Of a stretch of DNA of 64,000 nt, positions 1 through 64,000 are shown in pieces. The stretch is from NCBI GenBank assembly GCA_963715985.1, contig CAVQSP010000012.1:15839-79838 (forward strand), written 5' to 3'. Origin of the DNA: an uncultured Thermoleophilia bacterium (lineage in GTDB: Bacteria; Actinomycetota; Thermoleophilia; UBA2241). Position numbers and translations under genes: made by a program. How positions within the stretch are numbered: the stretch's first letter is position 1; each line of letters opens with the position of its first letter. The notes under the pieces are model-generated. The model ran no database searches, was not told the DNA's origin, and was given only the letters and a program-made list of their open reading frames with translations.

Positions 1-897
1 GGCGCGTTGTAGGAGCTCTGCGAGGTGGCCATGTCGAGCACGGCGGGGCCGATGCCGAAGAGGAAGGGCGCCCCGGGCCGGTGCAGCTGGTGGATGACGA
101 GCCCGAACAGCGACTCGGCCACGCCCTGGCAGGTGTGCCCGGCCACGGTGATGGGCGCCGTGCCGCCGGCCAGCGGCGCCGGCGAGTAGATCGCCGGGAT
201 GCCCTTGTCGGCGCAGAACAGCAGCTTGGCGATGCTCTCCACCGGGTGGCTGAGCGGGCTCACGGGCTCCAGGTACATGGTGAAGTACGGCTTGGCCCGC
301 AACTCCTCCTCGCCGCCGCGCAGCTCGCAGGCCACGCGCCACATCACCTCGAGGTCGCCGGCGTGCTCGGAGGTCATCACCATGGGCTTGGTGGTGTTGC
401 TCGCCATGGCACGGAAGCTCTCGAGGTAGCGAGCGGTGCGGCTCCACGTCGTCGGGGTGGGCGAACGACATCACGAAGTCGATGTTGGGCAGGCGTCGCA
501 GAGACGCGCGGCGCGCCCCACGTCGGCGATGGTGCTCAGGCGGTGCTCGCCGGTCTCGAGGTCGTAGGTGCTGATGAGGTCCGAGCCGGTGCCGAAGTAG
601 CTGTTGGTCCCGCCCAGCGACATCGCCGGCTCGCCCTCGCGACTGAAGACCTCCACGACGGGCGGCGCCGTGGCGCGCGCCTCTTCGACCAGCGCACGCG
701 GGATGCGCACCAGGTGGTCGTCCTGCACCTCGCAGCCCGCGCCGCGCAGCAGCTCGCGGGCCGCCTCGTGGTGCACGCGCATGCCCACGCTCTCGATGAT
801 CTCGAGTGCGGCCTCGTAGATGGCCGTCTTGTCGGCCTCGGTGAGATACGTCAGGCGGCCTGCGCGCGGCCGGGGCTCAGGAGTCAGCGGTCGGCAC
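1..897 (-). CDS. Trimethylamine methyltransferase (MttB) family protein, runs off window edge, frameshifted
   Basis: ORF 471..1112 gives YLTEADKTAIYEAALEIIESVGM...NSYFGTGSD; after frame changes near 490 and 430 it continues NTTKPMVMT...SPAPLAGGTAPITVAG. Close paralog of 24550..26004; GGAGGAGG RBS near 903-910. Confidence 0.85.
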
Positions 898-969
898 GGT
901 GGCCTCCTCCCGTCACGACGGTCTGCTCGTCTGGTCGCGGCCGCCCGCGTCGCGGCCACGGCGGCTGAG

Positions 970-2505
970 TCACAGGCTGCGGACGATGGCGGCGAAGTCG
1001 CCGGCGGCCACAGCCGCGGCCGCGGCCTCCAGCTCCGGCGCCAGGTAGCGGTCGCGACCGAGCGTCGGCGCGAAGCGCCGCACGAGGTCGCGTCCGGCTT
1101 TGGTCCCGACACCGGCCTCGAGCGGCGCCAGCAGGTCGATGGCCTGCGCCGCGCACAGCGCCTCTATGCCCAGCACGGTCTGCGCGTTGCGCAGCACGTC
1201 GAGCAGCTTGAGCGCCGCCGTCATGCCCATGCTCACATGGTCTTCCTGGTCGCCGGAACTGGGGATGGAATCCACGCTGGCAGGGTGGCACAGCACCTTG
1301 TTCTCGGACACGAGGGCCGCGGCGGTGTACTGGGCGATCATGTAGCCGTTGTTGAGCCCGCTGTCCCTGGTGAGGAACGGCGGCAGCTCGGAGAGCGAGC
1401 TGGTGAGCATGCGGAACGTGCGCCGCTCGCTGATGCTGGCGATCTCGCTCACCGCCATGGCCGCGAGGTCGAGCGCCAGGGCGAGCGGCTCCCCGTGGAA
1501 GTTGCCGGCGGAGATGATCTCGCCGCTGTCGGGGAACACGAGCGGGTTGTCGGTGACGGCGTCCACCTCGACGGCGATGACCTCGCGCAGCCAGCGCAGG
1601 GCGTCGCGGCAGGCGCCGTGCACCTGCGGGATGCAGCGCAGCGAGTAGGCGTCCTGCACCTTGTCGCAGTTGAGGTGGCTGAGCATGATGGCGCTGCCCT
1701 CGGTGGCGGCGCGCACGTGGCCGGCCGTCTGCAGCTGGCCGGGGATGGGGCGCAGCGCCTGGATGCGCTCCTGGAAGGGACCCACAGAGGCGCGCAGGCC
1801 TTCCAGGCTCATCGCGCCGATCAGGTCCGCCGAGTCCAGCAGCGCCTCGCCGTCGGCCACCGCCAGGCAGCCGATGGCGGCCATGAACTGCGTGCCGTTG
1901 AGCAGGCTCAGGCCTTCCTTGGCCTCGGGGACGAGGGGCGCGAGCCCTGCCGCCCGCAAGGCGGGCGCGGACGGCTCGCGCCGCCCGTCATGACTGAGCA
2001 GCTCGCCCTCGCCCATCATCGCCAGCACGAGGTGCGCGGACGGGGCGAGATCGCCGGAGGCGCCCAGCGAGCCCCGCGACGGCACCCACGGCACGATGTC
2101 GGCGTTGAGCATGTCGGCGACCATCTGCGCGACCGAGGCGCGCACGCCGGAGTGACCGCGGGCCATGGTGTTCAGGCGGATGACCATGGCGGCGCGCACG
2201 GCGTCACGAGCCAGCGGCGCGCCGACGCCCACGGCGTGGCTGCGCACCAGGTTCTCCTGCAGCTCCTTCACCTTGCCGGCCGGGATGTGCGTGGTGGCCA
2301 GCAGGCCGAAGCCGGTGGTGACGCCGTACGCCACCTGCTCCTCCGCGATGACCCGGGCGATGACCTCGTGAGCGGCGGCGATGCGGTCCAGCGCGGCCCG
2401 GCCGAGGGAGACCTCGGCGCCGCCGCGCGCCACCGCCACCACCTGGTCGATGGTGAGCGGCGCGTCCCCGATCACGACGGGCGGCGGCGCGGACGTCCCG
2501 TTCAC
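970..2505 (-). CDS. hutH: Histidine ammonia-lyase
   Basis: YGVTTGFG, RSHAVG, GSLGASGDLAP (ASG MIO motif), QDAYSLRC, NFHG, QEDHVSM. Confidence 0.95.
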   Translation of the reverse strand: MNGTSAPPPVVIGDAPLTIDQVVAVARGGAEVSLGRAALDRIAAAHEVIARVIAEEQVAYGVTTGFGLLATTHIPAGKVKELQENLVRSHAVGVGAPLARDAVRAAMVIRLNTMARGHSGVRASVAQMVADMLNADIVPWVPSRGSLGASGDLAPSAHLVLAMMGEGELLSHDGRREPSAPALRAAGLAPLVPEAKEGLSLLNGTQFMAAIGCLAVADGEALLDSADLIGAMSLEGLRASVGPFQERIQALRPIPGQLQTAGHVRAATEGSAIMLSHLNCDKVQDAYSLRCIPQVHGACRDALRWLREVIAVEVDAVTDNPLVFPDSGEIISAGNFHGEPLALALDLAAMAVSEIASISERRTFRMLTSSLSELPPFLTRDSGLNNGYMIAQYTAAALVSENKVLCHPASVDSIPSSGDQEDHVSMGMTAALKLLDVLRNAQTVLGIEALCAAQAIDLLAPLEAGVGTKAGRDLVRRFAPTLGRDRYLAPELEAAAAAVAAGDFAAIVRSL

Positions 2506-3386
2506 GGGGCGACCCTCCCGCGCAGGCTCCGCCGCACCAGCGCCACGACCTCGGACGGCGCCTGGGCCACCGGGATGCCGGCGGACTCGAGCGCCCTCTT
2601 CTTGTCGGCCGCCGTACCGGCGCCGCCCTCGATGATGGCGCCGGCGTGGCCCATGCGCTTGCCGGGAGGCGCGCTGAAACCGGCCACGAAGGCCACGACC
2701 GGCTTGGTGACGTGCTCGATCACGTAGGCCGCGGCCGTCTCCTCGTCGTTGCCGCCGATCTCGCCGATCAGCACGATGGCCTCTGTCTCGGGGTCGGCCT
2801 GATAGAGCTCGAGACAGTCCACGAAGCCAAGACCGTGGACGGGGTCGCCGCCCATGCCGACCACGGTGGACTGCCCGATCTCGGCCTCCGTCAGCTTCTG
2901 GACGACCTCATAGGTGAGCGTCCCGGAGCGCGAGACGAGGCCCACCGGGCCGGGCGTGCACACATCGGCGGGCATGATGCCGACATTGGCGCGGCGCGGG
3001 GTCACGAGCCCCGGGCCGTTGGGACCGATGAGCAGCGTGCCGCGCCGCGCGAGGTGAGAGATGACCTCGGCCATGTCCCGCGCCGGGATGTCCTCGGTGA
3101 CGCACACGAGCAGGCGGATGCCGCCGTCCGCCGCCTCGATCATGGCGTCGCGGGCGTAGTGCGCGGGGACGAAGACCACGGAGACGTCGGCGCCGGTCTG
3201 CGCCACGGCATCGGCGACGGTGTCGAAGACCGGGAGGCCGGCGACCTCCTGCCCGGCGCGACCGGGAGACGTGCCGGCGACCACGTTGGTGCCGGCGGCG
3301 CGCATGCGCGCCGCGTGGAAGGTGCCTTCGCGGCCGGTGATGCCCTGCACGAGCACGCGGCTGTGTTCGTCGACGAGGATGGCCAT
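2502..3386 (-). CDS. sucD: Succinyl-CoA synthetase alpha subunit
   Basis: MAILVDEHSRVLVQGITG, SRSGTLTYE, GEIGG, KRMGHAGA phospho-His motif (C-terminal part of ORF 2502..4385). Confidence 0.93.
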   Translation of the reverse strand: MAILVDEHSRVLVQGITGREGTFHAARMRAAGTNVVAGTSPGRAGQEVAGLPVFDTVADAVAQTGADVSVVFVPAHYARDAMIEAADGGIRLLVCVTEDIPARDMAEVISHLARRGTLLIGPNGPGLVTPRRANVGIMPADVCTPGPVGLVSRSGTLTYEVVQKLTEAEIGQSTVVGMGGDPVHGLGFVDCLELYQADPETEAIVLIGEIGGNDEETAAAYVIEHVTKPVVAFVAGFSAPPGKRMGHAGAIIEGGAGTAADKKRALESAGIPVAQAPSEVVALVRRSLRGRVAP

Positions 3387-4567
3387 CAGTCGCCTCCCCC
3401 GGTCGTGGTGGCGGCAGGCAGGTCGCCGCGGGCCGCCGCGACCGCGAGCTCGACGGCCTCGGCCGCGCTGCCGGCGACGGTGACGCCGGCCAGCCCCGCC
3501 TCGGCGAGCACGGAGCGGCCGTCGGCGGCCGCCGTGCCGTCCAGGCGGACGATGACCGGCACGTCCACCTTGCTCTCGCCGAACACCTGCACGAGCCCGC
3601 GCGCGACCTCGTCGCAGCGGGTGATGCCACCGAAGATGCTCACGAGCACGGCGGCCACGTGGCCGCCGGCGAGGATGACCTCGAGGGCGTCGGCCACGAC
3701 CTTGGCACGGGCGCCGCCGCCGATGTCGCAGAAGTCCGCGGCGGCGCCTCCGGCCGCGGCGATCTGGTCGATGGTGCTCATCACGAGTCCGGCGCCGTTG
3801 CCCAGCACGCCGATGTCGCCGTCCAGCTCGACGAACGCGAGCCCGGCCCTGTGGGCCTTCGCCTCGCGTGCATCCGCCGACGCCTCGGCCAGGGCGGCGA
3901 AGTCCGGGTGCCGGAACAGCGCGCTGTCGTCGACGGTGACCTTGCTGTCCAGGCACACCACCACGCCGTCCTGGGTGAGGGCGAGCGGGTTGATCTCGAT
4001 CAGCGTGGCATCGCTCTCGAGATAGAGACTCCAGGCGGCGCGCACGGTGGCGTCCAGGGCACGGCCGGCGTAGGACTTGCGCGGCAGGCCGGCGGCCGCC
4101 AGCACGTCGCGGACCTGGTAGTCGCAGAGGCCCAGCAGCGGATCCACCGGCCGGCGCACGATGGCCGAGGGGTCGCGATGGGCGAGGTCTTCGATGTCCA
4201 CACCGCCCTCGCGCGCGAACACGAGCACAGGGCCGCGGGCGGCGCGGGACAGCGCGATGGAGAGGTACATCTCCCGCGCGATGTCCGCGGCCTCCTCCAC
4301 GAGCACGGCCTCGACCGGCTTGTCCTTGATGGTCATGGCGAGGATCTCGGCGGCCGCAGCCTCCACCTCGTCGCGAGTCTGGCACAGGCGTACGCCGCCG
4401 GCCTTGCCGCGGCCGCCCGTCTTGACCTGCGCCTTGACGACGGCGGGGAGGCCGAGGCGGCGGGTGGCCTCGACGGCCTCCGCCGGCGTGACGGCCACCG
4501 CGCTGGCCAGCACGGGCAGCCCGGCGGCCGCGAACAGCTTCTTGCCCTGATGCTCAAGCAGGTCCAC
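3386..4567 (-). CDS. sucC: Succinyl-CoA synthetase beta subunit
   Basis: MDLLEHQGK, KAQVKTGGRGKAGG, EINPL, NGAGLVM, IFGGITRCD. Confidence 0.93.
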   Translation of the reverse strand: MDLLEHQGKKLFAAAGLPVLASAVAVTPAEAVEATRRLGLPAVVKAQVKTGGRGKAGGVRLCQTRDEVEAAAAEILAMTIKDKPVEAVLVEEAADIAREMYLSIALSRAARGPVLVFAREGGVDIEDLAHRDPSAIVRRPVDPLLGLCDYQVRDVLAAAGLPRKSYAGRALDATVRAAWSLYLESDATLIEINPLALTQDGVVVCLDSKVTVDDSALFRHPDFAALAEASADAREAKAHRAGLAFVELDGDIGVLGNGAGLVMSTIDQIAAAGGAAADFCDIGGGARAKVVADALEVILAGGHVAAVLVSIFGGITRCDEVARGLVQVFGESKVDVPVIVRLDGTAAADGRSVLAEAGLAGVTVAGSAAEAVELAVAAARGDLPAATTTGGGD

Positions 4568-4570
4568 GGG

Positions 4571-5131
4571 CTACGCCTCCAAGGCGAGCCGCCGCCCAAG
4601 GCGGAACGCTTCGCGGTTGAGCTCGCGGAACTTCTCCGGCACGCGGCTCAGCACGGCGTGCTCGACCGCGTCCGCCGGCAGAAAGCCGGCGGACTCCACG
4701 AGCGCGCCGAGCGCCACGATATTGGTGACCACCTTCTTCTTGAGCTCCTCGGCGGCGGCACGCGTGAACGGCGCCCCGCACAGGGTCCAGCGCTCGCTCT
4801 CCGGCCCCAGCTCGATGAGGTCGGAGTCGTAGACCAGCAGCCCGCCGGGACGCATGTCCATGACGTAGGCGCGGTAGGCGCCGGGCGCCAGGCAGAGGTT
4901 CACGTCCGGCGAGAGCACCTCGGGGAAGTCGATCTCCTCGTCGGAGATGATGACCTCGCTCTTGGAGGCCCCGCCGCGCGCGGCGGGGCCGTAGCTCTGC
5001 GTCTGCACCACCTGCTTGCCGAGGTCGGTGGCCGCCTCGGCGACGATGGCGGCGGCCAGCAGGATGCCCTGGCCGCCGGCCCCGGAGAAGCGGATCTCGG
5101 CACGCACGGTGAGGTCGCGGGCCTCAGCCAT
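4571..5131 (-). CDS. 2-oxoacid:ferredoxin oxidoreductase gamma subunit
   Basis: IRFSGAGGQG, QSYGPAARGG, NIVALGAL. Confidence 0.9.
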   Translation of the reverse strand: MAEARDLTVRAEIRFSGAGGQGILLAAAIVAEAATDLGKQVVQTQSYGPAARGGASKSEVIISDEEIDFPEVLSPDVNLCLAPGAYRAYVMDMRPGGLLVYDSDLIELGPESERWTLCGAPFTRAAAEELKKKVVTNIVALGALVESAGFLPADAVEHAVLSRVPEKFRELNREAFRLGRRLALEA

Positions 5132-6035
5132 CCTTGCCTCCTCTGGCAGCGGCCTGGCTCTGCGCCTTCTCGGCCACCTCGGCCAGCGCCGTGACGAACT
5201 CCTTGCGCTCGGCGTGGTGGATGAGACCCACGGGGTACTGGTCGTGCGTACGCGACTCGCCCTCCTCGAACTTGCTCGCCGGCACGGAGCGCTCCTTCTG
5301 CACCTTGAGGAACTCGGCCGGGTCCGGCGTGAGGTTGAAGCGCCCGTAGTAGACGGGGCACACGGCCATCGCCTCGACCATGGAGAAGCCCTTGTGGGCG
5401 ATGCCGCCGGCGATGACGTCCACCAGCTGGCGGTAGCCCCAGGCGGTGCCGCGGGCCACGTAGGTGGCCCCCGCGGCGTGCGCCAGCTCGCAGAGGTCGA
5501 AGGCCGGCTCCACGTTGCCGTACACGCTGGTCGTGGACTTGTCGCCGGTGTGCGTGGTGGGGCTCATCTGCCCGCCGGTCATGCCGTAGATGGAGTTGTT
5601 GAAGACGAGCGCCGTCACGTCGATGTTGCGGCGCGCCGCGTGGATGAAGTGGTTGCCGCCGATGGCGGAGGAGTCGCCGTCGCCCATGGCGACGATGACG
5701 TGCAGCGAGGGGTCGGCGGTCTTGGCGCCGGTGGCCACCGCGAGGGCGCGGCCGTGGGCCGTGTGCACGGTGGAGAACTCGAGGTACTGGGCGATGCGGC
5801 CGCTGCAGCCGATGCCGGCGACCACCACGACCTTCTCCGGGTCCAGGCCGAGGCCGAGGATGGCGTCCACGAGCGCCCGCGTGATGGTGCCGTTGGAGCA
5901 CCCCGGGCACCAGATGGTCCGCGTGGTGCGCAGCCACGGGACGATCTCGCTGGTGGTGTGCAGCTTGATGCGCGGCAGCTTGTAGTCGGCCTGAGGCGTC
6001 GACTCCAGGCTTTGTTCGTCGACGAGGGCGGTCAT
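5124..6035 (-). CDS. 2-oxoacid:ferredoxin oxidoreductase beta (TPP-binding) subunit
   Basis: WCPGC, GIGCS, HGRA, GDGD...NNSIYGMTGGQ. Confidence 0.92.
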   Translation of the reverse strand: MTALVDEQSLESTPQADYKLPRIKLHTTSEIVPWLRTTRTIWCPGCSNGTITRALVDAILGLGLDPEKVVVVAGIGCSGRIAQYLEFSTVHTAHGRALAVATGAKTADPSLHVIVAMGDGDSSAIGGNHFIHAARRNIDVTALVFNNSIYGMTGGQMSPTTHTGDKSTTSVYGNVEPAFDLCELAHAAGATYVARGTAWGYRQLVDVIAGGIAHKGFSMVEAMAVCPVYYGRFNLTPDPAEFLKVQKERSVPASKFEEGESRTHDQYPVGLIHHAERKEFVTALAEVAEKAQSQAAARGGKDG

Positions 6036-7196
6036 GACGCCTCCCAGTCCTGGTAGTAGAACTCGGCTTTGACGAGCTCCTCGATCTCCGCCGGGGTGAT
6101 GAGCTTGCCGTCCACGCGGCCGTAGTCGACGACCTTGCAGCGCCCGCCCACAGCCGCCTGCACCTCCCAGCTCATCTGCTTGATGTTCATCTCCGGCACG
6201 ATGACGGTACGCACCTGCTCGGCCATGCGCTCCACCGACCTCGTGGGGAACGGCCACAGCGTGATGGGCCGCACCATGCCGAGGCGCACGCCCTGGGCGC
6301 GCGCCCACTTGACCACGGCGCGCGCCGAGCGCGCCACGCTGCCGTAGGCGAAGATGGCCACGTCGGCGTCGTGCATCATGTAGTTCTCCACGCGCACGAT
6401 GGCGTCGCGGTGGTGGTAGATCTTCTCGCGCAGGTAGCTGCCCAGGTCGCTGGCCACCTCCGGGTCGCCGGTCTCGGGGGCGCCGCTGCGGCGGTTGTAG
6501 ACGAGGCCGGTGACGTGCACGCGGAAGGGCGATCCCAGCGGCGGCCGCGGGAGGATGTTGTCGAGGTCGCTCATCACGGTGTCGTACTCGTCGGGCTCGC
6601 AGTCCGGGCAGGCCGCGCGTGGCGATGCGCAGGGCGCCCGGCTCGGGCAGCACGACGGCCTCGCGCATGTGGCCCACGAGCGCGTCGGAGAGGATGATGA
6701 CCGGGGTGCGGTACTGCTCGGCCAGGTTGAAGGCCTCCACAGTGAGCGTGTAGCACTCGAGCACGCTGCTGGGCACGAGGGCGATCACGGAGTGTTCGCC
6801 GTGCGTGCCCCAGCGGGCCTGCATGACGTCGCCCTGGGCGGGCTCCGTGGGCAGGCCCGTGGAGGGCCCGCCGCGCATCACGTCGACGATGACGCAGGGG
6901 ATCTGCGCCATGGTCGCGAAGCCGATCATCTCCTGCATCAGGCTGAAGCCCGGGCCGGAGGTGGCGGTGAGCGCCTTGGCGCCGGCCAGGCTGGCCCCGC
7001 ACACGGCGGCGATGGAGGCGATCTCGTCCTCCATCTGGATGAACCTGCCGCCCACCTCGGGCAGCCGCCGGGCCAGGCGCTCGGCGATCTCCGTGGACGG
7101 CGTGATGGGGTAGCCGGCGAAGAAGCGGGCGCCGGCGGCGATGGCTCCCTCGGCGACCGCCTCGTTGCCCTGCAGCAGGATCGGTGTGCCGGCCAT
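6032..7196 (-). CDS. 2-oxoacid:ferredoxin oxidoreductase alpha subunit (frameshift near 6600)
   Basis: GNEAVAEG, AGYPITPSTE, QMEDE, ATSGPG, RGGPSTG; C-terminus in ORF 6032..6577. Confidence 0.9.
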
Positions 7197-7231
7197 GTCA
7201 GTTCTCCTCGTGACGGTGGGCGCAGGCCTCG

Positions 7232-7543
7232 TCATCGGGGCCCTGCGGCGGCGGCCTTGGCTTGCGGCGCCTTGAGCGCCGCGTAGACGCGCTCGGCGTG
7301 GGCCTCGTGCCGACTCGTCCGCCTCCTGCTCGCCCTTCTTCTCGCGGCGCCGCACCTCGATGGCGAAGTCCGGGCAGTGCAGCTCGCAGAGCAGGCACAG
7401 GGTGCAGTCGTCCGGGCGCGCGAGGATGGGCTCACCCATGTCGGTCTCGTCGAACACGTGCTGCGGGCACAGCTCGATGCAGATGCCGCAGGCCTTGCAG
7501 AGGCTGATGTCGAGCGCGAGGGGCGGCGCCTGTTGCTCGGTGT

Positions 7544-7547
<4 letters not shown>
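7232..7547 (-). CDS. 2[4Fe-4S] ferredoxin, delta subunit of the oxidoreductase (frameshift near 7310)
   Basis: [12 protein letters not shown] and [12 protein letters not shown] motifs. Confidence 0.85.
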
Positions 7548-9217
<1,670 letters not shown>

Positions 9218-9324
9218 AGTGCCGCCTCGCTTCGCGGAGTTGGTTTCGGCATGCGGTCGCCCGCATTCATATGCTCACCCAGACTCACCCCGCGCCCGCG
9301 CGCCTTCAACCCGAGGGGCAGTGT

Positions 9325-9340
9325 GTCCAGCGAGCTGGAC
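9325..9340. promoter_or_regulatory. Palindromic operator GTCC-N8-GGAC upstream of hutU
   Basis: gtccagcgagctggac; 15 bp from minus-strand TTGAAG (9304-9309). Confidence 0.7.
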
Positions 9341-9367
9341 GCGTTTTCCCTCCCGCACACGGGACTC

Positions 9368-9383
9368 GTCCGCGATTCTGGAC
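9368..9383. promoter_or_regulatory. Second GTCC-N8-GGAC operator upstream of hutU
   Basis: ctcGTCCgcgattctGGACgag, extended palindrome 9365-9386. Confidence 0.65.
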
Positions 9384-9540
9384 GAGACGGGGATGCCGGG
9401 AGCGCTCGAGCGTCATTCCCGCGACCGGCTTGAGCAGTGTCCGAGTGACGAGTTCAAGCAACGACACCGTTGGAAGTGCCGTTGCTTGAAAGGCCTGTCT
9501 CATAGGTCCTGCCAGGCGCCGCCCGCGAGAGCCGCCGGCA

Positions 9541-9583
<43 letters not shown>

Positions 9584-9605
9584 AGGACCATGCCGGGAAC
9601 GAGTC

Positions 9606-9640
9606 CGGCCCGCGAGCGCCGGTGCGGGGCTCGCGGGCCG
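9606..9640 (-). terminator. GC-rich hairpin after the corrinoid protein gene
   Basis: cggcccgcgagc / gctcgcgggccg 12-bp inverted repeat, no clear U-tract. Confidence 0.45.
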
Positions 9641-9663
9641 AATGAAGAGGGACGGCTGTCTCG

Positions 9664-10287
9664 TCAGGCCACCAGGCTCTTGCAGAGCACGACGGCGCCC
9701 GGTGCGTCCGAGGCGTACCCATCGGCCTGGATCTCGTCGGCGTAGGCCTGCGTGAGCGGCGCGCCGCCGACGATGGCCTTGGCCGCCACGCCGGCCTCGT
9801 GCATGGCCTCCACGGTCCTGCGCATCTGCGGCATGGTCGTGACGAGCAGCGCCGACATGCCGACCACGTCGGCCTCGTGCTCGGTGGCGGCGGCCACGAA
9901 GGCCTCCGGCGCCACGTCGTTGCCCAGGTCCACGACGTTGAAGCCGGCGCCCTCGAGCATCAGCACCACGAGGTTCTTGCCGATGTCGTGCAGGTCGCCT
10001 TTGACGGCGCCGATCACCACGGTGCCCTTGCCGCCGCTCACACCCTCGACAAGCAGGGGCTTCAGCAGGGCCAGGCCCTCCTGCATGGCCTCGGCGGACA
10101 CCAGCATCTCGGGGATGAAGAGGTCGCCTTTGGCGAACATGGCGCCGACCTCGTCCATGGCCGGGATGAGGCCGTTGTCCAGGATGTCTGCGGCCGATAC
10201 GCCTTCGTCCAGGTGCTGCTGCACGAGGCGGGGGGCCTCGTCGACGTCGCCCTCGATCACTGCCTTCTGCAATTCGTCAAACGCCAT
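9664..10287 (-). CDS. Methyltransferase cognate corrinoid protein
   Basis: B12-binding cap domain plus GDLHDIGKNLV (DxHxxG), SALL and GG motifs. Confidence 0.93.
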   Translation of the reverse strand: MAFDELQKAVIEGDVDEAPRLVQQHLDEGVSAADILDNGLIPAMDEVGAMFAKGDLFIPEMLVSAEAMQEGLALLKPLLVEGVSGGKGTVVIGAVKGDLHDIGKNLVVLMLEGAGFNVVDLGNDVAPEAFVAAATEHEADVVGMSALLVTTMPQMRRTVEAMHEAGVAAKAIVGGAPLTQAYADEIQADGYASDAPGAVVLCKSLVA

Positions 10288-10332
10288 CGTTCCTCCAGAG
10301 TGTCACGGCTGAATGCCGGGGGGTTCCGGCGC

Positions 10333-11775
10333 TCAGCCGGCCAGCGCCTTGTCGGCGGCCTTCACGACGTTGTCCATGTCGCGCTTGACGTCGTCGGGCA
10401 GCGCCAGGGGCCGGAGGTCCTTCTTCAGCTCCCTGTAGAGCTCGGTGGCGCGGGTGTGCAGGTCCTTGCGGCCCGCGGCGACCCAGTTGTCCAGCACGTC
10501 CGGCACGAAGAGGTCGGGGCGGATCATCTCGCGGCAGTGGCGCAGCGTGTGCTTGCGGCGCAGGTAGTGACCGCCGGCGCCGGCATCGATGATGTCCTCC
10601 ACAGCCAGGGTCTCGTCGTCCACCTGGACGCCGGCCACGGTGCGCTGGATGACGGCGAGCAGGCGGTCGTCGATGACCAGCTCCACCGGGCTCGCGAGCG
10701 TGGAGCCGCCGAGGCGGCCGGCGCCGTACAGGATGTCCGCGCCGGCCATCGCCAGCACCGCCGGCTGCAGCGTCTTCTCGGAGGCCGTCTGGCCGTCCGG
10801 CAGGTACGAGTCGGCCATCATCGAGAAGGTCTCCACCGGCACCTTCCAGGCCTCCTTGCAGAACTGGGCCGTGGCGGCGCGCGTGAGGATCGTCTCGCTG
10901 CTGGCCAGCAGCGCGTTGCCGGTGCCCAGGTCCATCGTCGTGTTGAACACGGTGGCGATGAACGGCAGCCCCGGCTTGAACAGCTGCGACATGACGAGGA
11001 AGGCGAGCAGCTCCACGGCCTCGAGCAGCACGGTGCCGGCGATGGTGCCGGGCGCGGTGGCGCCGAGCACGGGCAGCGAGTTGGCGGCCACGGGGATGTC
11101 GTACTCGGCCGCGCCGGCGAGCTGCGCCATGTCCATGTCCTTGAACACCAGCGGGCTCAGGGACGTCGGGTTGATGAGGAGGAGCGGGCGCTTGCGGAGC
11201 TCGTCGGCGCCGCCCGCGCGGGCGAGCATGAGGTCGAAGAGGTACGGCACGCTCTCGTAGCAGTACGCGAGCAGCATGAGCGGCTTGGACGTGTTCTGCA
11301 GCTGCACGTTGAGGCCGTGGACGTCCGCGGTCTCCATGGGCGCGTCCATGGGCGTCTGGATGGCGCAGACGTCGATGTTGGGCAGCACCTCGACGAGCTG
11401 GCACCACTCGGCGAAGCGCTCGTGCGTGTTGTCCACGTAGTCGCCGACGTCGGGGTCCAGGTAGCGCATCGTCTGCACGCACGTGGTGGAGTAGAAGCGC
11501 CCGGACGGGTCCGGGACGGTGAAGTCGTGCTTCTCGTCGCCGCCCTTCACGGTCACCGAGGAAGGCACGCTCCTGAGGGCGGCCTCGATGGTCGCGGCGG
11601 GGAACTTGACCATGCGCGTCTCGTGGTCGACCTCGGCCCCGGCTGCGGCGAGCCGGCCCAGCGACTCCTCGTGGTCGACCTTCACGCCGTAGGTCGACAG
11701 GATGTGGACGGCTTTCTCGTGGATCGAGGCGACGTCCTCCGCCTCGAGCAGCTGCACCCGCAAGGTCTTGGCCAT
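10333..11775 (-). CDS. MttB-family methyltransferase (non-pyrrolysine)
   Basis: IHEKAVHILSTYGV, NTSKP, SPL, GATAPGTIAG, DLGTG, GAGGHYL; no in-frame TAG. Confidence 0.88.
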   Translation of the reverse strand: MAKTLRVQLLEAEDVASIHEKAVHILSTYGVKVDHEESLGRLAAAGAEVDHETRMVKFPAATIEAALRSVPSSVTVKGGDEKHDFTVPDPSGRFYSTTCVQTMRYLDPDVGDYVDNTHERFAEWCQLVEVLPNIDVCAIQTPMDAPMETADVHGLNVQLQNTSKPLMLLAYCYESVPYLFDLMLARAGGADELRKRPLLLINPTSLSPLVFKDMDMAQLAGAAEYDIPVAANSLPVLGATAPGTIAGTVLLEAVELLAFLVMSQLFKPGLPFIATVFNTTMDLGTGNALLASSETILTRAATAQFCKEAWKVPVETFSMMADSYLPDGQTASEKTLQPAVLAMAGADILYGAGRLGGSTLASPVELVIDDRLLAVIQRTVAGVQVDDETLAVEDIIDAGAGGHYLRRKHTLRHCREMIRPDLFVPDVLDNWVAAGRKDLHTRATELYRELKKDLRPLALPDDVKRDMDNVVKAADKALAG

Positions 11776-11897
11776 GGCTTCTCCCCTTCACTGAGTCTCA
11801 AAAATGCGGCCGGGCGGGTGCGCGGACACAGTCCCGATTCCGGAGTGGCCTCAGCCTAGCTACGCACACTCGAGACGCACAAGACCGAGACAGAGGC

Positions 11898-11913
11898 GTC
11901 CGAGATACGGGAC
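11898..11913. promoter_or_regulatory. GTCC-N8-GGAC operator upstream of mttB-corrinoid operon
   Basis: gtccgagatacgggac; 15 bp from minus-strand TTGTGC-N18-TAGGCT (11882..11853). Confidence 0.7.
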
Positions 11914-11989
11914 GGTATCGGGGGGCCGGATGCGGGCGGGAGACGGAGGAGGCGCAGGCGACGGTCGGCGGACCGGCGGCAGAGCCGCG

Positions 11990-12865
11990 CTACAGCGCCG
12001 GGCTGAGCGTGGCCGCGTAGGCGTCGGCCAGATCGCCGGCGGCGGTGCACACCAGGTCCGCCACCTCAGCGAGACCGCGCTGTCGCAGGCGCCACGTGGG
12101 GCCGATGATGTTGACGCCGGCCTTGGGCTCGAGGCCCGGGACGGCCGAAGAGACCGCCGTGACGCCCGGCTCCACGGCGTCTTCGACGATGTGCGCGCAG
12201 GAGGCATCGCGGAAGGCGGCGCCCACGCTCGTGCCCACGAGCGGCACGCGCCGCCCCACCCAGCCGCGGCAACGCAGCTCGAAGTGGCTCTCCACCTGGT
12301 CCATGTAGAGAGCCTGTCCGGAGTCCTCGACGATGAGGCTGGCCGTCTCCGCCGTCTCGTCGCGCAGGCGCACGAGCACCGGCCGCGCCGTGAGCTGCAG
12401 CCGCTCGGCCCACCCCACGCGCGACGCCATGCTGACGAAGCGCAGCCCGAGACCGAAGGTGCCGTCGTACCCCGGCATGACAAGGCCGTGCCCTGCGAGC
12501 GCGACCAGGGTGCGCTCCACGAGGTCGCGGGGCAGTTCGGCCTGCTGCGCCACGTCCTCCGCGCCCAGTCTGCCGCCGCCACGCTCGAGCGCTTCCAGCA
12601 CGGCCATGCCGTGGACGAACAGGAGGCTGTCCGAGCGCAGGTCGAGCAGGCGCTGCCCGGGCGCCCAGCCCGCGTCGCCGGGGCGGCACACGAGGTAGCC
12701 GCGCTCCTCGAGCACACGCAGGAGCTTGTACAGGCTGGACCGCGGGATGTCGCAGGCTGTGCCGATCTCTGCGGCGGTGGCGGGAAGCCCCTGCTGGCCC
12801 ACGAACTCGAGGACGTCGAGCGTCCGCGTGGTGGCCCTGATGGGCTGCCCCTCGTCACCCTGCAT
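11990..12865 (-). CDS. IclR-family regulator with two tandem HTH domains
   Basis: RTLDVLEF...IPRSSLYKLL, second HTH ELPRDLVERTL, then ETASL and GRRVP effector domain. Confidence 0.85.
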   Translation of the reverse strand: MQGDEGQPIRATTRTLDVLEFVGQQGLPATAAEIGTACDIPRSSLYKLLRVLEERGYLVCRPGDAGWAPGQRLLDLRSDSLLFVHGMAVLEALERGGGRLGAEDVAQQAELPRDLVERTLVALAGHGLVMPGYDGTFGLGLRFVSMASRVGWAERLQLTARPVLVRLRDETAETASLIVEDSGQALYMDQVESHFELRCRGWVGRRVPLVGTSVGAAFRDASCAHIVEDAVEPGVTAVSSAVPGLEPKAGVNIIGPTWRLRQRGLAEVADLVCTAAGDLADAYAATLSPAL

Positions 12866-13000
12866 GTACGTGTCCGTCACCTGGCTCCCGTGCTCCGCGG
12901 GGACCGGCTGCGGCGACGACCCGCAAGGGCGCGCGCGTGGTCCCGATTGCACAGCATGAAAGCAGCGGCGCCGGGCACGCGCAAGGCCCGCGGGCGCCGC

Positions 13001-13016
13001 GTCTTGGATGCTGGAC
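13001..13016. promoter_or_regulatory. Operator variant GTCT-N8-GGAC between the divergent iclR genes
   Basis: gtcttggatgctggac. Confidence 0.55.
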
Positions 13017-13061
13017 GGTGTACGAGCGGCGGCCGGCAGGCCGCCGTCCTGGGAGCGCACT

Positions 13062-13090
13062 TTGCAGCGCGCCGCCGCGCCCGCTATCCT
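13062..13090 (+). promoter_or_regulatory. Sigma70-type promoter for the second iclR
   Basis: TTGCAG-N17-TATCCT. Confidence 0.5.
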
Positions 13091-13177
13091 GAGCCGCACG
13101 TGGCCCTTGGAGCGGTGCGTCTCGCGAGCCGCCACGAGGGCCGGCCGTGAGCCGTCGCGCGCGAGGGAGTCCCAGAC

Positions 13178-14047
13178 GTGTCTCAATCCCGATCGCCCAG
13201 CCCGGATGTGCCCGAGACGTCCGCCACGCGCGCCCTGGACGTGCTCGAGTTCCTCGCGCGCCGCACCTCGCCGGCCCCGGCCGCGATCATCGCCTCGTCG
13301 TGCGGCGTCCCCCGCTCCAGCCTCTACGCGCTGCTGCGGGTGCTCAAGGCGCGGCGCTTCGTCGTCTACCACGAGGACCAGAAGACCTGGAGCCTGGGGC
13401 CGGCGGCGCACGAGCTCAGCGCCGCGGCGCCGCTCTTCGCCCACGGCCTGGCCGTACTGCACGCCTTCGCCACCACGTCCAGACGCCTCACGCCCCGCGA
13501 CATCGCGGCCGCGAGCGGCGTGCCGCGCTCGGTCGTGGACCGCATCGTGCCGCTGCTGCAGGAGAGCGACATGCTGCACTCCGAGGCCGACGGCACCTAC
13601 ACGCTCGGCCTCGAGCTCGTGAGCCTGGCCTCGCGCGTGGCCGCCGTGGACTCGCTGCGCATTCTCGCGCGCGGGCCGCTCATGCAACTGCGGGACGCCA
13701 CACAGGAGACGGCCAGCCTCATCGTCAAGGACGGCGACCACGGCCTCTACGTGGACCAGATCGAGAGCCGCTACGTGCTGCGCATCAGCAGCTGGGTGGG
13801 GCGGCGCGTGCCTCTGGAGAGCACGGCCACCGGCGCCGCCTTCGCCGACCCGAGCCGTGCTCACTTGGTGCGCGAGGCCGTCGAACCCGGCGTCACGGCC
13901 CTGGCCCGGGCTCTGGACATCGCGGAGCCGCAGGCCGCCATCAGCGTCCTCGCGCCCACCTGGCGGCTGCGCGAGTTCGGCGAGGGCAGAGCGACGGAGA
14001 TCATCGAGGCGATCGCACGGCGCATCTCGGCCGCGGCGCGCAAGTAG
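13178..14047 (+). CDS. IclR-family regulator with two tandem HTH domains (paralog)
   Basis: RALDVLEF...VPRSSLYALL, second HTH GVPRSVVDRIV, ETASL, WVGRRVP. Confidence 0.87.
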   Translation: MSQSRSPSPDVPETSATRALDVLEFLARRTSPAPAAIIASSCGVPRSSLYALLRVLKARRFVVYHEDQKTWSLGPAAHELSAAAPLFAHGLAVLHAFATTSRRLTPRDIAAASGVPRSVVDRIVPLLQESDMLHSEADGTYTLGLELVSLASRVAAVDSLRILARGPLMQLRDATQETASLIVKDGDHGLYVDQIESRYVLRISSWVGRRVPLESTATGAAFADPSRAHLVREAVEPGVTALARALDIAEPQAAISVLAPTWRLREFGEGRATEIIEAIARRISAAARK

Positions 14048-14111
14048 CCGGAGCGGCTCCGGGCCGGCTCCGGCGGTGCGACAGGCGCGCCGCGCCCGAG
14101 AGCGGCGGCGC

Positions 14112-15926
14112 TCAGCCCCGGCAGCTCGCGGGCAGGACGGGGGTGTCCGCCAGGAGCTGCCTGGTGTACTCCTGCTGGGGATCGTCGAGCACTTCGTCCA
14201 CGAGGCCGTGCTCGACGATGACGCCCTCGCTCATCACGGCCACCTCCTGCGACACGCTGCGGATGAGCGCCAGGTTGTGCGTGACGAACAGCATGCTCAC
14301 GCCCAGCTCTGCCTGCAGCTGCGCCAGCAATTCGATGATGGCCGCCTGCACCGAGACGTCCAGCCACGAGGTGACCTCGTCGCAGATGAGCACAGTGGGC
14401 TCGGCAGTCAGGGCGCGCGCGATGGCGATGCGCTGACGCTCGCCGCCGGAGAGCTGCTCCGGGTAACGTCCGAGCAGCGAGGAGTCGAGCGCCACCTGGT
14501 CGAGCACCTTGATCATGCGCGCCTCGCGGGCGTCCTTGTCCAGCTTGAAGAAGATGTCGATGGGCTGCGCGAGGATCTGACGGATGGTCTTGCGCGGGTT
14601 CAGCGAGCTGTACGGGCTCTGGAAGATGTACTGGATGTCGCGCCGCTCCTCGCGCGAGCGCCCGCGCGACTCGCGCGCCAGCGGCTTGCCGCGCAGCCCG
14701 ATGTCGCCCTCGATCTTGAACGGGTGCAGACCGGCGATGCAGCGGGCCAGCGTGGTCTTGCCGCTGCCCGATTCGCCCACGAGGGCGAGACAGCGATGCT
14801 CGCAGAGGGAGACGCTCACCGAGTGCAGCACTTCCTTGTGCTGGTAGAAGGCCTTGACGTTGTCGCAGTTGATGATCGTCTTCTCGTCGACGGCGCACTC
14901 GGCGTCGGCCCTGATCAGGAACGGCGCCTCGCTGGTGGCCGGCCGCGCCTTGACCTCCTCCCAGCGCCAGCACCGCACCTGGTGATCGGGGTCCGGGCCC
15001 TCGGCCGGCGGGAAGTCGGTGGCACACTTGTCGATGCGCCAGTCGCAGCGCGGCGTGAAGGCGCAGCCCTGCACGCGCTGGCCGGGGCGCGGCGCCCATC
15101 CGGGGATGCCGTGCAGGGCGCGCTCGCCGGAGATGTCCGGGATGGCGTCGAGCAGCCGGCGCGTGTACGGGTGGTACGCGCCGGCGAACAGCTCGTCCTT
15201 GGGGCCGATCTCCACCAGGCGGCCCGCGTACATCACGGCGATGCGGTCGGCCAGGTTGGCCACGACCGCGAGGTCGTGGGTAACGTACAGGGCCGACACG
15301 CCGTAGGAGCGCGTGAGGTCGCGCACGGTATCCAGGACGTGCGCCTGCGTGGTCACGTCCAGCGCCGTGGTGGGCTCGTCCAGCACGATCACGCGCGGCC
15401 GGTTGGCCATGGCCATGGCGATGACCACACGCTGCTGCTGGCCGCCCGAGAGCTGGTGCGGGTAGCGCCGCATGAAGGCCCTGTCGCTGGGCAACAGCAC
15501 CTCGGCCATCATCTCCTTGAGACGGGCCTCACGCTCCGCCGAGGAGGCGCCGAAGTCGTGCGCGTTGAGGATCTCCATGAGCTGGTCGCCGATGCGCAGC
15601 GCCGGGTTGAGCGAAGCCGAGGCGTCCTGAGGCACGTACGAGATCAGGCCGCCGCGAATGCGCCGCAGCGAGGAGCCCTGCGCGGAGAGCACGTCGGTGC
15701 CGGCGATGTCGATGCGGCCCTCCGACACCTTGGCGCCGCGCCGCTGGTAGGCGAGCAGCGACGTGGCGGCCGTGGTCTTGCCCGAGGCGGACTCGCCGAC
15801 CAGGCCCAGCACCTCGCCCTCGTGGATGGCGAAGGAGACGTCGTCGTCGATGTCGATGCCCGACGGGTCGAGCACGATGCGCAGATCGGTGACGTTGAGG
15901 ACGATGTCGTTCTGCGGATCGCTCAC
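14112..15926 (-). CDS. Peptide-type ABC transporter ATP-binding protein (two ATPase domains)
   Basis: GESASGKTT/LSGGQQQR and GESGSGKTT/LSGGERQR. Confidence 0.92.
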   Translation of the reverse strand: MSDPQNDIVLNVTDLRIVLDPSGIDIDDDVSFAIHEGEVLGLVGESASGKTTAATSLLAYQRRGAKVSEGRIDIAGTDVLSAQGSSLRRIRGGLISYVPQDASASLNPALRIGDQLMEILNAHDFGASSAEREARLKEMMAEVLLPSDRAFMRRYPHQLSGGQQQRVVIAMAMANRPRVIVLDEPTTALDVTTQAHVLDTVRDLTRSYGVSALYVTHDLAVVANLADRIAVMYAGRLVEIGPKDELFAGAYHPYTRRLLDAIPDISGERALHGIPGWAPRPGQRVQGCAFTPRCDWRIDKCATDFPPAEGPDPDHQVRCWRWEEVKARPATSEAPFLIRADAECAVDEKTIINCDNVKAFYQHKEVLHSVSVSLCEHRCLALVGESGSGKTTLARCIAGLHPFKIEGDIGLRGKPLARESRGRSREERRDIQYIFQSPYSSLNPRKTIRQILAQPIDIFFKLDKDAREARMIKVLDQVALDSSLLGRYPEQLSGGERQRIAIARALTAEPTVLICDEVTSWLDVSVQAAIIELLAQLQAELGVSMLFVTHNLALIRSVSQEVAVMSEGVIVEHGLVDEVLDDPQQEYTRQLLADTPVLPASCRG

Positions 15927-16870
15927 GTCGTCCCCGTGTTCCTGTCGATGCCCATCATCGCCCGCGCCAGTCCATCGGCCATGAGGTTGGTGCTGATGGT
16001 CAGGGCCGCGATGAGGACGACCGGCGCGATGACCGCCCACGGCTGCACCGTGATGGCGATGCGGTTCTCGTTGATCATCAGGCCCCAGTCAGCGGCCGGC
16101 GGCTGCATGCCGAAGCCCAGGAAGGAGAGCGCGGCGATCATGATGATGGAGTAGGTGAGGCGCAGGCCGAACTCCACCAGCAGCGGGCTGCTGATGTTGG
16201 GCAGCACCTCGATGAAGAGGATCTTGCGCCGCGGCACACCGACGGCCGCCGCCGCCCTGACGAAGTCGCGCGCGGTCAATTCCACGGTGGCGGCGCGGGT
16301 CACGCGGGCGATGCGCGGCATGTGCGAGATGCCCACCATGAGCACGATCAGCCAGAGCTTGGGTCCCACGATGGAGACGAACAGCATCGCCAGCACCACC
16401 GACGGGAAGGCGAGGACCACGTCGAGCATGCGCATGATGCTCTCGTCCACCCAGCGGCGCGCGTAGCCCGAGATGAGGCCGAGGCTGACGCCCAGCACGA
16501 TGCCGATCACGGTGGCGGCGATGCCGAGCACGAACACGCTGAGGCCGCCGTACAGCACGCGCGTCAGCACGTCGCGGCCGAGGAAGTCGGTGCCCAGCCA
16601 GTAGGTGGAGCTGGGCAGCGAGAACGGCGGCCCGACGAACTCCGTCGGCGAGTACGGCGCCACGTAGCGCCCGAACAGGGCGATGCACAGCAGCACCATG
16701 AACACCGCGAAGCCGATCTTGGTGCGCCGCAGGTGCCAGGCGTCGATGATCGTCTGCACCCACTCGCGGCGCCCCCTGGCGACCAGCGGGACGGCATCGA
16801 GGTTCTCGAGAGGCTCGAGCGTCCCGAGCGGCTGGAGAGGATCGAGGCTGGCGTCGTCGCTCTGGCTCAT
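15923..16870 (-). CDS. ABC transporter permease (DppC/OppC type)
   Basis: LGTDFLGRD, LSFLGFG, DWGLMI. Confidence 0.92.
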   Translation of the reverse strand: MSQSDDASLDPLQPLGTLEPLENLDAVPLVARGRREWVQTIIDAWHLRRTKIGFAVFMVLLCIALFGRYVAPYSPTEFVGPPFSLPSSTYWLGTDFLGRDVLTRVLYGGLSVFVLGIAATVIGIVLGVSLGLISGYARRWVDESIMRMLDVVLAFPSVVLAMLFVSIVGPKLWLIVLMVGISHMPRIARVTRAATVELTARDFVRAAAAVGVPRRKILFIEVLPNISSPLLVEFGLRLTYSIIMIAALSFLGFGMQPPAADWGLMINENRIAITVQPWAVIAPVVLIAALTISTNLMADGLARAMMGIDRNTGTT

Positions 16871-17835
16871 CGCAGTCCCGTCCGCAGCCGCGGGCTGATG
16901 AGGATGGTGAGGATGTCGGCGATCAGATTGAGCACCACGTACACCGCGGCGATGAGCAGCACGAGCGCCTGCACCACCGGCATGTCACGGTTGGCCACCG
17001 CGTCCACCAGCGCCGAGCCGATGCCGGGAAAGCCGAAGAGGTACTCCACGGTGACGATGCCGCCGGCCAGCCAGGCGATGTTGATGGCGATCACCTGGAT
17101 GGTGGGGACGATGGCGTTGGGCAGGGCGTGGTGCCACAGCACGCGCGACTCCTTGAGGCCCTTGAGGCGCGCCATCATCACGTACTCGCTCTCCAGCACT
17201 TCGATGGTGGAGGCGCGCAACATGCGGCTCACGTAAGGGATCACGGCGAGGATCAGCGTGACCACCGGGAGGATGAAGAGGTCCATCTGGCCGCTGAGCG
17301 GCGCCCGCGAGTCCACGTTGGAGACCGAGGGCAGCCAGCTGAACACCGTGGTCGCAAAGATCAGGACCAGGACGATGCCGATCACGAACTCGGGCAGCGC
17401 CGCGAGGCTCAGGTTGGTGATGTTCATGGCGTTGTCGAACTTGGAGTCTCGCCACACGGCACTGAAGGCCCCGATGAGGATGGAGATGGGGATGCTGAAC
17501 AGCGCCGCCAGCGACACGAGGATGGCCGAGTTGATGACGCGCTGCTTGAGCAGCTCGGTGACCTTGGCGCCGCCGCCGACGAGGGAGTTGCCGAGGTCGC
17601 CGCGCACCACGTCGCCGAGCCAGCCCGTGTACTGCGAGACGACCGGCTTGTCCAGGCCTAGCTCCTTGCGCAGCGCCTCGTAGCGCACCTTGTCGGCGGA
17701 GTCCTTGCCGAGGATGGCCTTGGCCGCGTCGCCGGGCAGCGCCTGGGTGGCGAAGAAGACCACCACGGAGACGAGGAACAGCGTCAGGATCCCCAGGCCG
17801 AGGCGGATGAGCAGGAGTTTGAGCAGAGGGGGCAC
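16867..17835 (-). CDS. ABC transporter permease (DppB/OppB type)
   Basis: PGDAA, GDLGNS, ARLKG...HALPNA, EYLFGFPGIG. Confidence 0.92.
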   Translation of the reverse strand: MPPLLKLLLIRLGLGILTLFLVSVVVFFATQALPGDAAKAILGKDSADKVRYEALRKELGLDKPVVSQYTGWLGDVVRGDLGNSLVGGGAKVTELLKQRVINSAILVSLAALFSIPISILIGAFSAVWRDSKFDNAMNITNLSLAALPEFVIGIVLVLIFATTVFSWLPSVSNVDSRAPLSGQMDLFILPVVTLILAVIPYVSRMLRASTIEVLESEYVMMARLKGLKESRVLWHHALPNAIVPTIQVIAINIAWLAGGIVTVEYLFGFPGIGSALVDAVANRDMPVVQALVLLIAAVYVVLNLIADILTILISPRLRTGLR

Positions 17836-17929
17836 TAGATGATCCTGGGTGAGAGCGGTGGGCGCCGGGCGCCCCGGCCGAGAGGCCGGGGCGCCCGGTC
17901 ACACCGGGAACAGCCGTCAGACGGCTTGC

Positions 17930-19591
17930 TCAACCGAAGTAGGCCAAACGATACCGCGCGTTGCTGGCGCAGGAGCCGAGGCCCGAGTAGTCGGGCACCA
18001 TGCCCATGACCGTCGGGGCCATCGCGTCCACCTGATTGTCGAAGGCGTAGACGATGTAGGCGCCCTCGTTGTACTCGATGGTGGCGGCCTGCGTGATCAG
18101 GTCGTTGCGGGCGGCGTCGTCGACCGTCTTGTAGGCCTCTTTGACGAGATTCATGTACTCCTGGTTGGTCGGCGCCCAGTGGGTCTCGTCGTAGAGCGCG
18201 CCGGGCATGGTGCCCATGCCGGTCTGGGCCAGGTACCCGCGGGTGCCCCAGTTGTCCATGGCGAAGCCCCACTTGAGGTACTGGTCGCCCCAGAACACGT
18301 CGCCGGTGACGTTGTCCACCTTGACGGTGACGCCGGCGGCCTGCGCCTGCTGCGCGAACACCGTGGCCGCGGAGGGGGCGTTGTTGCTGACCGAGGTCGA
18401 CGTGACGAGCTTGACCGTCATGTTCTCCTGGCCGGCCTGCTTGAGCAGCGACATGGCCTGCTCCAGATCCTGCTCGCGCTGCGGCAGGTCCTTGGGATAG
18501 CCGGGGTCGAACGGCCCGTACATGTCGTTGCCGAGCCACTGCAGGCCGTCGGCGCCCTGGGCGATCATCTGCGGGCGGTCGACGATGAGGCGGAAGGCCT
18601 GGCGCACGCGCACGTCGTCGAACGGCTTGACGTCCACGTTCATCGTGAAGGGGATCCACGAGCCGGTCTTGGCTTCGAGCAGCACGTTGCCCGCGCCGGT
18701 GGCGATCTCGCGCTGCGCACCGGGGATCATGTTGACGTAGTCGACCGCGCCGCCGAGCAGGGCGTTCATCTGTGCCGTGGTGTCGGCGAACTCGATGATG
18801 GAGAGCTGGTCGACGTATGCGCCGCCGTCCTGGCGCCAGTAGTTCTCGTTGCGGGCCATGACGCACTGCACGCCCGGCTGGAAGTCGCCCGGGGCCGCGA
18901 GCTTGAACGGGCCCGTGCCGATGACGCCCTCGCCGCCCTTGGGGTCGTAGCCCACCGGGACGACGGCCGCGCTGTAGGTGGCCAGCGCCTCCTTGAAGAT
19001 CGCGTTGGCCTCTTCGAGGTTGAACTGCACCGTGAGGTCGTCGATCTTCTTGGTGCCGCCCGGCGCGAGGCCGCGCAGCTGCGCCGCGGCGAGGCCGGGG
19101 CTCTTGGGGTTCATGATCCGCTCGAAGCTGAAGACCACGGCGTCGGCGTTCACCGGCGAGCCGTCGTGGAACACCAGGTCCGGCTTGAGCTTGATCGTGT
19201 ATTGCGTGCCGTCCGCATTGGGCTCGAGGGACTCCGCGAGCGCCATCCCGAGCACGCCCTCGTTGCTGTACTCGAGCAGCGAGTCGTACAGGTTGAAGCG
19301 CATGTCCATGGACTGCATGGTGTAGGCGGTGGCGTGCGCGTCCAGGTCCTCCTTGGCGGAGCCCTGGCCGGCGGCCACGCGCAGGTGGCCGCCCATCACC
19401 GGCGTGCCGGCGGCGGCAGACGACGAAGCCGCCGGGCTCGCGCTGGAACTGGAGCTGCTGCTGGAGCCGCACGCCGCGGCGGTCGTGCCGAGCGCCGCGA
19501 CCGCCCCGACCGCGGCTGCGCCCTGCAGGACCTGGCGCCGAGTGATCTCCTTGGACAAGAATCCCAGATCTTCGCTGTCTCGTGTGCTCAT
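17930..19591 (-). CDS. Family-5 solute-binding lipoprotein with Tat signal
   Basis: ITRRQVLQG twin-Arg, AAAC lipobox, FHDG, GTGPF, VRQA. Confidence 0.9.
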   Translation of the reverse strand: MSTRDSEDLGFLSKEITRRQVLQGAAAVGAVAALGTTAAACGSSSSSSSSASPAASSSAAAGTPVMGGHLRVAAGQGSAKEDLDAHATAYTMQSMDMRFNLYDSLLEYSNEGVLGMALAESLEPNADGTQYTIKLKPDLVFHDGSPVNADAVVFSFERIMNPKSPGLAAAQLRGLAPGGTKKIDDLTVQFNLEEANAIFKEALATYSAAVVPVGYDPKGGEGVIGTGPFKLAAPGDFQPGVQCVMARNENYWRQDGGAYVDQLSIIEFADTTAQMNALLGGAVDYVNMIPGAQREIATGAGNVLLEAKTGSWIPFTMNVDVKPFDDVRVRQAFRLIVDRPQMIAQGADGLQWLGNDMYGPFDPGYPKDLPQREQDLEQAMSLLKQAGQENMTVKLVTSTSVSNNAPSAATVFAQQAQAAGVTVKVDNVTGDVFWGDQYLKWGFAMDNWGTRGYLAQTGMGTMPGALYDETHWAPTNQEYMNLVKEAYKTVDDAARNDLITQAATIEYNEGAYIVYAFDNQVDAMAPTVMGMVPDYSGLGSCASNARYRLAYFG

Positions 19592-19776
19592 ATCCGCTCC
19601 CCCTTGTGCATGACAGTCATCGGTCGAATGCTGCGGCGGCCAGAACGAGAGTGCCGGCGAAGGAAACGGAGCGCCCACGCCCCCCACGTGGTACACGAGG
19701 ACGGGACCGCCCTTCTTGCCGTATCGCGCATCATACGCGGATTCGTTGCGCCTTGGGACCCGCGAAGGGGCCCGCG

Positions 19777-19792
19777 GTCCAGGATGTCGGAC
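19777..19792. promoter_or_regulatory. GTCC-N8-GGAC operator upstream of the ABC operon
   Basis: gtccaggatgtcggac; minus-strand TATGAT -10 at 19730-19735. Confidence 0.65.
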
Positions 19793-19824
19793 ACGTTTTG
19801 CGGCCCGACGGGCGCGTGAGGCGC

Positions 19825-20664
19825 TCAGCGCCCGGCCCAGAGCTCCGCCGCCGTGAGGCCGAGCTCGTCCTCCACGGCGGCGCGGTAGGCGGCGATGGCG
19901 CGGCGGGTGACGGGGCCGGGTGGGGCGTCGAACACCCGGCCCTCGATGGCCGCGACCGCCTGGACCTCGCGGCCCGCGCCGCCCAGGAACGCTTCGGCGG
20001 CGGCGAGCGCGTCGCCGGTGCGGCACACGCGCTCGTCCACGTCCAGGTGCCGCAGCATCAAGCGCCGGGTGATGGAGTCCAGGATGCCCTCCGTGAGTGG
20101 CGGCGTGCACAGGTCACCCTCCGGGGTGACCCAGAAGAACGCCGCCTGCTGCACCTCCATCACGCGACCGTCCGGCGTCGTGAGCAGCGCCTCACTGAAG
20201 CCGCGCTCCTCGGCCATCCGCCGGGCCAGCATGTTGCCGGCGTAGGCGAGGCTCTTGGAGCCGCCGAGCACGAGCCTGGGCACGTCGGTGACGAAGGCCA
20301 ACCGCACCGGCGGCCAGTCGCCGGTGGGCTCCAGGAACACGATGCGCCGGCCGCCCCGCGTGAGCACGATGCGCAGGCCGGCGGAGACTGGTCCGGCCCA
20401 TGCGAACACGGCGGCGATCTCCGCCTCGCAGCCGTTCGCGAGGGCAGGACAGCCGCAGCCGGCCGCACGTCCGCTCCAGGCGGTCCAGGTGCTCGCCGAG
20501 CGTGAACGGCCGGCCCAGGTAGCAGCGGATGTACTCGAAGGCGCCGTCGCCGCGCAGCAGGCCGTCGTCGTAGAGCGGCACCGTGGCCGTGGCCGCGTCG
20601 CAGAGCACACCGTCCACCGATGCCGGCATGCGCACACCGCCGGGCCCGAGAGGGGCGGCGTCAC
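19825..20664 (-). CDS. PLP-dependent class IV aminotransferase (D-amino-acid/ADC lyase-like), frameshifted
   Basis: DDGLLRGDGAFE, HLDRL, SKSLAY, ILDSITR split over ORFs 20192..20671 and 19825..20664. Confidence 0.8.
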   Translation of the reverse strand: MTPPLSGPAVCACRHRWTVCSATRPRPRCRSTTTACCAATAPSSTSAATWAGRSRSASTWTAWSGRAAGCGCPALANGCEAEIAAVFAWAGPVSAGLRIVLTRGGRRIVFLEPTGDWPPVRLAFVTDVPRLVLGGSKSLAYAGNMLARRMAEERGFSEALLTTPDGRVMEVQQAAFFWVTPEGDLCTPPLTEGILDSITRRLMLRHLDVDERVCRTGDALAAAEAFLGGAGREVQAVAAIEGRVFDAPPGPVTRRAIAAYRAAVEDELGLTAAELWAGR

Positions 20665-22796
20665 CCGGCATCAGCGCCCGGCTCGACCTTCTCCACGCGC
20701 ACCTCGACGGACTTCATCAGCGGGAACCCGCTCACGGGGTCGAAGCGGTCGTCGTGCGTCACCAGATTGATGTTGGCCTGCGCCCAGCCGTGCGTCACCT
20801 GCAGGCTGCCGCGGCGGATCTCGTTGGGCGCCATGACCTTGACCGGCACGTCCACGGACGCCGATGCGCGATGTGATCCTCACGAGGTCGCCGTCAGCCA
20901 CCTTCAGCGAGGCGGCGTCGTCCGGGTGCATCTCCACCTCGGGGCCGGGGATGGCGGTGAGAAAGCGTGGGATGTTGCGGAACCTGCTGTGCATGTACAG
21001 CAGCTTGCGCGCCCCCGTGATGAGGACGAAGGGGAACTCCGGGTCGGGCGACTCCAGGTACGCGGGCGAGCGGTACACCGGCAGCTCGTCGAAGCCCCAG
21101 CCCGCCGAGGTACGCCGACACGAACTCGATCCTGCCCGAGGGCGTACCGAAGGTGAGCTCGTCCTGCTCGCGCTCGCCGCCCGTGCCCGCCTCGCCGCCT
21201 CCCTCGCCCGCGCCGGCAGCGTCGCTCGCGGCGCCCGCGCCGGCGTACACGACGCCCTCGGGATGCGCCGCCAGGTCCTCGTAGGTGAGCCCCGACGACT
21301 CGAGCAGCCAGCGGTTGAGCGCGGTCTCGTCCTCCCAGGGGAAGAAGTCGGCGGCGCCCAGGCGCGCGGCCAGGTCGCGCCAGAACTCGTACTCGCCCTG
21401 CACGTCCGGCAGGCTGAGGACCTGGTTGGTGAGGGTGATGACCTGGTGCTTGGCGTGCGCGTGCAGCTCGGTGCGCTCGAGGAACGAGGCGGCCGGCAGC
21501 ACGTAGTCCGCCAGGGCGGCCGTCTCCGTCATGAACAGGTCGCGGACCACGAGCAGGTCGAGGGCCTCGAACGCCTCGCGGATGCGCGTGGAGTTGGCGT
21601 TGGTCACCACCGGGTTGGCGCCGGTGACGATCATCGCCCGCAGCGGGTAGGGGTCGTCGTGAAGGATGGCGTCCACCGCACTCATCGTGTGGCACTCCTG
21701 GCGCAGGTCGTAGAGCACGGGGAAGCGCTCCGCGCCGATGGGGCCCAGCTCGCGGAGCGGGAGCTCGTCGTACACGGTGAGCTCGCGCAGCGCCGGCGCC
21801 GCCTTGAAGCGCGTGCCGCCGGCTTGGCCGATGGTGCCCAGCAGCGCGTCGAGCATGGCCACCGCGCGGATGTTGTTGACGCCGTTCTCGTGGTGCTCGA
21901 GACCGTTGCCGGCGTACAGAGCCACGCGCGGGGCGGCGGCGGCCATGGCGCGGGCCATCGCCCGCACGGTGGCCGCGTCCACGCCCGTCTCGCGCTCTAC
22001 CACCTCGGGGGTGAAGGCCTTGGCGTACTCGGCCGACCTGCGGGAAGCCGAGCGTGTATCTGGCCACGAACTCCTTGTCGTAGGCGCCGCTCTCGATCAG
22101 CAGGTGGACGATGCCCCACGCCAGGGCGCCGTCGGTGCCGGGGCGCACCGCCGCGTGCAGGTCGGCGCGCCGCGCCATGGCCGAGAGGCGCGGGTCCACC
22201 ACGATGAGGGTGGCGCCTTTGCGGCGCGCGTCGCTGACGTAGCTGGTCATGTTGGGGTGCGCGTAGGGCAGGTTGGCGCCCCAGATCAGCACGCACTCGG
22301 CGTTCTCCAGGTCCGGCGTGGGCCAGCCGCCGTCCACCAGCGTGAAGCCCGCGTACCGGGCCGCGAAGCACTGCGAGTCGTTGGAGAAGTAGTTGGGGCT
22401 GCCGATGGCGTGGATGAAGCGCCGCGCCAGCGTCTCCTGCTGGCCGAAGCCGATGGCCTCGCCCTTCCACACGCTGAGGCTGCGGAGACCGTACTGCTCG
22501 CCGATCGCCACGAGGCGCGCGGCGATCTCGTCGAGCGCCTGCGCCAGCGGGATCTCCTCCCAGCCGCCTTCGACGCGCTTGAGCGGCGCGAGCAGGCGGT
22601 CCGGGTGATAGACCATGTCGACCGCGGCGCGCGCCTTGACGCACAGGCGGCCGCGGTTCCAGGCGTGGTGCTCGTTGGCGGTGATGTCGACGATGCGCCC
22701 GTCCTCCAGGTGCACCTCGATGCCGCAGCGGTCGTCGCACATGCGGCAGAGGGTGCGCACGGTCGTGCGTTCGGCGGCCACGTCAGCGCTCCCCAC
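20661..22796 (-). CDS. Molybdopterin (DMSO reductase family) oxidoreductase catalytic subunit, several frameshifts
   Basis: CRMCDDRC...LCVK FeS motif, WGAN, VDPR, PGTDGA, GANP, MTETA..AD, C-terminal molydop-binding domain (MHPDDA); no Tat leader. Confidence 0.85.
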
Positions 22797-23268
22797 GGCC
22801 CGGACGCGCGAGGCGCCGCAAGCTGATGTCCAGCGCCTCGCGGCGCGCGTCGGCGGCCTCGTCGGCGTCTACGAACTGCAGCGCCCCCGAGGTGCAGAAG
22901 CGCACGCAGTCGGGGTCGCCGCCGCAGAGGTCGCACTTGCGGCTCACACCCAGCTCGCCGTCGAAGTGGATGTTGCCCATGGGGCAGGCGAGCAGGCACA
23001 TCTTGCAGCCGGCGCAGTGGTCGCGGTCGATCTCCACGGCGCCCGTGCTCTCGTCGCGGCTGATGGCGCCGGCCGGGCACACCTCCAGGCACCAGGCCTC
23101 GGAGCAGTGCATGCAGGTGAGCGGGATGCAGGCGTGGTCCTCGGCGTAGAAGTTCACGCGGATGAGCGACGCCGAGCGCGCGAAGTCGCCGCTCTGGCGA
23201 AAGGCGCAGGCGTACTCGCAGTCGCGGCAGGCCACGCACAGGTCGGGATCGGCGACGACGATGCGCAC
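22783..23268 (-). CDS. 4Fe-4S dicluster electron-transfer subunit
   Basis: Four Cys clusters (CVACRDC, CMHC, CAGCKMC, CDLC). Confidence 0.9.
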   Translation of the reverse strand: MRIVVADPDLCVACRDCEYACAFRQSGDFARSASLIRVNFYAEDHACIPLTCMHCSEAWCLEVCPAGAISRDESTGAVEIDRDHCAGCKMCLLACPMGNIHFDGELGVSRKCDLCGGDPDCVRFCTSGALQFVDADEAADARREALDISLRRLARPGRGER

Positions 23269-23271
23269 GAC

Positions 23272-24547
23272 TCAGCCTCCTCTCGCAGTGCCGGCCAGTC
23301 CCGCCGCCCGCAGGTCGCGCCGGCGGGCCGGGCTCGCCAGGTCTCTTCCCTCGATGAACGAAAGCAACTCGGGCAGCGCCCGTCGCCAGCGCACGTAGGG
23401 GCGCAGGCGGCCGAGCACCACGGCGCCCTCGGTGCCGCCGAGGGCGACGGCGCCGGCCGGCACGCCGCCGCGGCTCACCAGCTTGAAGTACTCGACGCCG
23501 GCGACGTCGCGCAGCAGCGTGACGTCGTCGCCGTCCTCTTCCACGAAACGACCGAGCGAGGCCACAGTCAAGCCGAACATCTCCGTGACGTTCATGCTGA
23601 GGCTGCCGCGGTACGTGACGCCGGCGCCGGCGAGGTTGGCGCCGGCCACCTTGCCCTGCTCCACCGCCGTGGGCCACAGCGCGTGGATCTCCGGCGGTCC
23701 GCCGGCGGCCGTGGGCCCGCGCGTCACGTCGCCGGCCGCGTACACGCCGGGGACCGACGTCTGCATGGTGGCGTCCACGGGGATGCCGGGCGCGCCCGGC
23801 TCGAGGGCCTGCTCCAGCAGCTCGTCGTTGGGGCGTGCGCCCGTGGCGACGATGACGGCGTCCACGGTGAACGGGTCGAGGCCGCCGGCGCAGACGCGCA
23901 CGGCGCCGCCCTCGTCCTCCAGGGCCTCCGTGCTGCGTGCCCGTGTGGATGGGCACGCCGTAGCTCTCGATGCGCTCGTGGAGCAGGCGCGCGGCCGGAG
24001 CGTCCAGCACGCGCGGCATGATGCGCCGGTCGAGCTCGACGACGGTCACCTCCAGGCCGCGGTAGCGCGCCGCCCACGCGGCCTGCAGCGCCACGAACCC
24101 TGAACCGAGCACGAGCGCCCGCGCCCCGGGCCGCAGCAGCGGGTCGAGGCGCACGGCGTCGGCGAGGGTCCAGAGGTGGTGGACGGCGGGGTGGTCGAGC
24201 CCGGGTATCGGGGGCCGCGCAGGCCGCGAGCCGGTGGCCAGCAGCAGGCTGTCGAAGGCCAGACGGCGCCCGCCGGCCAGCGCCAGCGTGCGGGCGCCCA
24301 CATCGAGGCCGTCGACGCGCACCCCGGAGACGAGGTCGGCGCCCATGCGCGAGTAGTACTCGGGGCCGCGGATCACGAGGCCGTCACGCGACACCTTGCC
24401 GCGCAGGAAGTACGGCAGCAGCACGCGGGAGTACGCCGGTCCGGGCTCCTCGCTGATCAGCGTGACCGCGGCGTCGCGCTCGTGGCGGCGGAAGCTCTCG
24501 AGCGCGCTCAGCGCGGCCGCGCTGTTGCCGACGATGGCGAGGTGCAC
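23272..24547 (-). CDS. FAD/NAD(P)-dependent oxidoreductase (frameshift near 23930)
   Basis: IVGNSAAA, LLATGS, GSGFVA, TSVPGVYAAGD. Confidence 0.85.
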
Positions 24548-24549
24548 CG

Positions 24550-26004
24550 TCAGCGCCCCTCGCCGCCCGCGAAGCCGGCCACCAGTTCGTCCGCGCGGGC
24601 GGCCACGTCCGCCGGCAGCGGCGGGACCTCGTGCGTGGCGAGCAGCTCGGCGGCCTTGCGCCGCGCCTTGGCGGCGAGGTCGAGGCCGCCGCCGGCCAGC
24701 CAGTTCTCGCGGCCGTCCCGGTTGAGGATCGTGGGGCGCCACTGCACCTCTCTCATGTGGCGCCGCGTGTGCTTGCTGCCCATGAAGTGGCCGCCGGGGC
24801 CGGTCTGCGCGATGACGTCCACGGCCAGGGTCTCGGCATCGACCTCCACGCCGCGCAGCAGCCGCCGGTTGGAGGCGATGAACTCGTCCACCATCACGAT
24901 GCTCTCCAGCGAGCCGGTGAGGCCGAAGTCCAGGTAGCCCACGTCGTGGGCCAGGTTGGAGCCGGCCTGCATGGCCAGCAGCGTCATCTGATTGGCCTCC
25001 ATGCCCATCTGCGCGTCCAGCACCTGGCTGTCGCTGGTCCCTGCGTTCCCCCAGTTGGGCAGGTCCAGCCACTTGGCCATCTCCACGGCACACATGTAGC
25101 CCATCTGGTAGCCGAGGTCGTTGTAGCTGGACTGGGCCGTGGCGATGTCCAGCACGGCCGAGCCGATGCCGAAGAGGAACGGCGCGCCCGGGACGCGCAG
25201 CTGGTGCATCACGAGGCCGAACAGGCACTCCGCGATGCCCTGCGCCGTGTGCCCCGCCACGGTGATGGGCGCCGTGGCCCCCGCCAGCGGCGCCGGCGAG
25301 TAGTTGGTCGGCACGCCGGCGTCGGCGCAGAGCAGCAGCTTCTCCACGCTGTCCGGGGGGTGCACGAGCGGGCTGGTGGGCTCGTTGTACATGATGAAGT
25401 ACGGCTTCTCCCGCAACTCGTCTGCGCCGCCGCGCAGCGCCCGCGCGATCTCGATCATCACGGCCAGGTCGCGCGCGTTCTCGGCCGTCATCACCAGCGG
25501 CTTGGTGGTGTTCTGCAGCATCGCGAGGAAGCTCACCAGGTACGCCCTGTGCGGGTCCTCGTCGGTGGGGTGGGCCGAGCTCATCACGAAGTCGATGTCC
25601 GGCAGCGCGTCGCACAGGCGGGCCGCGCGGCGCACGTCCTCGAGCACGCTGGGCCGGTGCTCCCCGGTCTCGAGGTCGTAGGTGGACATGAGGTCGGAGC
25701 CGGTGCCGAAGTAGCTGTTGTAGCCGCCCAGCTCCATGGCCGGCTCGCCCGCGCGGTCGTACACGTCGATCACGGACGGCGCGGTGCCGCGCGCCTGCTC
25801 CACGAGCTCCCGCGGGATGAGGATGCGGTCCTCCGTGGTCAGCGTGCAGCCCGCCTCGAGCAGCATCGCTTTGGCTTCGTCGTGGTGGACCTGCATGCCG
25901 ACGGCGCCGAGGATCTCGAGGACGGCCTCGTAGATGTCGAGCTTGGCCTGTTCGCTGAGGAAGCTCAAGTGGCCGATGCGAGATGCGTTGCGAAGGGTCT
26001 TCAC
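24550..26004 (-). CDS. MttB-family methyltransferase (non-pyrrolysine)
   Basis: FGTGSD, NTTKP, GATAPITVAG, AGTSDSQVLDAQ, GPGGHF; no in-frame TAG. Confidence 0.9.
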   Translation of the reverse strand: MKTLRNASRIGHLSFLSEQAKLDIYEAVLEILGAVGMQVHHDEAKAMLLEAGCTLTTEDRILIPRELVEQARGTAPSVIDVYDRAGEPAMELGGYNSYFGTGSDLMSTYDLETGEHRPSVLEDVRRAARLCDALPDIDFVMSSAHPTDEDPHRAYLVSFLAMLQNTTKPLVMTAENARDLAVMIEIARALRGGADELREKPYFIMYNEPTSPLVHPPDSVEKLLLCADAGVPTNYSPAPLAGATAPITVAGHTAQGIAECLFGLVMHQLRVPGAPFLFGIGSAVLDIATAQSSYNDLGYQMGYMCAVEMAKWLDLPNWGNAGTSDSQVLDAQMGMEANQMTLLAMQAGSNLAHDVGYLDFGLTGSLESIVMVDEFIASNRRLLRGVEVDAETLAVDVIAQTGPGGHFMGSKHTRRHMREVQWRPTILNRDGRENWLAGGGLDLAAKARRKAAELLATHEVPPLPADVAARADELVAGFAGGEGR

Positions 26005-26210
26005 GGGGTGTGCTCCTGACTCGTCCTGGTCCGCCGCGCCGGCTCCGGCGCCGGCAAGCGGACGGCGCCGGCACGCTGGGGGCGAGCGTGCCGGCGCCTG
26101 TCGCTGACTGCGGCGGCTGTCATGTGCCCGACACGAGCATCCGCGCCGCCGCGGCGATCACGGTTCCACGACGCCGGCGCGCGAGTGACATCGCCAGTAA
26201 CACGGCTCCG

Positions 26211-26270
26211 ATTCTGTAGCGCGCCCGCCCGCGGGTCAAGCCGGGCGCGTCGCGTTCCCGAATGCTGGAC
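26211..26270 (-). promoter_or_regulatory. Promoter TTGACC-N17-CAGAAT with operator variant 15 bp upstream
   Basis: -35 at 26234-26239, -10 at 26211-26216, ttcccgaatgctggac at 26255-26270. Confidence 0.6.
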
Positions 26271-26964
26271 AACAAACGCCGGCGGGCTCCATGCCCTTCG
26301 TGATGGCGAAGAACAGGCTGGAAGCGTCGACCTCGACCATCTCGAGCTGTGCGTCGCAGCCTGCGAGAGCCCGCCGCACGTCCTCCGGGTCCACCGTGCC
26401 CGCGGTGAAGCCGTCACTGCAGACGATGGCGCCGTCCCCGGTCCGCTCTCTGTCGATAGGGCCTATCAGGCCGGCCTCGGCCTGCGCCTCGAACCACGCA
26501 AGCCGCTCGTTCCAGAAGCGATCGCTGTACGTGGAGAGCAGCAGCAAGCCCCCGGGGCGCGTGACGCGCAGCAGCTCAGTCACCAGTAGGCGCACGTCCA
26601 CGTGAAACGCAGACGCGCCGTTCTGGATGCAGGCGACCACATCGAACGAAGCGTCGGCAAAGGTCAGCGCGGTCGCGTCCATGCGCGCGAAGAGGCAGTT
26701 GGGCACAGCGCGCAGTCCGGCAGCTGCGAGGGCAAGGCTTTCGGCAGACGTGTCGACGCCGACCACGAACCGCGCTGACTCCGCGAATGCCGGTACTGCC
26801 CTGCCGTAGCCGCACCCGACGTCCAGCAGCGTGTCGCCCGGAGTGAGCCGGGACACGACGTAGTCGATCTCGCCGCGGAGGTACTGTTGAACGCGTGGCG
26901 ACGCGAGCTCGTAGCAGAGGCGCAGAGACTCAGCGCTCAGACGCCGCATGTAGTAGCCCTCCAT
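26236..26964 (-). CDS. Class I SAM-dependent methyltransferase
   Basis: LLDVGCGYG, VGVD, MDA..L.F.D.SFD, LRVTRPGG. Confidence 0.8.
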   Translation of the reverse strand: MEGYYMRRLSAESLRLCYELASPRVQQYLRGEIDYVVSRLTPGDTLLDVGCGYGRAVPAFAESARFVVGVDTSAESLALAAAGLRAVPNCLFARMDATALTFADASFDVVACIQNGASAFHVDVRLLVTELLRVTRPGGLLLLSTYSDRFWNERLAWFEAQAEAGLIGPIDRERTGDGAIVCSDGFTAGTVDPEDVRRALAGCDAQLEMVEVDASSLFFAITKGMEPAGVCCPAFGNATRPA

Positions 26965-27045
26965 CCCGCTTTCCTTCCTCGCGTCACTGCCATCCACGGC
27001 CACCATACCCGCGCACGGCGTGGCACCGTGCCCGTGTGCGTTGCC

Positions 27046-27105
27046 GTCCAGCGTGCTGGACGGCGCCCCGCCTGGGTGTGAATCCCCTCGAGGCTGACCT
27101 ATAGT
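27046..27105 (+). promoter_or_regulatory. GTCC-N8-GGAC operator plus promoter of the lyase-pckA-hisC operon
   Basis: gccGTCCagcgtgctGGACggc, 15-bp gap, TGTGAA-N17-TATAGT. Confidence 0.7.
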
Positions 27106-27184
27106 CCTGACCGCGGGACGGGGCCGCCGCTTGCGGTGCCCTCGCCCTGCTGCCGGCTTCGGGCTCAGTCTGGAAGGAGACTCC

Positions 27185-28709
27185 GTGACCATCATCCTGG
27201 ACGGCGCGTCGCTGACCGTCGAGAAGCTCGTGCGCATCGCTCGTGACGGCGAGACGGTCGAGCTCGACCCCGCCGCGCTCGAGCGCATCAAGGTGTGCCG
27301 CGCCATGCTCGAAGAGAAGATCGTGGCCCGCGAGATCATGTACGGCACCAACACCGGCATCGGCGAGTTCTCGGAGATCGTGCTCGACGACGACCAGGTG
27401 CAGCAGTTCCAGCGCTTCCTCGTGTACAACCACGCCGCCGGCATCGGCGAGCCGGCGCCGATCGAGGTCGTGCGCGCCGCCATGGCGGCGCGCGTCAACG
27501 TCCACGCGCACGGCAACTCGGGCAACCGCCCGCGAGATCACGCAGACGCTGGTCGAGCTGCTCAACAAGGGCGTCACGCCGGTCATGAGCTCCAAGGGCT
27601 CGGTGGGCGCCTGCGGCGACCTCGCCCCCATGGCCCAGATGGCGCTGGTCATGATGGGCGAGGGCGACTCGTTCTACCAGGGCGAGCGCATGCCCAGCCG
27701 CGAGGCGCTCGAGCGCGCCGGCATCCCGGTCCCCGGGCTGGAGGCGCGCGACGGCCTGGCCACGATCAACGGCTCGAACGTCCTCACGGGCATGAGCGCG
27801 CTGCTCTGCTGGGACGCCGACCGCTGGCTGCGCCAGGCCGAGATCGCCGCGGCGATGAGCCTCGAGGCGCTGCTCGCCAACCTCAAGCCGTACAACAGCA
27901 AGCTGCACGAGCTGCGCGGCTTCTCCGGCGCCGTGCGCAGCGCGGCAGCCATCCGCGCCTGCATCCAGGACAGCGACCTCGCCACCGGCAAGATCAAGAC
28001 CAAGGTGCAGGACGCCTACTCGATGCGCTCGACGCCGCAGGTCGTCGGGGCCGCTCACGACGCGCTCAAGTGGGCGAAGAGCCAGGTGGAGATCGAGCTC
28101 AACGGCGTCGGCGACAACCCGATCTGGGTACCCGAGGAGAAGCTGACGCTGACCGGCGCGAACTTCCAGGGCACGCCGGTCAGCCTCCCCATGGAGATGG
28201 TCGGGCAGGCCATCACCATGGTCAGCGTGCTCAGCGAGCGCCGGCTCAACCGCATGGAGAACACCGCGACGAGCCAGGGTCTGCCGGACTTCCTGACGCC
28301 CAACCCCGGCTTCTACAGCGGCCTCATGCTCAGCCAGTACACCGCCGACATGCTCATCACCGAGCAGCGCATCCTGTCGGCGCCGGCCAGCACCATGAGC
28401 ATCCCGGCGGCGGCCGACCAGGAGGACTTCGTCTCGATGGGCATGAACACCGCCCTCAAGAACCGCCAGATCCTCGAGAACGCCTACGGCGTGCTCGGCA
28501 TCGAGCTCATGGCCGCGGCTCAGGCGCTCGACTTCCGCGACTTCACGCCCGGCAAGGGCGTGCGCGCCGCCAAGGCCGTCATCCGCAGGCACGTCGACCA
28601 CCTCGACGTGGACAGGCCGCTCTTCCCGGATCACAACGCCATGGCCGCGCTTGTGGCGTCGTGCGAGATCCTGGACGCCGTGGAGGCGGCCGTCGGCCCG
28701 CTGGGCTGA
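27185..28709 (+). CDS. HAL/PAL-family ammonia-lyase with Ala-Cys-Gly motif (frameshift near 27530)
   Basis: YGTNTGIG, NHAAG, GSVGACGDLAP, QDAYSMR, GANFQG, QEDFVSM. Confidence 0.88.
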
Positions 28710-28786
28710 GAGCGGCGCACACTCGCGCAGGCCGACGGCGGGCCCCCCTGGGGCGGCCCGCCGTCCCGCGTCGACCGGGAGGCACG

Positions 28787-30447
28787 ATGGACGAGAAGAC
28801 GGTCCACGCCCAGCTCGCCGAAGTGGGTCTGCGCGTGGGCACGGTGCATCGCAACCTCCCATCGCCAGAGCTCACGGCGCGCTCCCTGGCGCGCAAGGAG
28901 GGCATCCTCGCCGCCAACGGCGCCCTGGTGGTGACCACCGGCGAGCGCACGGGGCGCTCGCCGCAGGACCGCTACATCGTGGCCGATGAGGGCGCCGCCG
29001 GCGTAGCCTGGGGCGGCGCCAACCAGCCCTGCTCGACGGAGGTGTTCGACCACCACCTGCGGCTGGCGAGCGCGTTTCTGCGCGGCCGCGATGCCTACGT
29101 GTTCGACGGCTTCGTGGGCGCCGAGCCCGCGTACCGCCTGCCGGTGCGAGTGGTGGCCGAGGCGACGTGGCACGCGCTGTTCGCGCACACGCTGCTGGTA
29201 CGCCCGGAGCCCGTCGACCTCGAGGGCTTCGAGCCGGGCTTCACGGTCATCGCCTGCGGCGCTCTCCGGGCGGACGACGCGGCGGCCGCGGGCGCGTCCC
29301 TGGGCTTCGCGACGAGCGCGGGCGCGCCCCTGGCTCCGCGGCGGGCGCCGGACCCGGCGCCTCCGGCACGTTCGTCGGCATCTCGTTCAGCCGCCGCCTC
29401 GTGCTCATCCTCGGCACCGAGTACGCCGGCGAGATCAAGAAGGCGCTCTTCTCCGTCATGAACCACCTGCTGCCGCCGCGAGACGTGCTGCCCATGCACT
29501 GTTCGGCCACGGCCGGCAAGAACGGCGACGTGGCCTTGTTCTTCGGTCTCTCCGGCACCGGCAAGACCACGCTCTCGGCCGATCCCACGCGGCGCCTCAT
29601 CGGCGACGACGAGCACGGCTGGAGCGACCACGGCGTGTTCAACTTCGAAGGCGGCTGCTACGCCAAGGTCATCAGGCTGTCGGCGCGCGCCGAACCGCAG
29701 ATCTTCCAGGCCATCCGCTTCGGCTCCGTGCTCGAGAACGTGGTGGTCGACCCGCAGACGCGAGCCATCCATTGGGACGACGACTCCATCACCGAGAACA
29801 CGCGCGCCACCTACCCCGTTGATCACATCCCGGGCGCCGTCGTCACGGGCGAGGGCGGCACGCCCCGCAACGTCTTCTTCCTGGCAGCAGACGCCTACGG
29901 CGTGCTGCCGCCCATCGCCCGGCTCACCCCGGAGATGGCGAGCTACCACTTCCTCTCCGGGTTCACCGCCAAGGTGGCCGGCACCGAGGCGGGCGTCGAC
30001 GAGCCGGCGCCCACCTTCTCCGCCTGCTTCGGAGCGCCCTTCATGCCGCGCGACCCGGTGACGTACGCCACCATGCTCGCGGAGCGGCTGGCGCACGCGC
30101 CCACGCACTGCTGGCTGGTGAACACGGGCTGGTCGGGCGGGCCGTACGGCGTGGGCAAGCGCATGCGCATCTCGCTCACGCGCAACCTGCTCAAGGCGGC
30201 GCTCAGCGGCTCGCTCGAACACACGCGCATGACGCCGCACCCGGTGTTCGGATTCCTGGTGCCGGAGCACTGCCCGCACGTGGCGCCACGCTTTCTGGAC
30301 CCGCGCTCGACGTGGACCGACGGCGAAGCCTACGACCGGCAGGCGGCGGCGCTGGCGCAGCACTTCGCCGCCAATTTCGCGCAGTTCGAGGGGCGCGTGC
30401 CGCCCGCGGTCGCGGCCGCCGGCCCGCGTCTGGACACAGGAGGATGA
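28787..30447 (+). CDS. pckA: Phosphoenolpyruvate carboxykinase (ATP), frameshift near 29330
   Basis: [45 protein letters not shown]. Confidence 0.93.
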
Positions 30448-31496
30448 CCATGCCCCGCCGCCCGCCGTCCCCGCTGCCCCAGGTGGCCGCGCTCACAGCG
30501 TACGTCCCCGGCCGCCCGTCGCCGAGCGAGGCCGGCAGCCTGGCCTCCAACGAGTCGCCCTTCGGCGCGTCTCCGGCCGTGCAGGCCGCCCTCGCCGGAG
30601 CCGCGGCCCGCATCCACCGCTACCCCGACCCGCTGGCCGCGGAGCTGTGCGCGGAGCTTGCCCGCCTGCACGGCGTGGGGCCCGACAACGTCCTCGTCGC
30701 CAACGGCTCGGACGAGGTCATCTACCTGCTCGTGATGGCCTACGCCGCCGGCGGGCGCGCCGTGTGCGCCGACCCGCCGTACCGCCTGGACGACATCGTG
30801 CCGCAGATCATGGGCGGCTACGGTCGTCAAGGTGCCGCTCAAGGACTGGGCGCACGACCTGGAGGCGATGGCCGCCGTGGAGGCCGACATCGCCTTCGTC
30901 GTCAATCCCCACAACCCCACGGGAACGACCGTCTCCCCGGAGGCGCTGCGGCGACTTCGCCGAGCGCAGCCCGGCCCGGCTCGTCGTCGTCGACGAGGCG
31001 TACATCGACTTCGCCGACGACCCGGCGGCCGCCAGCATGGTCCGCGAGACCGGCGGCAACATGGTGGTGATGCGCACCTTCTCCAAGGCCTACGGCCTTG
31101 CAGGTGCGCGCGTCGGCTACCTGGTCGGCGCGGCAGAGGTCATCGACGCGCTGCGCAAGATCCGCCCTCCCTTCTCCGTGAGCTCGCCCACGCAGGCGGC
31201 GGCACTGGCGGCGCTCGCCGACACGGAGCACCTCGCGTTCGTGCGCGAGCAGACGCGCCTCGGGCGCGAGCGCCTGCGCGAGCGTCTTCACGGCCGCCGG
31301 CTACGAGGTGGTGCCGTCGCAGGCGAACTTCGTGCTCGTCGTGGCGCCGGACGCCGAGGAACTGGCGGCGCGCCTCGAGCGCGGCGGGGTGAGCGTCCGC
31401 CTGGGCGCCAACCTCGACCTGCCGGGCACGGTGCGCGTCACGGTGGCGTCCGACGAGGGTTTCGCGCTGCTCGAAGGCGGCGCTGCGCGAGAGTAG
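30444..31496 (+). CDS. Histidinol-phosphate aminotransferase-like class I/II PLP enzyme, frameshifted
   Basis: [43 protein letters not shown]. Confidence 0.85.
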
Positions 31497-31504
31497 GGGT
31501 GCGG

Positions 31505-31581
<77 letters not shown>

Positions 31582-31710
31582 GCGAAAGGACGCTGAAGGC
31601 CGGCACAGAGTGGGCCGGCCGCGGTACAGCGGAACGGGAGTCTAGCACACGCCGGACGGCGCGGCAAAACGGCCGTGCCGGTGCGCCGGCGGTCGCGGCC
31701 GGCGGCGCGC

Positions 31711-32943
31711 TCAGGTGCGCCCGGCGCGGCCCTGCGTGACCAGATACTCGGCGACGGCCCGTCCGAACCACGGCCTGTCCGGCAGGCCGTGGTAGCCGGG
31801 CCGGTCGCCGACGGCGATGGCGTCCTGGTAGGCCGTGAGGATCTCGTCCGTCACACAGCCCCAGGAGAGCCGCTGGGCGGCGGCGAGGCCATTGGCCGCG
31901 AGACGCGCTCGCAGCAGAGCGTCGTCCAGCACCTGCTCGAGAGCCGCGGCGAGGACGCCGGGCTGGTCCGGGGGCACGAGCACTCCGGCGTCCCCGTCTT
32001 GCAGCACGGCGCGGTAGCCCGGCAGGTCGGAGGCCACCACCGGCACGCCGGCGGCCATGGCTTCCGCCAGCACGATGCCGAAGCTCTCGGCGGTCAGCGA
32101 CGGCGCGCACACCACCTCGGCCTGGCCCAGCTGCCTCACCTTCTCGTCGTCGTCGACCCAGCCGAGCGGATCGACGCCGGTGAGGTCCACCGGCGTGCCC
32201 AGACCGGCGCGAAGGGTGTCGAGCACCTGTCGCCGCGAGGCGCCGGCGATGACCAGACTGGCGTCGGGCCGGCGGCGGCGCAGCTGCGCGAACGCCGCCA
32301 GCAGCACCCCGAGCCCCTTGCGCCGCTCGGCCCGCCCGATGAAGAACACCCGGCCCCTGACTTTGGCCGCGCCCACGGCCGGCGCGTACTTCTCCACGGC
32401 CACACCGTTGGGGATGATGCGCCAGCCTTCGGGGAACATGCGCGCCGGGTATTCGCGGGCCGCCTGCGAGACGGCGATGCGCACGTCGATGCGCCGCATC
32501 ATCGACCTCACCACGGGCTCCAACGTCGTGTACGCGGCCGACGCCTCGAGGGCCGCGTGGAAGGTGCCCACCACCGGACACGTGGACAGGAGCACCGCCC
32601 CTGCGGCCACAGATGGCGTGAACGGCTCGTGCACGTGCAGCACGTCGAAGCGCGTCGCGCGCAGGGCGCGGTCCATGCGCAAGACCGCCCTGGGGTTGAG
32701 GCTGATGTAGGCGCGGGAGCTGTTGCTGGGGATGGGGACTGCGGCGCCCATGGGGATGAAGCGTTCGGCCGCACGCTGGCGACGGCTGTCAACGGCGCGG
32801 CGCCGGGGCGTCAGGGCGCCGACCGGCGCCAGGATCCAGGGCTCATGGCCGCGCGCCTCCAGCTCCTCGGCGAGGTGCTCGATGTGCTGGTTGACGCCTC
32901 CCGGGACCGTCCAGGAGTACGGGGATACGAGACCGACGCGCAC
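31711..32943 (-). CDS. GT4 glycosyltransferase (PimA-like mannosyltransferase)
   Basis: VSPYSWTVPGGV, HVHEP, RKG, ESFGIVLAEAMA. Confidence 0.85.
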   Translation of the reverse strand: MRVGLVSPYSWTVPGGVNQHIEHLAEELEARGHEPWILAPVGALTPRRRAVDSRRQRAAERFIPMGAAVPIPSNSSRAYISLNPRAVLRMDRALRATRFDVLHVHEPFTPSVAAGAVLLSTCPVVGTFHAALEASAAYTTLEPVVRSMMRRIDVRIAVSQAAREYPARMFPEGWRIIPNGVAVEKYAPAVGAAKVRGRVFFIGRAERRKGLGVLLAAFAQLRRRRPDASLVIAGASRRQVLDTLRAGLGTPVDLTGVDPLGWVDDDEKVRQLGQAEVVCAPSLTAESFGIVLAEAMAAGVPVVASDLPGYRAVLQDGDAGVLVPPDQPGVLAAALEQVLDDALLRARLAANGLAAAQRLSWGCVTDEILTAYQDAIAVGDRPGYHGLPDRPWFGRAVAEYLVTQGRAGRT

Positions 32944-32954
32944 GCGCGCCCCTC

Positions 32955-33581
32955 TCACTCGTCCCGATCGAGCCAGAAGCGCTTCCACCAGCCGGACGGC
33001 GAGGACGGGAGCGCCGCGCCCGCCGTGCCCTTGAGCCGCGCGCCGAAGAGGATGGTGATCAGCGCCAGCGGCGCCAGAGCGCGGGCCGGGCGGCGCCGGT
33101 GCAGCGCCAGGCTGATGACCGGCAGCGAGAGCGCCGTCACCGTGACCGCTTCGGCGTGGTGGTGCAGCAGGCTGCCGCCCACGAGAGGCACGCAGCCGAT
33201 GGCCATCATGGGCGTGTCCATGGCGAAGGCGGCGCCCAGCGCGCTGGCGGCGCCGCGCCCCTTGACCACGGTGATATGCCCGACCATGGCGCTCAGACCG
33301 ATGGCCGCCACGGCGCCTTCGCCGGCGCCGGCCAGGCGCGCGGCGGTGGCCGGCACGTAGGCCTTGGCCGCGTCCAGCGCCAGCACGCCGGCGCCGGCCT
33401 TGGCGCCCACGCTGCGGGCCACGTTGGAGGAGCCGGGCTTGCCGTCGCCGATGTCGTCCAGCGACTTGCCGGTGAGGGCCCGGGTCATGAGACGGCCGCT
33501 GGGGATGCATCCGGAGGCGAAGGCGCCGCCCATCCACACCAGGGTGCGGGCGGCGCCCCAAGGCTTGCGATCACGTGGCAC
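32955..33581 (-). CDS. PlsY-like glycerol-3-phosphate acyltransferase
   Basis: GDGKPGSSN, LDAAK, VGH..KGRGAA motifs. Confidence 0.7.
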   Translation of the reverse strand: MPRDRKPWGAARTLVWMGGAFASGCIPSGRLMTRALTGKSLDDIGDGKPGSSNVARSVGAKAGAGVLALDAAKAYVPATAARLAGAGEGAVAAIGLSAMVGHITVVKGRGAASALGAAFAMDTPMMAIGCVPLVGGSLLHHHAEAVTVTALSLPVISLALHRRRPARALAPLALITILFGARLKGTAGAALPSSPSGWWKRFWLDRDE

Positions 33582-33780
33582 GACGGGCTCCTCTCATGCC
33601 GAGCGAAACGGCCCCGACGGCCGGCGGGATGACCCAGGTGAAGAGCCGCCAGAGCACGAGGCTGGGGACGTGGGTGTCGTGGCCGGCGTCCGTGCGGTAG
33701 TCCGCGCCGGCCTCTCGCTTCGTGTCGAACCCGTATGGCTGCGGGTCGCCGGCGGCGACCGCGTCGGCCCTCTCGCTCAT
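33571..33780 (-). CDS. Small hypothetical membrane protein
   Basis: ATG overlaps upstream stop, hydrophobic C-terminus. Confidence 0.35.
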   Translation of the reverse strand: MSERADAVAAGDPQPYGFDTKREAGADYRTDAGHDTHVPSLVLWRLFTWVIPPAVGAVSLGMRGARRAT

Positions 33781-34946
33781 CTCTCCGCAGCCCGTCTGAG
33801 CAGCTCCCGGTACCTCTCTCCCACCACGGCCGGCGTGTGGCGCGACAGCGCCAGCTCGCGCCCGCTGGAGCCGATCTCGCGGCGGCGCTCAGGCGGCAGG
33901 CGCAGCAGCGACGCCAGCGCCGCCGCCACCTGGTGGACGGAAGTCCCGTCCACCACGGTGCCCGTCCGGCCCTCGAGGACGGCCTCCGGGGCGCCGCCGG
34001 AGCGACCGGCGATCACCGGCAGGCCCATGAGCGCCGCCTCTGCGAAGACGATGCCGAAGCCCTCCACTTCGAACCCGCCCCAGCGGGTACGGCAGGGGGA
34101 GGCGAACAGGTCGGCGGCGCGGAGCCAATCCTTGACGGCGGAGTCCACGAGAGCGCCGGTGAGGTGCACGCGGTCGCCCACCCCGCAGCGCTGGGCGCGG
34201 TCGTACAGGCGCGTGGCCAGGCGCCCCTCGCCGATGACGGCCAGGTGCAGGCGCGGGAACTCGTGGCGAAGCAGCGCGAGCGCGTCGATGAGCTTGTCCT
34301 GGCCCTTGCGCGGCACCAGGCGCCCGAGGCACACCACGAGCTCGCCGTCCACGCCGAGACGCCGCCGCAGCTCGAGCGCCTCGTCGCCGCTCGCGGGGAC
34401 GAACTCGTCCACGTTGAGCGGCGGCCGCAGGACCTCCGCCGGCACGGCGCCACGCACCTGTCGGGAGGCGGCGCGTGCGGTGTACTCGCTCACCGTGAGC
34501 AGCATGGCGGCGTTGCCGAGCACGTGGCGCAACAGCTTGTTGAGGCCGGGCACGGCGCCGGGCAGCGTGACCTCGGCGCCGCCCAGGAAGACGATGTAGG
34601 GGAGCCCGAAGCGCTCCTTGAGCTGCGGCCCCAGCAGGCCCGCGGGCAGCGGGTGGCCGAGCTGGATGAGCTCGGCTCCCACCTTGGCCGCCAGCTCGGC
34701 CGTGTGCTCGAACATCGAGCGTGTGGGCCACAGCACCGCCGTGGATGCACGCACCACCTTGTAGGGATGCGTGGCGTCGAAGGCGGCGGCCTCGACATGG
34801 GCAGGCGCGAGGATGGTGACCTCGGAGGGATCGAGCGTCCTGATGACGCCCCAGTAGTACGACTGGGCGCCACCGATGCGCGGCGGGAAGTCGTTGGTGA
34901 CGAAGAGCGTGCGCGGCGCTCGCCCGGCTGATGCGCTCCCTGTCAG
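33777..34946 (-). CDS. GT4 glycosyltransferase (PimB-like)
   Basis: Frame extends upstream of the listed ORF to VTNDFPPRIGGAQSY; GRLVPRKGQD, EGFGIVFAEA; apparent CTG start. Confidence 0.85.
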   Translation of the reverse strand: MTGSASAGRAPRTLFVTNDFPPRIGGAQSYYWGVIRTLDPSEVTILAPAHVEAAAFDATHPYKVVRASTAVLWPTRSMFEHTAELAAKVGAELIQLGHPLPAGLLGPQLKERFGLPYIVFLGGAEVTLPGAVPGLNKLLRHVLGNAAMLLTVSEYTARAASRQVRGAVPAEVLRPPLNVDEFVPASGDEALELRRRLGVDGELVVCLGRLVPRKGQDKLIDALALLRHEFPRLHLAVIGEGRLATRLYDRAQRCGVGDRVHLTGALVDSAVKDWLRAADLFASPCRTRWGGFEVEGFGIVFAEAALMGLPVIAGRSGGAPEAVLEGRTGTVVDGTSVHQVAAALASLLRLPPERRREIGSSGRELALSRHTPAVVGERYRELLRRAAER

Positions 34947-35288
34947 CTGGTCCTCCCGATCTCGTCCGGCGGGGCCCCGCCGCAGCGAGGGTTCACCACT
35001 CTACCACGCCCGCGCACGAGGGCGGCCGCGGCCGCCCTCGTGCGCCCAGGGCGACGTGGGTGCCTTTCCGGGAGCAGCGTCCGACCAGCCAGAGGAGGAT
35101 AGATGCCCAAGTCGCCGCAGGAGTTGATGGCGGCAATCATGCGCAACCTCGTGGCCGCCACAGCAAGGTCCGAGGATCACGCTCAAGGCGAAGCTTCGTG
35201 GGCCGGACGAGTGGACGACGAGCTCCGTGGCTGGCTGCGCTCCGCTTGCGAGGAGGCCGCCGGCGTCTGACCCGGGTATGACCGCCAG

Positions 35289-36056
35289 CTAGTCCATGTC
35301 GAGGACGCGATCGAGCGCCTCGAGCAGGTCGGCCACCTCGATCGGCTTGGTGAGGAAGGCGGCGGCCCCCGCGTCGAGGCCGGCGGTCTGGTACGCCTGC
35401 GGGTCGCGACCGCTGAGCAGCACGACAGGCATGCCCGCGAGTTGCGGCATGGCGTGCATGCGCTGCATGACGGTGAGCCCGTCGCCGCCGGGCAGGCCGA
35501 TGTCCAGCACCGCCACGTCCGGACGCACGCGCACGGCCGTGGACATGGCGGCGATAGCGTCCGCCGCCGTCGCCACCTCAAGGCCGTAGCGCCGCAGGGC
35601 CGACGACAAGGCGAACAGGAGGTCGCTGTCGTCGTCGACGAGGAGCACCACGCGGCCCGCGAGGTGCTCGTAGGAGGGCGCCGCCCCGCCTTCGTCGCCG
35701 GTCGCCGAGCTCAGCACATCCTCGAGCGCCGCGAGGAGGTCCTCCGGGGTGGCGGGCTTGGTCAGATAGGCGGCGGCGCCGGCGCCCAGCGCCCCCTGCC
35801 TGTACCGCTCCGGGTCGCGGCCCGACAGCACGATGACGGGGATCCCCGCCAGGCTGGGCAGCGCGTGCAGGCGCTGCATCACGGTGGTGCCGTCGCCGCC
35901 CGGCAGGCCGATGTCCATGATCACCGCCTGGGGCCGCTCGCGCATGGCCACGGACACGGCCGACACGGCGTCGGAAGCGACCAGGACCTCGTAGCCGGCA
36001 CGGCGCAGCACGGCGGACTGCACGATCACGAAGTCCTGATCGTCGTCCACGAGCAT
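35289..36056 (-). CDS. Response regulator with two receiver domains and no output domain
   Basis: Two VDDD...DIGLPGGDG...SG...TKP repeats. Confidence 0.85.
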   Translation of the reverse strand: MLVDDDQDFVIVQSAVLRRAGYEVLVASDAVSAVSVAMRERPQAVIMDIGLPGGDGTTVMQRLHALPSLAGIPVIVLSGRDPERYRQGALGAGAAAYLTKPATPEDLLAALEDVLSSATGDEGGAAPSYEHLAGRVVLLVDDDSDLLFALSSALRRYGLEVATAADAIAAMSTAVRVRPDVAVLDIGLPGGDGLTVMQRMHAMPQLAGMPVVLLSGRDPQAYQTAGLDAGAAAFLTKPIEVADLLEALDRVLDMD

Positions 36057-36133
36057 GACCCGTGTCTTCGAGATGGGTGACCTCCCGGCGGTAGAGGGCC
36101 GTGCTACGGCTTCGGCGCGCGAGGCCGTTTCCC

Positions 36134-36865
36134 TTATCCGGGCGCCGCGGGGAGCGTCACGGTGACCGTCGTACCGTCGCCCGTCGCACTGTCCAATTCG
36201 ATGATCCCGCCGTTGAGCTCGGCGAGCCGCCGGCAGGTCCACAGGCCCGCGCCGAGCCCGGGGACGCCGGCCTCCCGGGCAGCCTCGCCGCGGAAGCCGA
36301 AGTCGAAGGCCTGCCGGACGTCCTCGGCGCACAGGCCGGGTCCCTCGTCGCGGACGGCGAGGATCGCGACCGCACCATCCGCGCCGCCGCGCACCTCCAC
36401 GGTCACGGCGCGCCCCGGCGCGTACCGCACGGCGTTGTCCACCAGGTCGCGGACGATGCACCGCACGTGCTCGCGGTCTGCCCACGCCAGCGCGTCCGGC
36501 CCGTCCGCCACGACCCGCAGGTCCTGGGCGCCGTCTCCGGCCTTGAGGCGGGACACCACCTCATCGGCCACCTCCCGCAGCGAGACCACGGCCGGCTCGA
36601 GAGGGGCCGCCGCGCAGTCGAGCCAGCCGCTCTCGGCGCAGGAGACCACGAGCGCGTGCAGCCGTCCGACGTTGCGCTCCATCATCTCGAGGTACTCACG
36701 CTGGGTGGCCGTGAGCGGTCCCGCCGTCTCGTCGCGCAGCAACGAGAGCAGGGGGTACATCACGGCCAGCGGTGCACGCAGCTCGTGGCGCACGTGCGAC
36801 TGGCGTTCGCGGGCCGCCTCGCGCTCGCCGGGCTCAGGCCCGCTCGCCGGCCGGGGCTCGCTCAC
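36134..36865 (-). CDS. Histidine kinase lacking a sensor domain (HisKA + HATPase_c)
   Basis: HELRAPL, LVDNAVRY, DEGPG, GLGAGL. Confidence 0.82.
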   Translation of the reverse strand: MSEPRPASGPEPGEREAARERQSHVRHELRAPLAVMYPLLSLLRDETAGPLTATQREYLEMMERNVGRLHALVVSCAESGWLDCAAAPLEPAVVSLREVADEVVSRLKAGDGAQDLRVVADGPDALAWADREHVRCIVRDLVDNAVRYAPGRAVTVEVRGGADGAVAILAVRDEGPGLCAEDVRQAFDFGFRGEAAREAGVPGLGAGLWTCRRLAELNGGIIELDSATGDGTTVTVTLPAAPG

Positions 36866-36901
36866 CTCAGGGTCCCTGCCTCACGCTCTCACCGGGGAGC
36901 G

Positions 36902-37330
36902 TCATTGCGCGGAGAAGATCAGCGACTCGTTGCCGTTCGCGTCGCTCAACGTCAGCGTGTCGCCGTCCACGGCTGCCGACCTGGCCTCGGCGAGCAGCTT
37001 GAAGTACGTGGACTCCGCCTGCATGTCCGGCTCCGGACCTGCCATCTTGGTGCTCGCGACGGCCCCCACGGAGAAGGCGTCGTCCGGGCCTACGCTGTAC
37101 GGCCCGCTGTAGGAATTGACCGCGGCCTTGCCGCTGATCTGCCCGTCCTTGAACTCAGCGGTGATGGTGAAGTCGTTGGGATCCTGCGCGCTCACGGACC
37201 AGCCCGTGAGCTTCCACGAGGTGCCGTCCAGCTCCGGAGTGCCGCCACCGCTGGATCCGCAGGCGACCACCAGGGACGCGAGCGCCCCGAGCACCACCGC
37301 CACCGCCGCGACACGCACGAACAGCCTCAT
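36902..37330 (-). CDS. META-domain (HslJ-like) lipoprotein
   Basis: LVVAC lipobox, [22 protein letters not shown]. Confidence 0.75.
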
Positions 37331-37460
37331 CACAGCCCCTTTCGCAGTCAGCCCCAGACCCGGTGAGCGTACCACAGGGCGACACGAGCCCAGCCTCCCG
37401 CGCGACCATGCGCGGAGGTGCGACGTCCGGACTGCGCCGAAGGAGGTCCACAACGAAGAA

Positions 37461-37494
37461 AGGACCGTGCGGCTCGACTGAGCCGCACGGTCCT
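37461..37494 (-). terminator. Intrinsic terminator of the csp gene
   Basis: aggaccgtgcggctc / gagccgcacggtcct 15-bp stem followed by T-rich tail on minus strand. Confidence 0.8.
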
Positions 37495-37521
37495 CAAAGT
37501 ACGCTACGGAAGGCGCGTGTC

Positions 37522-37728
37522 CTAGGAGACGACCCGGACGTTCGTCGCCTGCGGCTTGTTGTTCTTGCCGGTGCCCGTGTCGAACGTGACGGCCTGACCC
37601 TCGTCGAGGGACTTGAAGCCCTCGCTCTGGATCTCCGAGAAGTGGACGAACAAGTCGTCACCATCAGCCTGCTCGATGAATCCGTAACCCTTGTCCGCGT
37701 TGAACCACTTCACTTTGCCTTGTGCCAT
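37522..37728 (-). CDS. Cold-shock protein (CspA family)
   Basis: [21 protein letters not shown]. Confidence 0.95.
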
Positions 37729-38097
37729 GCTTATCAATCCTTTCGCCCTCACGGGGCAAAACAAAACGACGTGACTTCCGCCGAAGAAATGCGGTGTGTC
37801 ACGTCGCAATCCTGCGGGCCCACTCGACCCATGCACAGTCATCTTAGCACAGACCTGCCCGCGGCGCTCGAGACGGGAGCGGACGTCGCCGCTCAAAGGC
37901 GTGCGCCGGGGGCCCGCATGGCTTCGGCACCCCGACGCTGCTACACTGGATGCCTCGCATCGCCCGTCGCCCGACGTCCCCAGTCTGCTTGTACAGGCGC
38001 CCTGCCACCCGCGGCGAGAGGCCCGCGCCCGCGCGCCGGCATCACCACCGCGGTGGCCATCTCCTTGGCCCGCGTACCACGAACCGCAGGAGTCAGC

Positions 38098-39216
<1,119 letters not shown>

Positions 39217-39251
39217 GGGACCGCGCGGTGCGGCCGAGCCCGCGCTGAGCC

Positions 39252-39590
39252 TCAGGCAGCGGCCAGTTCCGTGGCGACCGTCGCAAGAAGGTCGAGGCCG
39301 GCGGCATACTGCGCCACGCCGCCGTGTGACCGGCTGTCGAACGGCTGGCTGCGCCAGTAGCGCGCGACCAGCCCGCGCGCCACGCCGTCGCTCACGTACT
39401 CCATCTGAAGGAGCGCGCGGGACCCTGAGACGGGTACGCTGGACGACCTGGAGACGCGGGGGCAGACGACGGTGGTCATCTCGAACAGGCGCCCGCGGTA
39501 GAGCAACTCGCGGATGCCGGGCGCCGCTATGCAGCGCGTGTGATCGTCGTCGGGGATTCCTTCGGAGTCGTTCTGCCAGTGCCAGAGCAT
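39252..39590 (-). CDS. Hypothetical protein (tandem paralog 1)
   Basis: W.W.ND...PDDDH.RCIAAPG motif shared with neighbour; GAGGAG RBS. Confidence 0.65.
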   Translation of the reverse strand: MLWHWQNDSEGIPDDDHTRCIAAPGIRELLYRGRLFEMTTVVCPRVSRSSSVPVSGSRALLQMEYVSDGVARGLVARYWRSQPFDSRSHGGVAQYAAGLDLLATVATELAAA

Positions 39591-39669
39591 GTCTGCACTC
39601 CTCTTGTCGGGCTTGGGCCAGCGTGCCGTCGAGAGAAGCCGCGTCGGTCTTGCTGTCTGAGTGTACCCG

Positions 39670-40179
39670 CTAGCGGAGGTCGTCACCGCAGCCGATCGTG
39701 AGTGGCAGCAAAGAGGGGCGGGGGGCACGGCGTGCGTGTCCGGCCGGGCGCCTTCCGGCCGGTCGCGGAGTCTGCTCCGGGAAGTCACCCGCGACGCGCA
39801 CGGGTGACATGGTCGTGCGGGCATCCGCCGAGCCGGCGGCCATCGCACGCTCCATGCTCGCGAACAGGGCGAGGCCGGCCGCTTGCTGGGCCTCGCCGCC
39901 GCGCGACCCGTCGTCGAAGCGATCGCTGCCCCAGGACTCCTGCGCCAGCCCCCTCGCCCAGTCGACGCCGCGATACTCGATATGCAGCGTCGAGAAGGCC
40001 CCGCCCGCACACCCGGCGTGCGAGTCGGAGAGGTGGAGGCAGGGACGCGTCGTCAGCGTGAACAGCTGCGCGCCGCGGGCGAGGACACGCTCACCGGGCG
40101 CGGCGATGCAGCGTGCATGATCGTCATCGGGGAGGTCGTCGGGATCGTTCGCCCACACCCACTGCAACGGGACCTTCAC
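39670..40179 (-). CDS. Hypothetical protein (tandem paralog 2)
   Basis: WVWANDPDDLPDDDHARCIAAPG; GAGGAG RBS. Confidence 0.65.
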   Translation of the reverse strand: MKVPLQWVWANDPDDLPDDDHARCIAAPGERVLARGAQLFTLTTRPCLHLSDSHAGCAGGAFSTLHIEYRGVDWARGLAQESWGSDRFDDGSRGGEAQQAAGLALFASMERAMAAGSADARTTMSPVRVAGDFPEQTPRPAGRRPAGHARRAPRPSLLPLTIGCGDDLR

Positions 40180-40247
40180 ACCGGCACTCCTCGCCTCGGC
40201 CTTGGGGCCAGCGTGCCGTCGAGCGAAGCCGCGCAGGTTTGACTTTC

Positions 40248-41003
40248 CTAGTATATACCTCGGCGCCTCACGCTGCGGGCGCGGCGCCGTAGACCTCCTC
40301 GAGCATGCGCCCCATGAGCGCGCAGTTCGGCGGCGCCGTCACCGGCGAACGCCGAGCCGTGCATCGTGGCGCACACGCGCGGCTGCCAGGCAGCGAGCCG
40401 CTCGATGCGAGCCCTCGTCTGCGGGGTCCATGGGATGTACCAGTCCATCGGCGTGCCGCGCGAGCCTTCGAGCATCGCTCGCATCGCCGGGACGCGGCTC
40501 TCCGTGGTCGTCGCGGCCACATCGCCGACCTGATGCAGCAGGTCCGAGCAGAAGAGGACGCCGGCCGTCTCGTCGTAGAGGTGGCCGGCGTCCCAACCGT
40601 GCGGCAGGTGCGGCGTGGCCAGAAAGCGCAGGCGATGGGTGCCGGTCGAGAACGTCTCCGCGTCGCCGAGTCGCCGCACCGTGCGGAAGGCGAAGTCGCC
40701 GACGCTCACGAGCGCACCGGTGGCGCTGCACGCGACCTGCGCGTCCCGCGCCTCCTGCAGCCAGTAGTTCAGGGCGCCGCACTCGTCCGCCTCGAAGTGG
40801 CTGAAGGCGATCCAGCGCAGGGACCCCGGATCGACGACCGTGCCGACGGCGTCGCGTACGCGTTCGAACATGCGCCGCGTGCCCGTGTGGTACAGCAGAG
40901 GCTGCTCGTCGCGGATGAGGAACTGGCGGAACTGCAGGTCGGCCTGCGCGATGTAGGTGCAGATGCTGAAGACGTCCGGGGCTATCTCTGTGATGGTCGT
41001 CAT
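40248..41003 (-). CDS. MBL-fold metalloprotein (FprA/ODP-like), C-terminal frameshift likely
   Basis: SHFEADECG, TPHLPHGWD, LFCSDL, MHG. Confidence 0.75.
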   Translation of the reverse strand: MTTITEIAPDVFSICTYIAQADLQFRQFLIRDEQPLLYHTGTRRMFERVRDAVGTVVDPGSLRWIAFSHFEADECGALNYWLQEARDAQVACSATGALVSVGDFAFRTVRRLGDAETFSTGTHRLRFLATPHLPHGWDAGHLYDETAGVLFCSDLLHQVGDVAATTTESRVPAMRAMLEGSRGTPMDWYIPWTPQTRARIERLAAWQPRVCATMHGSAFAGDGAAELRAHGAHARGGLRRRARSVRRRGIY

Positions 41004-41033
41004 CGTGCGCTCGCTTTCTGCCGCCCGGGGTAT

Positions 41034-41300
41034 CTACGATGGCCAGTCGGACTGTTCCCCGTTGCTGCGGCAAGGCGCCGTTGACGGCGATGCCGCGAAG
41101 GCTGGCCGCGTGTGGCCGCATCCGATCGGGGCCGGCAGCGTCGCTGCGGCGATCTCGTCGATCGTCACTATCGCGCCGCTCTCCAAGGCGTCGGTCGCCC
41201 GGAGGTCACCCACCTGGGACCAGTGCACGGCCTCGATTCCTCGCGTGGCCAAGAACTCCACCCACCTCGGTGGGAGGTTCACGTCCACGACGAGCTTCAT
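41034..41300 (-). pseudogene. DUF5615 PIN-like toxin, apparently internally deleted
   Basis: MKLVVDVNLPPRW...AVHWSQVG..ATD jumps straight to ALESGAIVTID; the usual central T.D.DF segment is missing. Confidence 0.65.
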
Positions 41301-41536
41301 GAGGCCGTGAGCGGGAGCTCGATCTCCTCGGATCGCCAAGCCGCGTACGCAAGGGCGGCCTGGATGTCTTCCTTCTCCAGATAGGGATACGCGCGAAAGA
41401 CGTCATCGAAGCTGTGGCCGGCACCCAGCAGACCCACGACAATGCCGACCGTGAGGCGCATGCCGCGTATGCAGGGTCTCCCCCCCATCACAGCCGGGTC
41501 GTGAGTTATGCGGGAAAGGACGTCTGCGGATGTCAT
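41297..41536 (-). CDS. DUF433 antitoxin
   Basis: RITHDPAVMGGRPCIRGMRLTV...AYPYLEKEDIQAALAYAA. Confidence 0.9.
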   Translation of the reverse strand: MTSADVLSRITHDPAVMGGRPCIRGMRLTVGIVVGLLGAGHSFDDVFRAYPYLEKEDIQAALAYAAWRSEEIELPLTAS

Positions 41537-41651
41537 GAACGTGAGCCTACTCCATGCAGCCCGGAGACGGGGTGCCGGGTCTGCAAGGCCGAACGAACAC
41601 CCGCAGGCGGTCGCCGCGGGCTCACTTGCCGATCAGCGGTTGCGAGAAGCC

Positions 41652-42035
41652 CTAGGGAAAGTTCAGGTCTCGTTGCGCGCGGCCGAACCTTCGCAGTGCC
41701 GCCTCGACCTCGAGCCAGGCGAGCTCGCCGGCCGGCGCTCCCAGGGCGCGGGCGGCGATCGCCTCGCGGGCCTCGGCAATGCCGGGCAAGAATCGCGAGG
41801 TGGCGATGACCACGGAGAGGCAGGCGCTTGCCTCCTCGTAGACGAAGTCGAGGAGGAAGGCGACGCAGACCGCCACCGTCTCCGGCTCGAGCTCCCGGCG
41901 CGGGTAAGCTGCCTTCAGGCGGGCGACGCGGCGCCCTGCCTGATCCGGGCTCAAGGGCTCCACGTTGCCGGTGAAGGCGAGGATATCGGCGGCGGACAGG
42001 CCGCGCCGCCTTCCGTTGCCGGCCGCCGCCGGCAC
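41652..42035 (-). CDS. Hypothetical protein resembling phage helicase loader/inhibitor N-terminal domain
   Basis: LKAAYP...L.D..YE.A...TSRFLPGIAE pattern, recalled resemblance only. Confidence 0.4.
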   Translation of the reverse strand: MPAAAGNGRRRGLSAADILAFTGNVEPLSPDQAGRRVARLKAAYPRRELEPETVAVCVAFLLDFVYEEASACLSVVIATSRFLPGIAEAREAIAARALGAPAGELAWLEVEAALRRFGRAQRDLNFP

Positions 42036-42187
42036 GCCGCCCGCGAAGTCCAGGTAGCGGCAGTCGGGACCGACGGACTCTCATACCTTTCCTTTTCTCC
42101 CAATAGGTGACGATTAAGCCCTTCATTTCTCCTGAAGTTACGCCAGAAAAGCCTTTCCTTCTGCCTCGACTCGCCTGCGATAGGCCC

Positions 42188-43491
42188 ATGCGCAGACTCG
42201 TGGCAGAGCGGCTCCTCGCCTGGAAGAACGCGCCCGACCGTCACCCCCTGCTGGTGCGCGGCGCGCGCCAAGTGGGCAAGACCTGGTCGGTCGTCGACTT
42301 CGGCCGAGCGCACTTCCCCGGAGCCGTCCACGTGATCGACTTCGAGCAGCGCCCCGCCGCGCGCGACTACTTCCAGGGCGATCTCGATCCGCGCAAGGTC
42401 CTATCCGGGCTGGAACTGCTGCTCGGAGCCCCGGTGAGGGCGGGCCGCGACCTCCTCTTCCTCGATGAGATCCAGGCGTGCCCACGAGCGCTGGTCGCGC
42501 TCCGCTACTTCTACGAGCAGATGCCGGAGCTGCACGTGGTCGCCGCAGGCTCCCTGGTGGAGTTCGCTTTGGCGCAGATCTCCTTCCCCGTCGGGCGCAT
42601 CGACTACTTGACCATGTGGCCCATGACCTTCGTGGAATACCTGTGGGCGATAGGTAACGAGATGATGGCCGAGGTCGTGCTCGCAGGCCCGCGCGCGCAA
42701 CCCGAGACCACCCACACGCTCGTGCTCGAGGAGCTGCGCCGCTACCTCTACGCCGGCGGCATGCCGGCGGCGGTGAGCGCCTACGCTGCAGGCCTCAGTC
42801 TGCGGGCGGCCTTCGCTCGTCAGGACGCCCTGGTGCAGAGCTACCGCGATGACTTCGGCAAGTACGCATCCGAGAGCGACCAAGCGCTGCCTGGACGAAG
42901 TGCTCGTCGCCACGGCCCGCAGCGTCGGCCGGCCGGTCAAGTACGCGCGGCTGGCCCCCGGTTTCAGAAACGAGGCGATCCACGCGGCCTTCGACCTACT
43001 GTCAAAGGCCGGCCTGCTGCGTTCGCTGCCCACCACGAGCCCGGCTGGGCTGCCACTGGCGCTCTCGGCCAACCACCGGCGCTTCAAGGCGCTGCTCCTC
43101 GACGTCGGACTGCTGCAGCGCCTCTCCGGCATGCCCGCCGACACCGAGTACGGCAAGGCGAGTCTTCTCGCTATGTACTCGGGTGCGCTGGCCGAACAGT
43201 TCGTCGGCCAGGAGCTCGTGGTTTCGCTGGGGGATCAGGTGTACTGCTGGATGCGGCCCGCAGAAGAGCAGCTCGGCCGAGGTCGACTACCTGGTCGCCT
43301 CCGACGGAAGGGTCGTCCCGATCGAGGTGAAGAGCGGGCCGTCGGGTCGTCTGCGTAGCCTGCACCTGCTGCTCGCGGAGTACCCGCGGTGTGCGCCCGG
43401 CCTCGTGCTCTCCGAAGCGCCCTACGCTGAGCTTCCGGGGCAGGGCTTGGTCTTCGTGCCCCTGTACTACGCCGGCACGCTCTTCGGCTGA
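42188..43491 (+). CDS. AAA_14 ATPase with DUF4143 domain, two frameshifts
   Basis: GARQVGKT, LFLDEIQ, AAGSL, GGMP, DVGLL, EVDY...PIEVKSG. Confidence 0.85.
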
Positions 43492-43581
43492 GCGAAGCTC
43501 CGCGGGAGCATCCCACGGCCGTCGTGGGCGCGCGTGCGATCAGGCGGACTCCCTCGACGCCGATGCTCTCGAGCGGACTGG

Positions 43582-43815
43582 TCAGACGTCGCCCGCCTCC
43601 GGCTCAGCATCGCGCACCTTCGCCATGGCGCTCTCGAACTTGCCGCGATCGCCGCGAGCTGCGCGCTCCTCGAGGTAGTCGACGGTCATCAGCGCCGACA
43701 TCTTCTCAGCGAGCGCGGTGGTGATGAGCTGGTTGATGGAGATGTCCTCCGCCTTCGCGAGCTCGCGCACCTTCTTGTGGAGAGACTCCGGCAGACGCAG
43801 ACTGATGGTGCTCAT
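43582..43815 (-). CDS. Ribbon-helix-helix (HicB-like) antitoxin
   Basis: STISLRLPESLH...ISINQLITTALAEK. Confidence 0.85.
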   Translation of the reverse strand: MSTISLRLPESLHKKVRELAKAEDISINQLITTALAEKMSALMTVDYLEERAARGDRGKFESAMAKVRDAEPEAGDV

Positions 43816-44237
43816 GTTGAACCTCCGATCCTTCTCAGAAACTCTCCGGGCGCGACGGCTGTGACGCCGAAGCGCTCAGAGCCGGCGAAATCCCGAGAGT
43901 TGAAGGTGACGACGAACTCGCATCCCGCTTCCACAGCGAGCTCGAGCACGTGGTCGTCGCCCGGGTCCCGCAAGACCGGGCGCCACAGGAAGTAGATCTG
44001 CTGGTGGTGGGCGACGCTGCACAGGTAGTCGATGATGTCGTCGACTTCCTCGTTGGAGAGGTCGGTCGCCGCCGACATGCGCTTGGCAGCGTCCTCATAC
44101 TCGAGAACAAGCGGGACGGAAAGGGCGATCTGGAACTCCGCTCCGCCGACGAGCATCACGAGGCGGTGCGAGGCGCCCTCGGACGAGCGCAGGGCCGAGA
44201 CGAACACGGTAGTGTCGATGACAATTCGAGTGCCCAT
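43812..44237 (-). CDS. PIN-domain toxin
   Basis: IVIDTTVFVSAL, LEYE, RDPGDDHVLELA, VTFNSRDF. Confidence 0.88.
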   Translation of the reverse strand: MGTRIVIDTTVFVSALRSSEGASHRLVMLVGGAEFQIALSVPLVLEYEDAAKRMSAATDLSNEEVDDIIDYLCSVAHHQQIYFLWRPVLRDPGDDHVLELAVEAGCEFVVTFNSRDFAGSERFGVTAVAPGEFLRRIGGST

Positions 44238-44312
44238 GGTGGTATTATATACGATACCGCGAAGTGAGTCGCGTGGGTGGGACGATACCATCGGGCGCTC
44301 ACGACAGCGAAG

Positions 44313-45474
44313 CTAGAGCAGCGCCCCGATCAGCTCTCGCACGCGCGCCATCGACTCCTCGTTGACGTGTGAGTACGTGGCCCGCAGCACATTCGACGAG
44401 GAGTGGCCGAGGATGCGCGAGAGCTCCTCGTCGGGGATGAGCCCGCGGAGCAGGGTCGCATAGGTGTGCCGACACACGTAGGGCGACTTGTCGGCGAATG
44501 GCATCCCGGCGAGCTCACGATTCCACGCCTGCCGGAACGCCTGCACCGTCCAGGGCCCGCCCGGCTTCTTTCGGCGGTCGAGCGAAGGGAACACGAGGCC
44601 GTTGTCCGCCCACCGCCCAGTCTTCAGGCGCAAAGCGCGCTGTTCGGCGAGGTGTCTGCCGAGCATGACGACCACGTCCGGCGGCAGCGGCACGACACGT
44701 TGGCCGCGCTTGGTCTTCACGTTCTTGAGGTGCGCCGCCCGCTTGCCGACCTTCTCCAGCGACTGGTGGATCCGCGCCGTCTGCTTGGCGCGGTCGACAT
44801 CGTTCCACGCAGCGCCAGCGCCTCACCAGGCCGGACGCCGGTGCCAAGCAGGAAGACGGCCACGTCCCTGACCGCGCGTCCCTTGAGGTGTCGGAGAAGG
44901 CCTCAAGAAGCGCATGGACATCGTCGGCCGTCAGCACTTCCTTCTCGGGAGTGTCGACGGACGGAACCTTGACGGCCGAGCAGGGGTTCCAGGTGATGAG
45001 TCCGTCGACCGCCGCCTGAGAGAGGATCGCGGAGAGGCGGACGGCGACCTTGCGAGCGCTCGTGCCGGACAGCCCCTTGCGCACGCGGCCGTCAGCAAGC
45101 TGCCGGTCTGCCCGGATCTCGCCGTAGAAGCGGCGCACCACGGCCGGCGTGATGTCGCTGAGGAGCAAAGTGCCGAGGCGCGGCACAATGTGGGTGTCGA
45201 TAACGTAGGCCCAGTGGTCGGCCGTCTTGGGCTCTGGTCTCATGTCGCGGAGAGCGGCCTCGTACCACTCCTCGCAGTATGCGGCGAACTCGCCTTCTGC
45301 CCGGCTGACGAGCTTGCCGTTGTCGCGCCGGTGAAGAAGCTCACGCTCTACGCGTCTGGCATCGGTCTCCGTGCCGTGGACAGGCTTCGTGACGGTCGGC
45401 CGCGAGCCGTCGGGCTGGCGGGGCAGCCTGACCCTGACCTGGTGCATGTTCTTGCCGAGTCTGTGGACGCTCAT
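44313..45474 (-). CDS. Tyrosine recombinase/integrase, frameshifted
   Basis: SAM-like domain (HIVPRLG, NPC), KT, RHTYAT, LGHS...TYSH. Confidence 0.85.
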
Positions 45475-45725
45475 GACGTCGATCGTAGTGCTTCTCGGGA
45501 GGGAGCTGCTTCAATGTAGACCCCGGGCAAGTAGGCCGATGGGAGACTATGCAGCGTCGACTCATGGCCCCTGCTGTAGAAGCGAGGTGTGCTGCCGGCT
45601 GCGCCGTCAGAAGAACAGCTGGGCCGAGGTTGAGTCTTCGTGCCCACCTACAACGCCGGCACGCTGTTCGGCCAGACCACAGGGAACAGGTTGCGAACCA
45701 CGCTCGACGACGCCTGGGAGTGTCG

Positions 45726-46031
45726 TCATGGCGCACGGTCCTCTGGGGGATCGACGAGCCGCGCGCCATGCCAAACCGCCACGATCCACATCGTGTCTGC
45801 CTTCACCTGGTAGAAGAACCGATACGGCACCACGATGACCTCGCGGATGGGGAGGGCTGGATACTCCGGCAGGGTGCGTCCGGAATCCGGGAAGTCGCGC
45901 AACCTGGACAGCGTGTTCAGAGCCTTGTCCCTGAAGGCGACCGCCGCCGCCGGGCTGTCCGCGCCGATGTGCGTGATGATGGCGAGGAACTCGGCGTCCG
46001 CCGCCGGCGTGAACCTGACGCGCAAGCTCAC
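45726..46031 (-). CDS. RelE/ParE-family toxin
   Basis: VRFTPAA, FPDSGR, YRFFY, VWHGAR. Confidence 0.85.
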   Translation of the reverse strand: MSLRVRFTPAADAEFLAIITHIGADSPAAAVAFRDKALNTLSRLRDFPDSGRTLPEYPALPIREVIVVPYRFFYQVKADTMWIVAVWHGARLVDPPEDRAP

Positions 46032-46303
46032 ATCTCGCTCAGAAGCTCGTCGGCGTCGGCGAACACCGCGTCCATGTCGCGGCCGACGCCGGCCTCGATC
46101 TCTGCTGTTCCGCGGGCGAGGAGCTGCAGGATCTGGAGCTCGTGCTGCGTGCGCTCATAGGTCTGTGCGTCCACCATGACCGCGGTCGGTCGGCCGTGTT
46201 GCGTGATGAATACCGGTTCGTGCGAGCGCGCTGCACGCTCGATAACGCCCGCCGTGTCACGGCGCAGATCCGAGACGGGGATGATAGTGGGCATTCCGTT
46301 CAT
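46028..46303 (-). CDS. Phd/YefM antitoxin
   Basis: IPVSDLR, PVFITQHGRPTAVMV. Confidence 0.88.
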   Translation of the reverse strand: MNGMPTIIPVSDLRRDTAGVIERAARSHEPVFITQHGRPTAVMVDAQTYERTQHELQILQLLARGTAEIEAGVGRDMDAVFADADELLSEM

Positions 46304-46603
46304 GTATGGTACCTCCTAGAGTACCGTCTATGATACCACGAAAGGGGGATTCCAGGAGGCGCGCACTCGGTTCGTGAAGCGCTCGTCGCCGTCTTGGAGT
46401 CTGCTGCCTGAGCCCGCGGCCCGGTTCGGTCGCCTGCCCTCCGGCCCGCCGGCACTGCTCGTGGCTAGGAGCTCCACCCACGTCGGGGGCAAGTTCACGT
46501 GCCTGCAAGGCAGCCAAGGCGCCCGGCCTCATCGACGCTCGCGGGCTGCCCGTGCATGGCGCAAGCTTTCCCCGGTGGGTAGGATGGACGCAGAGGTAAG
46601 GAC

Positions 46604-46912
46604 ATGGTCGCCGTCGTCGAGGACAAGCGCGAGGCAATCGCGGCCCTGTGCCGCAAGTACGCTGTCGTGCGCCTCTTCGTCTTCGGTTCAGCACTGCGCG
46701 ACGACTTCCGCCCCGGCGAGAGCGACGTCGACCTGCTCGTGGAGTTCGGCCCGATGGGCGGACACGCCAAGGCGCACGCCTACTTCGATCTGCTCGACGA
46801 GCTGAGCGCGCTGCTCGGCACCCGCGTCGACCTCGTCATGGCTGGCGCCGTGAAGAACCGCTACATCGCTCGCGACATCGAGCGCACCAAGCGGGAGCTC
46901 TATGCCGCGTAG
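46604..46912 (+). CDS. MNT nucleotidyltransferase antitoxin
   Basis: FGSALRDDF...SDVDLLVEF, VDLV. Confidence 0.88.
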   Translation: MVAVVEDKREAIAALCRKYAVVRLFVFGSALRDDFRPGESDVDLLVEFGPMGGHAKAHAYFDLLDELSALLGTRVDLVMAGAVKNRYIARDIERTKRELYAA

Positions 46913-47255
46913 CCTCGCTGCGTACTTGGCCGACATCGTCGATGCGTGCGACGCAGTCGAGGCGGTGCTCGCCGGCGTCGACCTCACGGCCTACCAGGAG
47001 ACGCGCTCGATACGCTCGTCGGTCGAACGCGAGTTCATCCTCGTCGGCGAGGCGGTCGCGGCGATCCGTCGCCTGGATCCGCAGGCAGCCCAAGGCATCT
47101 CTCACGCCCGCAAGATCGTGGGCTTCCGCAACCTGCTCGCACACGAGTACGCCGCCGTCGACGACGAGACGGTGTTCGGGTTTGCGACCGATGACCTGCC
47201 GTCGCTGCGCCGCGAGAGCGCCGCCCTGCTTGACCGCGTCGAGAGCGGCGACTAG
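46902..47255 (+). CDS. HEPN (DUF86) toxin
   Basis: VGEA, RNLLAHEY (RxxxxH). Confidence 0.88.
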   Translation: MPRSLAAYLADIVDACDAVEAVLAGVDLTAYQETRSIRSSVEREFILVGEAVAAIRRLDPQAAQGISHARKIVGFRNLLAHEYAAVDDETVFGFATDDLPSLRRESAALLDRVESGD

Positions 47256-47383
47256 CCGCGGGTGCGACGCTTACGGTGGATGCCGCCCTTGAGGGTTGCC
47301 GCGGCTGGGGCCGTGACGAGGACTACGGGAACTCCGTGGCGAGAAGCAACCCGCTGAGGCCGCAGCAGGCGGCGGTGTTCTTG

Positions 47384-47458
47384 TGGTGGGCGATGCTGGA
47401 TTTGAACCAGCGACTCCCTGCTTGTAAGGCAGGTGCTCTACCCCTGAGCTAATCGCCC
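47384..47458 (-). tRNA. tRNA-Val(TAC)
   Basis: GGGCGATTAGCTCAG...CTTACAA...GGTTCAAATCC...CCCACCA. Confidence 0.96.
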
Positions 47459-47726
47459 GTGGATGGGTAGTATACGCCGCTCCGTAGGCGCGGAGGGCGG
47501 GCTGCTCCGCCGTCCGCCCTCCGCGACAGCCTTGTGACACAGCCTCAGGTATCATCGCTTCGAGGACACAGGGCACGGTGCCGGGAGGGTACGCCGTGGG
47601 TTCCGCGTCAACCGGGAGGTCGGCATGAACTGCTGATGGTGATGGGGTCGCCGGTGGAGATCGGGAGGAGGGGTGCGCTCCCTTTGCAGACGGTGCGCCG
47701 CCTAGCCGCCGGGCAGCGGAGGGGCC

Positions 47727-48050
47727 ATGCTGATCGCGACCTTCGGGCCGACCACCGCGTGGGTGGGCACGCGGATCACACATGAAGGCGGCAGCTTCAT
47801 GCTTGAGGGGCACGGGCCGATCTCGGCCGCCGACATCATGGAGTACGACCGGCAGGGTCACCTGCTGTGGGTGGACGCTGGGACCCGCGCGTGGGTGGGG
47901 TCCAAGGCCCAGGCTTCTGCGGCGGCGCGGCGGGTCACAGCGGCTCCGGCTCGCGAGACGAGCGAGGCACGCGATGCAGCGAAGGATCCGGGCAGTCAGG
48001 CAGCGACGCGCCCACGGTCGCGCTTGAAGCTCGCACTGTGGGTCGCATAG
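47727..48050 (+). CDS. Hypothetical protein (possible frameshift before a C-terminal TM segment ending at 48115)
   Basis: GGAGG RBS, plausible codon usage. Confidence 0.5.
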   Translation: MLIATFGPTTAWVGTRITHEGGSFMLEGHGPISAADIMEYDRQGHLLWVDAGTRAWVGSKAQASAAARRVTAAPARETSEARDAAKDPGSQAATRPRSRLKLALWVA

Positions 48051-48133
48051 CCGTGCTGGCCATCGCCAGCACGAGTATGCTGCTCATCCTTCTGGGCGTC
48101 TTCCGCGGGCCCTGACGAAGGCGCCGCGCCCCT

Positions 48134-50687
48134 TCACTGTCCGCTGGGCGACAGCTCCTGCCACGTCCCCGGGACGGTCTGGGTGACCGTGGAGGTCGAT
48201 GTGGTGGGGAAGAACACCCAGTCGACGACGTCCTGGCAGTAGGCGATCTGGGCGTTGTTGTTGATGTTCAGCCCGTTGTCGCCGCCGATGGTCAGCACTG
48301 AGCCCACGACCGCCGGCGCGGTGGCGTTGCCGTTCTGCAGCGTGATGCCCGCCTCGAAGAGGATCATGAGCCCGTAGAACTGGCCGGTGCTGCCCCAGTT
48401 GCAGGTCTGCGTGTAATAGCCGTCGTTGTCGCAGACCATGTACAGGGTCATCGGCCGCGGATGCGGGTGGTTCACGTCGGTGACCATCGTGCCGAAGTTG
48501 ATGCTGCCGCTCGTGGTGATCATCTCCGTCGGTCGCGAAGAGAGGGCACATCACCGTGGAGAAGCCGCCGGTGGGCGTGAAGTTGACCCGGAAGACGACG
48601 AAGGTGTCGCCGTACTCGTCGTTGAACGGGCCACCGTTGCGGGTGAAGACGCCGCCGATCCACATGGGCGCCGGGAGGGCGGCGGTGTCCACGTAGTCCG
48701 TGGTCTTGACCGAGGCGGTGCCGCCCCAGTTCACGTCGCCGATGACGTAGATCGGACCGAACGTGTTGGTGCTCGTCGGACCGAGGATGGTGAAGTCACC
48801 GCCCGCGTGCAGTGCATTGGCGTTGGTGGTGGTGGTGCCGTTCAGTGTGACATTGCCGTCCACCCAGAGCGCGCCGAAGCGATTGGTGCTGTTCGTGGTG
48901 GCGGTAGTGCTGCAGTTGCCGACCACCCAGGTGGGCCCGAAGCTGTTCACGACGGCAGGAGTAGTAGCGGCGTTGTTGATGCTGAAGGCCCCGCCGACGT
49001 GGAGGCTGGTGGTGGTGGTGGCTGCTCTGCCGTTGAGCGTGGCGGTGCCGCCCACCCACAGGTGCTGGAACTGGTTGGGGCTGGTGGAGGCGGAGGCGGT
49101 GGAGAAGTTGCGCACCACGTATGCCGGCCCGATCCTATTGGTGCCCGTCAGACTGCTGATGGTGAGGTCGACCCCGGCGTGCAGGGTGGTGATGCTGGTC
49201 TCCGCGCTGCCGGTGTCGCCGAGCGTGACGGTGCCGTCCACCCAGAGGTCCGCGAACTGGTTCGAGCTGGTGCAGGCAGACGTAGTGGTCAGGCCCCCGA
49301 TGATGTAGGCGGGCCCGATCGTGTTCGTACCGGTGGTGCTGCCGATAGACATGCCCCCGGAACCTGCGTGCAGGGTCGTCGCACTGGTTGCGCCGCTGCC
49401 GCTCAGCGTCAGACTGCCATCCGTCCAAAGCGCGCCGAAGTTGTTCGTGGCGGCGCCGGTGATCGCAATGTTCCCGACCGCGTAGACAGGCCCCAGGTCG
49501 TTCGTGCCTGAGGTACTGGCGATGCTGAGCGTCCCGGTCACTCTGAGGCCCGTGGTAGATATGTTCCCGTTGACCGTCAGGTTGCCGTTCACCGTCAAGG
49601 ACGTGAACCTGTAGGTGTAGCCGGCGAGGAGCGTCAGGTTGCCGGTGTACACCAGGGTCTTGTCGGCCGTGAAGGTATTGGGGACATAGGTGCCGTAGAG
49701 ATTCCCGCTCGTGACACGCAGGTTCGGTTCAGTCCATCCGCCAGTGTCGGCGACGGCGACAGGGCGCTGGTCCGCGGGGCGGGCGTCGGCCGGGCGCTGG
49801 TCGACCTTGGCGCTGTTCAAGAGGTCCTGCCACTCCGAATCGAGGATGGACCTCGCTTCCTGCTCCAGAGCCACCTGGTCAGACAGCGACAGGTACGATG
49901 TGAGGTCCGGCACGGAGCCTCGAGAGGATATGAGGCCCGAGACTCCAGGAATCGAGCGGCTGGTCCCATAGATCACGCCGACGGACTGAGGGTTGGCCCT
50001 GCCGGTGCCCTGCGCAAGGTCGGCTGCGTTCGAGGCCGTGATGCTGCCCTTGGCCATGATGCTCGTCGGGAACGGCGCGCCGCCGAGGTAGGGCGTGCCG
50101 TTCGAGCTCGTGGCGGGCCACGACGCGTAACTGGCGACGTACACGTCGGCGTTGCCGGTCATCACGATGTTGTCGCTCGCCCCGGCACCGCCGCAGAAGG
50201 CCGCCGCCTTGGGCAGACGCTCAGTCCACGTCGTGGTCGTCGCGGCCACCATCTGGCGCACGCTGGTGGTCCGGCCCTGATAGGTGGTGGTGACCTGTAC
50301 CCACACCTTGGCGTTGTTGTTCTGGTCCCAAACCGGCGTGCTGGGGGTGATCGTCGCAACGTCGTCGTACACCTTGTATGTGACCGCCGGCCGCGGCGCG
50401 GGCAGAGTATCGAAGTTGGTGCCCAAGGCGGCCGTCATCACGGCGTAGTCGGCAGGGTCGGGCGTGGGGTCCGTCCGCCAGGCGTCCGACTGCTTCACGG
50501 CCGCGAGGGCGCTGTTCAGGGCTGCCTCTGCGTAGTACATCGACGTCTTGCTCTGTCGCTCTTTGGCCGTCGCGCCCTGCTGGTTGGCCAGAAGCATGAC
50601 CAGGCTGGACGTCAAGATCGCCAGTGCGGCAGTGATGCCGATGAGCAGGATCAGCCCTGCTCCTCTCTGCCCCCTCCAGCTGCGCAT
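48134..50687 (-). CDS. PilX-like minor pilin with large Thr/Gly/Asn-rich beta-solenoid, frameshifted
   Basis: QRG-AGLILLI pilin leader, YYAEAAL PilX motif, ~60-aa repeats; C-terminus in ORF 48134..48523. Confidence 0.75.
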
Positions 50688-50702
50688 CGCCGACCCCCTT
50701 CC

Positions 50703-51488
50703 CTATTTGACGGCGGCCGCGTTGCGCGGACGCACGGTGGTCCTGATGTCGACGTAGGTCGGCGTGTGCGACAGGTTCACGTCGACGACGAGCTCGACCT
50801 GCACGTTGCGGAGGTTCGCCACGGTGGTACTGGTGAGGGTGCTTGCGTGGGACCACTGGCCGTAGGTCGGCGAGGATGGCAAGGCGTCGCGGAAGTAGTA
50901 CGTGAAGATGGGCCTGTTGACGCCCGTCGCGGTGTTGACGACGCTGCGTGCCAGGATGATCGTCTTGTCCCCCGCGTCGGTCAGCGAGCCGTCGTTGTTG
51001 GTGTCGCGCGTCAGCTTGAGGACCTTCTGGGCCGTCGAGCCAGACGTGTCGAGCCAGATGGCGGTCAGGCGCATCTTGGACGTCGAGGGCGGCGTCGTCC
51101 CGCTTAGGGCCAGCCCGGCGCCGTCCGCCACGGCGAAGTTGTTGTAGGCCGAGTAGAACACGCACGTGGTAGGACCGCACGCGCTCGCCGGGGAACCGGA
51201 TGAGAACGGGGACGTGGGCGTGGTCGGCAGATAGAACGGCGACTTGACCAAGGCGTCGGCGGTGGGGGGCTGCGCCGTCCGGATCTCGCTCGCAACGCGG
51301 TCCATCGCGTCGCGCACCGTGGCTCGTGCAGTGGTCGTGGTGCGCGTGAAGGCATACGAACGCTGCAGCGAGATCCATCCGCCCACGAGCATCGTGCCGA
51401 TGACGGCCATGATGATCATCGAGACCAGCATCTCCACGAGCGTCATGCCGGTCTCAGACCCGCGCGCCCTTGCCCGTTTGGTCTGCAT
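50703..51488 (-). CDS. Type IV prepilin (PilW-like)
   Basis: G|MTLVEMLVSMII cleavage/methylation motif; C-terminal VRPRN. Confidence 0.85.
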   Translation of the reverse strand: MQTKRARARGSETGMTLVEMLVSMIIMAVIGTMLVGGWISLQRSYAFTRTTTTARATVRDAMDRVASEIRTAQPPTADALVKSPFYLPTTPTSPFSSGSPASACGPTTCVFYSAYNNFAVADGAGLALSGTTPPSTSKMRLTAIWLDTSGSTAQKVLKLTRDTNNDGSLTDAGDKTIILARSVVNTATGVNRPIFTYYFRDALPSSPTYGQWSHASTLTSTTVANLRNVQVELVVDVNLSHTPTYVDIRTTVRPRNAAAVK

Positions 51489-51508
51489 CGTCGATCGCCT
51501 CACACAGG

Positions 51509-52277
51509 CTACTGATACGGGTTGGTGTCGAAGTAGACCGAGGTGGAATCGATCATCGTCACGTCCTTGGTGAACGTCAGCTGCGAATGGCCCGGCGGCG
51601 TGCACTTGATGGTGACCCGGTAGACGACGTTGGGGCCGCCTATCAACCCGGTCCAGGAGCAGGTGAGCCCGTTCATGGCGTTGGGGACCTGCATGGTGGG
51701 GGTCAGGGCGACGTTGGGCGTCACATCGATTCGGACGACCCTGACGCCATAGGTCGTACTGACATCATCGTCCGTCACCGAGACCATCAGCGTGTAGTTG
51801 GTCCCCGTGGTGGAGTACGGGCTCGGGGTCGCGCTCGGGGTGGGGCTCGACCCTACGGTCTCGGCCGTGGGGTCCATGACGACCGTCTGCACCGTCGTGC
51901 TGTCCGCGGCCGCGGCGGACCAGCTGACTGTCACTCTGATGGTCTTGTACTTCGGCGCATCCGCGACGAAGTAGCTCTCGACTTTGTACGACTTGCCGCT
52001 GATCGTGACGAAGCTGGTGCCGAACTCGTTGTCGGCGAAAGCTGGGATTGTTCAGGTTATCTGCCGTGATGTCGACGAAGTCGAGCGTGCGGATCTTCTC
52101 GATGCGGTCCTGGGCGATGTTGGTGGCGGTGACGCGGAGGTTGTCCTGCGAGGTCTTCTTGAGTGCGCTGGCGAACACCGGCACCATGGCGGCGAAGATG
52201 ATGCCCGCCAGAAGAACGGTGACCAAGAGCTCGATCATGCTGAAGCCCGCTGAGCGGGCGTGCCTTCGCGTAGTCAT
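51509..52277 (-). CDS. Type IV prepilin (PilV-like), frameshift near 52040
   Basis: G|FSMIELLVTVLL, AQDRIEKIR. Confidence 0.82.
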
Positions 52278-52720
52278 GCCTCGCCTCCGCGTCGCGCGCG
52301 CTGTCGCACTGTGGATGTCGGCAGAACCGCCGCAAACATGAGTCCTGCACAGGGGACGTGTTGCCCGCCGAGGCAATTGCGGAAGGCCCTGGATGCCGGA
52401 CGCGCCTCCGACGGATGCGTGACGTTCGTGCTCATGGCTCAGCCCCCACACCGCCAGGTAGGTGGACTGCCTGCGTTCTCCCCCCGCCCCGAGAACGCGC
52501 GCCACCGGCGGCGCATCCGCAGAGACGGATCCCTCAGACCGTCAACTATAGTTCAGAATACCCTCGGATACGAATCCCCACGCCGCGTGAGCACGGGCAC
52601 TCAGGCTCGGATGGGCACGCGCGCCGGGGGAACATTCGTCTACTGGTCGCCGGCCGGGGCGAGGATCCGCGTGCCGAGAGGTTCTGACCGCGGGCCGACG
52701 TGAGGCGCCGGGCGGGGCCG

Positions 52721-55678
52721 TCAGGGTAGGGTCTGAAGCTCGCTCAGCGTCTTCTTCAGAGCCTCGATCTGGCGGCCGTACTCGGCGAAGTCGCCGGCCT
52801 GCAGCGCCTGCTGCGCGGCTTCGAACTCCTGGTTGGCCCGGGCGATGAGGGCGCGGCCCTGCGCGCTCACGGCGCCGGCGCCGGTGCCGCCGCCGCGTGC
52901 CGCCGCCCGTGCCGCCGGTGCCGTCGCCGGCGCCGGTGCCGCCGGAGGCGTTGCCGGTGTCGAAGCCCTCGCCGAAGGCGGCCACGAGCGCCTCGGACAG
53001 GGTGGGCTTCATGGCCACCACCTGCTGGGCGTTGCCCTGGCCGGCGGCCGGGGCCGGGGCGCGGTAGAAGACGATGACGCGCTTGAGCTGCGGCAGCTCC
53101 GTCTGCGTCGATTGCAGGTAGAGCGGCTGCACGTACAGCAGCGAGTCTTCGATCGGCACCACCAGCAGGTTGCCCATGATCACCGACGACCCCTGCTGGC
53201 CCCACAGCGTGCGCTGGGAGCTGATCTCCGGGTCCTGGTTGATGGTGGCTTCGACCTGGCTGGGGCCGAAGACGGTGTAGCTCTTGGAGAAGACGTAGTT
53301 GAGCGCCTTGCCGTACTCCGGCATGTCCGAGCGGGCCCCGAGCCAGGCGATCATGTTCTGGCGGCCGTTGGGCACGAACGGCAGCATGAGCAGGAACTCC
53401 TCCTTGGGGGAGCCCGGCAGCTTCATGATCACGTAGTAGGCCTCCATGCGACCCGGTCCCGAGAGCGCCACGTTGTCGGGGATCGCCCACTGGTCGCCCT
53501 TGTTGTAGAGCACGTCGGCGCCGTCCACGTGGTAGGTGGAGTACACCTCCGCCTGCACGTTGAAGTAGTCCTCCGGATAGCGCAGGTGGTCGAGGAGGGC
53601 CTGGGGCATCTGGTCCTTGGGCGTGAACAGCGAGGGGTACGCGGCCTGGTACGTCTTGAGCAGCGGGTCCTCGGGGTCGAACACGAAGTACTTCATGGTG
53701 CCGTTGTAGGCGTCCACGACGATCTTCACCGAGTTGCGCAGGTAGTTCACACCGCTCTGCGGGGTGGAGTACGGGTAGCGGTCGGTGGTGGTGTAGGCGT
53801 CCTGCACCCACCACAGGCGGCCGTCGGCGATGACCATGTAGGGGTCGTGGTCCAGGGTGAGGAACGGCGCCGCGGCGCTGATGCGCTCCTGGATGGCGTT
53901 ACGGATGATGATCCGGCTCTTGTCCGTGATGGACGACGTGGTGAAGAACTTGATGGTGCCGAACTTCGCGGAGAACGCGAGGCGGTTGAGCAACGGCGAG
54001 ATGGGGATGCCGCCACTCCCCGTGTAGTTCGCGTACACGTCGCCGTTGGGGCCCGGGTAGTCGAACTCCTTGTCCTTGGTCATCACCAGGCTGTAGCCGG
54101 TGCCGCGCTCACCGTAGTAGATGCGCGGCTGCGTGATCTCGAGGCCGGCGACGCTCTGCGGCGGGACGTCCTGCACGAGGAAGTCCGGCGAGCCGTCGCT
54201 GGTCACCTGGTTCACGGCCGACATGGCGACGCCGAAACCATGCGTGTAGGTGATGTGCTGGTTGACCCACGTCTGCGCCTGCGTGGGCAGGCCGTCGATG
54301 TTGAGCTCGCGCGCCGAGAGCATCGTCTGGCGGTACACGCCGTTCACCGTGTAGCGGTCCACGTCCGCGTCCAGGAACGCGTAGTACGGGCGCAGCTCCT
54401 GCAGCTGGCGGTAGCTCGTCACCAGGGTGTTGGGGTCCCACAGGCGGATGTTGCGCAGCGTGGGCTGGTTGTTCGCGAGCTTGGCCGGAGTGAGCGGCGT
54501 CTTGGGCGAGAGCGGCTGCTGGGTGATCGCGTTCAGCGCGTAGGCGGCCCTGGTTGCGGCCAGGTTGTTGGTGATGTACTCGCGCTCCTTGGTGAGCTGG
54601 TTGGGGTTCACGATGAGCGACTGGTACACCGCCGGCACGACGCCGCGAAGGACGATGAGGGCGAGTACCCAGACGACGATGACCGCCGGCCACCACTGGT
54701 GGCGCCGCCACACGTTCCACACCAGCACGGCGGCGATGAGGAAGGCGAAGCCCATGAGCACCCACATGAGCGGCAGGCGGATGTGCACGTCCGTGTAGCC
54801 GGCGCCGTACACGGCGCCGGCCGTGGAGTACAGCAGCCGCCAGCCTTTGAACAGCTGGCCGACGCCGACGACCACGAAGATGGCGGCGAGGATGGCCGAG
54901 AGGTGCGCCACCGCGCGTCCGCCCAGCTTGAGGTCGATCTGCGGGATCTGCGTGGGCCCGCGGGGACCGCGACCGAAGGGCGAGGCGGGGTCGCCGCCGC
55001 GAAACGCGGGTCGCCGGCGCGGGGGGCGCCCTGCTGGGCGCCCGGCGCGGGCTTGGCCGAGAAGTCGATGCCGCCCATGATGAGGTGCATCACGGCGGCG
55101 AGGATGAGCGCGGCGATGAGGGCGCCGTACACGAAGCTCTGCAGGGCCTGCCACATGGGCAGCGAGAACACGTAGAAGCCGATGTCGTGGCCGAAGATGA
55201 CGTCCTTCTCGCCGAACGGCGCCTGCTTCAGGTACAGCAGGAACGTCTGCCACTGGGAGGATGCGGAGACGCCGGCGAACACGGCGGCCAGAAGGCACAC
55301 GCCCAGGCCGCCCCATCCCACCCAGCGCCGCACCAGCTCGCTGCGCGGCTCGAGCAGGTCGCCCGACGCGGTGACGCGATAGCTGGGCGCCAGGCGCCGC
55401 GCCAGCTCCACGTTGGGGAACACGACGACGAAGAACAGGGCGAACGCGCAGAGGCCGACGAGGACCTGCCACCAGAGGCGCGTCCAGAACACGGAGCGGA
55501 AGCCCACCTCGCCGAACCACAGCCAGTTGACGTAGAGGCCGAGGAGCCTGCCCGACACGGCGAGCACGACGATGACGGCGACGACGATGACGGCGATGAT
55601 GATGCGTCGTCGACGGATGCGGCCACCCTTGGCCGGGCCGGGGGTCCCCTTGGGGCGCATGGTGCGCACGTTGTCCAT
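52721..55678 (-). CDS. UPF0182 family membrane protein, frameshifted
   Basis: WLWFGEVGF, DVIFGHDIGFYVF, NIRLWD, YTHG, RIYYGE, DAYTT, RNSVK, HLRYP. Confidence 0.92.
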
Positions 55679-55749
55679 GCGCCTAGTATGACCTGTTTGC
55701 GGCGCGCGCGCACCGGGCGGTCCCCGGTGCCGCGACCGGCGACCGTCAG

Positions 55750-58335
55750 TTCTAGTCGGGCCGACTCGGCGCGGATCATGGCCGAGAACCGCTGCACCAT
55801 GATGGGGTCCAGCTCCCTCGCCGCCACCAGCGGAGCAGGTCGAGGCTCGAGCCGTTGCGCGCGGCGACGTCGTAGCGACGGCACACGGCGAAGGCGCGGG
55901 CCACACGCGGGATGTCGCTCCCGCGCCGACCCTCCGGATACCCCGAGCCGTCCCAGCTGCTCATTTCCGTAGATGAGGGCGTCCACGGCCCGGCCGCTCA
56001 CGTCGCCGGCGTGGGGGCTGCCGTTGCCACCCGAGCCCAACACGGCCGGGACCTCCTGCTGCAGGCGCTGCCGTCCGGGTCCACGACGGCCAGAGCCGTG
56101 ACGAGGCCGGCGGTCTCCGCCTCGTTCAACCGATGAAGGCCGCGAACCGGCGGCCGACGGCAACGAGGTCGGTGTCGGCGCCGGACCGGGAGACCGTCGG
56201 CGTCGCCCGAGAACAGGCACACGCGGTCGCGGCCCAGCGACTTGGCGCGGAGCAGCGCCGCGTCCGCGGCCGCCAGGACCTCGTCGCTGTGAGGGCCGAG
56301 TCAGGGAAGGCCGCCACGCCGACGGACACCGTGACGTGCAGCGCCGGCTGGCCGACGTCGATCTCGGCCACCCGCGAGCGGACGCGGTGGGCCAGCGTGA
56401 CGGCTTCCTGCAGGCCCGTGCGCGGGAGGATCATCGTGAACTCCTCGCCGCCGTAGCGGGCCAGGTAGTCGGACTCGCGCGAACAGCGCCGCAGCACGTC
56501 GGCGACCGCGCGCAGCACGTCGTCGCCCTTCTGGTGACCCACCGTGTCGTTCACCGCCTTGAAGTGGTCCAGGTCCATCATGAGGAGGCAGAATGTCTCG
56601 CCGTAGCGTTCCGCGCGGCGGACTTCCGCCGCGAGCGTCTCGTGGAAGTGGCGATGGTTGTAGATGCCGGTGAGGCCGTCGCTGATCGCCTGGCGCTCCA
56701 TCTCCTCGTACGCCAGCGCGTTCTGGATGGCGATGGCGGCCATGTTGGCGAACAGCTGGCCCACCTCGAGCTCCGACTCCTCGAAGGTGCGGCCCTCCAT
56801 GCGGTCGATGGTGAGGACGCCGGTCACCGTGCCGCGCACGGTGAGCGGGAGGATCAGCGAGGCCTGCCGTTCATGCTCGCCGTGCCGGGCACCTGCGCGA
56901 CGCGGGGGTCCGCGCTCCATGTCGTTAACGAGCTGCGGCTCGTCGTGACTCGCCACCCAACCGCTCACGCCCTCGTCCAGCGGAGACGCGGAAGGCCTGC
57001 GCAGCTCTCGGCGTCCACGCCGCGCGCGTAGATGCAGACCAGCTCGCGCGCTCTTCGTCGAGCAGGCGGATGTCCACGGCGTCGTAGTCGACCATCGTCC
57101 TTGAGCATGGTGGTCGATCTCCGGAAGACCGTGTCGCGGCCGAGCGTGCCGAGAAGGGCCGTGCTCAGGTCGAGCAGGCGTGCCGCAGCGCCAGCTGGCG
57201 CTCCAGCTCCCGCGACGCGGCCGCGGCCTCCTCGTACTGGCGCGCGTTCTGGATGGCGATGGCGGCCATGTTGGCGAAGAGCTTGGTCGGTTCGAGTTCC
57301 TATTCTGCGAAGGTGCGCCCGCCCATGCGGTCCAACGGCGAGCACGCCGATGACCGTCCCTGCCACCGTGAGCGGCGCGATGATGGACGCCTGCGGCTCC
57401 CAGTCGGTGCCGGGCACGAGCGCCCCGCGCGGGTCGCCCAGCATGTCGTTGACGAGCTGGGCCTCGTTGTGCGTCAGCACCCAGCCGCTCACGCCCACGT
57501 CCAACGGCGCACGCCAGCTCTTCATCTGCTCGGCCTCGCTGTCGCTCGCGAAGCCGCAGTAGAGCTCCCCGGCCTCCTCGTCCACCAGGCGGATCTCCAT
57601 GGCGTCGTAGGCGACGAAGTCGCCGAGCAGCGCCGCGATACGCCCGAACAGCTCGCGCTGGTCGAGGGTGATGAGCAGCGCTTCGCTGAGCTCGATGAGC
57701 CCGTGGCGCAGCCCGAGCTGCTGGCCGAGCTGCGCGGTGGCGGCCTGAAGCTCCTCGTAGTGCCGCGCGTTCTCGATGGCCTCGGCCGCATGCGTGGCGA
57801 AGACCTCCAGCGACTTGACGAGACTGAGCGCAGGGGGCTCCCGGTCCTCGGGGTCGAAGAGGTCGAGCACGCCCATGAGCTCGCGCCTCTGGTCGTACAG
57901 CGGCACGAAGAGGTCGTCGCCGGAGCGCCACTCGTCGTCGCGCCGCGGGCCCAGGTCGAGCGGCGGGAAGTAGTACTCCTGCTCGTCGGTCCACTCGTGG
58001 CGGCGCGCGTCGACGTAGTACGACGTGCCGATCTGGTACTTGGCGACGAACAGCTCGTCGAGCACCCGCCGCGGCACGGGCCTCTCGAAGAGGACGGCGT
58101 CGTAATCGGGGTGCTGGCCGAGCGTGGCGTGCACGCGAAAGGTCTCGCCGTCGGGCTCGACCAGATACACCGCCGCCTCACGGAAGCCGAAGGTCTTGCC
58201 CACGGCGCTCACGATGACGCTCACGATGGTGTCGAGCTCCAGGCTGGACTGCAGCTGGTTCGCAAGCGTCACGAGGCCGCGCAGCAGCTCGACCTCGCTG
58301 CGGTCCGCTTTCCGATCCCTGGTTCGGAACGCCAT
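55750..58335 (-). CDS. Multi-GAF diguanylate cyclase with degenerate HD-GYP-like tail, heavily frameshifted
   Basis: Three GAF-like repeats, DGLTG, DLDHFKAVND, RYGGEEF, WDGSGYP; 3' end approximate. Confidence 0.75.
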
Positions 58336-58548
58336 CCCGGCTCTCCCGATCGCCGGCGCCGCACACCGGGGCGCTCAGATTGTACGCCCCCCTCTCGAAG
58401 GCCGCGCGGACGCCCGTGATGCACCCCGCAACGATGGTTGTCGTCACAGACGCGGCATCACTTGAGCGCGGAGCCGTGCGCGGGCGGCGGGGCGAGGCCG
58501 GCGCCGGCGCCCGGGCACGGATGTCGGCAGACCGGGCCTGCCCGCCCC

Positions 58549-59379
58549 TCAGCTCCCGGCGTACGGGCCGAGCTTGAGCAGCTGCCGGGCCTCGTCCGGC
58601 GTCGCGCAGTCCCGGTCCCACTCCCCGGCGAGACGGGCGACCCTGGCCACCAGCGCGGCGTTCTCGCGGGCGAGCACGCCCTTGTGATAGTAGATGTTGT
58701 CCTCGAAGCCGAGACGCACGTTGCCCCCCAGGGCAAGGGCGGTCATCGTCACCGGCATGTGCCAGCGGCCGATGCCGGTGCACGTCCAGGTCGACCCCTC
58801 GGGGATGCGGTCGACCAGAAAGACGAGGTTGCGCGGCTCGCCGCTCATACTGCCGGGCACGCCGAGCACGAAGTCCCAATGCATTAGCGGGCCTGCCGGG
58901 CCGTACTGCTTCACGAGCCGCAGGGCGTTGTCGACCTGCCCGGCCTCGAAGATCTCGAACTCGGGGCGCACGCCCGCCGCCTGCATCCGCCTGTAGAACT
59001 CGCTCATCAGCGCCGTGTCGTTGAAGAACACCTCGTCGCCGAAGTTGGCGGTGCCGGTCGTGAGCGACGCCATCTCCGGCTTCAGCTCCAGCGGCTGCAG
59101 ACGCTCGTCGGCGGTCATGCCCATGGCCCCGCCGGTGCTGGTCTGGATGATGATGTCGGTGCGCGCGCGGATCTCCTCGATGGCCGCGGCGAAGACCTCC
59201 CGGGCCTGCGTCGGGTTGGCGTGCGCGTCGCGCACGTGCAGGTGGTACATGGCGGCGCCGGCCTCGCGGCAGCGTGCCGCGTCGGCGCCGATCTCGGCCG
59301 CCGTCACCGGCAGTCCCGGCTGGGCCTCCTTGGTAGTCTCGGCGCCGACGCCGGCCACCGTGATGATGAGCTTGTCCAT
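58549..59379 (-). CDS. kce: 3-keto-5-aminohexanoate cleavage enzyme (BKACE)
   Basis: MDKLIITVA.VGAE, HLHVRD, STGG, PEFEIF, RLGFEDN. Confidence 0.88.
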   Translation of the reverse strand: MDKLIITVAGVGAETTKEAQPGLPVTAAEIGADAARCREAGAAMYHLHVRDAHANPTQAREVFAAAIEEIRARTDIIIQTSTGGAMGMTADERLQPLELKPEMASLTTGTANFGDEVFFNDTALMSEFYRRMQAAGVRPEFEIFEAGQVDNALRLVKQYGPAGPLMHWDFVLGVPGSMSGEPRNLVFLVDRIPEGSTWTCTGIGRWHMPVTMTALALGGNVRLGFEDNIYYHKGVLARENAALVARVARLAGEWDRDCATPDEARQLLKLGPYAGS

Positions 59380-59387
59380 CGGTCCCC

Positions 59388-60657
59388 CTACTTCTGGTAT
59401 GGGTACTCCTGGCCCACGAACGCGAGGCTCTCCTCCACCACCTGCAGAGCCCGCTCGAGGTCGTGCTCGGTGTGCCGGTAGCAGATGTACCAGTGATGGT
59501 ACGGCTGCACGAAGAGGCCGCGGCGGATGCACTGCGTGTAGAACTCGCGTGCGCCGCTCCCTGTAGTGCTCGTCGGCGTGGTCGAAGGTGAGGAACGGCA
59601 TCGGCGGGATGCCGCTCATCGTCACCGGCACGCCGCTCCTCGCGACGATCTCGCCGAGCGAGTCGAGGAACTTCGTGCCGCGCTCCCAGATCGCCTCCGG
59701 CACCTGCTCGCGCTCGAGGATCTCGAGGCACTTCATGGCGGCCGCCATCTCGAGGCTGTTGGGGAAGTAGGTCGAGCTGAGGAAGGCGTCCTTGACGTAG
59801 ACGCTCATGACCTCGCGGCGGCCGACGAGCGCGGCGATCGCGTAGCCGTTGGCCATCGCCTTGCCGACCGTGGTGAGGTCGGGCGTGACGCCGTAGCGCT
59901 CGCTGGCCCCGCCCATGGCCACGCGGAAGCCGGTCCGGACCTCGTCGAAGCAGACCACGGCGCCCTCGTTGTGGGCGAGCGCGACGACGGCCTCGAGGTA
60001 GCCCGGGGGCGGGGCCACGACCGGCTTGGCCAGCGGGTGCCCGACCGGGGTGACGATGACCCCGGCGAGCTCGCCGGGGTTGTCGGCGAAGACGCGCTCG
60101 AGGTCGGCGAGGTCGCCGTACTCGAACTCGACCGTGAGGTCGGTGACGGCCTGGGGCACGCCGCCGTGGTGCTCGACGCACCAGTCGCCCCAGCCGTGGT
60201 AGCCGCAGCGCGCGATCTTGTCGCGGCCGGTGTGGGCGCGCATCGCGCGCACCGCCGCGTTGGTCGCGTCCGAGCCGGTCTTGACGAGGATCGTCTGCTC
60301 GCCGCAGGGCAGGAGCCCGGCGAGCCGCTCCTCGAGCTCGTTCTGCAGCGGCTGCACGAGGCTGAAGCAGAAGCCCTTCTCCATCTGCGCCCTGACGGCC
60401 TCGTTGATCTCGTCCTCGACGTAGCCGAGGATGATGGGCCCGTAGGCGCAGAGCATGTCGATGTACTCGTTGCCGTCGACGTCGACGATGTGGCCGCCAC
60501 GGCCGTGGGTGATGAACACCGGGTACTCGCCGACCACGAAGTTGTAGGGGCGGCGGATGCCGCCGACGCCGCCCGGCGTGAGGCGCTGGGCATCCTCGAG
60601 CATGGCCATCGACCTCGTGAGGTCGAGCTTGGGGGCGCTCTCGACGGGCTTCGTCAT
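59388..60657 (-). CDS. kat: HemL-like class III aminotransferase, probable 3-aminobutyryl-CoA transaminase (frameshift near 59550)
   Basis: PGGVGGIRRPYNF, KTGSDA, YHGW, FDEVRTGFR, GKAMANG, SSTY; adjacent to kce. Confidence 0.72.
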
Positions 60658-60957
60658 GTGGGCTCCTTTCGGCCGGACGAGGCGAGGTGGAAGTTGGTCA
60701 CGCCGGGCTCCCTCCCGAGCCGGTCGGGCTCGCGACGACGCGCCTCGTGCCCGCCGCCAGAGCGTATCGGATACGCCGCGCGCCGGCACCCCCCGCGTGC
60801 GGGACGCGGGCGCTGAGGGGCGCGAGAAGACCGCCGGCCGCCGGGGTCCGCACGGGCTTCTCGAGCATGTGGACGTCCGAGAAGCACTCCTGCTTGAGAT
60901 CCCCCGGGCGGCACTGCCGCCCCAGACGGCGCAGTGAACCTGTCGGGGCACCGGCGC

Positions 60958-61872
60958 TCAGGCTCCCGGCTCCAGCGAGGCGGCGCCCTCCTCCTCGCGC
61001 TCGCCGAACAGCACCACGAGCACGCCGGCAGCGACGATGAGCGCGCCGCCCGCTACCGTCCACGGGGAGATCGGCTGGCCGAGCAGCAGGAGCGCGTACA
61101 GGGGCGCCGACACGAGCTCGAGGTACCCGAGGATCGAACTGTGCTGCACCTTGATCAGGCCCATCCCCGAGGTCCACATGGTGTAGGCGAGCGCCGTGCA
61201 GACCACGCCGAGGATGACGCCGGCGATGAGGTCGCGAGACGTGAGCCGGTACCCGGCGCCGACGGTCTGCCAGAGCGCCAGAGGCAGCAGGATGAGCGCG
61301 TCCAGCCAGGCCTCCGTGAACACGATGGTGACGGCCGATACGCGCTTCGTCAGATCCTTGACGACGAGCTGGAAGACCGCGTAGCAGAGGCCGCCACCCA
61401 GACCTGCGGCGACGCCGACAGCCGAGAGCATCGCGCCGCCGCCCAGGAGGGTCGGCGCCAGGATGACGGTCAGCCCGCCCAGGGCGATGGCGAGCGCTGG
61501 GTAGACGATGCGCTCGGTGGGCGCCCGAGACACACGGGGGGCGATGAGCGCCACCCAGACCGGCGCGAGGAACTGCAGGAGCATGGCGATCGCGACCCCT
61601 GTCCAGCGGATGGCGATGAAGAAGAGCAGCAGCGTGACCGAATCGACGACGCCCATCAGAAGGAGGCGCGGCCAGACGGAGCGGGCGGTCACGCCGGAAA
61701 GCGGGCGTCGACGCGCGAAGAGCACACCCAGCACCAGCCCCGCGCTCGCGAAGCGCAGCACAAGGAGAGCGCTCTCCGGGGCGGTGGCCCAGTCCACCAG
61801 GACCCCGATGAGACCCATGATAAGGAAGGAGCCGGCGACGAGAAGATAGCCCCTGGCGGCGCGGCGGCTCAC
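60958..61872 (-). CDS. EamA/DMT family transporter
   Basis: About 10 TM segments, LRF, Q.LAPVW, YLELVSA. Confidence 0.88.
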   Translation of the reverse strand: MSRRAARGYLLVAGSFLIMGLIGVLVDWATAPESALLVLRFASAGLVLGVLFARRRPLSGVTARSVWPRLLLMGVVDSVTLLLFFIAIRWTGVAIAMLLQFLAPVWVALIAPRVSRAPTERIVYPALAIALGGLTVILAPTLLGGGAMLSAVGVAAGLGGGLCYAVFQLVVKDLTKRVSAVTIVFTEAWLDALILLPLALWQTVGAGYRLTSRDLIAGVILGVVCTALAYTMWTSGMGLIKVQHSSILGYLELVSAPLYALLLLGQPISPWTVAGGALIVAAGVLVVLFGEREEEGAASLEPGA

Positions 61873-61884
61873 CGGCGCCGCCTC

Positions 61885-62847
61885 TCACAGCGGCTCCGGC
61901 TCGGCGGCCACGGCGGGCGAGGCGTCGCCCTCGCCGCGGCCGAACACCACGACGAGCAGCCCGGCCCCGAGGATGAGGGCGCCGCCCAGCCCGGTCCACA
62001 CGCCCGGCAGCTGCCCGACCAGGAACACGGCGTACAGGGGTCCCGCCACGGGCTCGACGTAGCCGAGGATGGTGACGTGCTCCACGCGCACACGCCGCGT
62101 GCCTTCGATCCAGAGCGTGTACGGGATCGCCGTGCAGGCCACGCCCATGACGAGCGCGGCGATCCAGGCGCGCCCGTCAAGGCGGTAGCCGGTGCTGCTG
62201 AACTGCCACAGCGCCAGGGGAAGCACGATGAGCGCGTCACCGGCGGCCTCCGCCATCGAGATCGTGGAGGGCGCGACGATCTTGGTGAGCCCCTTGACCG
62301 AGACCGTGTAGGTTGCATAGCCGAAGCCGGTGAACAGCGCCGCCAGCAGGCCGGCGAGCGAGAGCTTGACGCCCTCGCCGAGGAGGTCGGGGAGCAGGAT
62401 GACGACGAGACCGGCGAGAGCCAGCGCGAGCGCGGGGAAGACGATGGGCTCGCGCGGCGAGCGGAAGAGGCGCGGCGCGGCGAGGGCGACCCAGACCGGC
62501 ATCAGGAACAGGAGGAACATGGCGATGGCCACGCTGGTGTGGAGCACCGCGAAGAAGAAGAGCAGCAGCGTGAGCGACGACATCGCCGCCATGACGATGA
62601 GGCGCCAGGCGGCGCCCGGGCGGCGCCAGTCGGCGATCATCGGCCGGCGCAGGAACACGGCCCCGAGGGCCAGGGCGGCGAAGGCCATGCGCAGCGTGAG
62701 GATGATGGCCTCGGGGGCGCCGGCCCATGCCACGAGCGGCGCGCTGCCGGCCATGCCCAGGTACGAGACGAGCACGATGCCGTAGCCGAGCAGGTCGCGG
62801 CGCGGGGGGCCGGTGGCCCCGGCGGCCGGTGACGCCGCGCCGCTCAC
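61885..62847 (-). CDS. EamA/DMT family transporter
   Basis: C-terminal part of ORF 61885..63666; FLMPVWV, YVEPV. Confidence 0.85.
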   Translation of the reverse strand: MSGAASPAAGATGPPRRDLLGYGIVLVSYLGMAGSAPLVAWAGAPEAIILTLRMAFAALALGAVFLRRPMIADWRRPGAAWRLIVMAAMSSLTLLLFFFAVLHTSVAIAMFLLFLMPVWVALAAPRLFRSPREPIVFPALALALAGLVVILLPDLLGEGVKLSLAGLLAALFTGFGYATYTVSVKGLTKIVAPSTISMAEAAGDALIVLPLALWQFSSTGYRLDGRAWIAALVMGVACTAIPYTLWIEGTRRVRVEHVTILGYVEPVAGPLYAVFLVGQLPGVWTGLGGALILGAGLLVVVFGRGEGDASPAVAAEPEPL

Positions 62848-63746
62848 GCCGGCGGCTCCAACTTGATGTCCGCCTCCCCGCGCAGGACCACGAGGATGCC
62901 GGCGGCGAGGATGAGGGCGCCGCCGGCCGCAGTCCAGGCGGTGATCGTCTGCCCCAGCAGCACCAGGGCGTAGATCGGCGCCGCCACCGGGGCGAGGAAG
63001 CCGAGCACCGCGCTGTGCTGCATGCGCACCCAGCGCACGCCCTCCATCCACAGGCTGTAGGCCACGGCCGTACAGACCAGCCCGAGGATGAGCGCCACAA
63101 GCACATCGCGCCCCGTGAGCGAATAGCCCATGCCGACGGTCTGCCACAAGGCGAGCGGCAGCAGGAACAGGCAGTCGAGCACGCACTCCGACAGGACCAT
63201 CGTGCCGCTGTCCACGCGCCGCGAAAGGTCCTTCACGATCAGGGCGAAGCCGGCGTACGAGAAGCCGGACAGCAGGCCGGCGAGCAGGCCCAGGGCAGAG
63301 GCGTGAACGCCGTCGCCCGACAACGCCGGCACGAGGATGATGGCCAACCCGGCAAGGGCGAGGCCGATAGCCACGTACACGACGCGCTCCGTGGGGCTGT
63401 GCAGCAGGCGCGGCGCCAGCACCGCGATCCACACGGGCTGGATGAAGAGAAAGAAGGTCGCAATGGCGACGCTGGTCTCGCGGATGGCCACGAAGTACAG
63501 CAGCAGCGCCGCGGCGTCGAAGAAGCCCATCAGCAGCAGCCGCGGCCAGACGTCGCGGCGCATGGCTCCGGCCAGCCTGCGCCTGCGCGCGACCACCGCG
63601 CCGATGACCAGGGAGGCCACGGCGAAGCGGAGCGCCAGCAGGGCGCTCCCCGGCGCCGTGGCCCACGTGACCAGCGTCCCGGACAGGCCGATGATCAGGT
63701 AGGACGCGGCCACCATCGCGTAGGCCTGCGTGGCGCGGCCTCTCAT
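62844..63746 (-). CDS. EamA/DMT family transporter
   Basis: Paralog of neighbours; FIQPVWI. Confidence 0.88.
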   Translation of the reverse strand: MRGRATQAYAMVAASYLIIGLSGTLVTWATAPGSALLALRFAVASLVIGAVVARRRRLAGAMRRDVWPRLLLMGFFDAAALLLYFVAIRETSVAIATFFLFIQPVWIAVLAPRLLHSPTERVVYVAIGLALAGLAIILVPALSGDGVHASALGLLAGLLSGFSYAGFALIVKDLSRRVDSGTMVLSECVLDCLFLLPLALWQTVGMGYSLTGRDVLVALILGLVCTAVAYSLWMEGVRWVRMQHSAVLGFLAPVAAPIYALVLLGQTITAWTAAGGALILAAGILVVLRGEADIKLEPPA

Positions 63747-64000
63747 CCGAGGAGCTCCAGATCGATCTCCTCGCGGCCGTACAGCACCGCGAGGATGCCG
63801 GCGCCGACGATGAGGGCGCCGCCGGCCAGCGTCCAGGCGGAGGGCACCTCGCCGAGGAACACCAGCGCGTAGAGCGGCGCGCTCACCGGCTCGAGGTAGG
63901 CGATGATGGAGGCGTGCTGCACGCGCACGTAGCGCAGGCCGTGCATGAACAGGCTGAACGAGAAGGCCGTAGTCACCAGGCCCAGCAGGGCGGCCATGAG
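63743..64000 (-). CDS. EamA/DMT family transporter (partial)
   Basis: HASIIAYLEPVSAP C-terminal repeat. Confidence 0.8.
   Translation of the reverse strand, partial: LMAALLGLVTTAFSFSLFMHGLRYVRVQHASIIAYLEPVSAPLYALVFLGEVPSAWTLAGGALIVGAGILAVLYGREEIDLELLG

Follow-up and report, generated by a model that had tools for sequence, protein, structure and literature searches.

Gene Content of the Locus

The window is a 64,000 nt stretch from an uncultured Thermoleophilia MAG (70% GC, wetland origin, genome of 4.35 Mb) in which genes of the MttB methyltransferase family lie among genes of histidine utilization (hut; Table 1). All of the genes listed in a first-pass annotation of this DNA are present, as judged by Pfam and NCBIfam profile matches in the window. 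Its observation that an mttB follows hutH on the same strand also holds, with MttB-C starting less than 120 nt past the hutH stop at 970. Indels are frequent in the assembly; OFOR alpha, a molybdopterin oxidoreductase, a class IV aminotransferase and PEPCK are all split. The OFOR matches to NCBIfam models all fall below the cut-off; the best of them are enzymes for 2-oxoglutarate, and the top match of the beta subunit is to 2-oxoglutarate ferredoxin oxidoreductase.

Table 1. Features of the hut-MttB locus, with positions in the window.
Feature	Position	Strand	Basis or remark
MttB-C, B-type MttB paralog, indel-broken	about 1-900, runs off the left window edge, on to G000:C12:15296	-	PF06253
HutH, histidine ammonia-lyase	970-2505	-	TIGR01225
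SucD, succinate-CoA ligase	2502-3386	-	NF004230, 423.8 bits (cut-off 336)
SucC, succinate-CoA ligase	3386-4567	-	NF001913, 428.9 bits (cut-off 370)
2-oxoacid:ferredoxin oxidoreductase (OFOR)	4571-7547	-	Pfam POR, TPP_enzyme_C, PFOR_II, POR_N, Fer4; gamma 4571-5131, beta 5124-6035, alpha 6032 to about 7150 (frameshift near 6580-6620), N-terminal 4Fe-4S part to 7547
HutU, urocanate hydratase	7544-9217	-	TIGR01228
Perfect palindrome GTCCAGCGAGCTGGAC, candidate hut operator	9325-9340		about 110 nt upstream of hutU
Corrinoid protein, MtgC/MttC-like	9664-10287	-	PF02310 and PF02607, DLHDIG
MttB-A, pyrrolysine-free, hut-linked clade, 480 aa	10333-11775	-	PF06253
IclR-family regulator 1 (IclR1), co-directional with mttB-A	11990-12865	-	HTH_IclR and IclR_C; start inferred from translation
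Degenerate palindrome, IclR1/IclR2 divergent region	13001-13016		3 mismatches
IclR-family regulator 2 (IclR2)	13178-14047	+	HTH_IclR and IclR_C
Dpp/Opp-type ABC importer	14112-19591	-	Pfam; fused double ATPase 14112-15926, permeases 15923-16870 and 16867-17835, family-5 binding protein 17930-19591
Degenerate palindrome, upstream of binding-protein gene	19777-19792		3 mismatches
MttB-B, pyrrolysine-free, second subfamily	24550-25968, extendable to 26004	-	PF06253
Perfect palindrome GTCCAGCGTGCTGGAC	27046-27061		about 125 nt upstream of the second HAL (HAL2)
HAL2, divergent HAL-family lyase, frameshifted	27185-28709	+	PF00221

MttB Proteins and Corrinoid Protein

MttB-A and MttB-B match PF06253 with 226.8 bits (profile positions 30-492 of 500) and 266.3 bits (positions 32-489), respectively. 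MttB-C matches the profile in two pieces (3-407 and 471-788) and is 63-65% identical to MttB-B (tblastn, two pieces). The first-pass annotation had counted three MttBs. Two are indeed intact and free of amber codons; the third, MttB-C, is present but broken by indels. We rejected the in-frame stop of MttB-C as a recoded codon, since the TGA at 468-470 lies between two compensating frameshifts. An extra base behind 492 of MttB-C occurs in one wetland DNA contig.

In an end-to-end alignment with the Methanosarcina barkeri enzyme (7XCL), the pyrrolysine position holds Met320 in MttB-A and Thr311 in MttB-B, and no in-frame UAG is found at this position in either complete MttB. The residue varies by clade: M or W in A, T in B, C in B-delta, and V or A in D. 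The M. barkeri MttB/MttC system is the best-scoring solved relative (191.8 bits for MttB-A and 187.9 bits for MttB-B, almost full length). Unlike M. barkeri MttB, however, neither protein reaches the cut-off of 525 bits for TIGR02369, the pyrrolysine-type trimethylamine methyltransferase (348.5 bits for MttB-A and 354.8 bits for the other MttB).

The window resembles the MtgB/MtgC system of Desulfitobacterium hafniense (PDB 2QNE, 9YCE; relatives MtpB, MtcB, MtyB, and MthB) in the common PF06253 superfamily, the lack of pyrrolysine, and an adjacent corrinoid protein with a DxHxxG motif. This motif (DLHDIG) is at residue 98 of the corrinoid protein, which has B12-binding domains and scores 184 bits, below the cut-off, against MtgC-type models. 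In L057/L058 and in most loci of the A1 and A3 types, the corrinoid gene comes immediately after mttB-A. As in MtgB/MtgC, transfer of the methyl group to tetrahydrofolate (THF) would presumably be the task of a distinct pterin-binding methyltransferase, accompanied by a RamA-type activase. Unlike MtgB itself, MttB-A and MttB-B have low similarity to 9YCE (120 and 178 bits, respectively).

The ligand residues of MtgB also differ. Pairwise sequence alignment places MtgB Y97/R312/H348/F356 at T98/E315/Y350/S358 in MttB-A, where all four are replaced, and at S91/W306/H341/G349 in MttB-B, where H348 remains a His. The Arg at MtgB 312 binds the acidic group of the substrate and is conserved in all characterized members, as stated in a 2026 paper (PMC13080624). 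By sequence alignment, this carboxylate-binding Arg of the acidic quaternary-amine methyltransferases is absent from MttB-A and MttB-B. Across the clades, again from sequence alignment only, the R312 position holds Glu in A1 (13/13) and A-delta (10/10), Leu in A2 (4/4), Thr, Ser, or Ala in A3, and Trp in B (11/11). An Arg is found in the D type only (5/5), where an aromatic residue at the F356 position is mostly kept.

Histidine-Pathway Enzymes

HutH and HutU both pass their equivalog models, with 655.6 bits against a cut-off of 539.15 for TIGR01225 and 964.1 bits against 375 for TIGR01228. HutI and FtcD, encoded on contig C3 of the same genome, pass theirs as well (369.9, cut-off 298, and 389.6, cut-off 221, respectively). 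These enzymes match the formimidoyltransferase branch of Hut (HutH, HutU, HutI, and FtcD with cyclodeaminase). Unlike known Hut systems, the operons have MttB and the corrinoid protein built in, and in the window's type hutU and hutH are separated by the genes for OFOR and succinyl-CoA ligase.

The MIO motif of HutH is Ala-Ser-Gly (GASGD at residue 149). HAL2 is ~40% identical to HutH and has an MIO-type motif of Ala-Cys-Gly; it is frameshifted near 27524-27531, and the hutH model gives 388 bits on the truncated frame. Orthologs of HAL2 (85-94%) are found in L031-L036, adjoining an A3-type MttB, a corrinoid protein, an IclR, and a B-type MttB, and 4/6 of them carry the ACG motif. All HALs of the hut-MttB clusters have either ASG or ACG as the MIO tripeptide.

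In ergothioneine catabolism, HAL- and urocanase-family enzymes (ergothionase and thiourocanate hydratase) act on an N-trimethylated histidine derivative. This is a precedent for a different order of events, in which an HAL-family enzyme would free trimethylamine from hercynine or ergothioneine and an MttB would consume the trimethylamine. Ergothionase belongs to the HAL family, relatives of urocanase act on thiourocanate, and models for such enzymes exist (NF058530, NF058531). For the type-2 and deltaproteobacterial urocanases, the scores with the urocanase model and with the S-methyl-thiourocanate model are about the same, but at 592-650 bits they too stay under the thiourocanate cut-offs. 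HutU of the window is below both thiourocanate models (707 bits, cut-off 930, and 744 bits, cut-off 880). The MIO motif is kept in all of the linked HALs, HutH is above its equivalog cut-off, and no MttB has pyrrolysine or reaches the TIGR02369 cut-off. Because the linked lyases keep the MIO motif and the MttBs lack pyrrolysine, we find release of trimethylamine by a lyase very hard to credit, a route that the first-pass annotation had set apart from its own proposal; unlike ergothioneine catabolism, the locus has a corrinoid methyltransferase instead. The same annotation had offered ergothioneine as a possible substrate. This is unlikely given the score of HutU against thiourocanate hydratase, and we saw no desulfurizing gene.

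Candidate Operator, Regulators, and Importer

The palindrome GTCCAGC-N2-GCTGGAC is perfect upstream of both hutU and HAL2. The 4.35 Mb genome contains three perfect copies, all beside hut genes, against about 0.06 expected from base composition by our own arithmetic. From its sequence and placement, the palindrome is a candidate operator common to the hut units. The copy at 19777 and the hutU site have GGAC(A/G)CGTTTT in common. We did not find the palindrome directly upstream of mttB-A or mttB-B in the window. A single operator for all units, as originally described, thus stands for hutU and HAL2, but is degenerate at the importer and IclR sites (Table 1) and does not extend to the two mttB genes.

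Orthologs of IclR1 are located upstream of MttB-A in relatives, and orthologs of IclR2 (69-72%) occupy the same place in relatives. Importer orthologs (69-83%) lie upstream of MttB-A in five loci (L004, L005, L007, L009, and L017). The binding protein contains a TAT/lipobox signal region, and a protein with 70% identity to it is encoded behind ftcD in L057/L058. No ligand-informative relative was found in the PDB.

Conservation of the MttB-hut Linkage

We fetched 35 loci with 10 kb flanks, 33 of which have an MttB-A homolog of at least 45% identity. A urocanase and/or HAL gene is within 10 kb in 28 of these 33 loci (a urocanase in 24), three are contigs cut at the mttB gene, and no hut gene is found within 10 kb in the remaining two (L028 and L030, both in the A clade). 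Hut or HAL linkage was also found at two loci beyond the 33, and neither of the two outgroup loci (31% and 26% identity) shows it. In two genomes from a different family, mttB-A, the corrinoid protein, and hutH are followed by an IclR and then by hutU, hutI, fch, ftcD, and a binding protein with 70% identity to that of the window. In all, the linkage spans five gene orders and two phyla (Thermoleophilia MAGs and those of unrelated relatives of sulfate reducers, Desulfobacterales/Desulfarculaceae), and the gaps to hutH or hutU are often less than 250 nt. In a tree of 84 MttB ORFs, the hut-linked MttBs group as a single clade of 34 rows (support 99), without any of the other 28 intact paralogs from the organism's own genome that the tree includes. 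The sister of the B clade (11 rows) is the MttB whose gene lies upstream of the hut operons in the deltaproteobacterial loci.

Adjacency alone is weak evidence, because the genome contains 59 MttB-like loci, together with 20 corrinoid-protein-like loci, in 4.35 Mb. The counts of loci also overstate independence, because many are from closely related MAGs. The linkage could be incidental or a matter of metabolic book-keeping, with MttBs that act on ordinary betaines and a common THF C1 pool, or a lineage simply packed with MttBs. The number of paralogs would fit this explanation, as would the THF dependence of FtcD and cyclodeaminase in the hut operons and the two A-clade loci that lack hut genes. 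However, the linkage is confined to one clade out of dozens of paralogs, and it is kept in a second phylum, in several gene orders and often with short gaps, and we consider an incidental association improbable. Judged from gene order and phylogeny, the clade-specific, cross-phylum conservation lifts the MttB-hut linkage above chance. A full-text literature search found no paper describing this linkage, in agreement with the earlier statement that no described MttB-Hut pathway was known.

Second Module and Downstream Genes

A module on C3 encodes, on one strand, a hutU-like gene, hutI, cyclodeaminase, ftcD, hutH, and an MttB that shares 60% identity with MttB-A, with a divergent IclR. A further hutI/ftcD pair is located at C14:400072-402068 (tblastn only), and a pterin-binding methyltransferase lies next to a RamA-type activase on C11. 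The hutI, formimino-transfer, and corrinoid:THF steps are absent from the window, as was recognized from the start, and these loci encode components for them elsewhere in the genome.

Proposed Route

Functional coupling of the MttBs to Hut catabolism is strongly supported by gene order, clade, and motif data, and they would feed it by corrinoid-dependent demethylation, not through a trimethylamine-releasing lyase. We think it probable that the locus is a catabolic island in which demethylation of an N-methylated histidine by a pyrrolysine-free MttB is the entry step into histidine utilization. Unlike MtgB/MtgC, MttBs of the window's type form part of operons for breakdown of the carbon skeleton. 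MtgB-type systems are not known to use the demethylated product.

The Dpp/Opp-type ABC system would import an N-methylated histidine derivative, and MttB-A would transfer a methyl group from it to the neighboring corrinoid protein in its Co(I) state. The B- and D-type paralogs probably serve other methylation states or isomers in this organism. The methyl group may then pass to THF via the pterin-binding methyltransferase on C11. Free L-histidine would be deaminated by the MIO-type HutH and hydrated by HutU, and HutI and FtcD (C14, C3) would yield glutamate and formimino-THF. OFOR and succinyl-CoA ligase could take the carbon to succinate with a gain of ATP. The IclR-type regulators and the candidate operator would tie the hut units together. 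The direction of flow, the use of a methylated histidine, and which one it is are what we infer, unlike the gene identities, linkage, operator, lack of pyrrolysine, and MIO motif. The original proposal of demethylation into Hut therefore fares well as to coupling (28/33 loci and two more, one clade, an operator of the hut units), but the evidence for the substrates it named is mixed.

Candidate Substrates

Wetlands and sediments contain both protein-derived methylhistidines and hercynine, the latter originating in fungal and actinobacterial ergothioneine. Methylhistidines are released from methylated proteins, e.g., the methyl-coenzyme M reductase of wetland methanogens or actin, or from anserine. 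Within the proposed route, we give roughly equal weight to the N-alpha series (hercynine and the forms left after partial demethylation) and to a singly methylated histidine. PMC13080624 lists only five known substrates for the pyrrolysine-free MttB family, and every characterized member there uses a quaternary amine and removes one methyl group. With hercynine, loss of one methyl group would give dimethylhistidine, a compound that should not be accepted by an MIO lyase.

Hercynine (or ergothioneine) is a tentative candidate, in which case the MttB paralogs would strip the three N-alpha methyl groups in turn to give histidine. This would agree with the quaternary amines used by the characterized pyrrolysine-free members (PMC13080624). 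Three MttB subfamilies (A, B, and D) recur together beside hut/HAL genes, and in this genome, as in L014, L032, and L036, a B-B-D array is found downstream of hutH. An Arg at the MtgB R312 position in the D type only, mostly with an aromatic residue at F356, would be expected of an enzyme for a betaine-type first step. However, the g58 clusters combine a single MttB and a single corrinoid protein with the complete hut set, and ~9 kb upstream contains no further MttB. The deltaproteobacterial loci have no MttB beyond an A-type and a B-like one and use a binding protein of the cationic-amino-acid type. PMC13080624 also gives no precedent of a tertiary or secondary amine for a pyrrolysine-free MttB.

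The compact hut clusters with a single MttB would be better explained by a singly methylated histidine (ring N-pi or N-tau, or N-alpha), which one MttB-A step would convert to histidine while the B type handles another isomer. We hold this as possible. The MIO motif in all HALs implies that the hut genes need a free alpha-amine, and the transporter at the deltaproteobacterial loci belongs to the cationic amino-acid (LAO/HisJ) type. In the alignments, neither MttB-A nor MttB-B has the Arg that binds the carboxylate in MtgB or its two cation-pi aromatics, and MttB-A scores higher with the pyrrolysine MttB (191.8 bits) than with MtgB (120 bits). By chemical reasoning, a protonated N-methylimidazole would offer a neutral imidazole as the leaving group. 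On the other hand, the family without pyrrolysine has no precedent for a non-quaternary substrate in PMC13080624, and the residue mapping is from pairwise sequence alignment, not structure. Glu315 varies across the A clade (Leu in A2; Thr, Ser, or Ala in A3), and the recurring arrays of three subfamilies are left unexplained. The MttB-A clade may, tentatively, be the first pyrrolysine-free corrinoid methyltransferase to act on a non-quaternary N (the ring of 1- or 3-methylhistidine, or N-alpha-methylhistidine).

Significance

Most of the very large pyrrolysine-free MttB family lacks a known substrate, and the hut link provides a substrate hypothesis for one clade that is cheap to test. If the proposed route is true, methylated histidines in wetlands and sediments would have a further fate that needs no oxygen. 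If the substrate is non-quaternary, it would revise the chemistry thought possible for the MttB family without pyrrolysine. This would then also be the first MttB whose demethylated product is fully catabolized, and would open a new anaerobic path by which methylated histidines reach both the C1 pool and succinate.

Gene Content and Sequence Quality

The window occupies positions 15839-79838 of contig C12 in its source genome (G000), an assembly of 4.35 Mb in 22 contigs with 70% GC, 88.8% completeness and 7.3% contamination. Close homologs of its proteins are labeled Thermoleophilia MAGs. Genes were called by third-position GC, because the GC content is high, and were named with Pfam and NCBIfam. 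The gene content listed by the first-pass annotation is real and is given in the table below.

Features of the window, with coordinates in nucleotides of the whole stretch
Feature	Position	Strand	Remarks
MttB-C	~1-900	-	runs past window edge
HutH	970-2505	-	equivalog cut-off passed (655.6 vs 539)
SucD	2502-3386	-	cut-off passed
SucC	3386-4567	-	cut-off passed
2-oxoacid:ferredoxin oxidoreductase (OFOR), four parts	4571-7547	-	best matches 2-oxoglutarate enzymes, below cut-off
HutU	7544-9217	-	equivalog cut-off passed (964 vs 375)
Perfect palindrome	9325-9340		upstream of hutU
Tandem 9-base repeat	9540-9585		four copies of GTCGCCGGT
Corrinoid protein	9664-10287	-	DLHDIG present
MttB-A	10333-11775	-
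IclR1	11990-12865	-
IclR2	13178-14047	+
Dpp/Opp-type ABC importer	14112-19591	-
Class IV aminotransferase, then molybdopterin oxidoreductase, 4Fe-4S protein and pyridine-nucleotide oxidoreductase	19825 to ~24400	-
MttB-B	24550-26004	-
SAM methyltransferase	26236 to ~27000	-
Perfect palindrome	27046-27061		upstream of HAL2
HAL2 (second HAL-family lyase)	27185-28709	+
PEPCK and aminotransferase fragments	after HAL2 in the map of 1-31496	+
tRNA gene	31508-31581	-	Rfam, 69.1 bits

MttB-A, MttB-B, the corrinoid protein, HutH and HutU are intact, and the frame changes within a domain in MttB-C, OFOR-alpha, the molybdopterin oxidoreductase, the class IV aminotransferase, HAL2 and PEPCK. One contig of a wetland DNA run has an extra base behind position 492, and relatives from long-read MAG projects give split matches of a like kind; we therefore read most of the breaks as probable assembly indels. 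The internal stop of MttB-C is a TGA between two compensating 1-base frameshifts and far from the pyrrolysine position, which rules out pyrrolysine or stop-codon recoding in this gene. The unit between the importer and MttB-B is heavily frameshifted, with Fe4S4, Molybdopterin and Molydop_binding domains in at least four frames next to a Pyr_redox_2 protein, and may be formate-dehydrogenase-like. The SAM methyltransferase has no homolog in the fetched loci at E 1e-8 and thus falls outside the conserved set.

The tandem repeat is in the spacer, 446 nt long, that separates hutU from the corrinoid-protein gene. A riboswitch or other known RNA was not found in this spacer at the Rfam gathering threshold, the sole match being the tRNA gene just beyond region 1-31496. 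Between 42000 and 54000 the GC content is 65-68%, against ~71%, and the ORFs are short and weakly coding. The stretch's words are found in many wetland metagenomes, 12 runs having half or more of them. Four runs, two of them among these metagenomes, were compared with the stretch, and all four consist of contigs. Contigs of RNA-labeled runs match mttB-A and hutU at 90-95% likeness, which is evidence neither of transcription nor of this organism.

Conservation of the MttB-Hut Neighborhood

A tblastn search with MttB-A and MttB-B found 59 MttB-like loci in the source genome, 53 of them spanning at least 1200 nt, with 14 on contig C3 and 7 on C12. Another 20 loci in the 4.35 Mb are corrinoid-protein-like. 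With so many MttB genes, finding one beside any given gene is not surprising, and mere adjacency is therefore unremarkable.

An alignment of 19 MttB-A homologs was used to survey a species-representative genome collection, yielding 35 loci on which hut, corrinoid, regulator and transporter genes were located by tblastn. The homolog is at least 45% identical in 33 of the 35. A urocanase and/or HAL-family gene lies within the fetched flanks in 28 of these 33 (a urocanase in 24); in three (L008, L027, L035) the contig breaks off at the gene, and two (L028, L030) have complete flanks and no hut genes. The remaining two loci, distant at 31% and 26% identity, have none either. In a class sample of 201 genomes, G000 included, 13 have an MttB-A match at E ≤1e-100. 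Such matches occur in 10 of the 21 other genomes of the same genus and in 2 of 35 genomes of one other family (g58), and are absent from the remaining families searched within the sample.

Five architectures were found, in two phyla. The window type consists of the binding protein and ABC genes, two IclR genes, MttB-A, the corrinoid protein, HutU, OFOR, SucCD and HutH, with HutI next after HutH in loci L005 and L009. The second type (HutU, HutI, Fch, FtcD, sometimes HutH, and MttB) is represented on C3 by a module of urocanase-like, HutI, cyclodeaminase, FtcD, HutH and MttB genes, all six on one strand with a divergent IclR gene; its MttB is 60% identical to MttB-A. The deltaproteobacterial type runs Fch, FtcD, HutI, HutH, HutU, MttB and then a polar amino-acid ABC system, with a GntR regulator and a second MttB upstream. 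In the A3 type, HAL2 is divergent from MttB, a corrinoid protein, IclR and B-type MttBs. In the two g58 genomes (loci L057 and L058) the order is mttB-A, corrinoid protein, hutH, IclR, hutU, hutI, fch and ftcD, followed by a binding protein that shares 70% identity with that of the window. Many loci come from close relatives, so the counts are not independent events; the variety of gene orders and the presence in a second phylum carry more weight.

An Ldh_2-family dehydrogenase gene is divergent beside MttB-A at L057:7974-8957 and L058:10979-11953. A gene of this kind was found beside MttB-A in these two genomes only. The family includes N-methyl-amino-acid dehydrogenases.

Phylogeny of the MttB Paralogs

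A FastTree phylogeny was built from 84 MttB ORFs matching at least 380 positions of an alignment-derived HMM (113 hits in all). With broken genes and shorter matches excluded, the tree covers 30 of the 59 MttB loci of G000. All hut-linked MttBs fall into one clade of 34 rows (support 99), divided into A1 (13 rows), A2 (4), a deltaproteobacterial subclade (10) and A3 (7); this clade includes none of the other 28 G000 paralogs in the tree. MttB-B falls in a clade of 11 rows whose sister is the MttB found upstream of the hut operons in deltaproteobacterial loci, and a third clade, D, recurs adjoining B-type genes. In G000 the MttB genes downstream of hutH are two of B type (MttB-C and a broken one), one D and another MttB; B-B-D or B-D arrays are likewise present in L014, L032 and L036. 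A D-type paralog of G000 is located at C12:12386-13819.

A Candidate Operator

The palindrome GTCCAGC-N2-GCTGGAC is perfect upstream of both hutU and HAL2; copies with 3 mismatches precede the binding-protein gene and occur in the interval between the two IclR genes. When up to 3 mismatches are allowed, the window has 21 matches against 9.0 expected, a number reached in 0 of 100 shuffles. Only three perfect copies occur genome-wide. The third, at C3:81136 (L002:5137), adjoins the C3 hut-mttB module, upstream of a HisC-like aminotransferase gene; we therefore regard the palindrome as a hut-associated candidate operator. The aminotransferase gene (L002:5240-6358) and an enolase-superfamily gene flank this copy, and the C3 MttB is 2.3 kb away. 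In relatives, sites with up to 2 mismatches are scattered; one with 1 mismatch is just upstream of hutU in L031, and at that threshold a position upstream of hutU is not generally conserved among A1-type loci. The single operator proposed for all the units is borne out in part, by perfect sites at hutU and HAL2 and degenerate ones at the binding-protein and IclR genes, and would not alone prove co-regulation of mttB-A or mttB-B. A second candidate motif, GTCCCGATTCYGGA, was dropped (11 matches against 11.9 expected), and exact 12-mers common to ten intergenic regions were GC-rich chance pairs only.

Lyases and Urocanases

A MIO-type tripeptide is kept in every HAL of these clusters, in most as Ala-Ser-Gly (ASG). 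Ergothionase is not known to carry MIO. The conserved tripeptide favors ammonia-lyases dependent on a free amine over a lyase releasing trimethylamine. HAL2 (27597 region) reads Ala-Cys-Gly (ACG), as do three of its five orthologs (L033, L034, L036), the other two (L031, L032) having ASG; the recurrence marks ACG as a natural variant rather than a sequencing error. The S143C mutant of HAL forms MIO. A fourth, very divergent and frameshifted HAL-family gene is found in the region G000:C3:102709-108190 (L003:6710-12190). It is 33% identical to HutH and reads "GAS-DL", with the Gly of the tripeptide absent, and two further MttB genes directly adjoin it.

HutU of the window fails the thiourocanate models. 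In C3-type and deltaproteobacterial clusters the urocanases (L024:8086-9819, L015:3867-5456, L002:13743-14789) form a divergent branch, scoring 634-644 bits with the hutU model, against 964 for HutU of the window, and about the same (632-650) with the S-methyl-thiourocanate hydratase model.

The MttB Active Site

MttB-A and MttB-B align over nearly their full length with Methanosarcina barkeri MttB (7XCL; 191.8 and 187.9 bits), and both are under the TIGR02369 cut-off. The pyrrolysine position is Met320 in MttB-A and Thr311 in MttB-B, in agreement with the first-pass reading that these two complete genes have no amber codon. A paper on the MtgB active site (PMC13080624) describes five characterized pyrrolysine-free members, acting on glycine betaine, proline betaine, carnitine, gamma-butyrobetaine and phosphocholine, and gives Y97, F356, R312 and H348 as ligand residues of MtgB, with R312 conserved in every member of known function. 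By sequence alignment alone, these four correspond to T98, S358, E315 and Y350 in MttB-A and to S91, G349, W306 and H341 in MttB-B. The R312 position, aligned in the same way, is Glu in A1 and the deltaproteobacterial subclade, Leu in A2, Thr, Ser or Ala in A3, Trp in B and Arg only in D.

Proposed Route and Substrate

The first-pass annotation proposed that MttBs strip methyl groups from methylated histidines such as hercynine or ergothioneine, with histidine passing to HutH and HutU. The MttB-Hut coupling in this proposal is well supported by conservation, phylogeny and the shared operator. For the mechanism we infer, as the most economical reading, that a methylated histidine would be demethylated by MttB and the product would feed Hut. 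As far as is known, characterized MttB systems make no use of the demethylated product. Genes for HutI and FtcD are present on C3, where both score above cut-off, and again at C14:400072-402068, where they were identified by tblastn. On C11 the gene for a RamA-type activase is adjacent to one for a pterin-binding methyltransferase; C13 has a further pterin-binding gene and C7 another activase. Glutamate formed by Hut could be converted to succinate with a gain of ATP through OFOR and SucCD; SucCD above the cut-offs and an oxidoreductase closest to 2-oxoglutarate enzymes fit this conversion.

Two candidates may be considered for the substrate. Hercynine, with its partly demethylated forms, has in its favor the quaternary-amine precedent in the family, the recurrence of three MttB subfamilies together and the betaine-type arginine of the D type. 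A singly methylated histidine is favored by the free alpha-amine that MIO-type HutH needs, since hercynine would have to be demethylated three times in succession, with two of the steps acting on non-quaternary amines. The loss in MttB-A and MttB-B of the MtgB-type ligand residues speaks for it as well. The g58 clusters also point to this candidate, combining one MttB with a full hut set and having no second MttB in 9 kb upstream, and so does the family-3 binding protein of the deltaproteobacterial operons (L024:14175-15023), whose solved relatives bind cationic amino acids. The family-5 binding protein gave no ligand clue, its best PDB relatives being generic peptide, nickel and opine binders at ≤100 bits. 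Methyl-coenzyme M reductase carries methylhistidine.

A full-text search, with most subscription journals outside its reach, found no published description of an MttB-Hut linkage. The proposal that MttB demethylation feeds Hut is directly testable, and we rate the substrate class and pathway context that it would give to MttB-family corrinoid methyltransferases as new.
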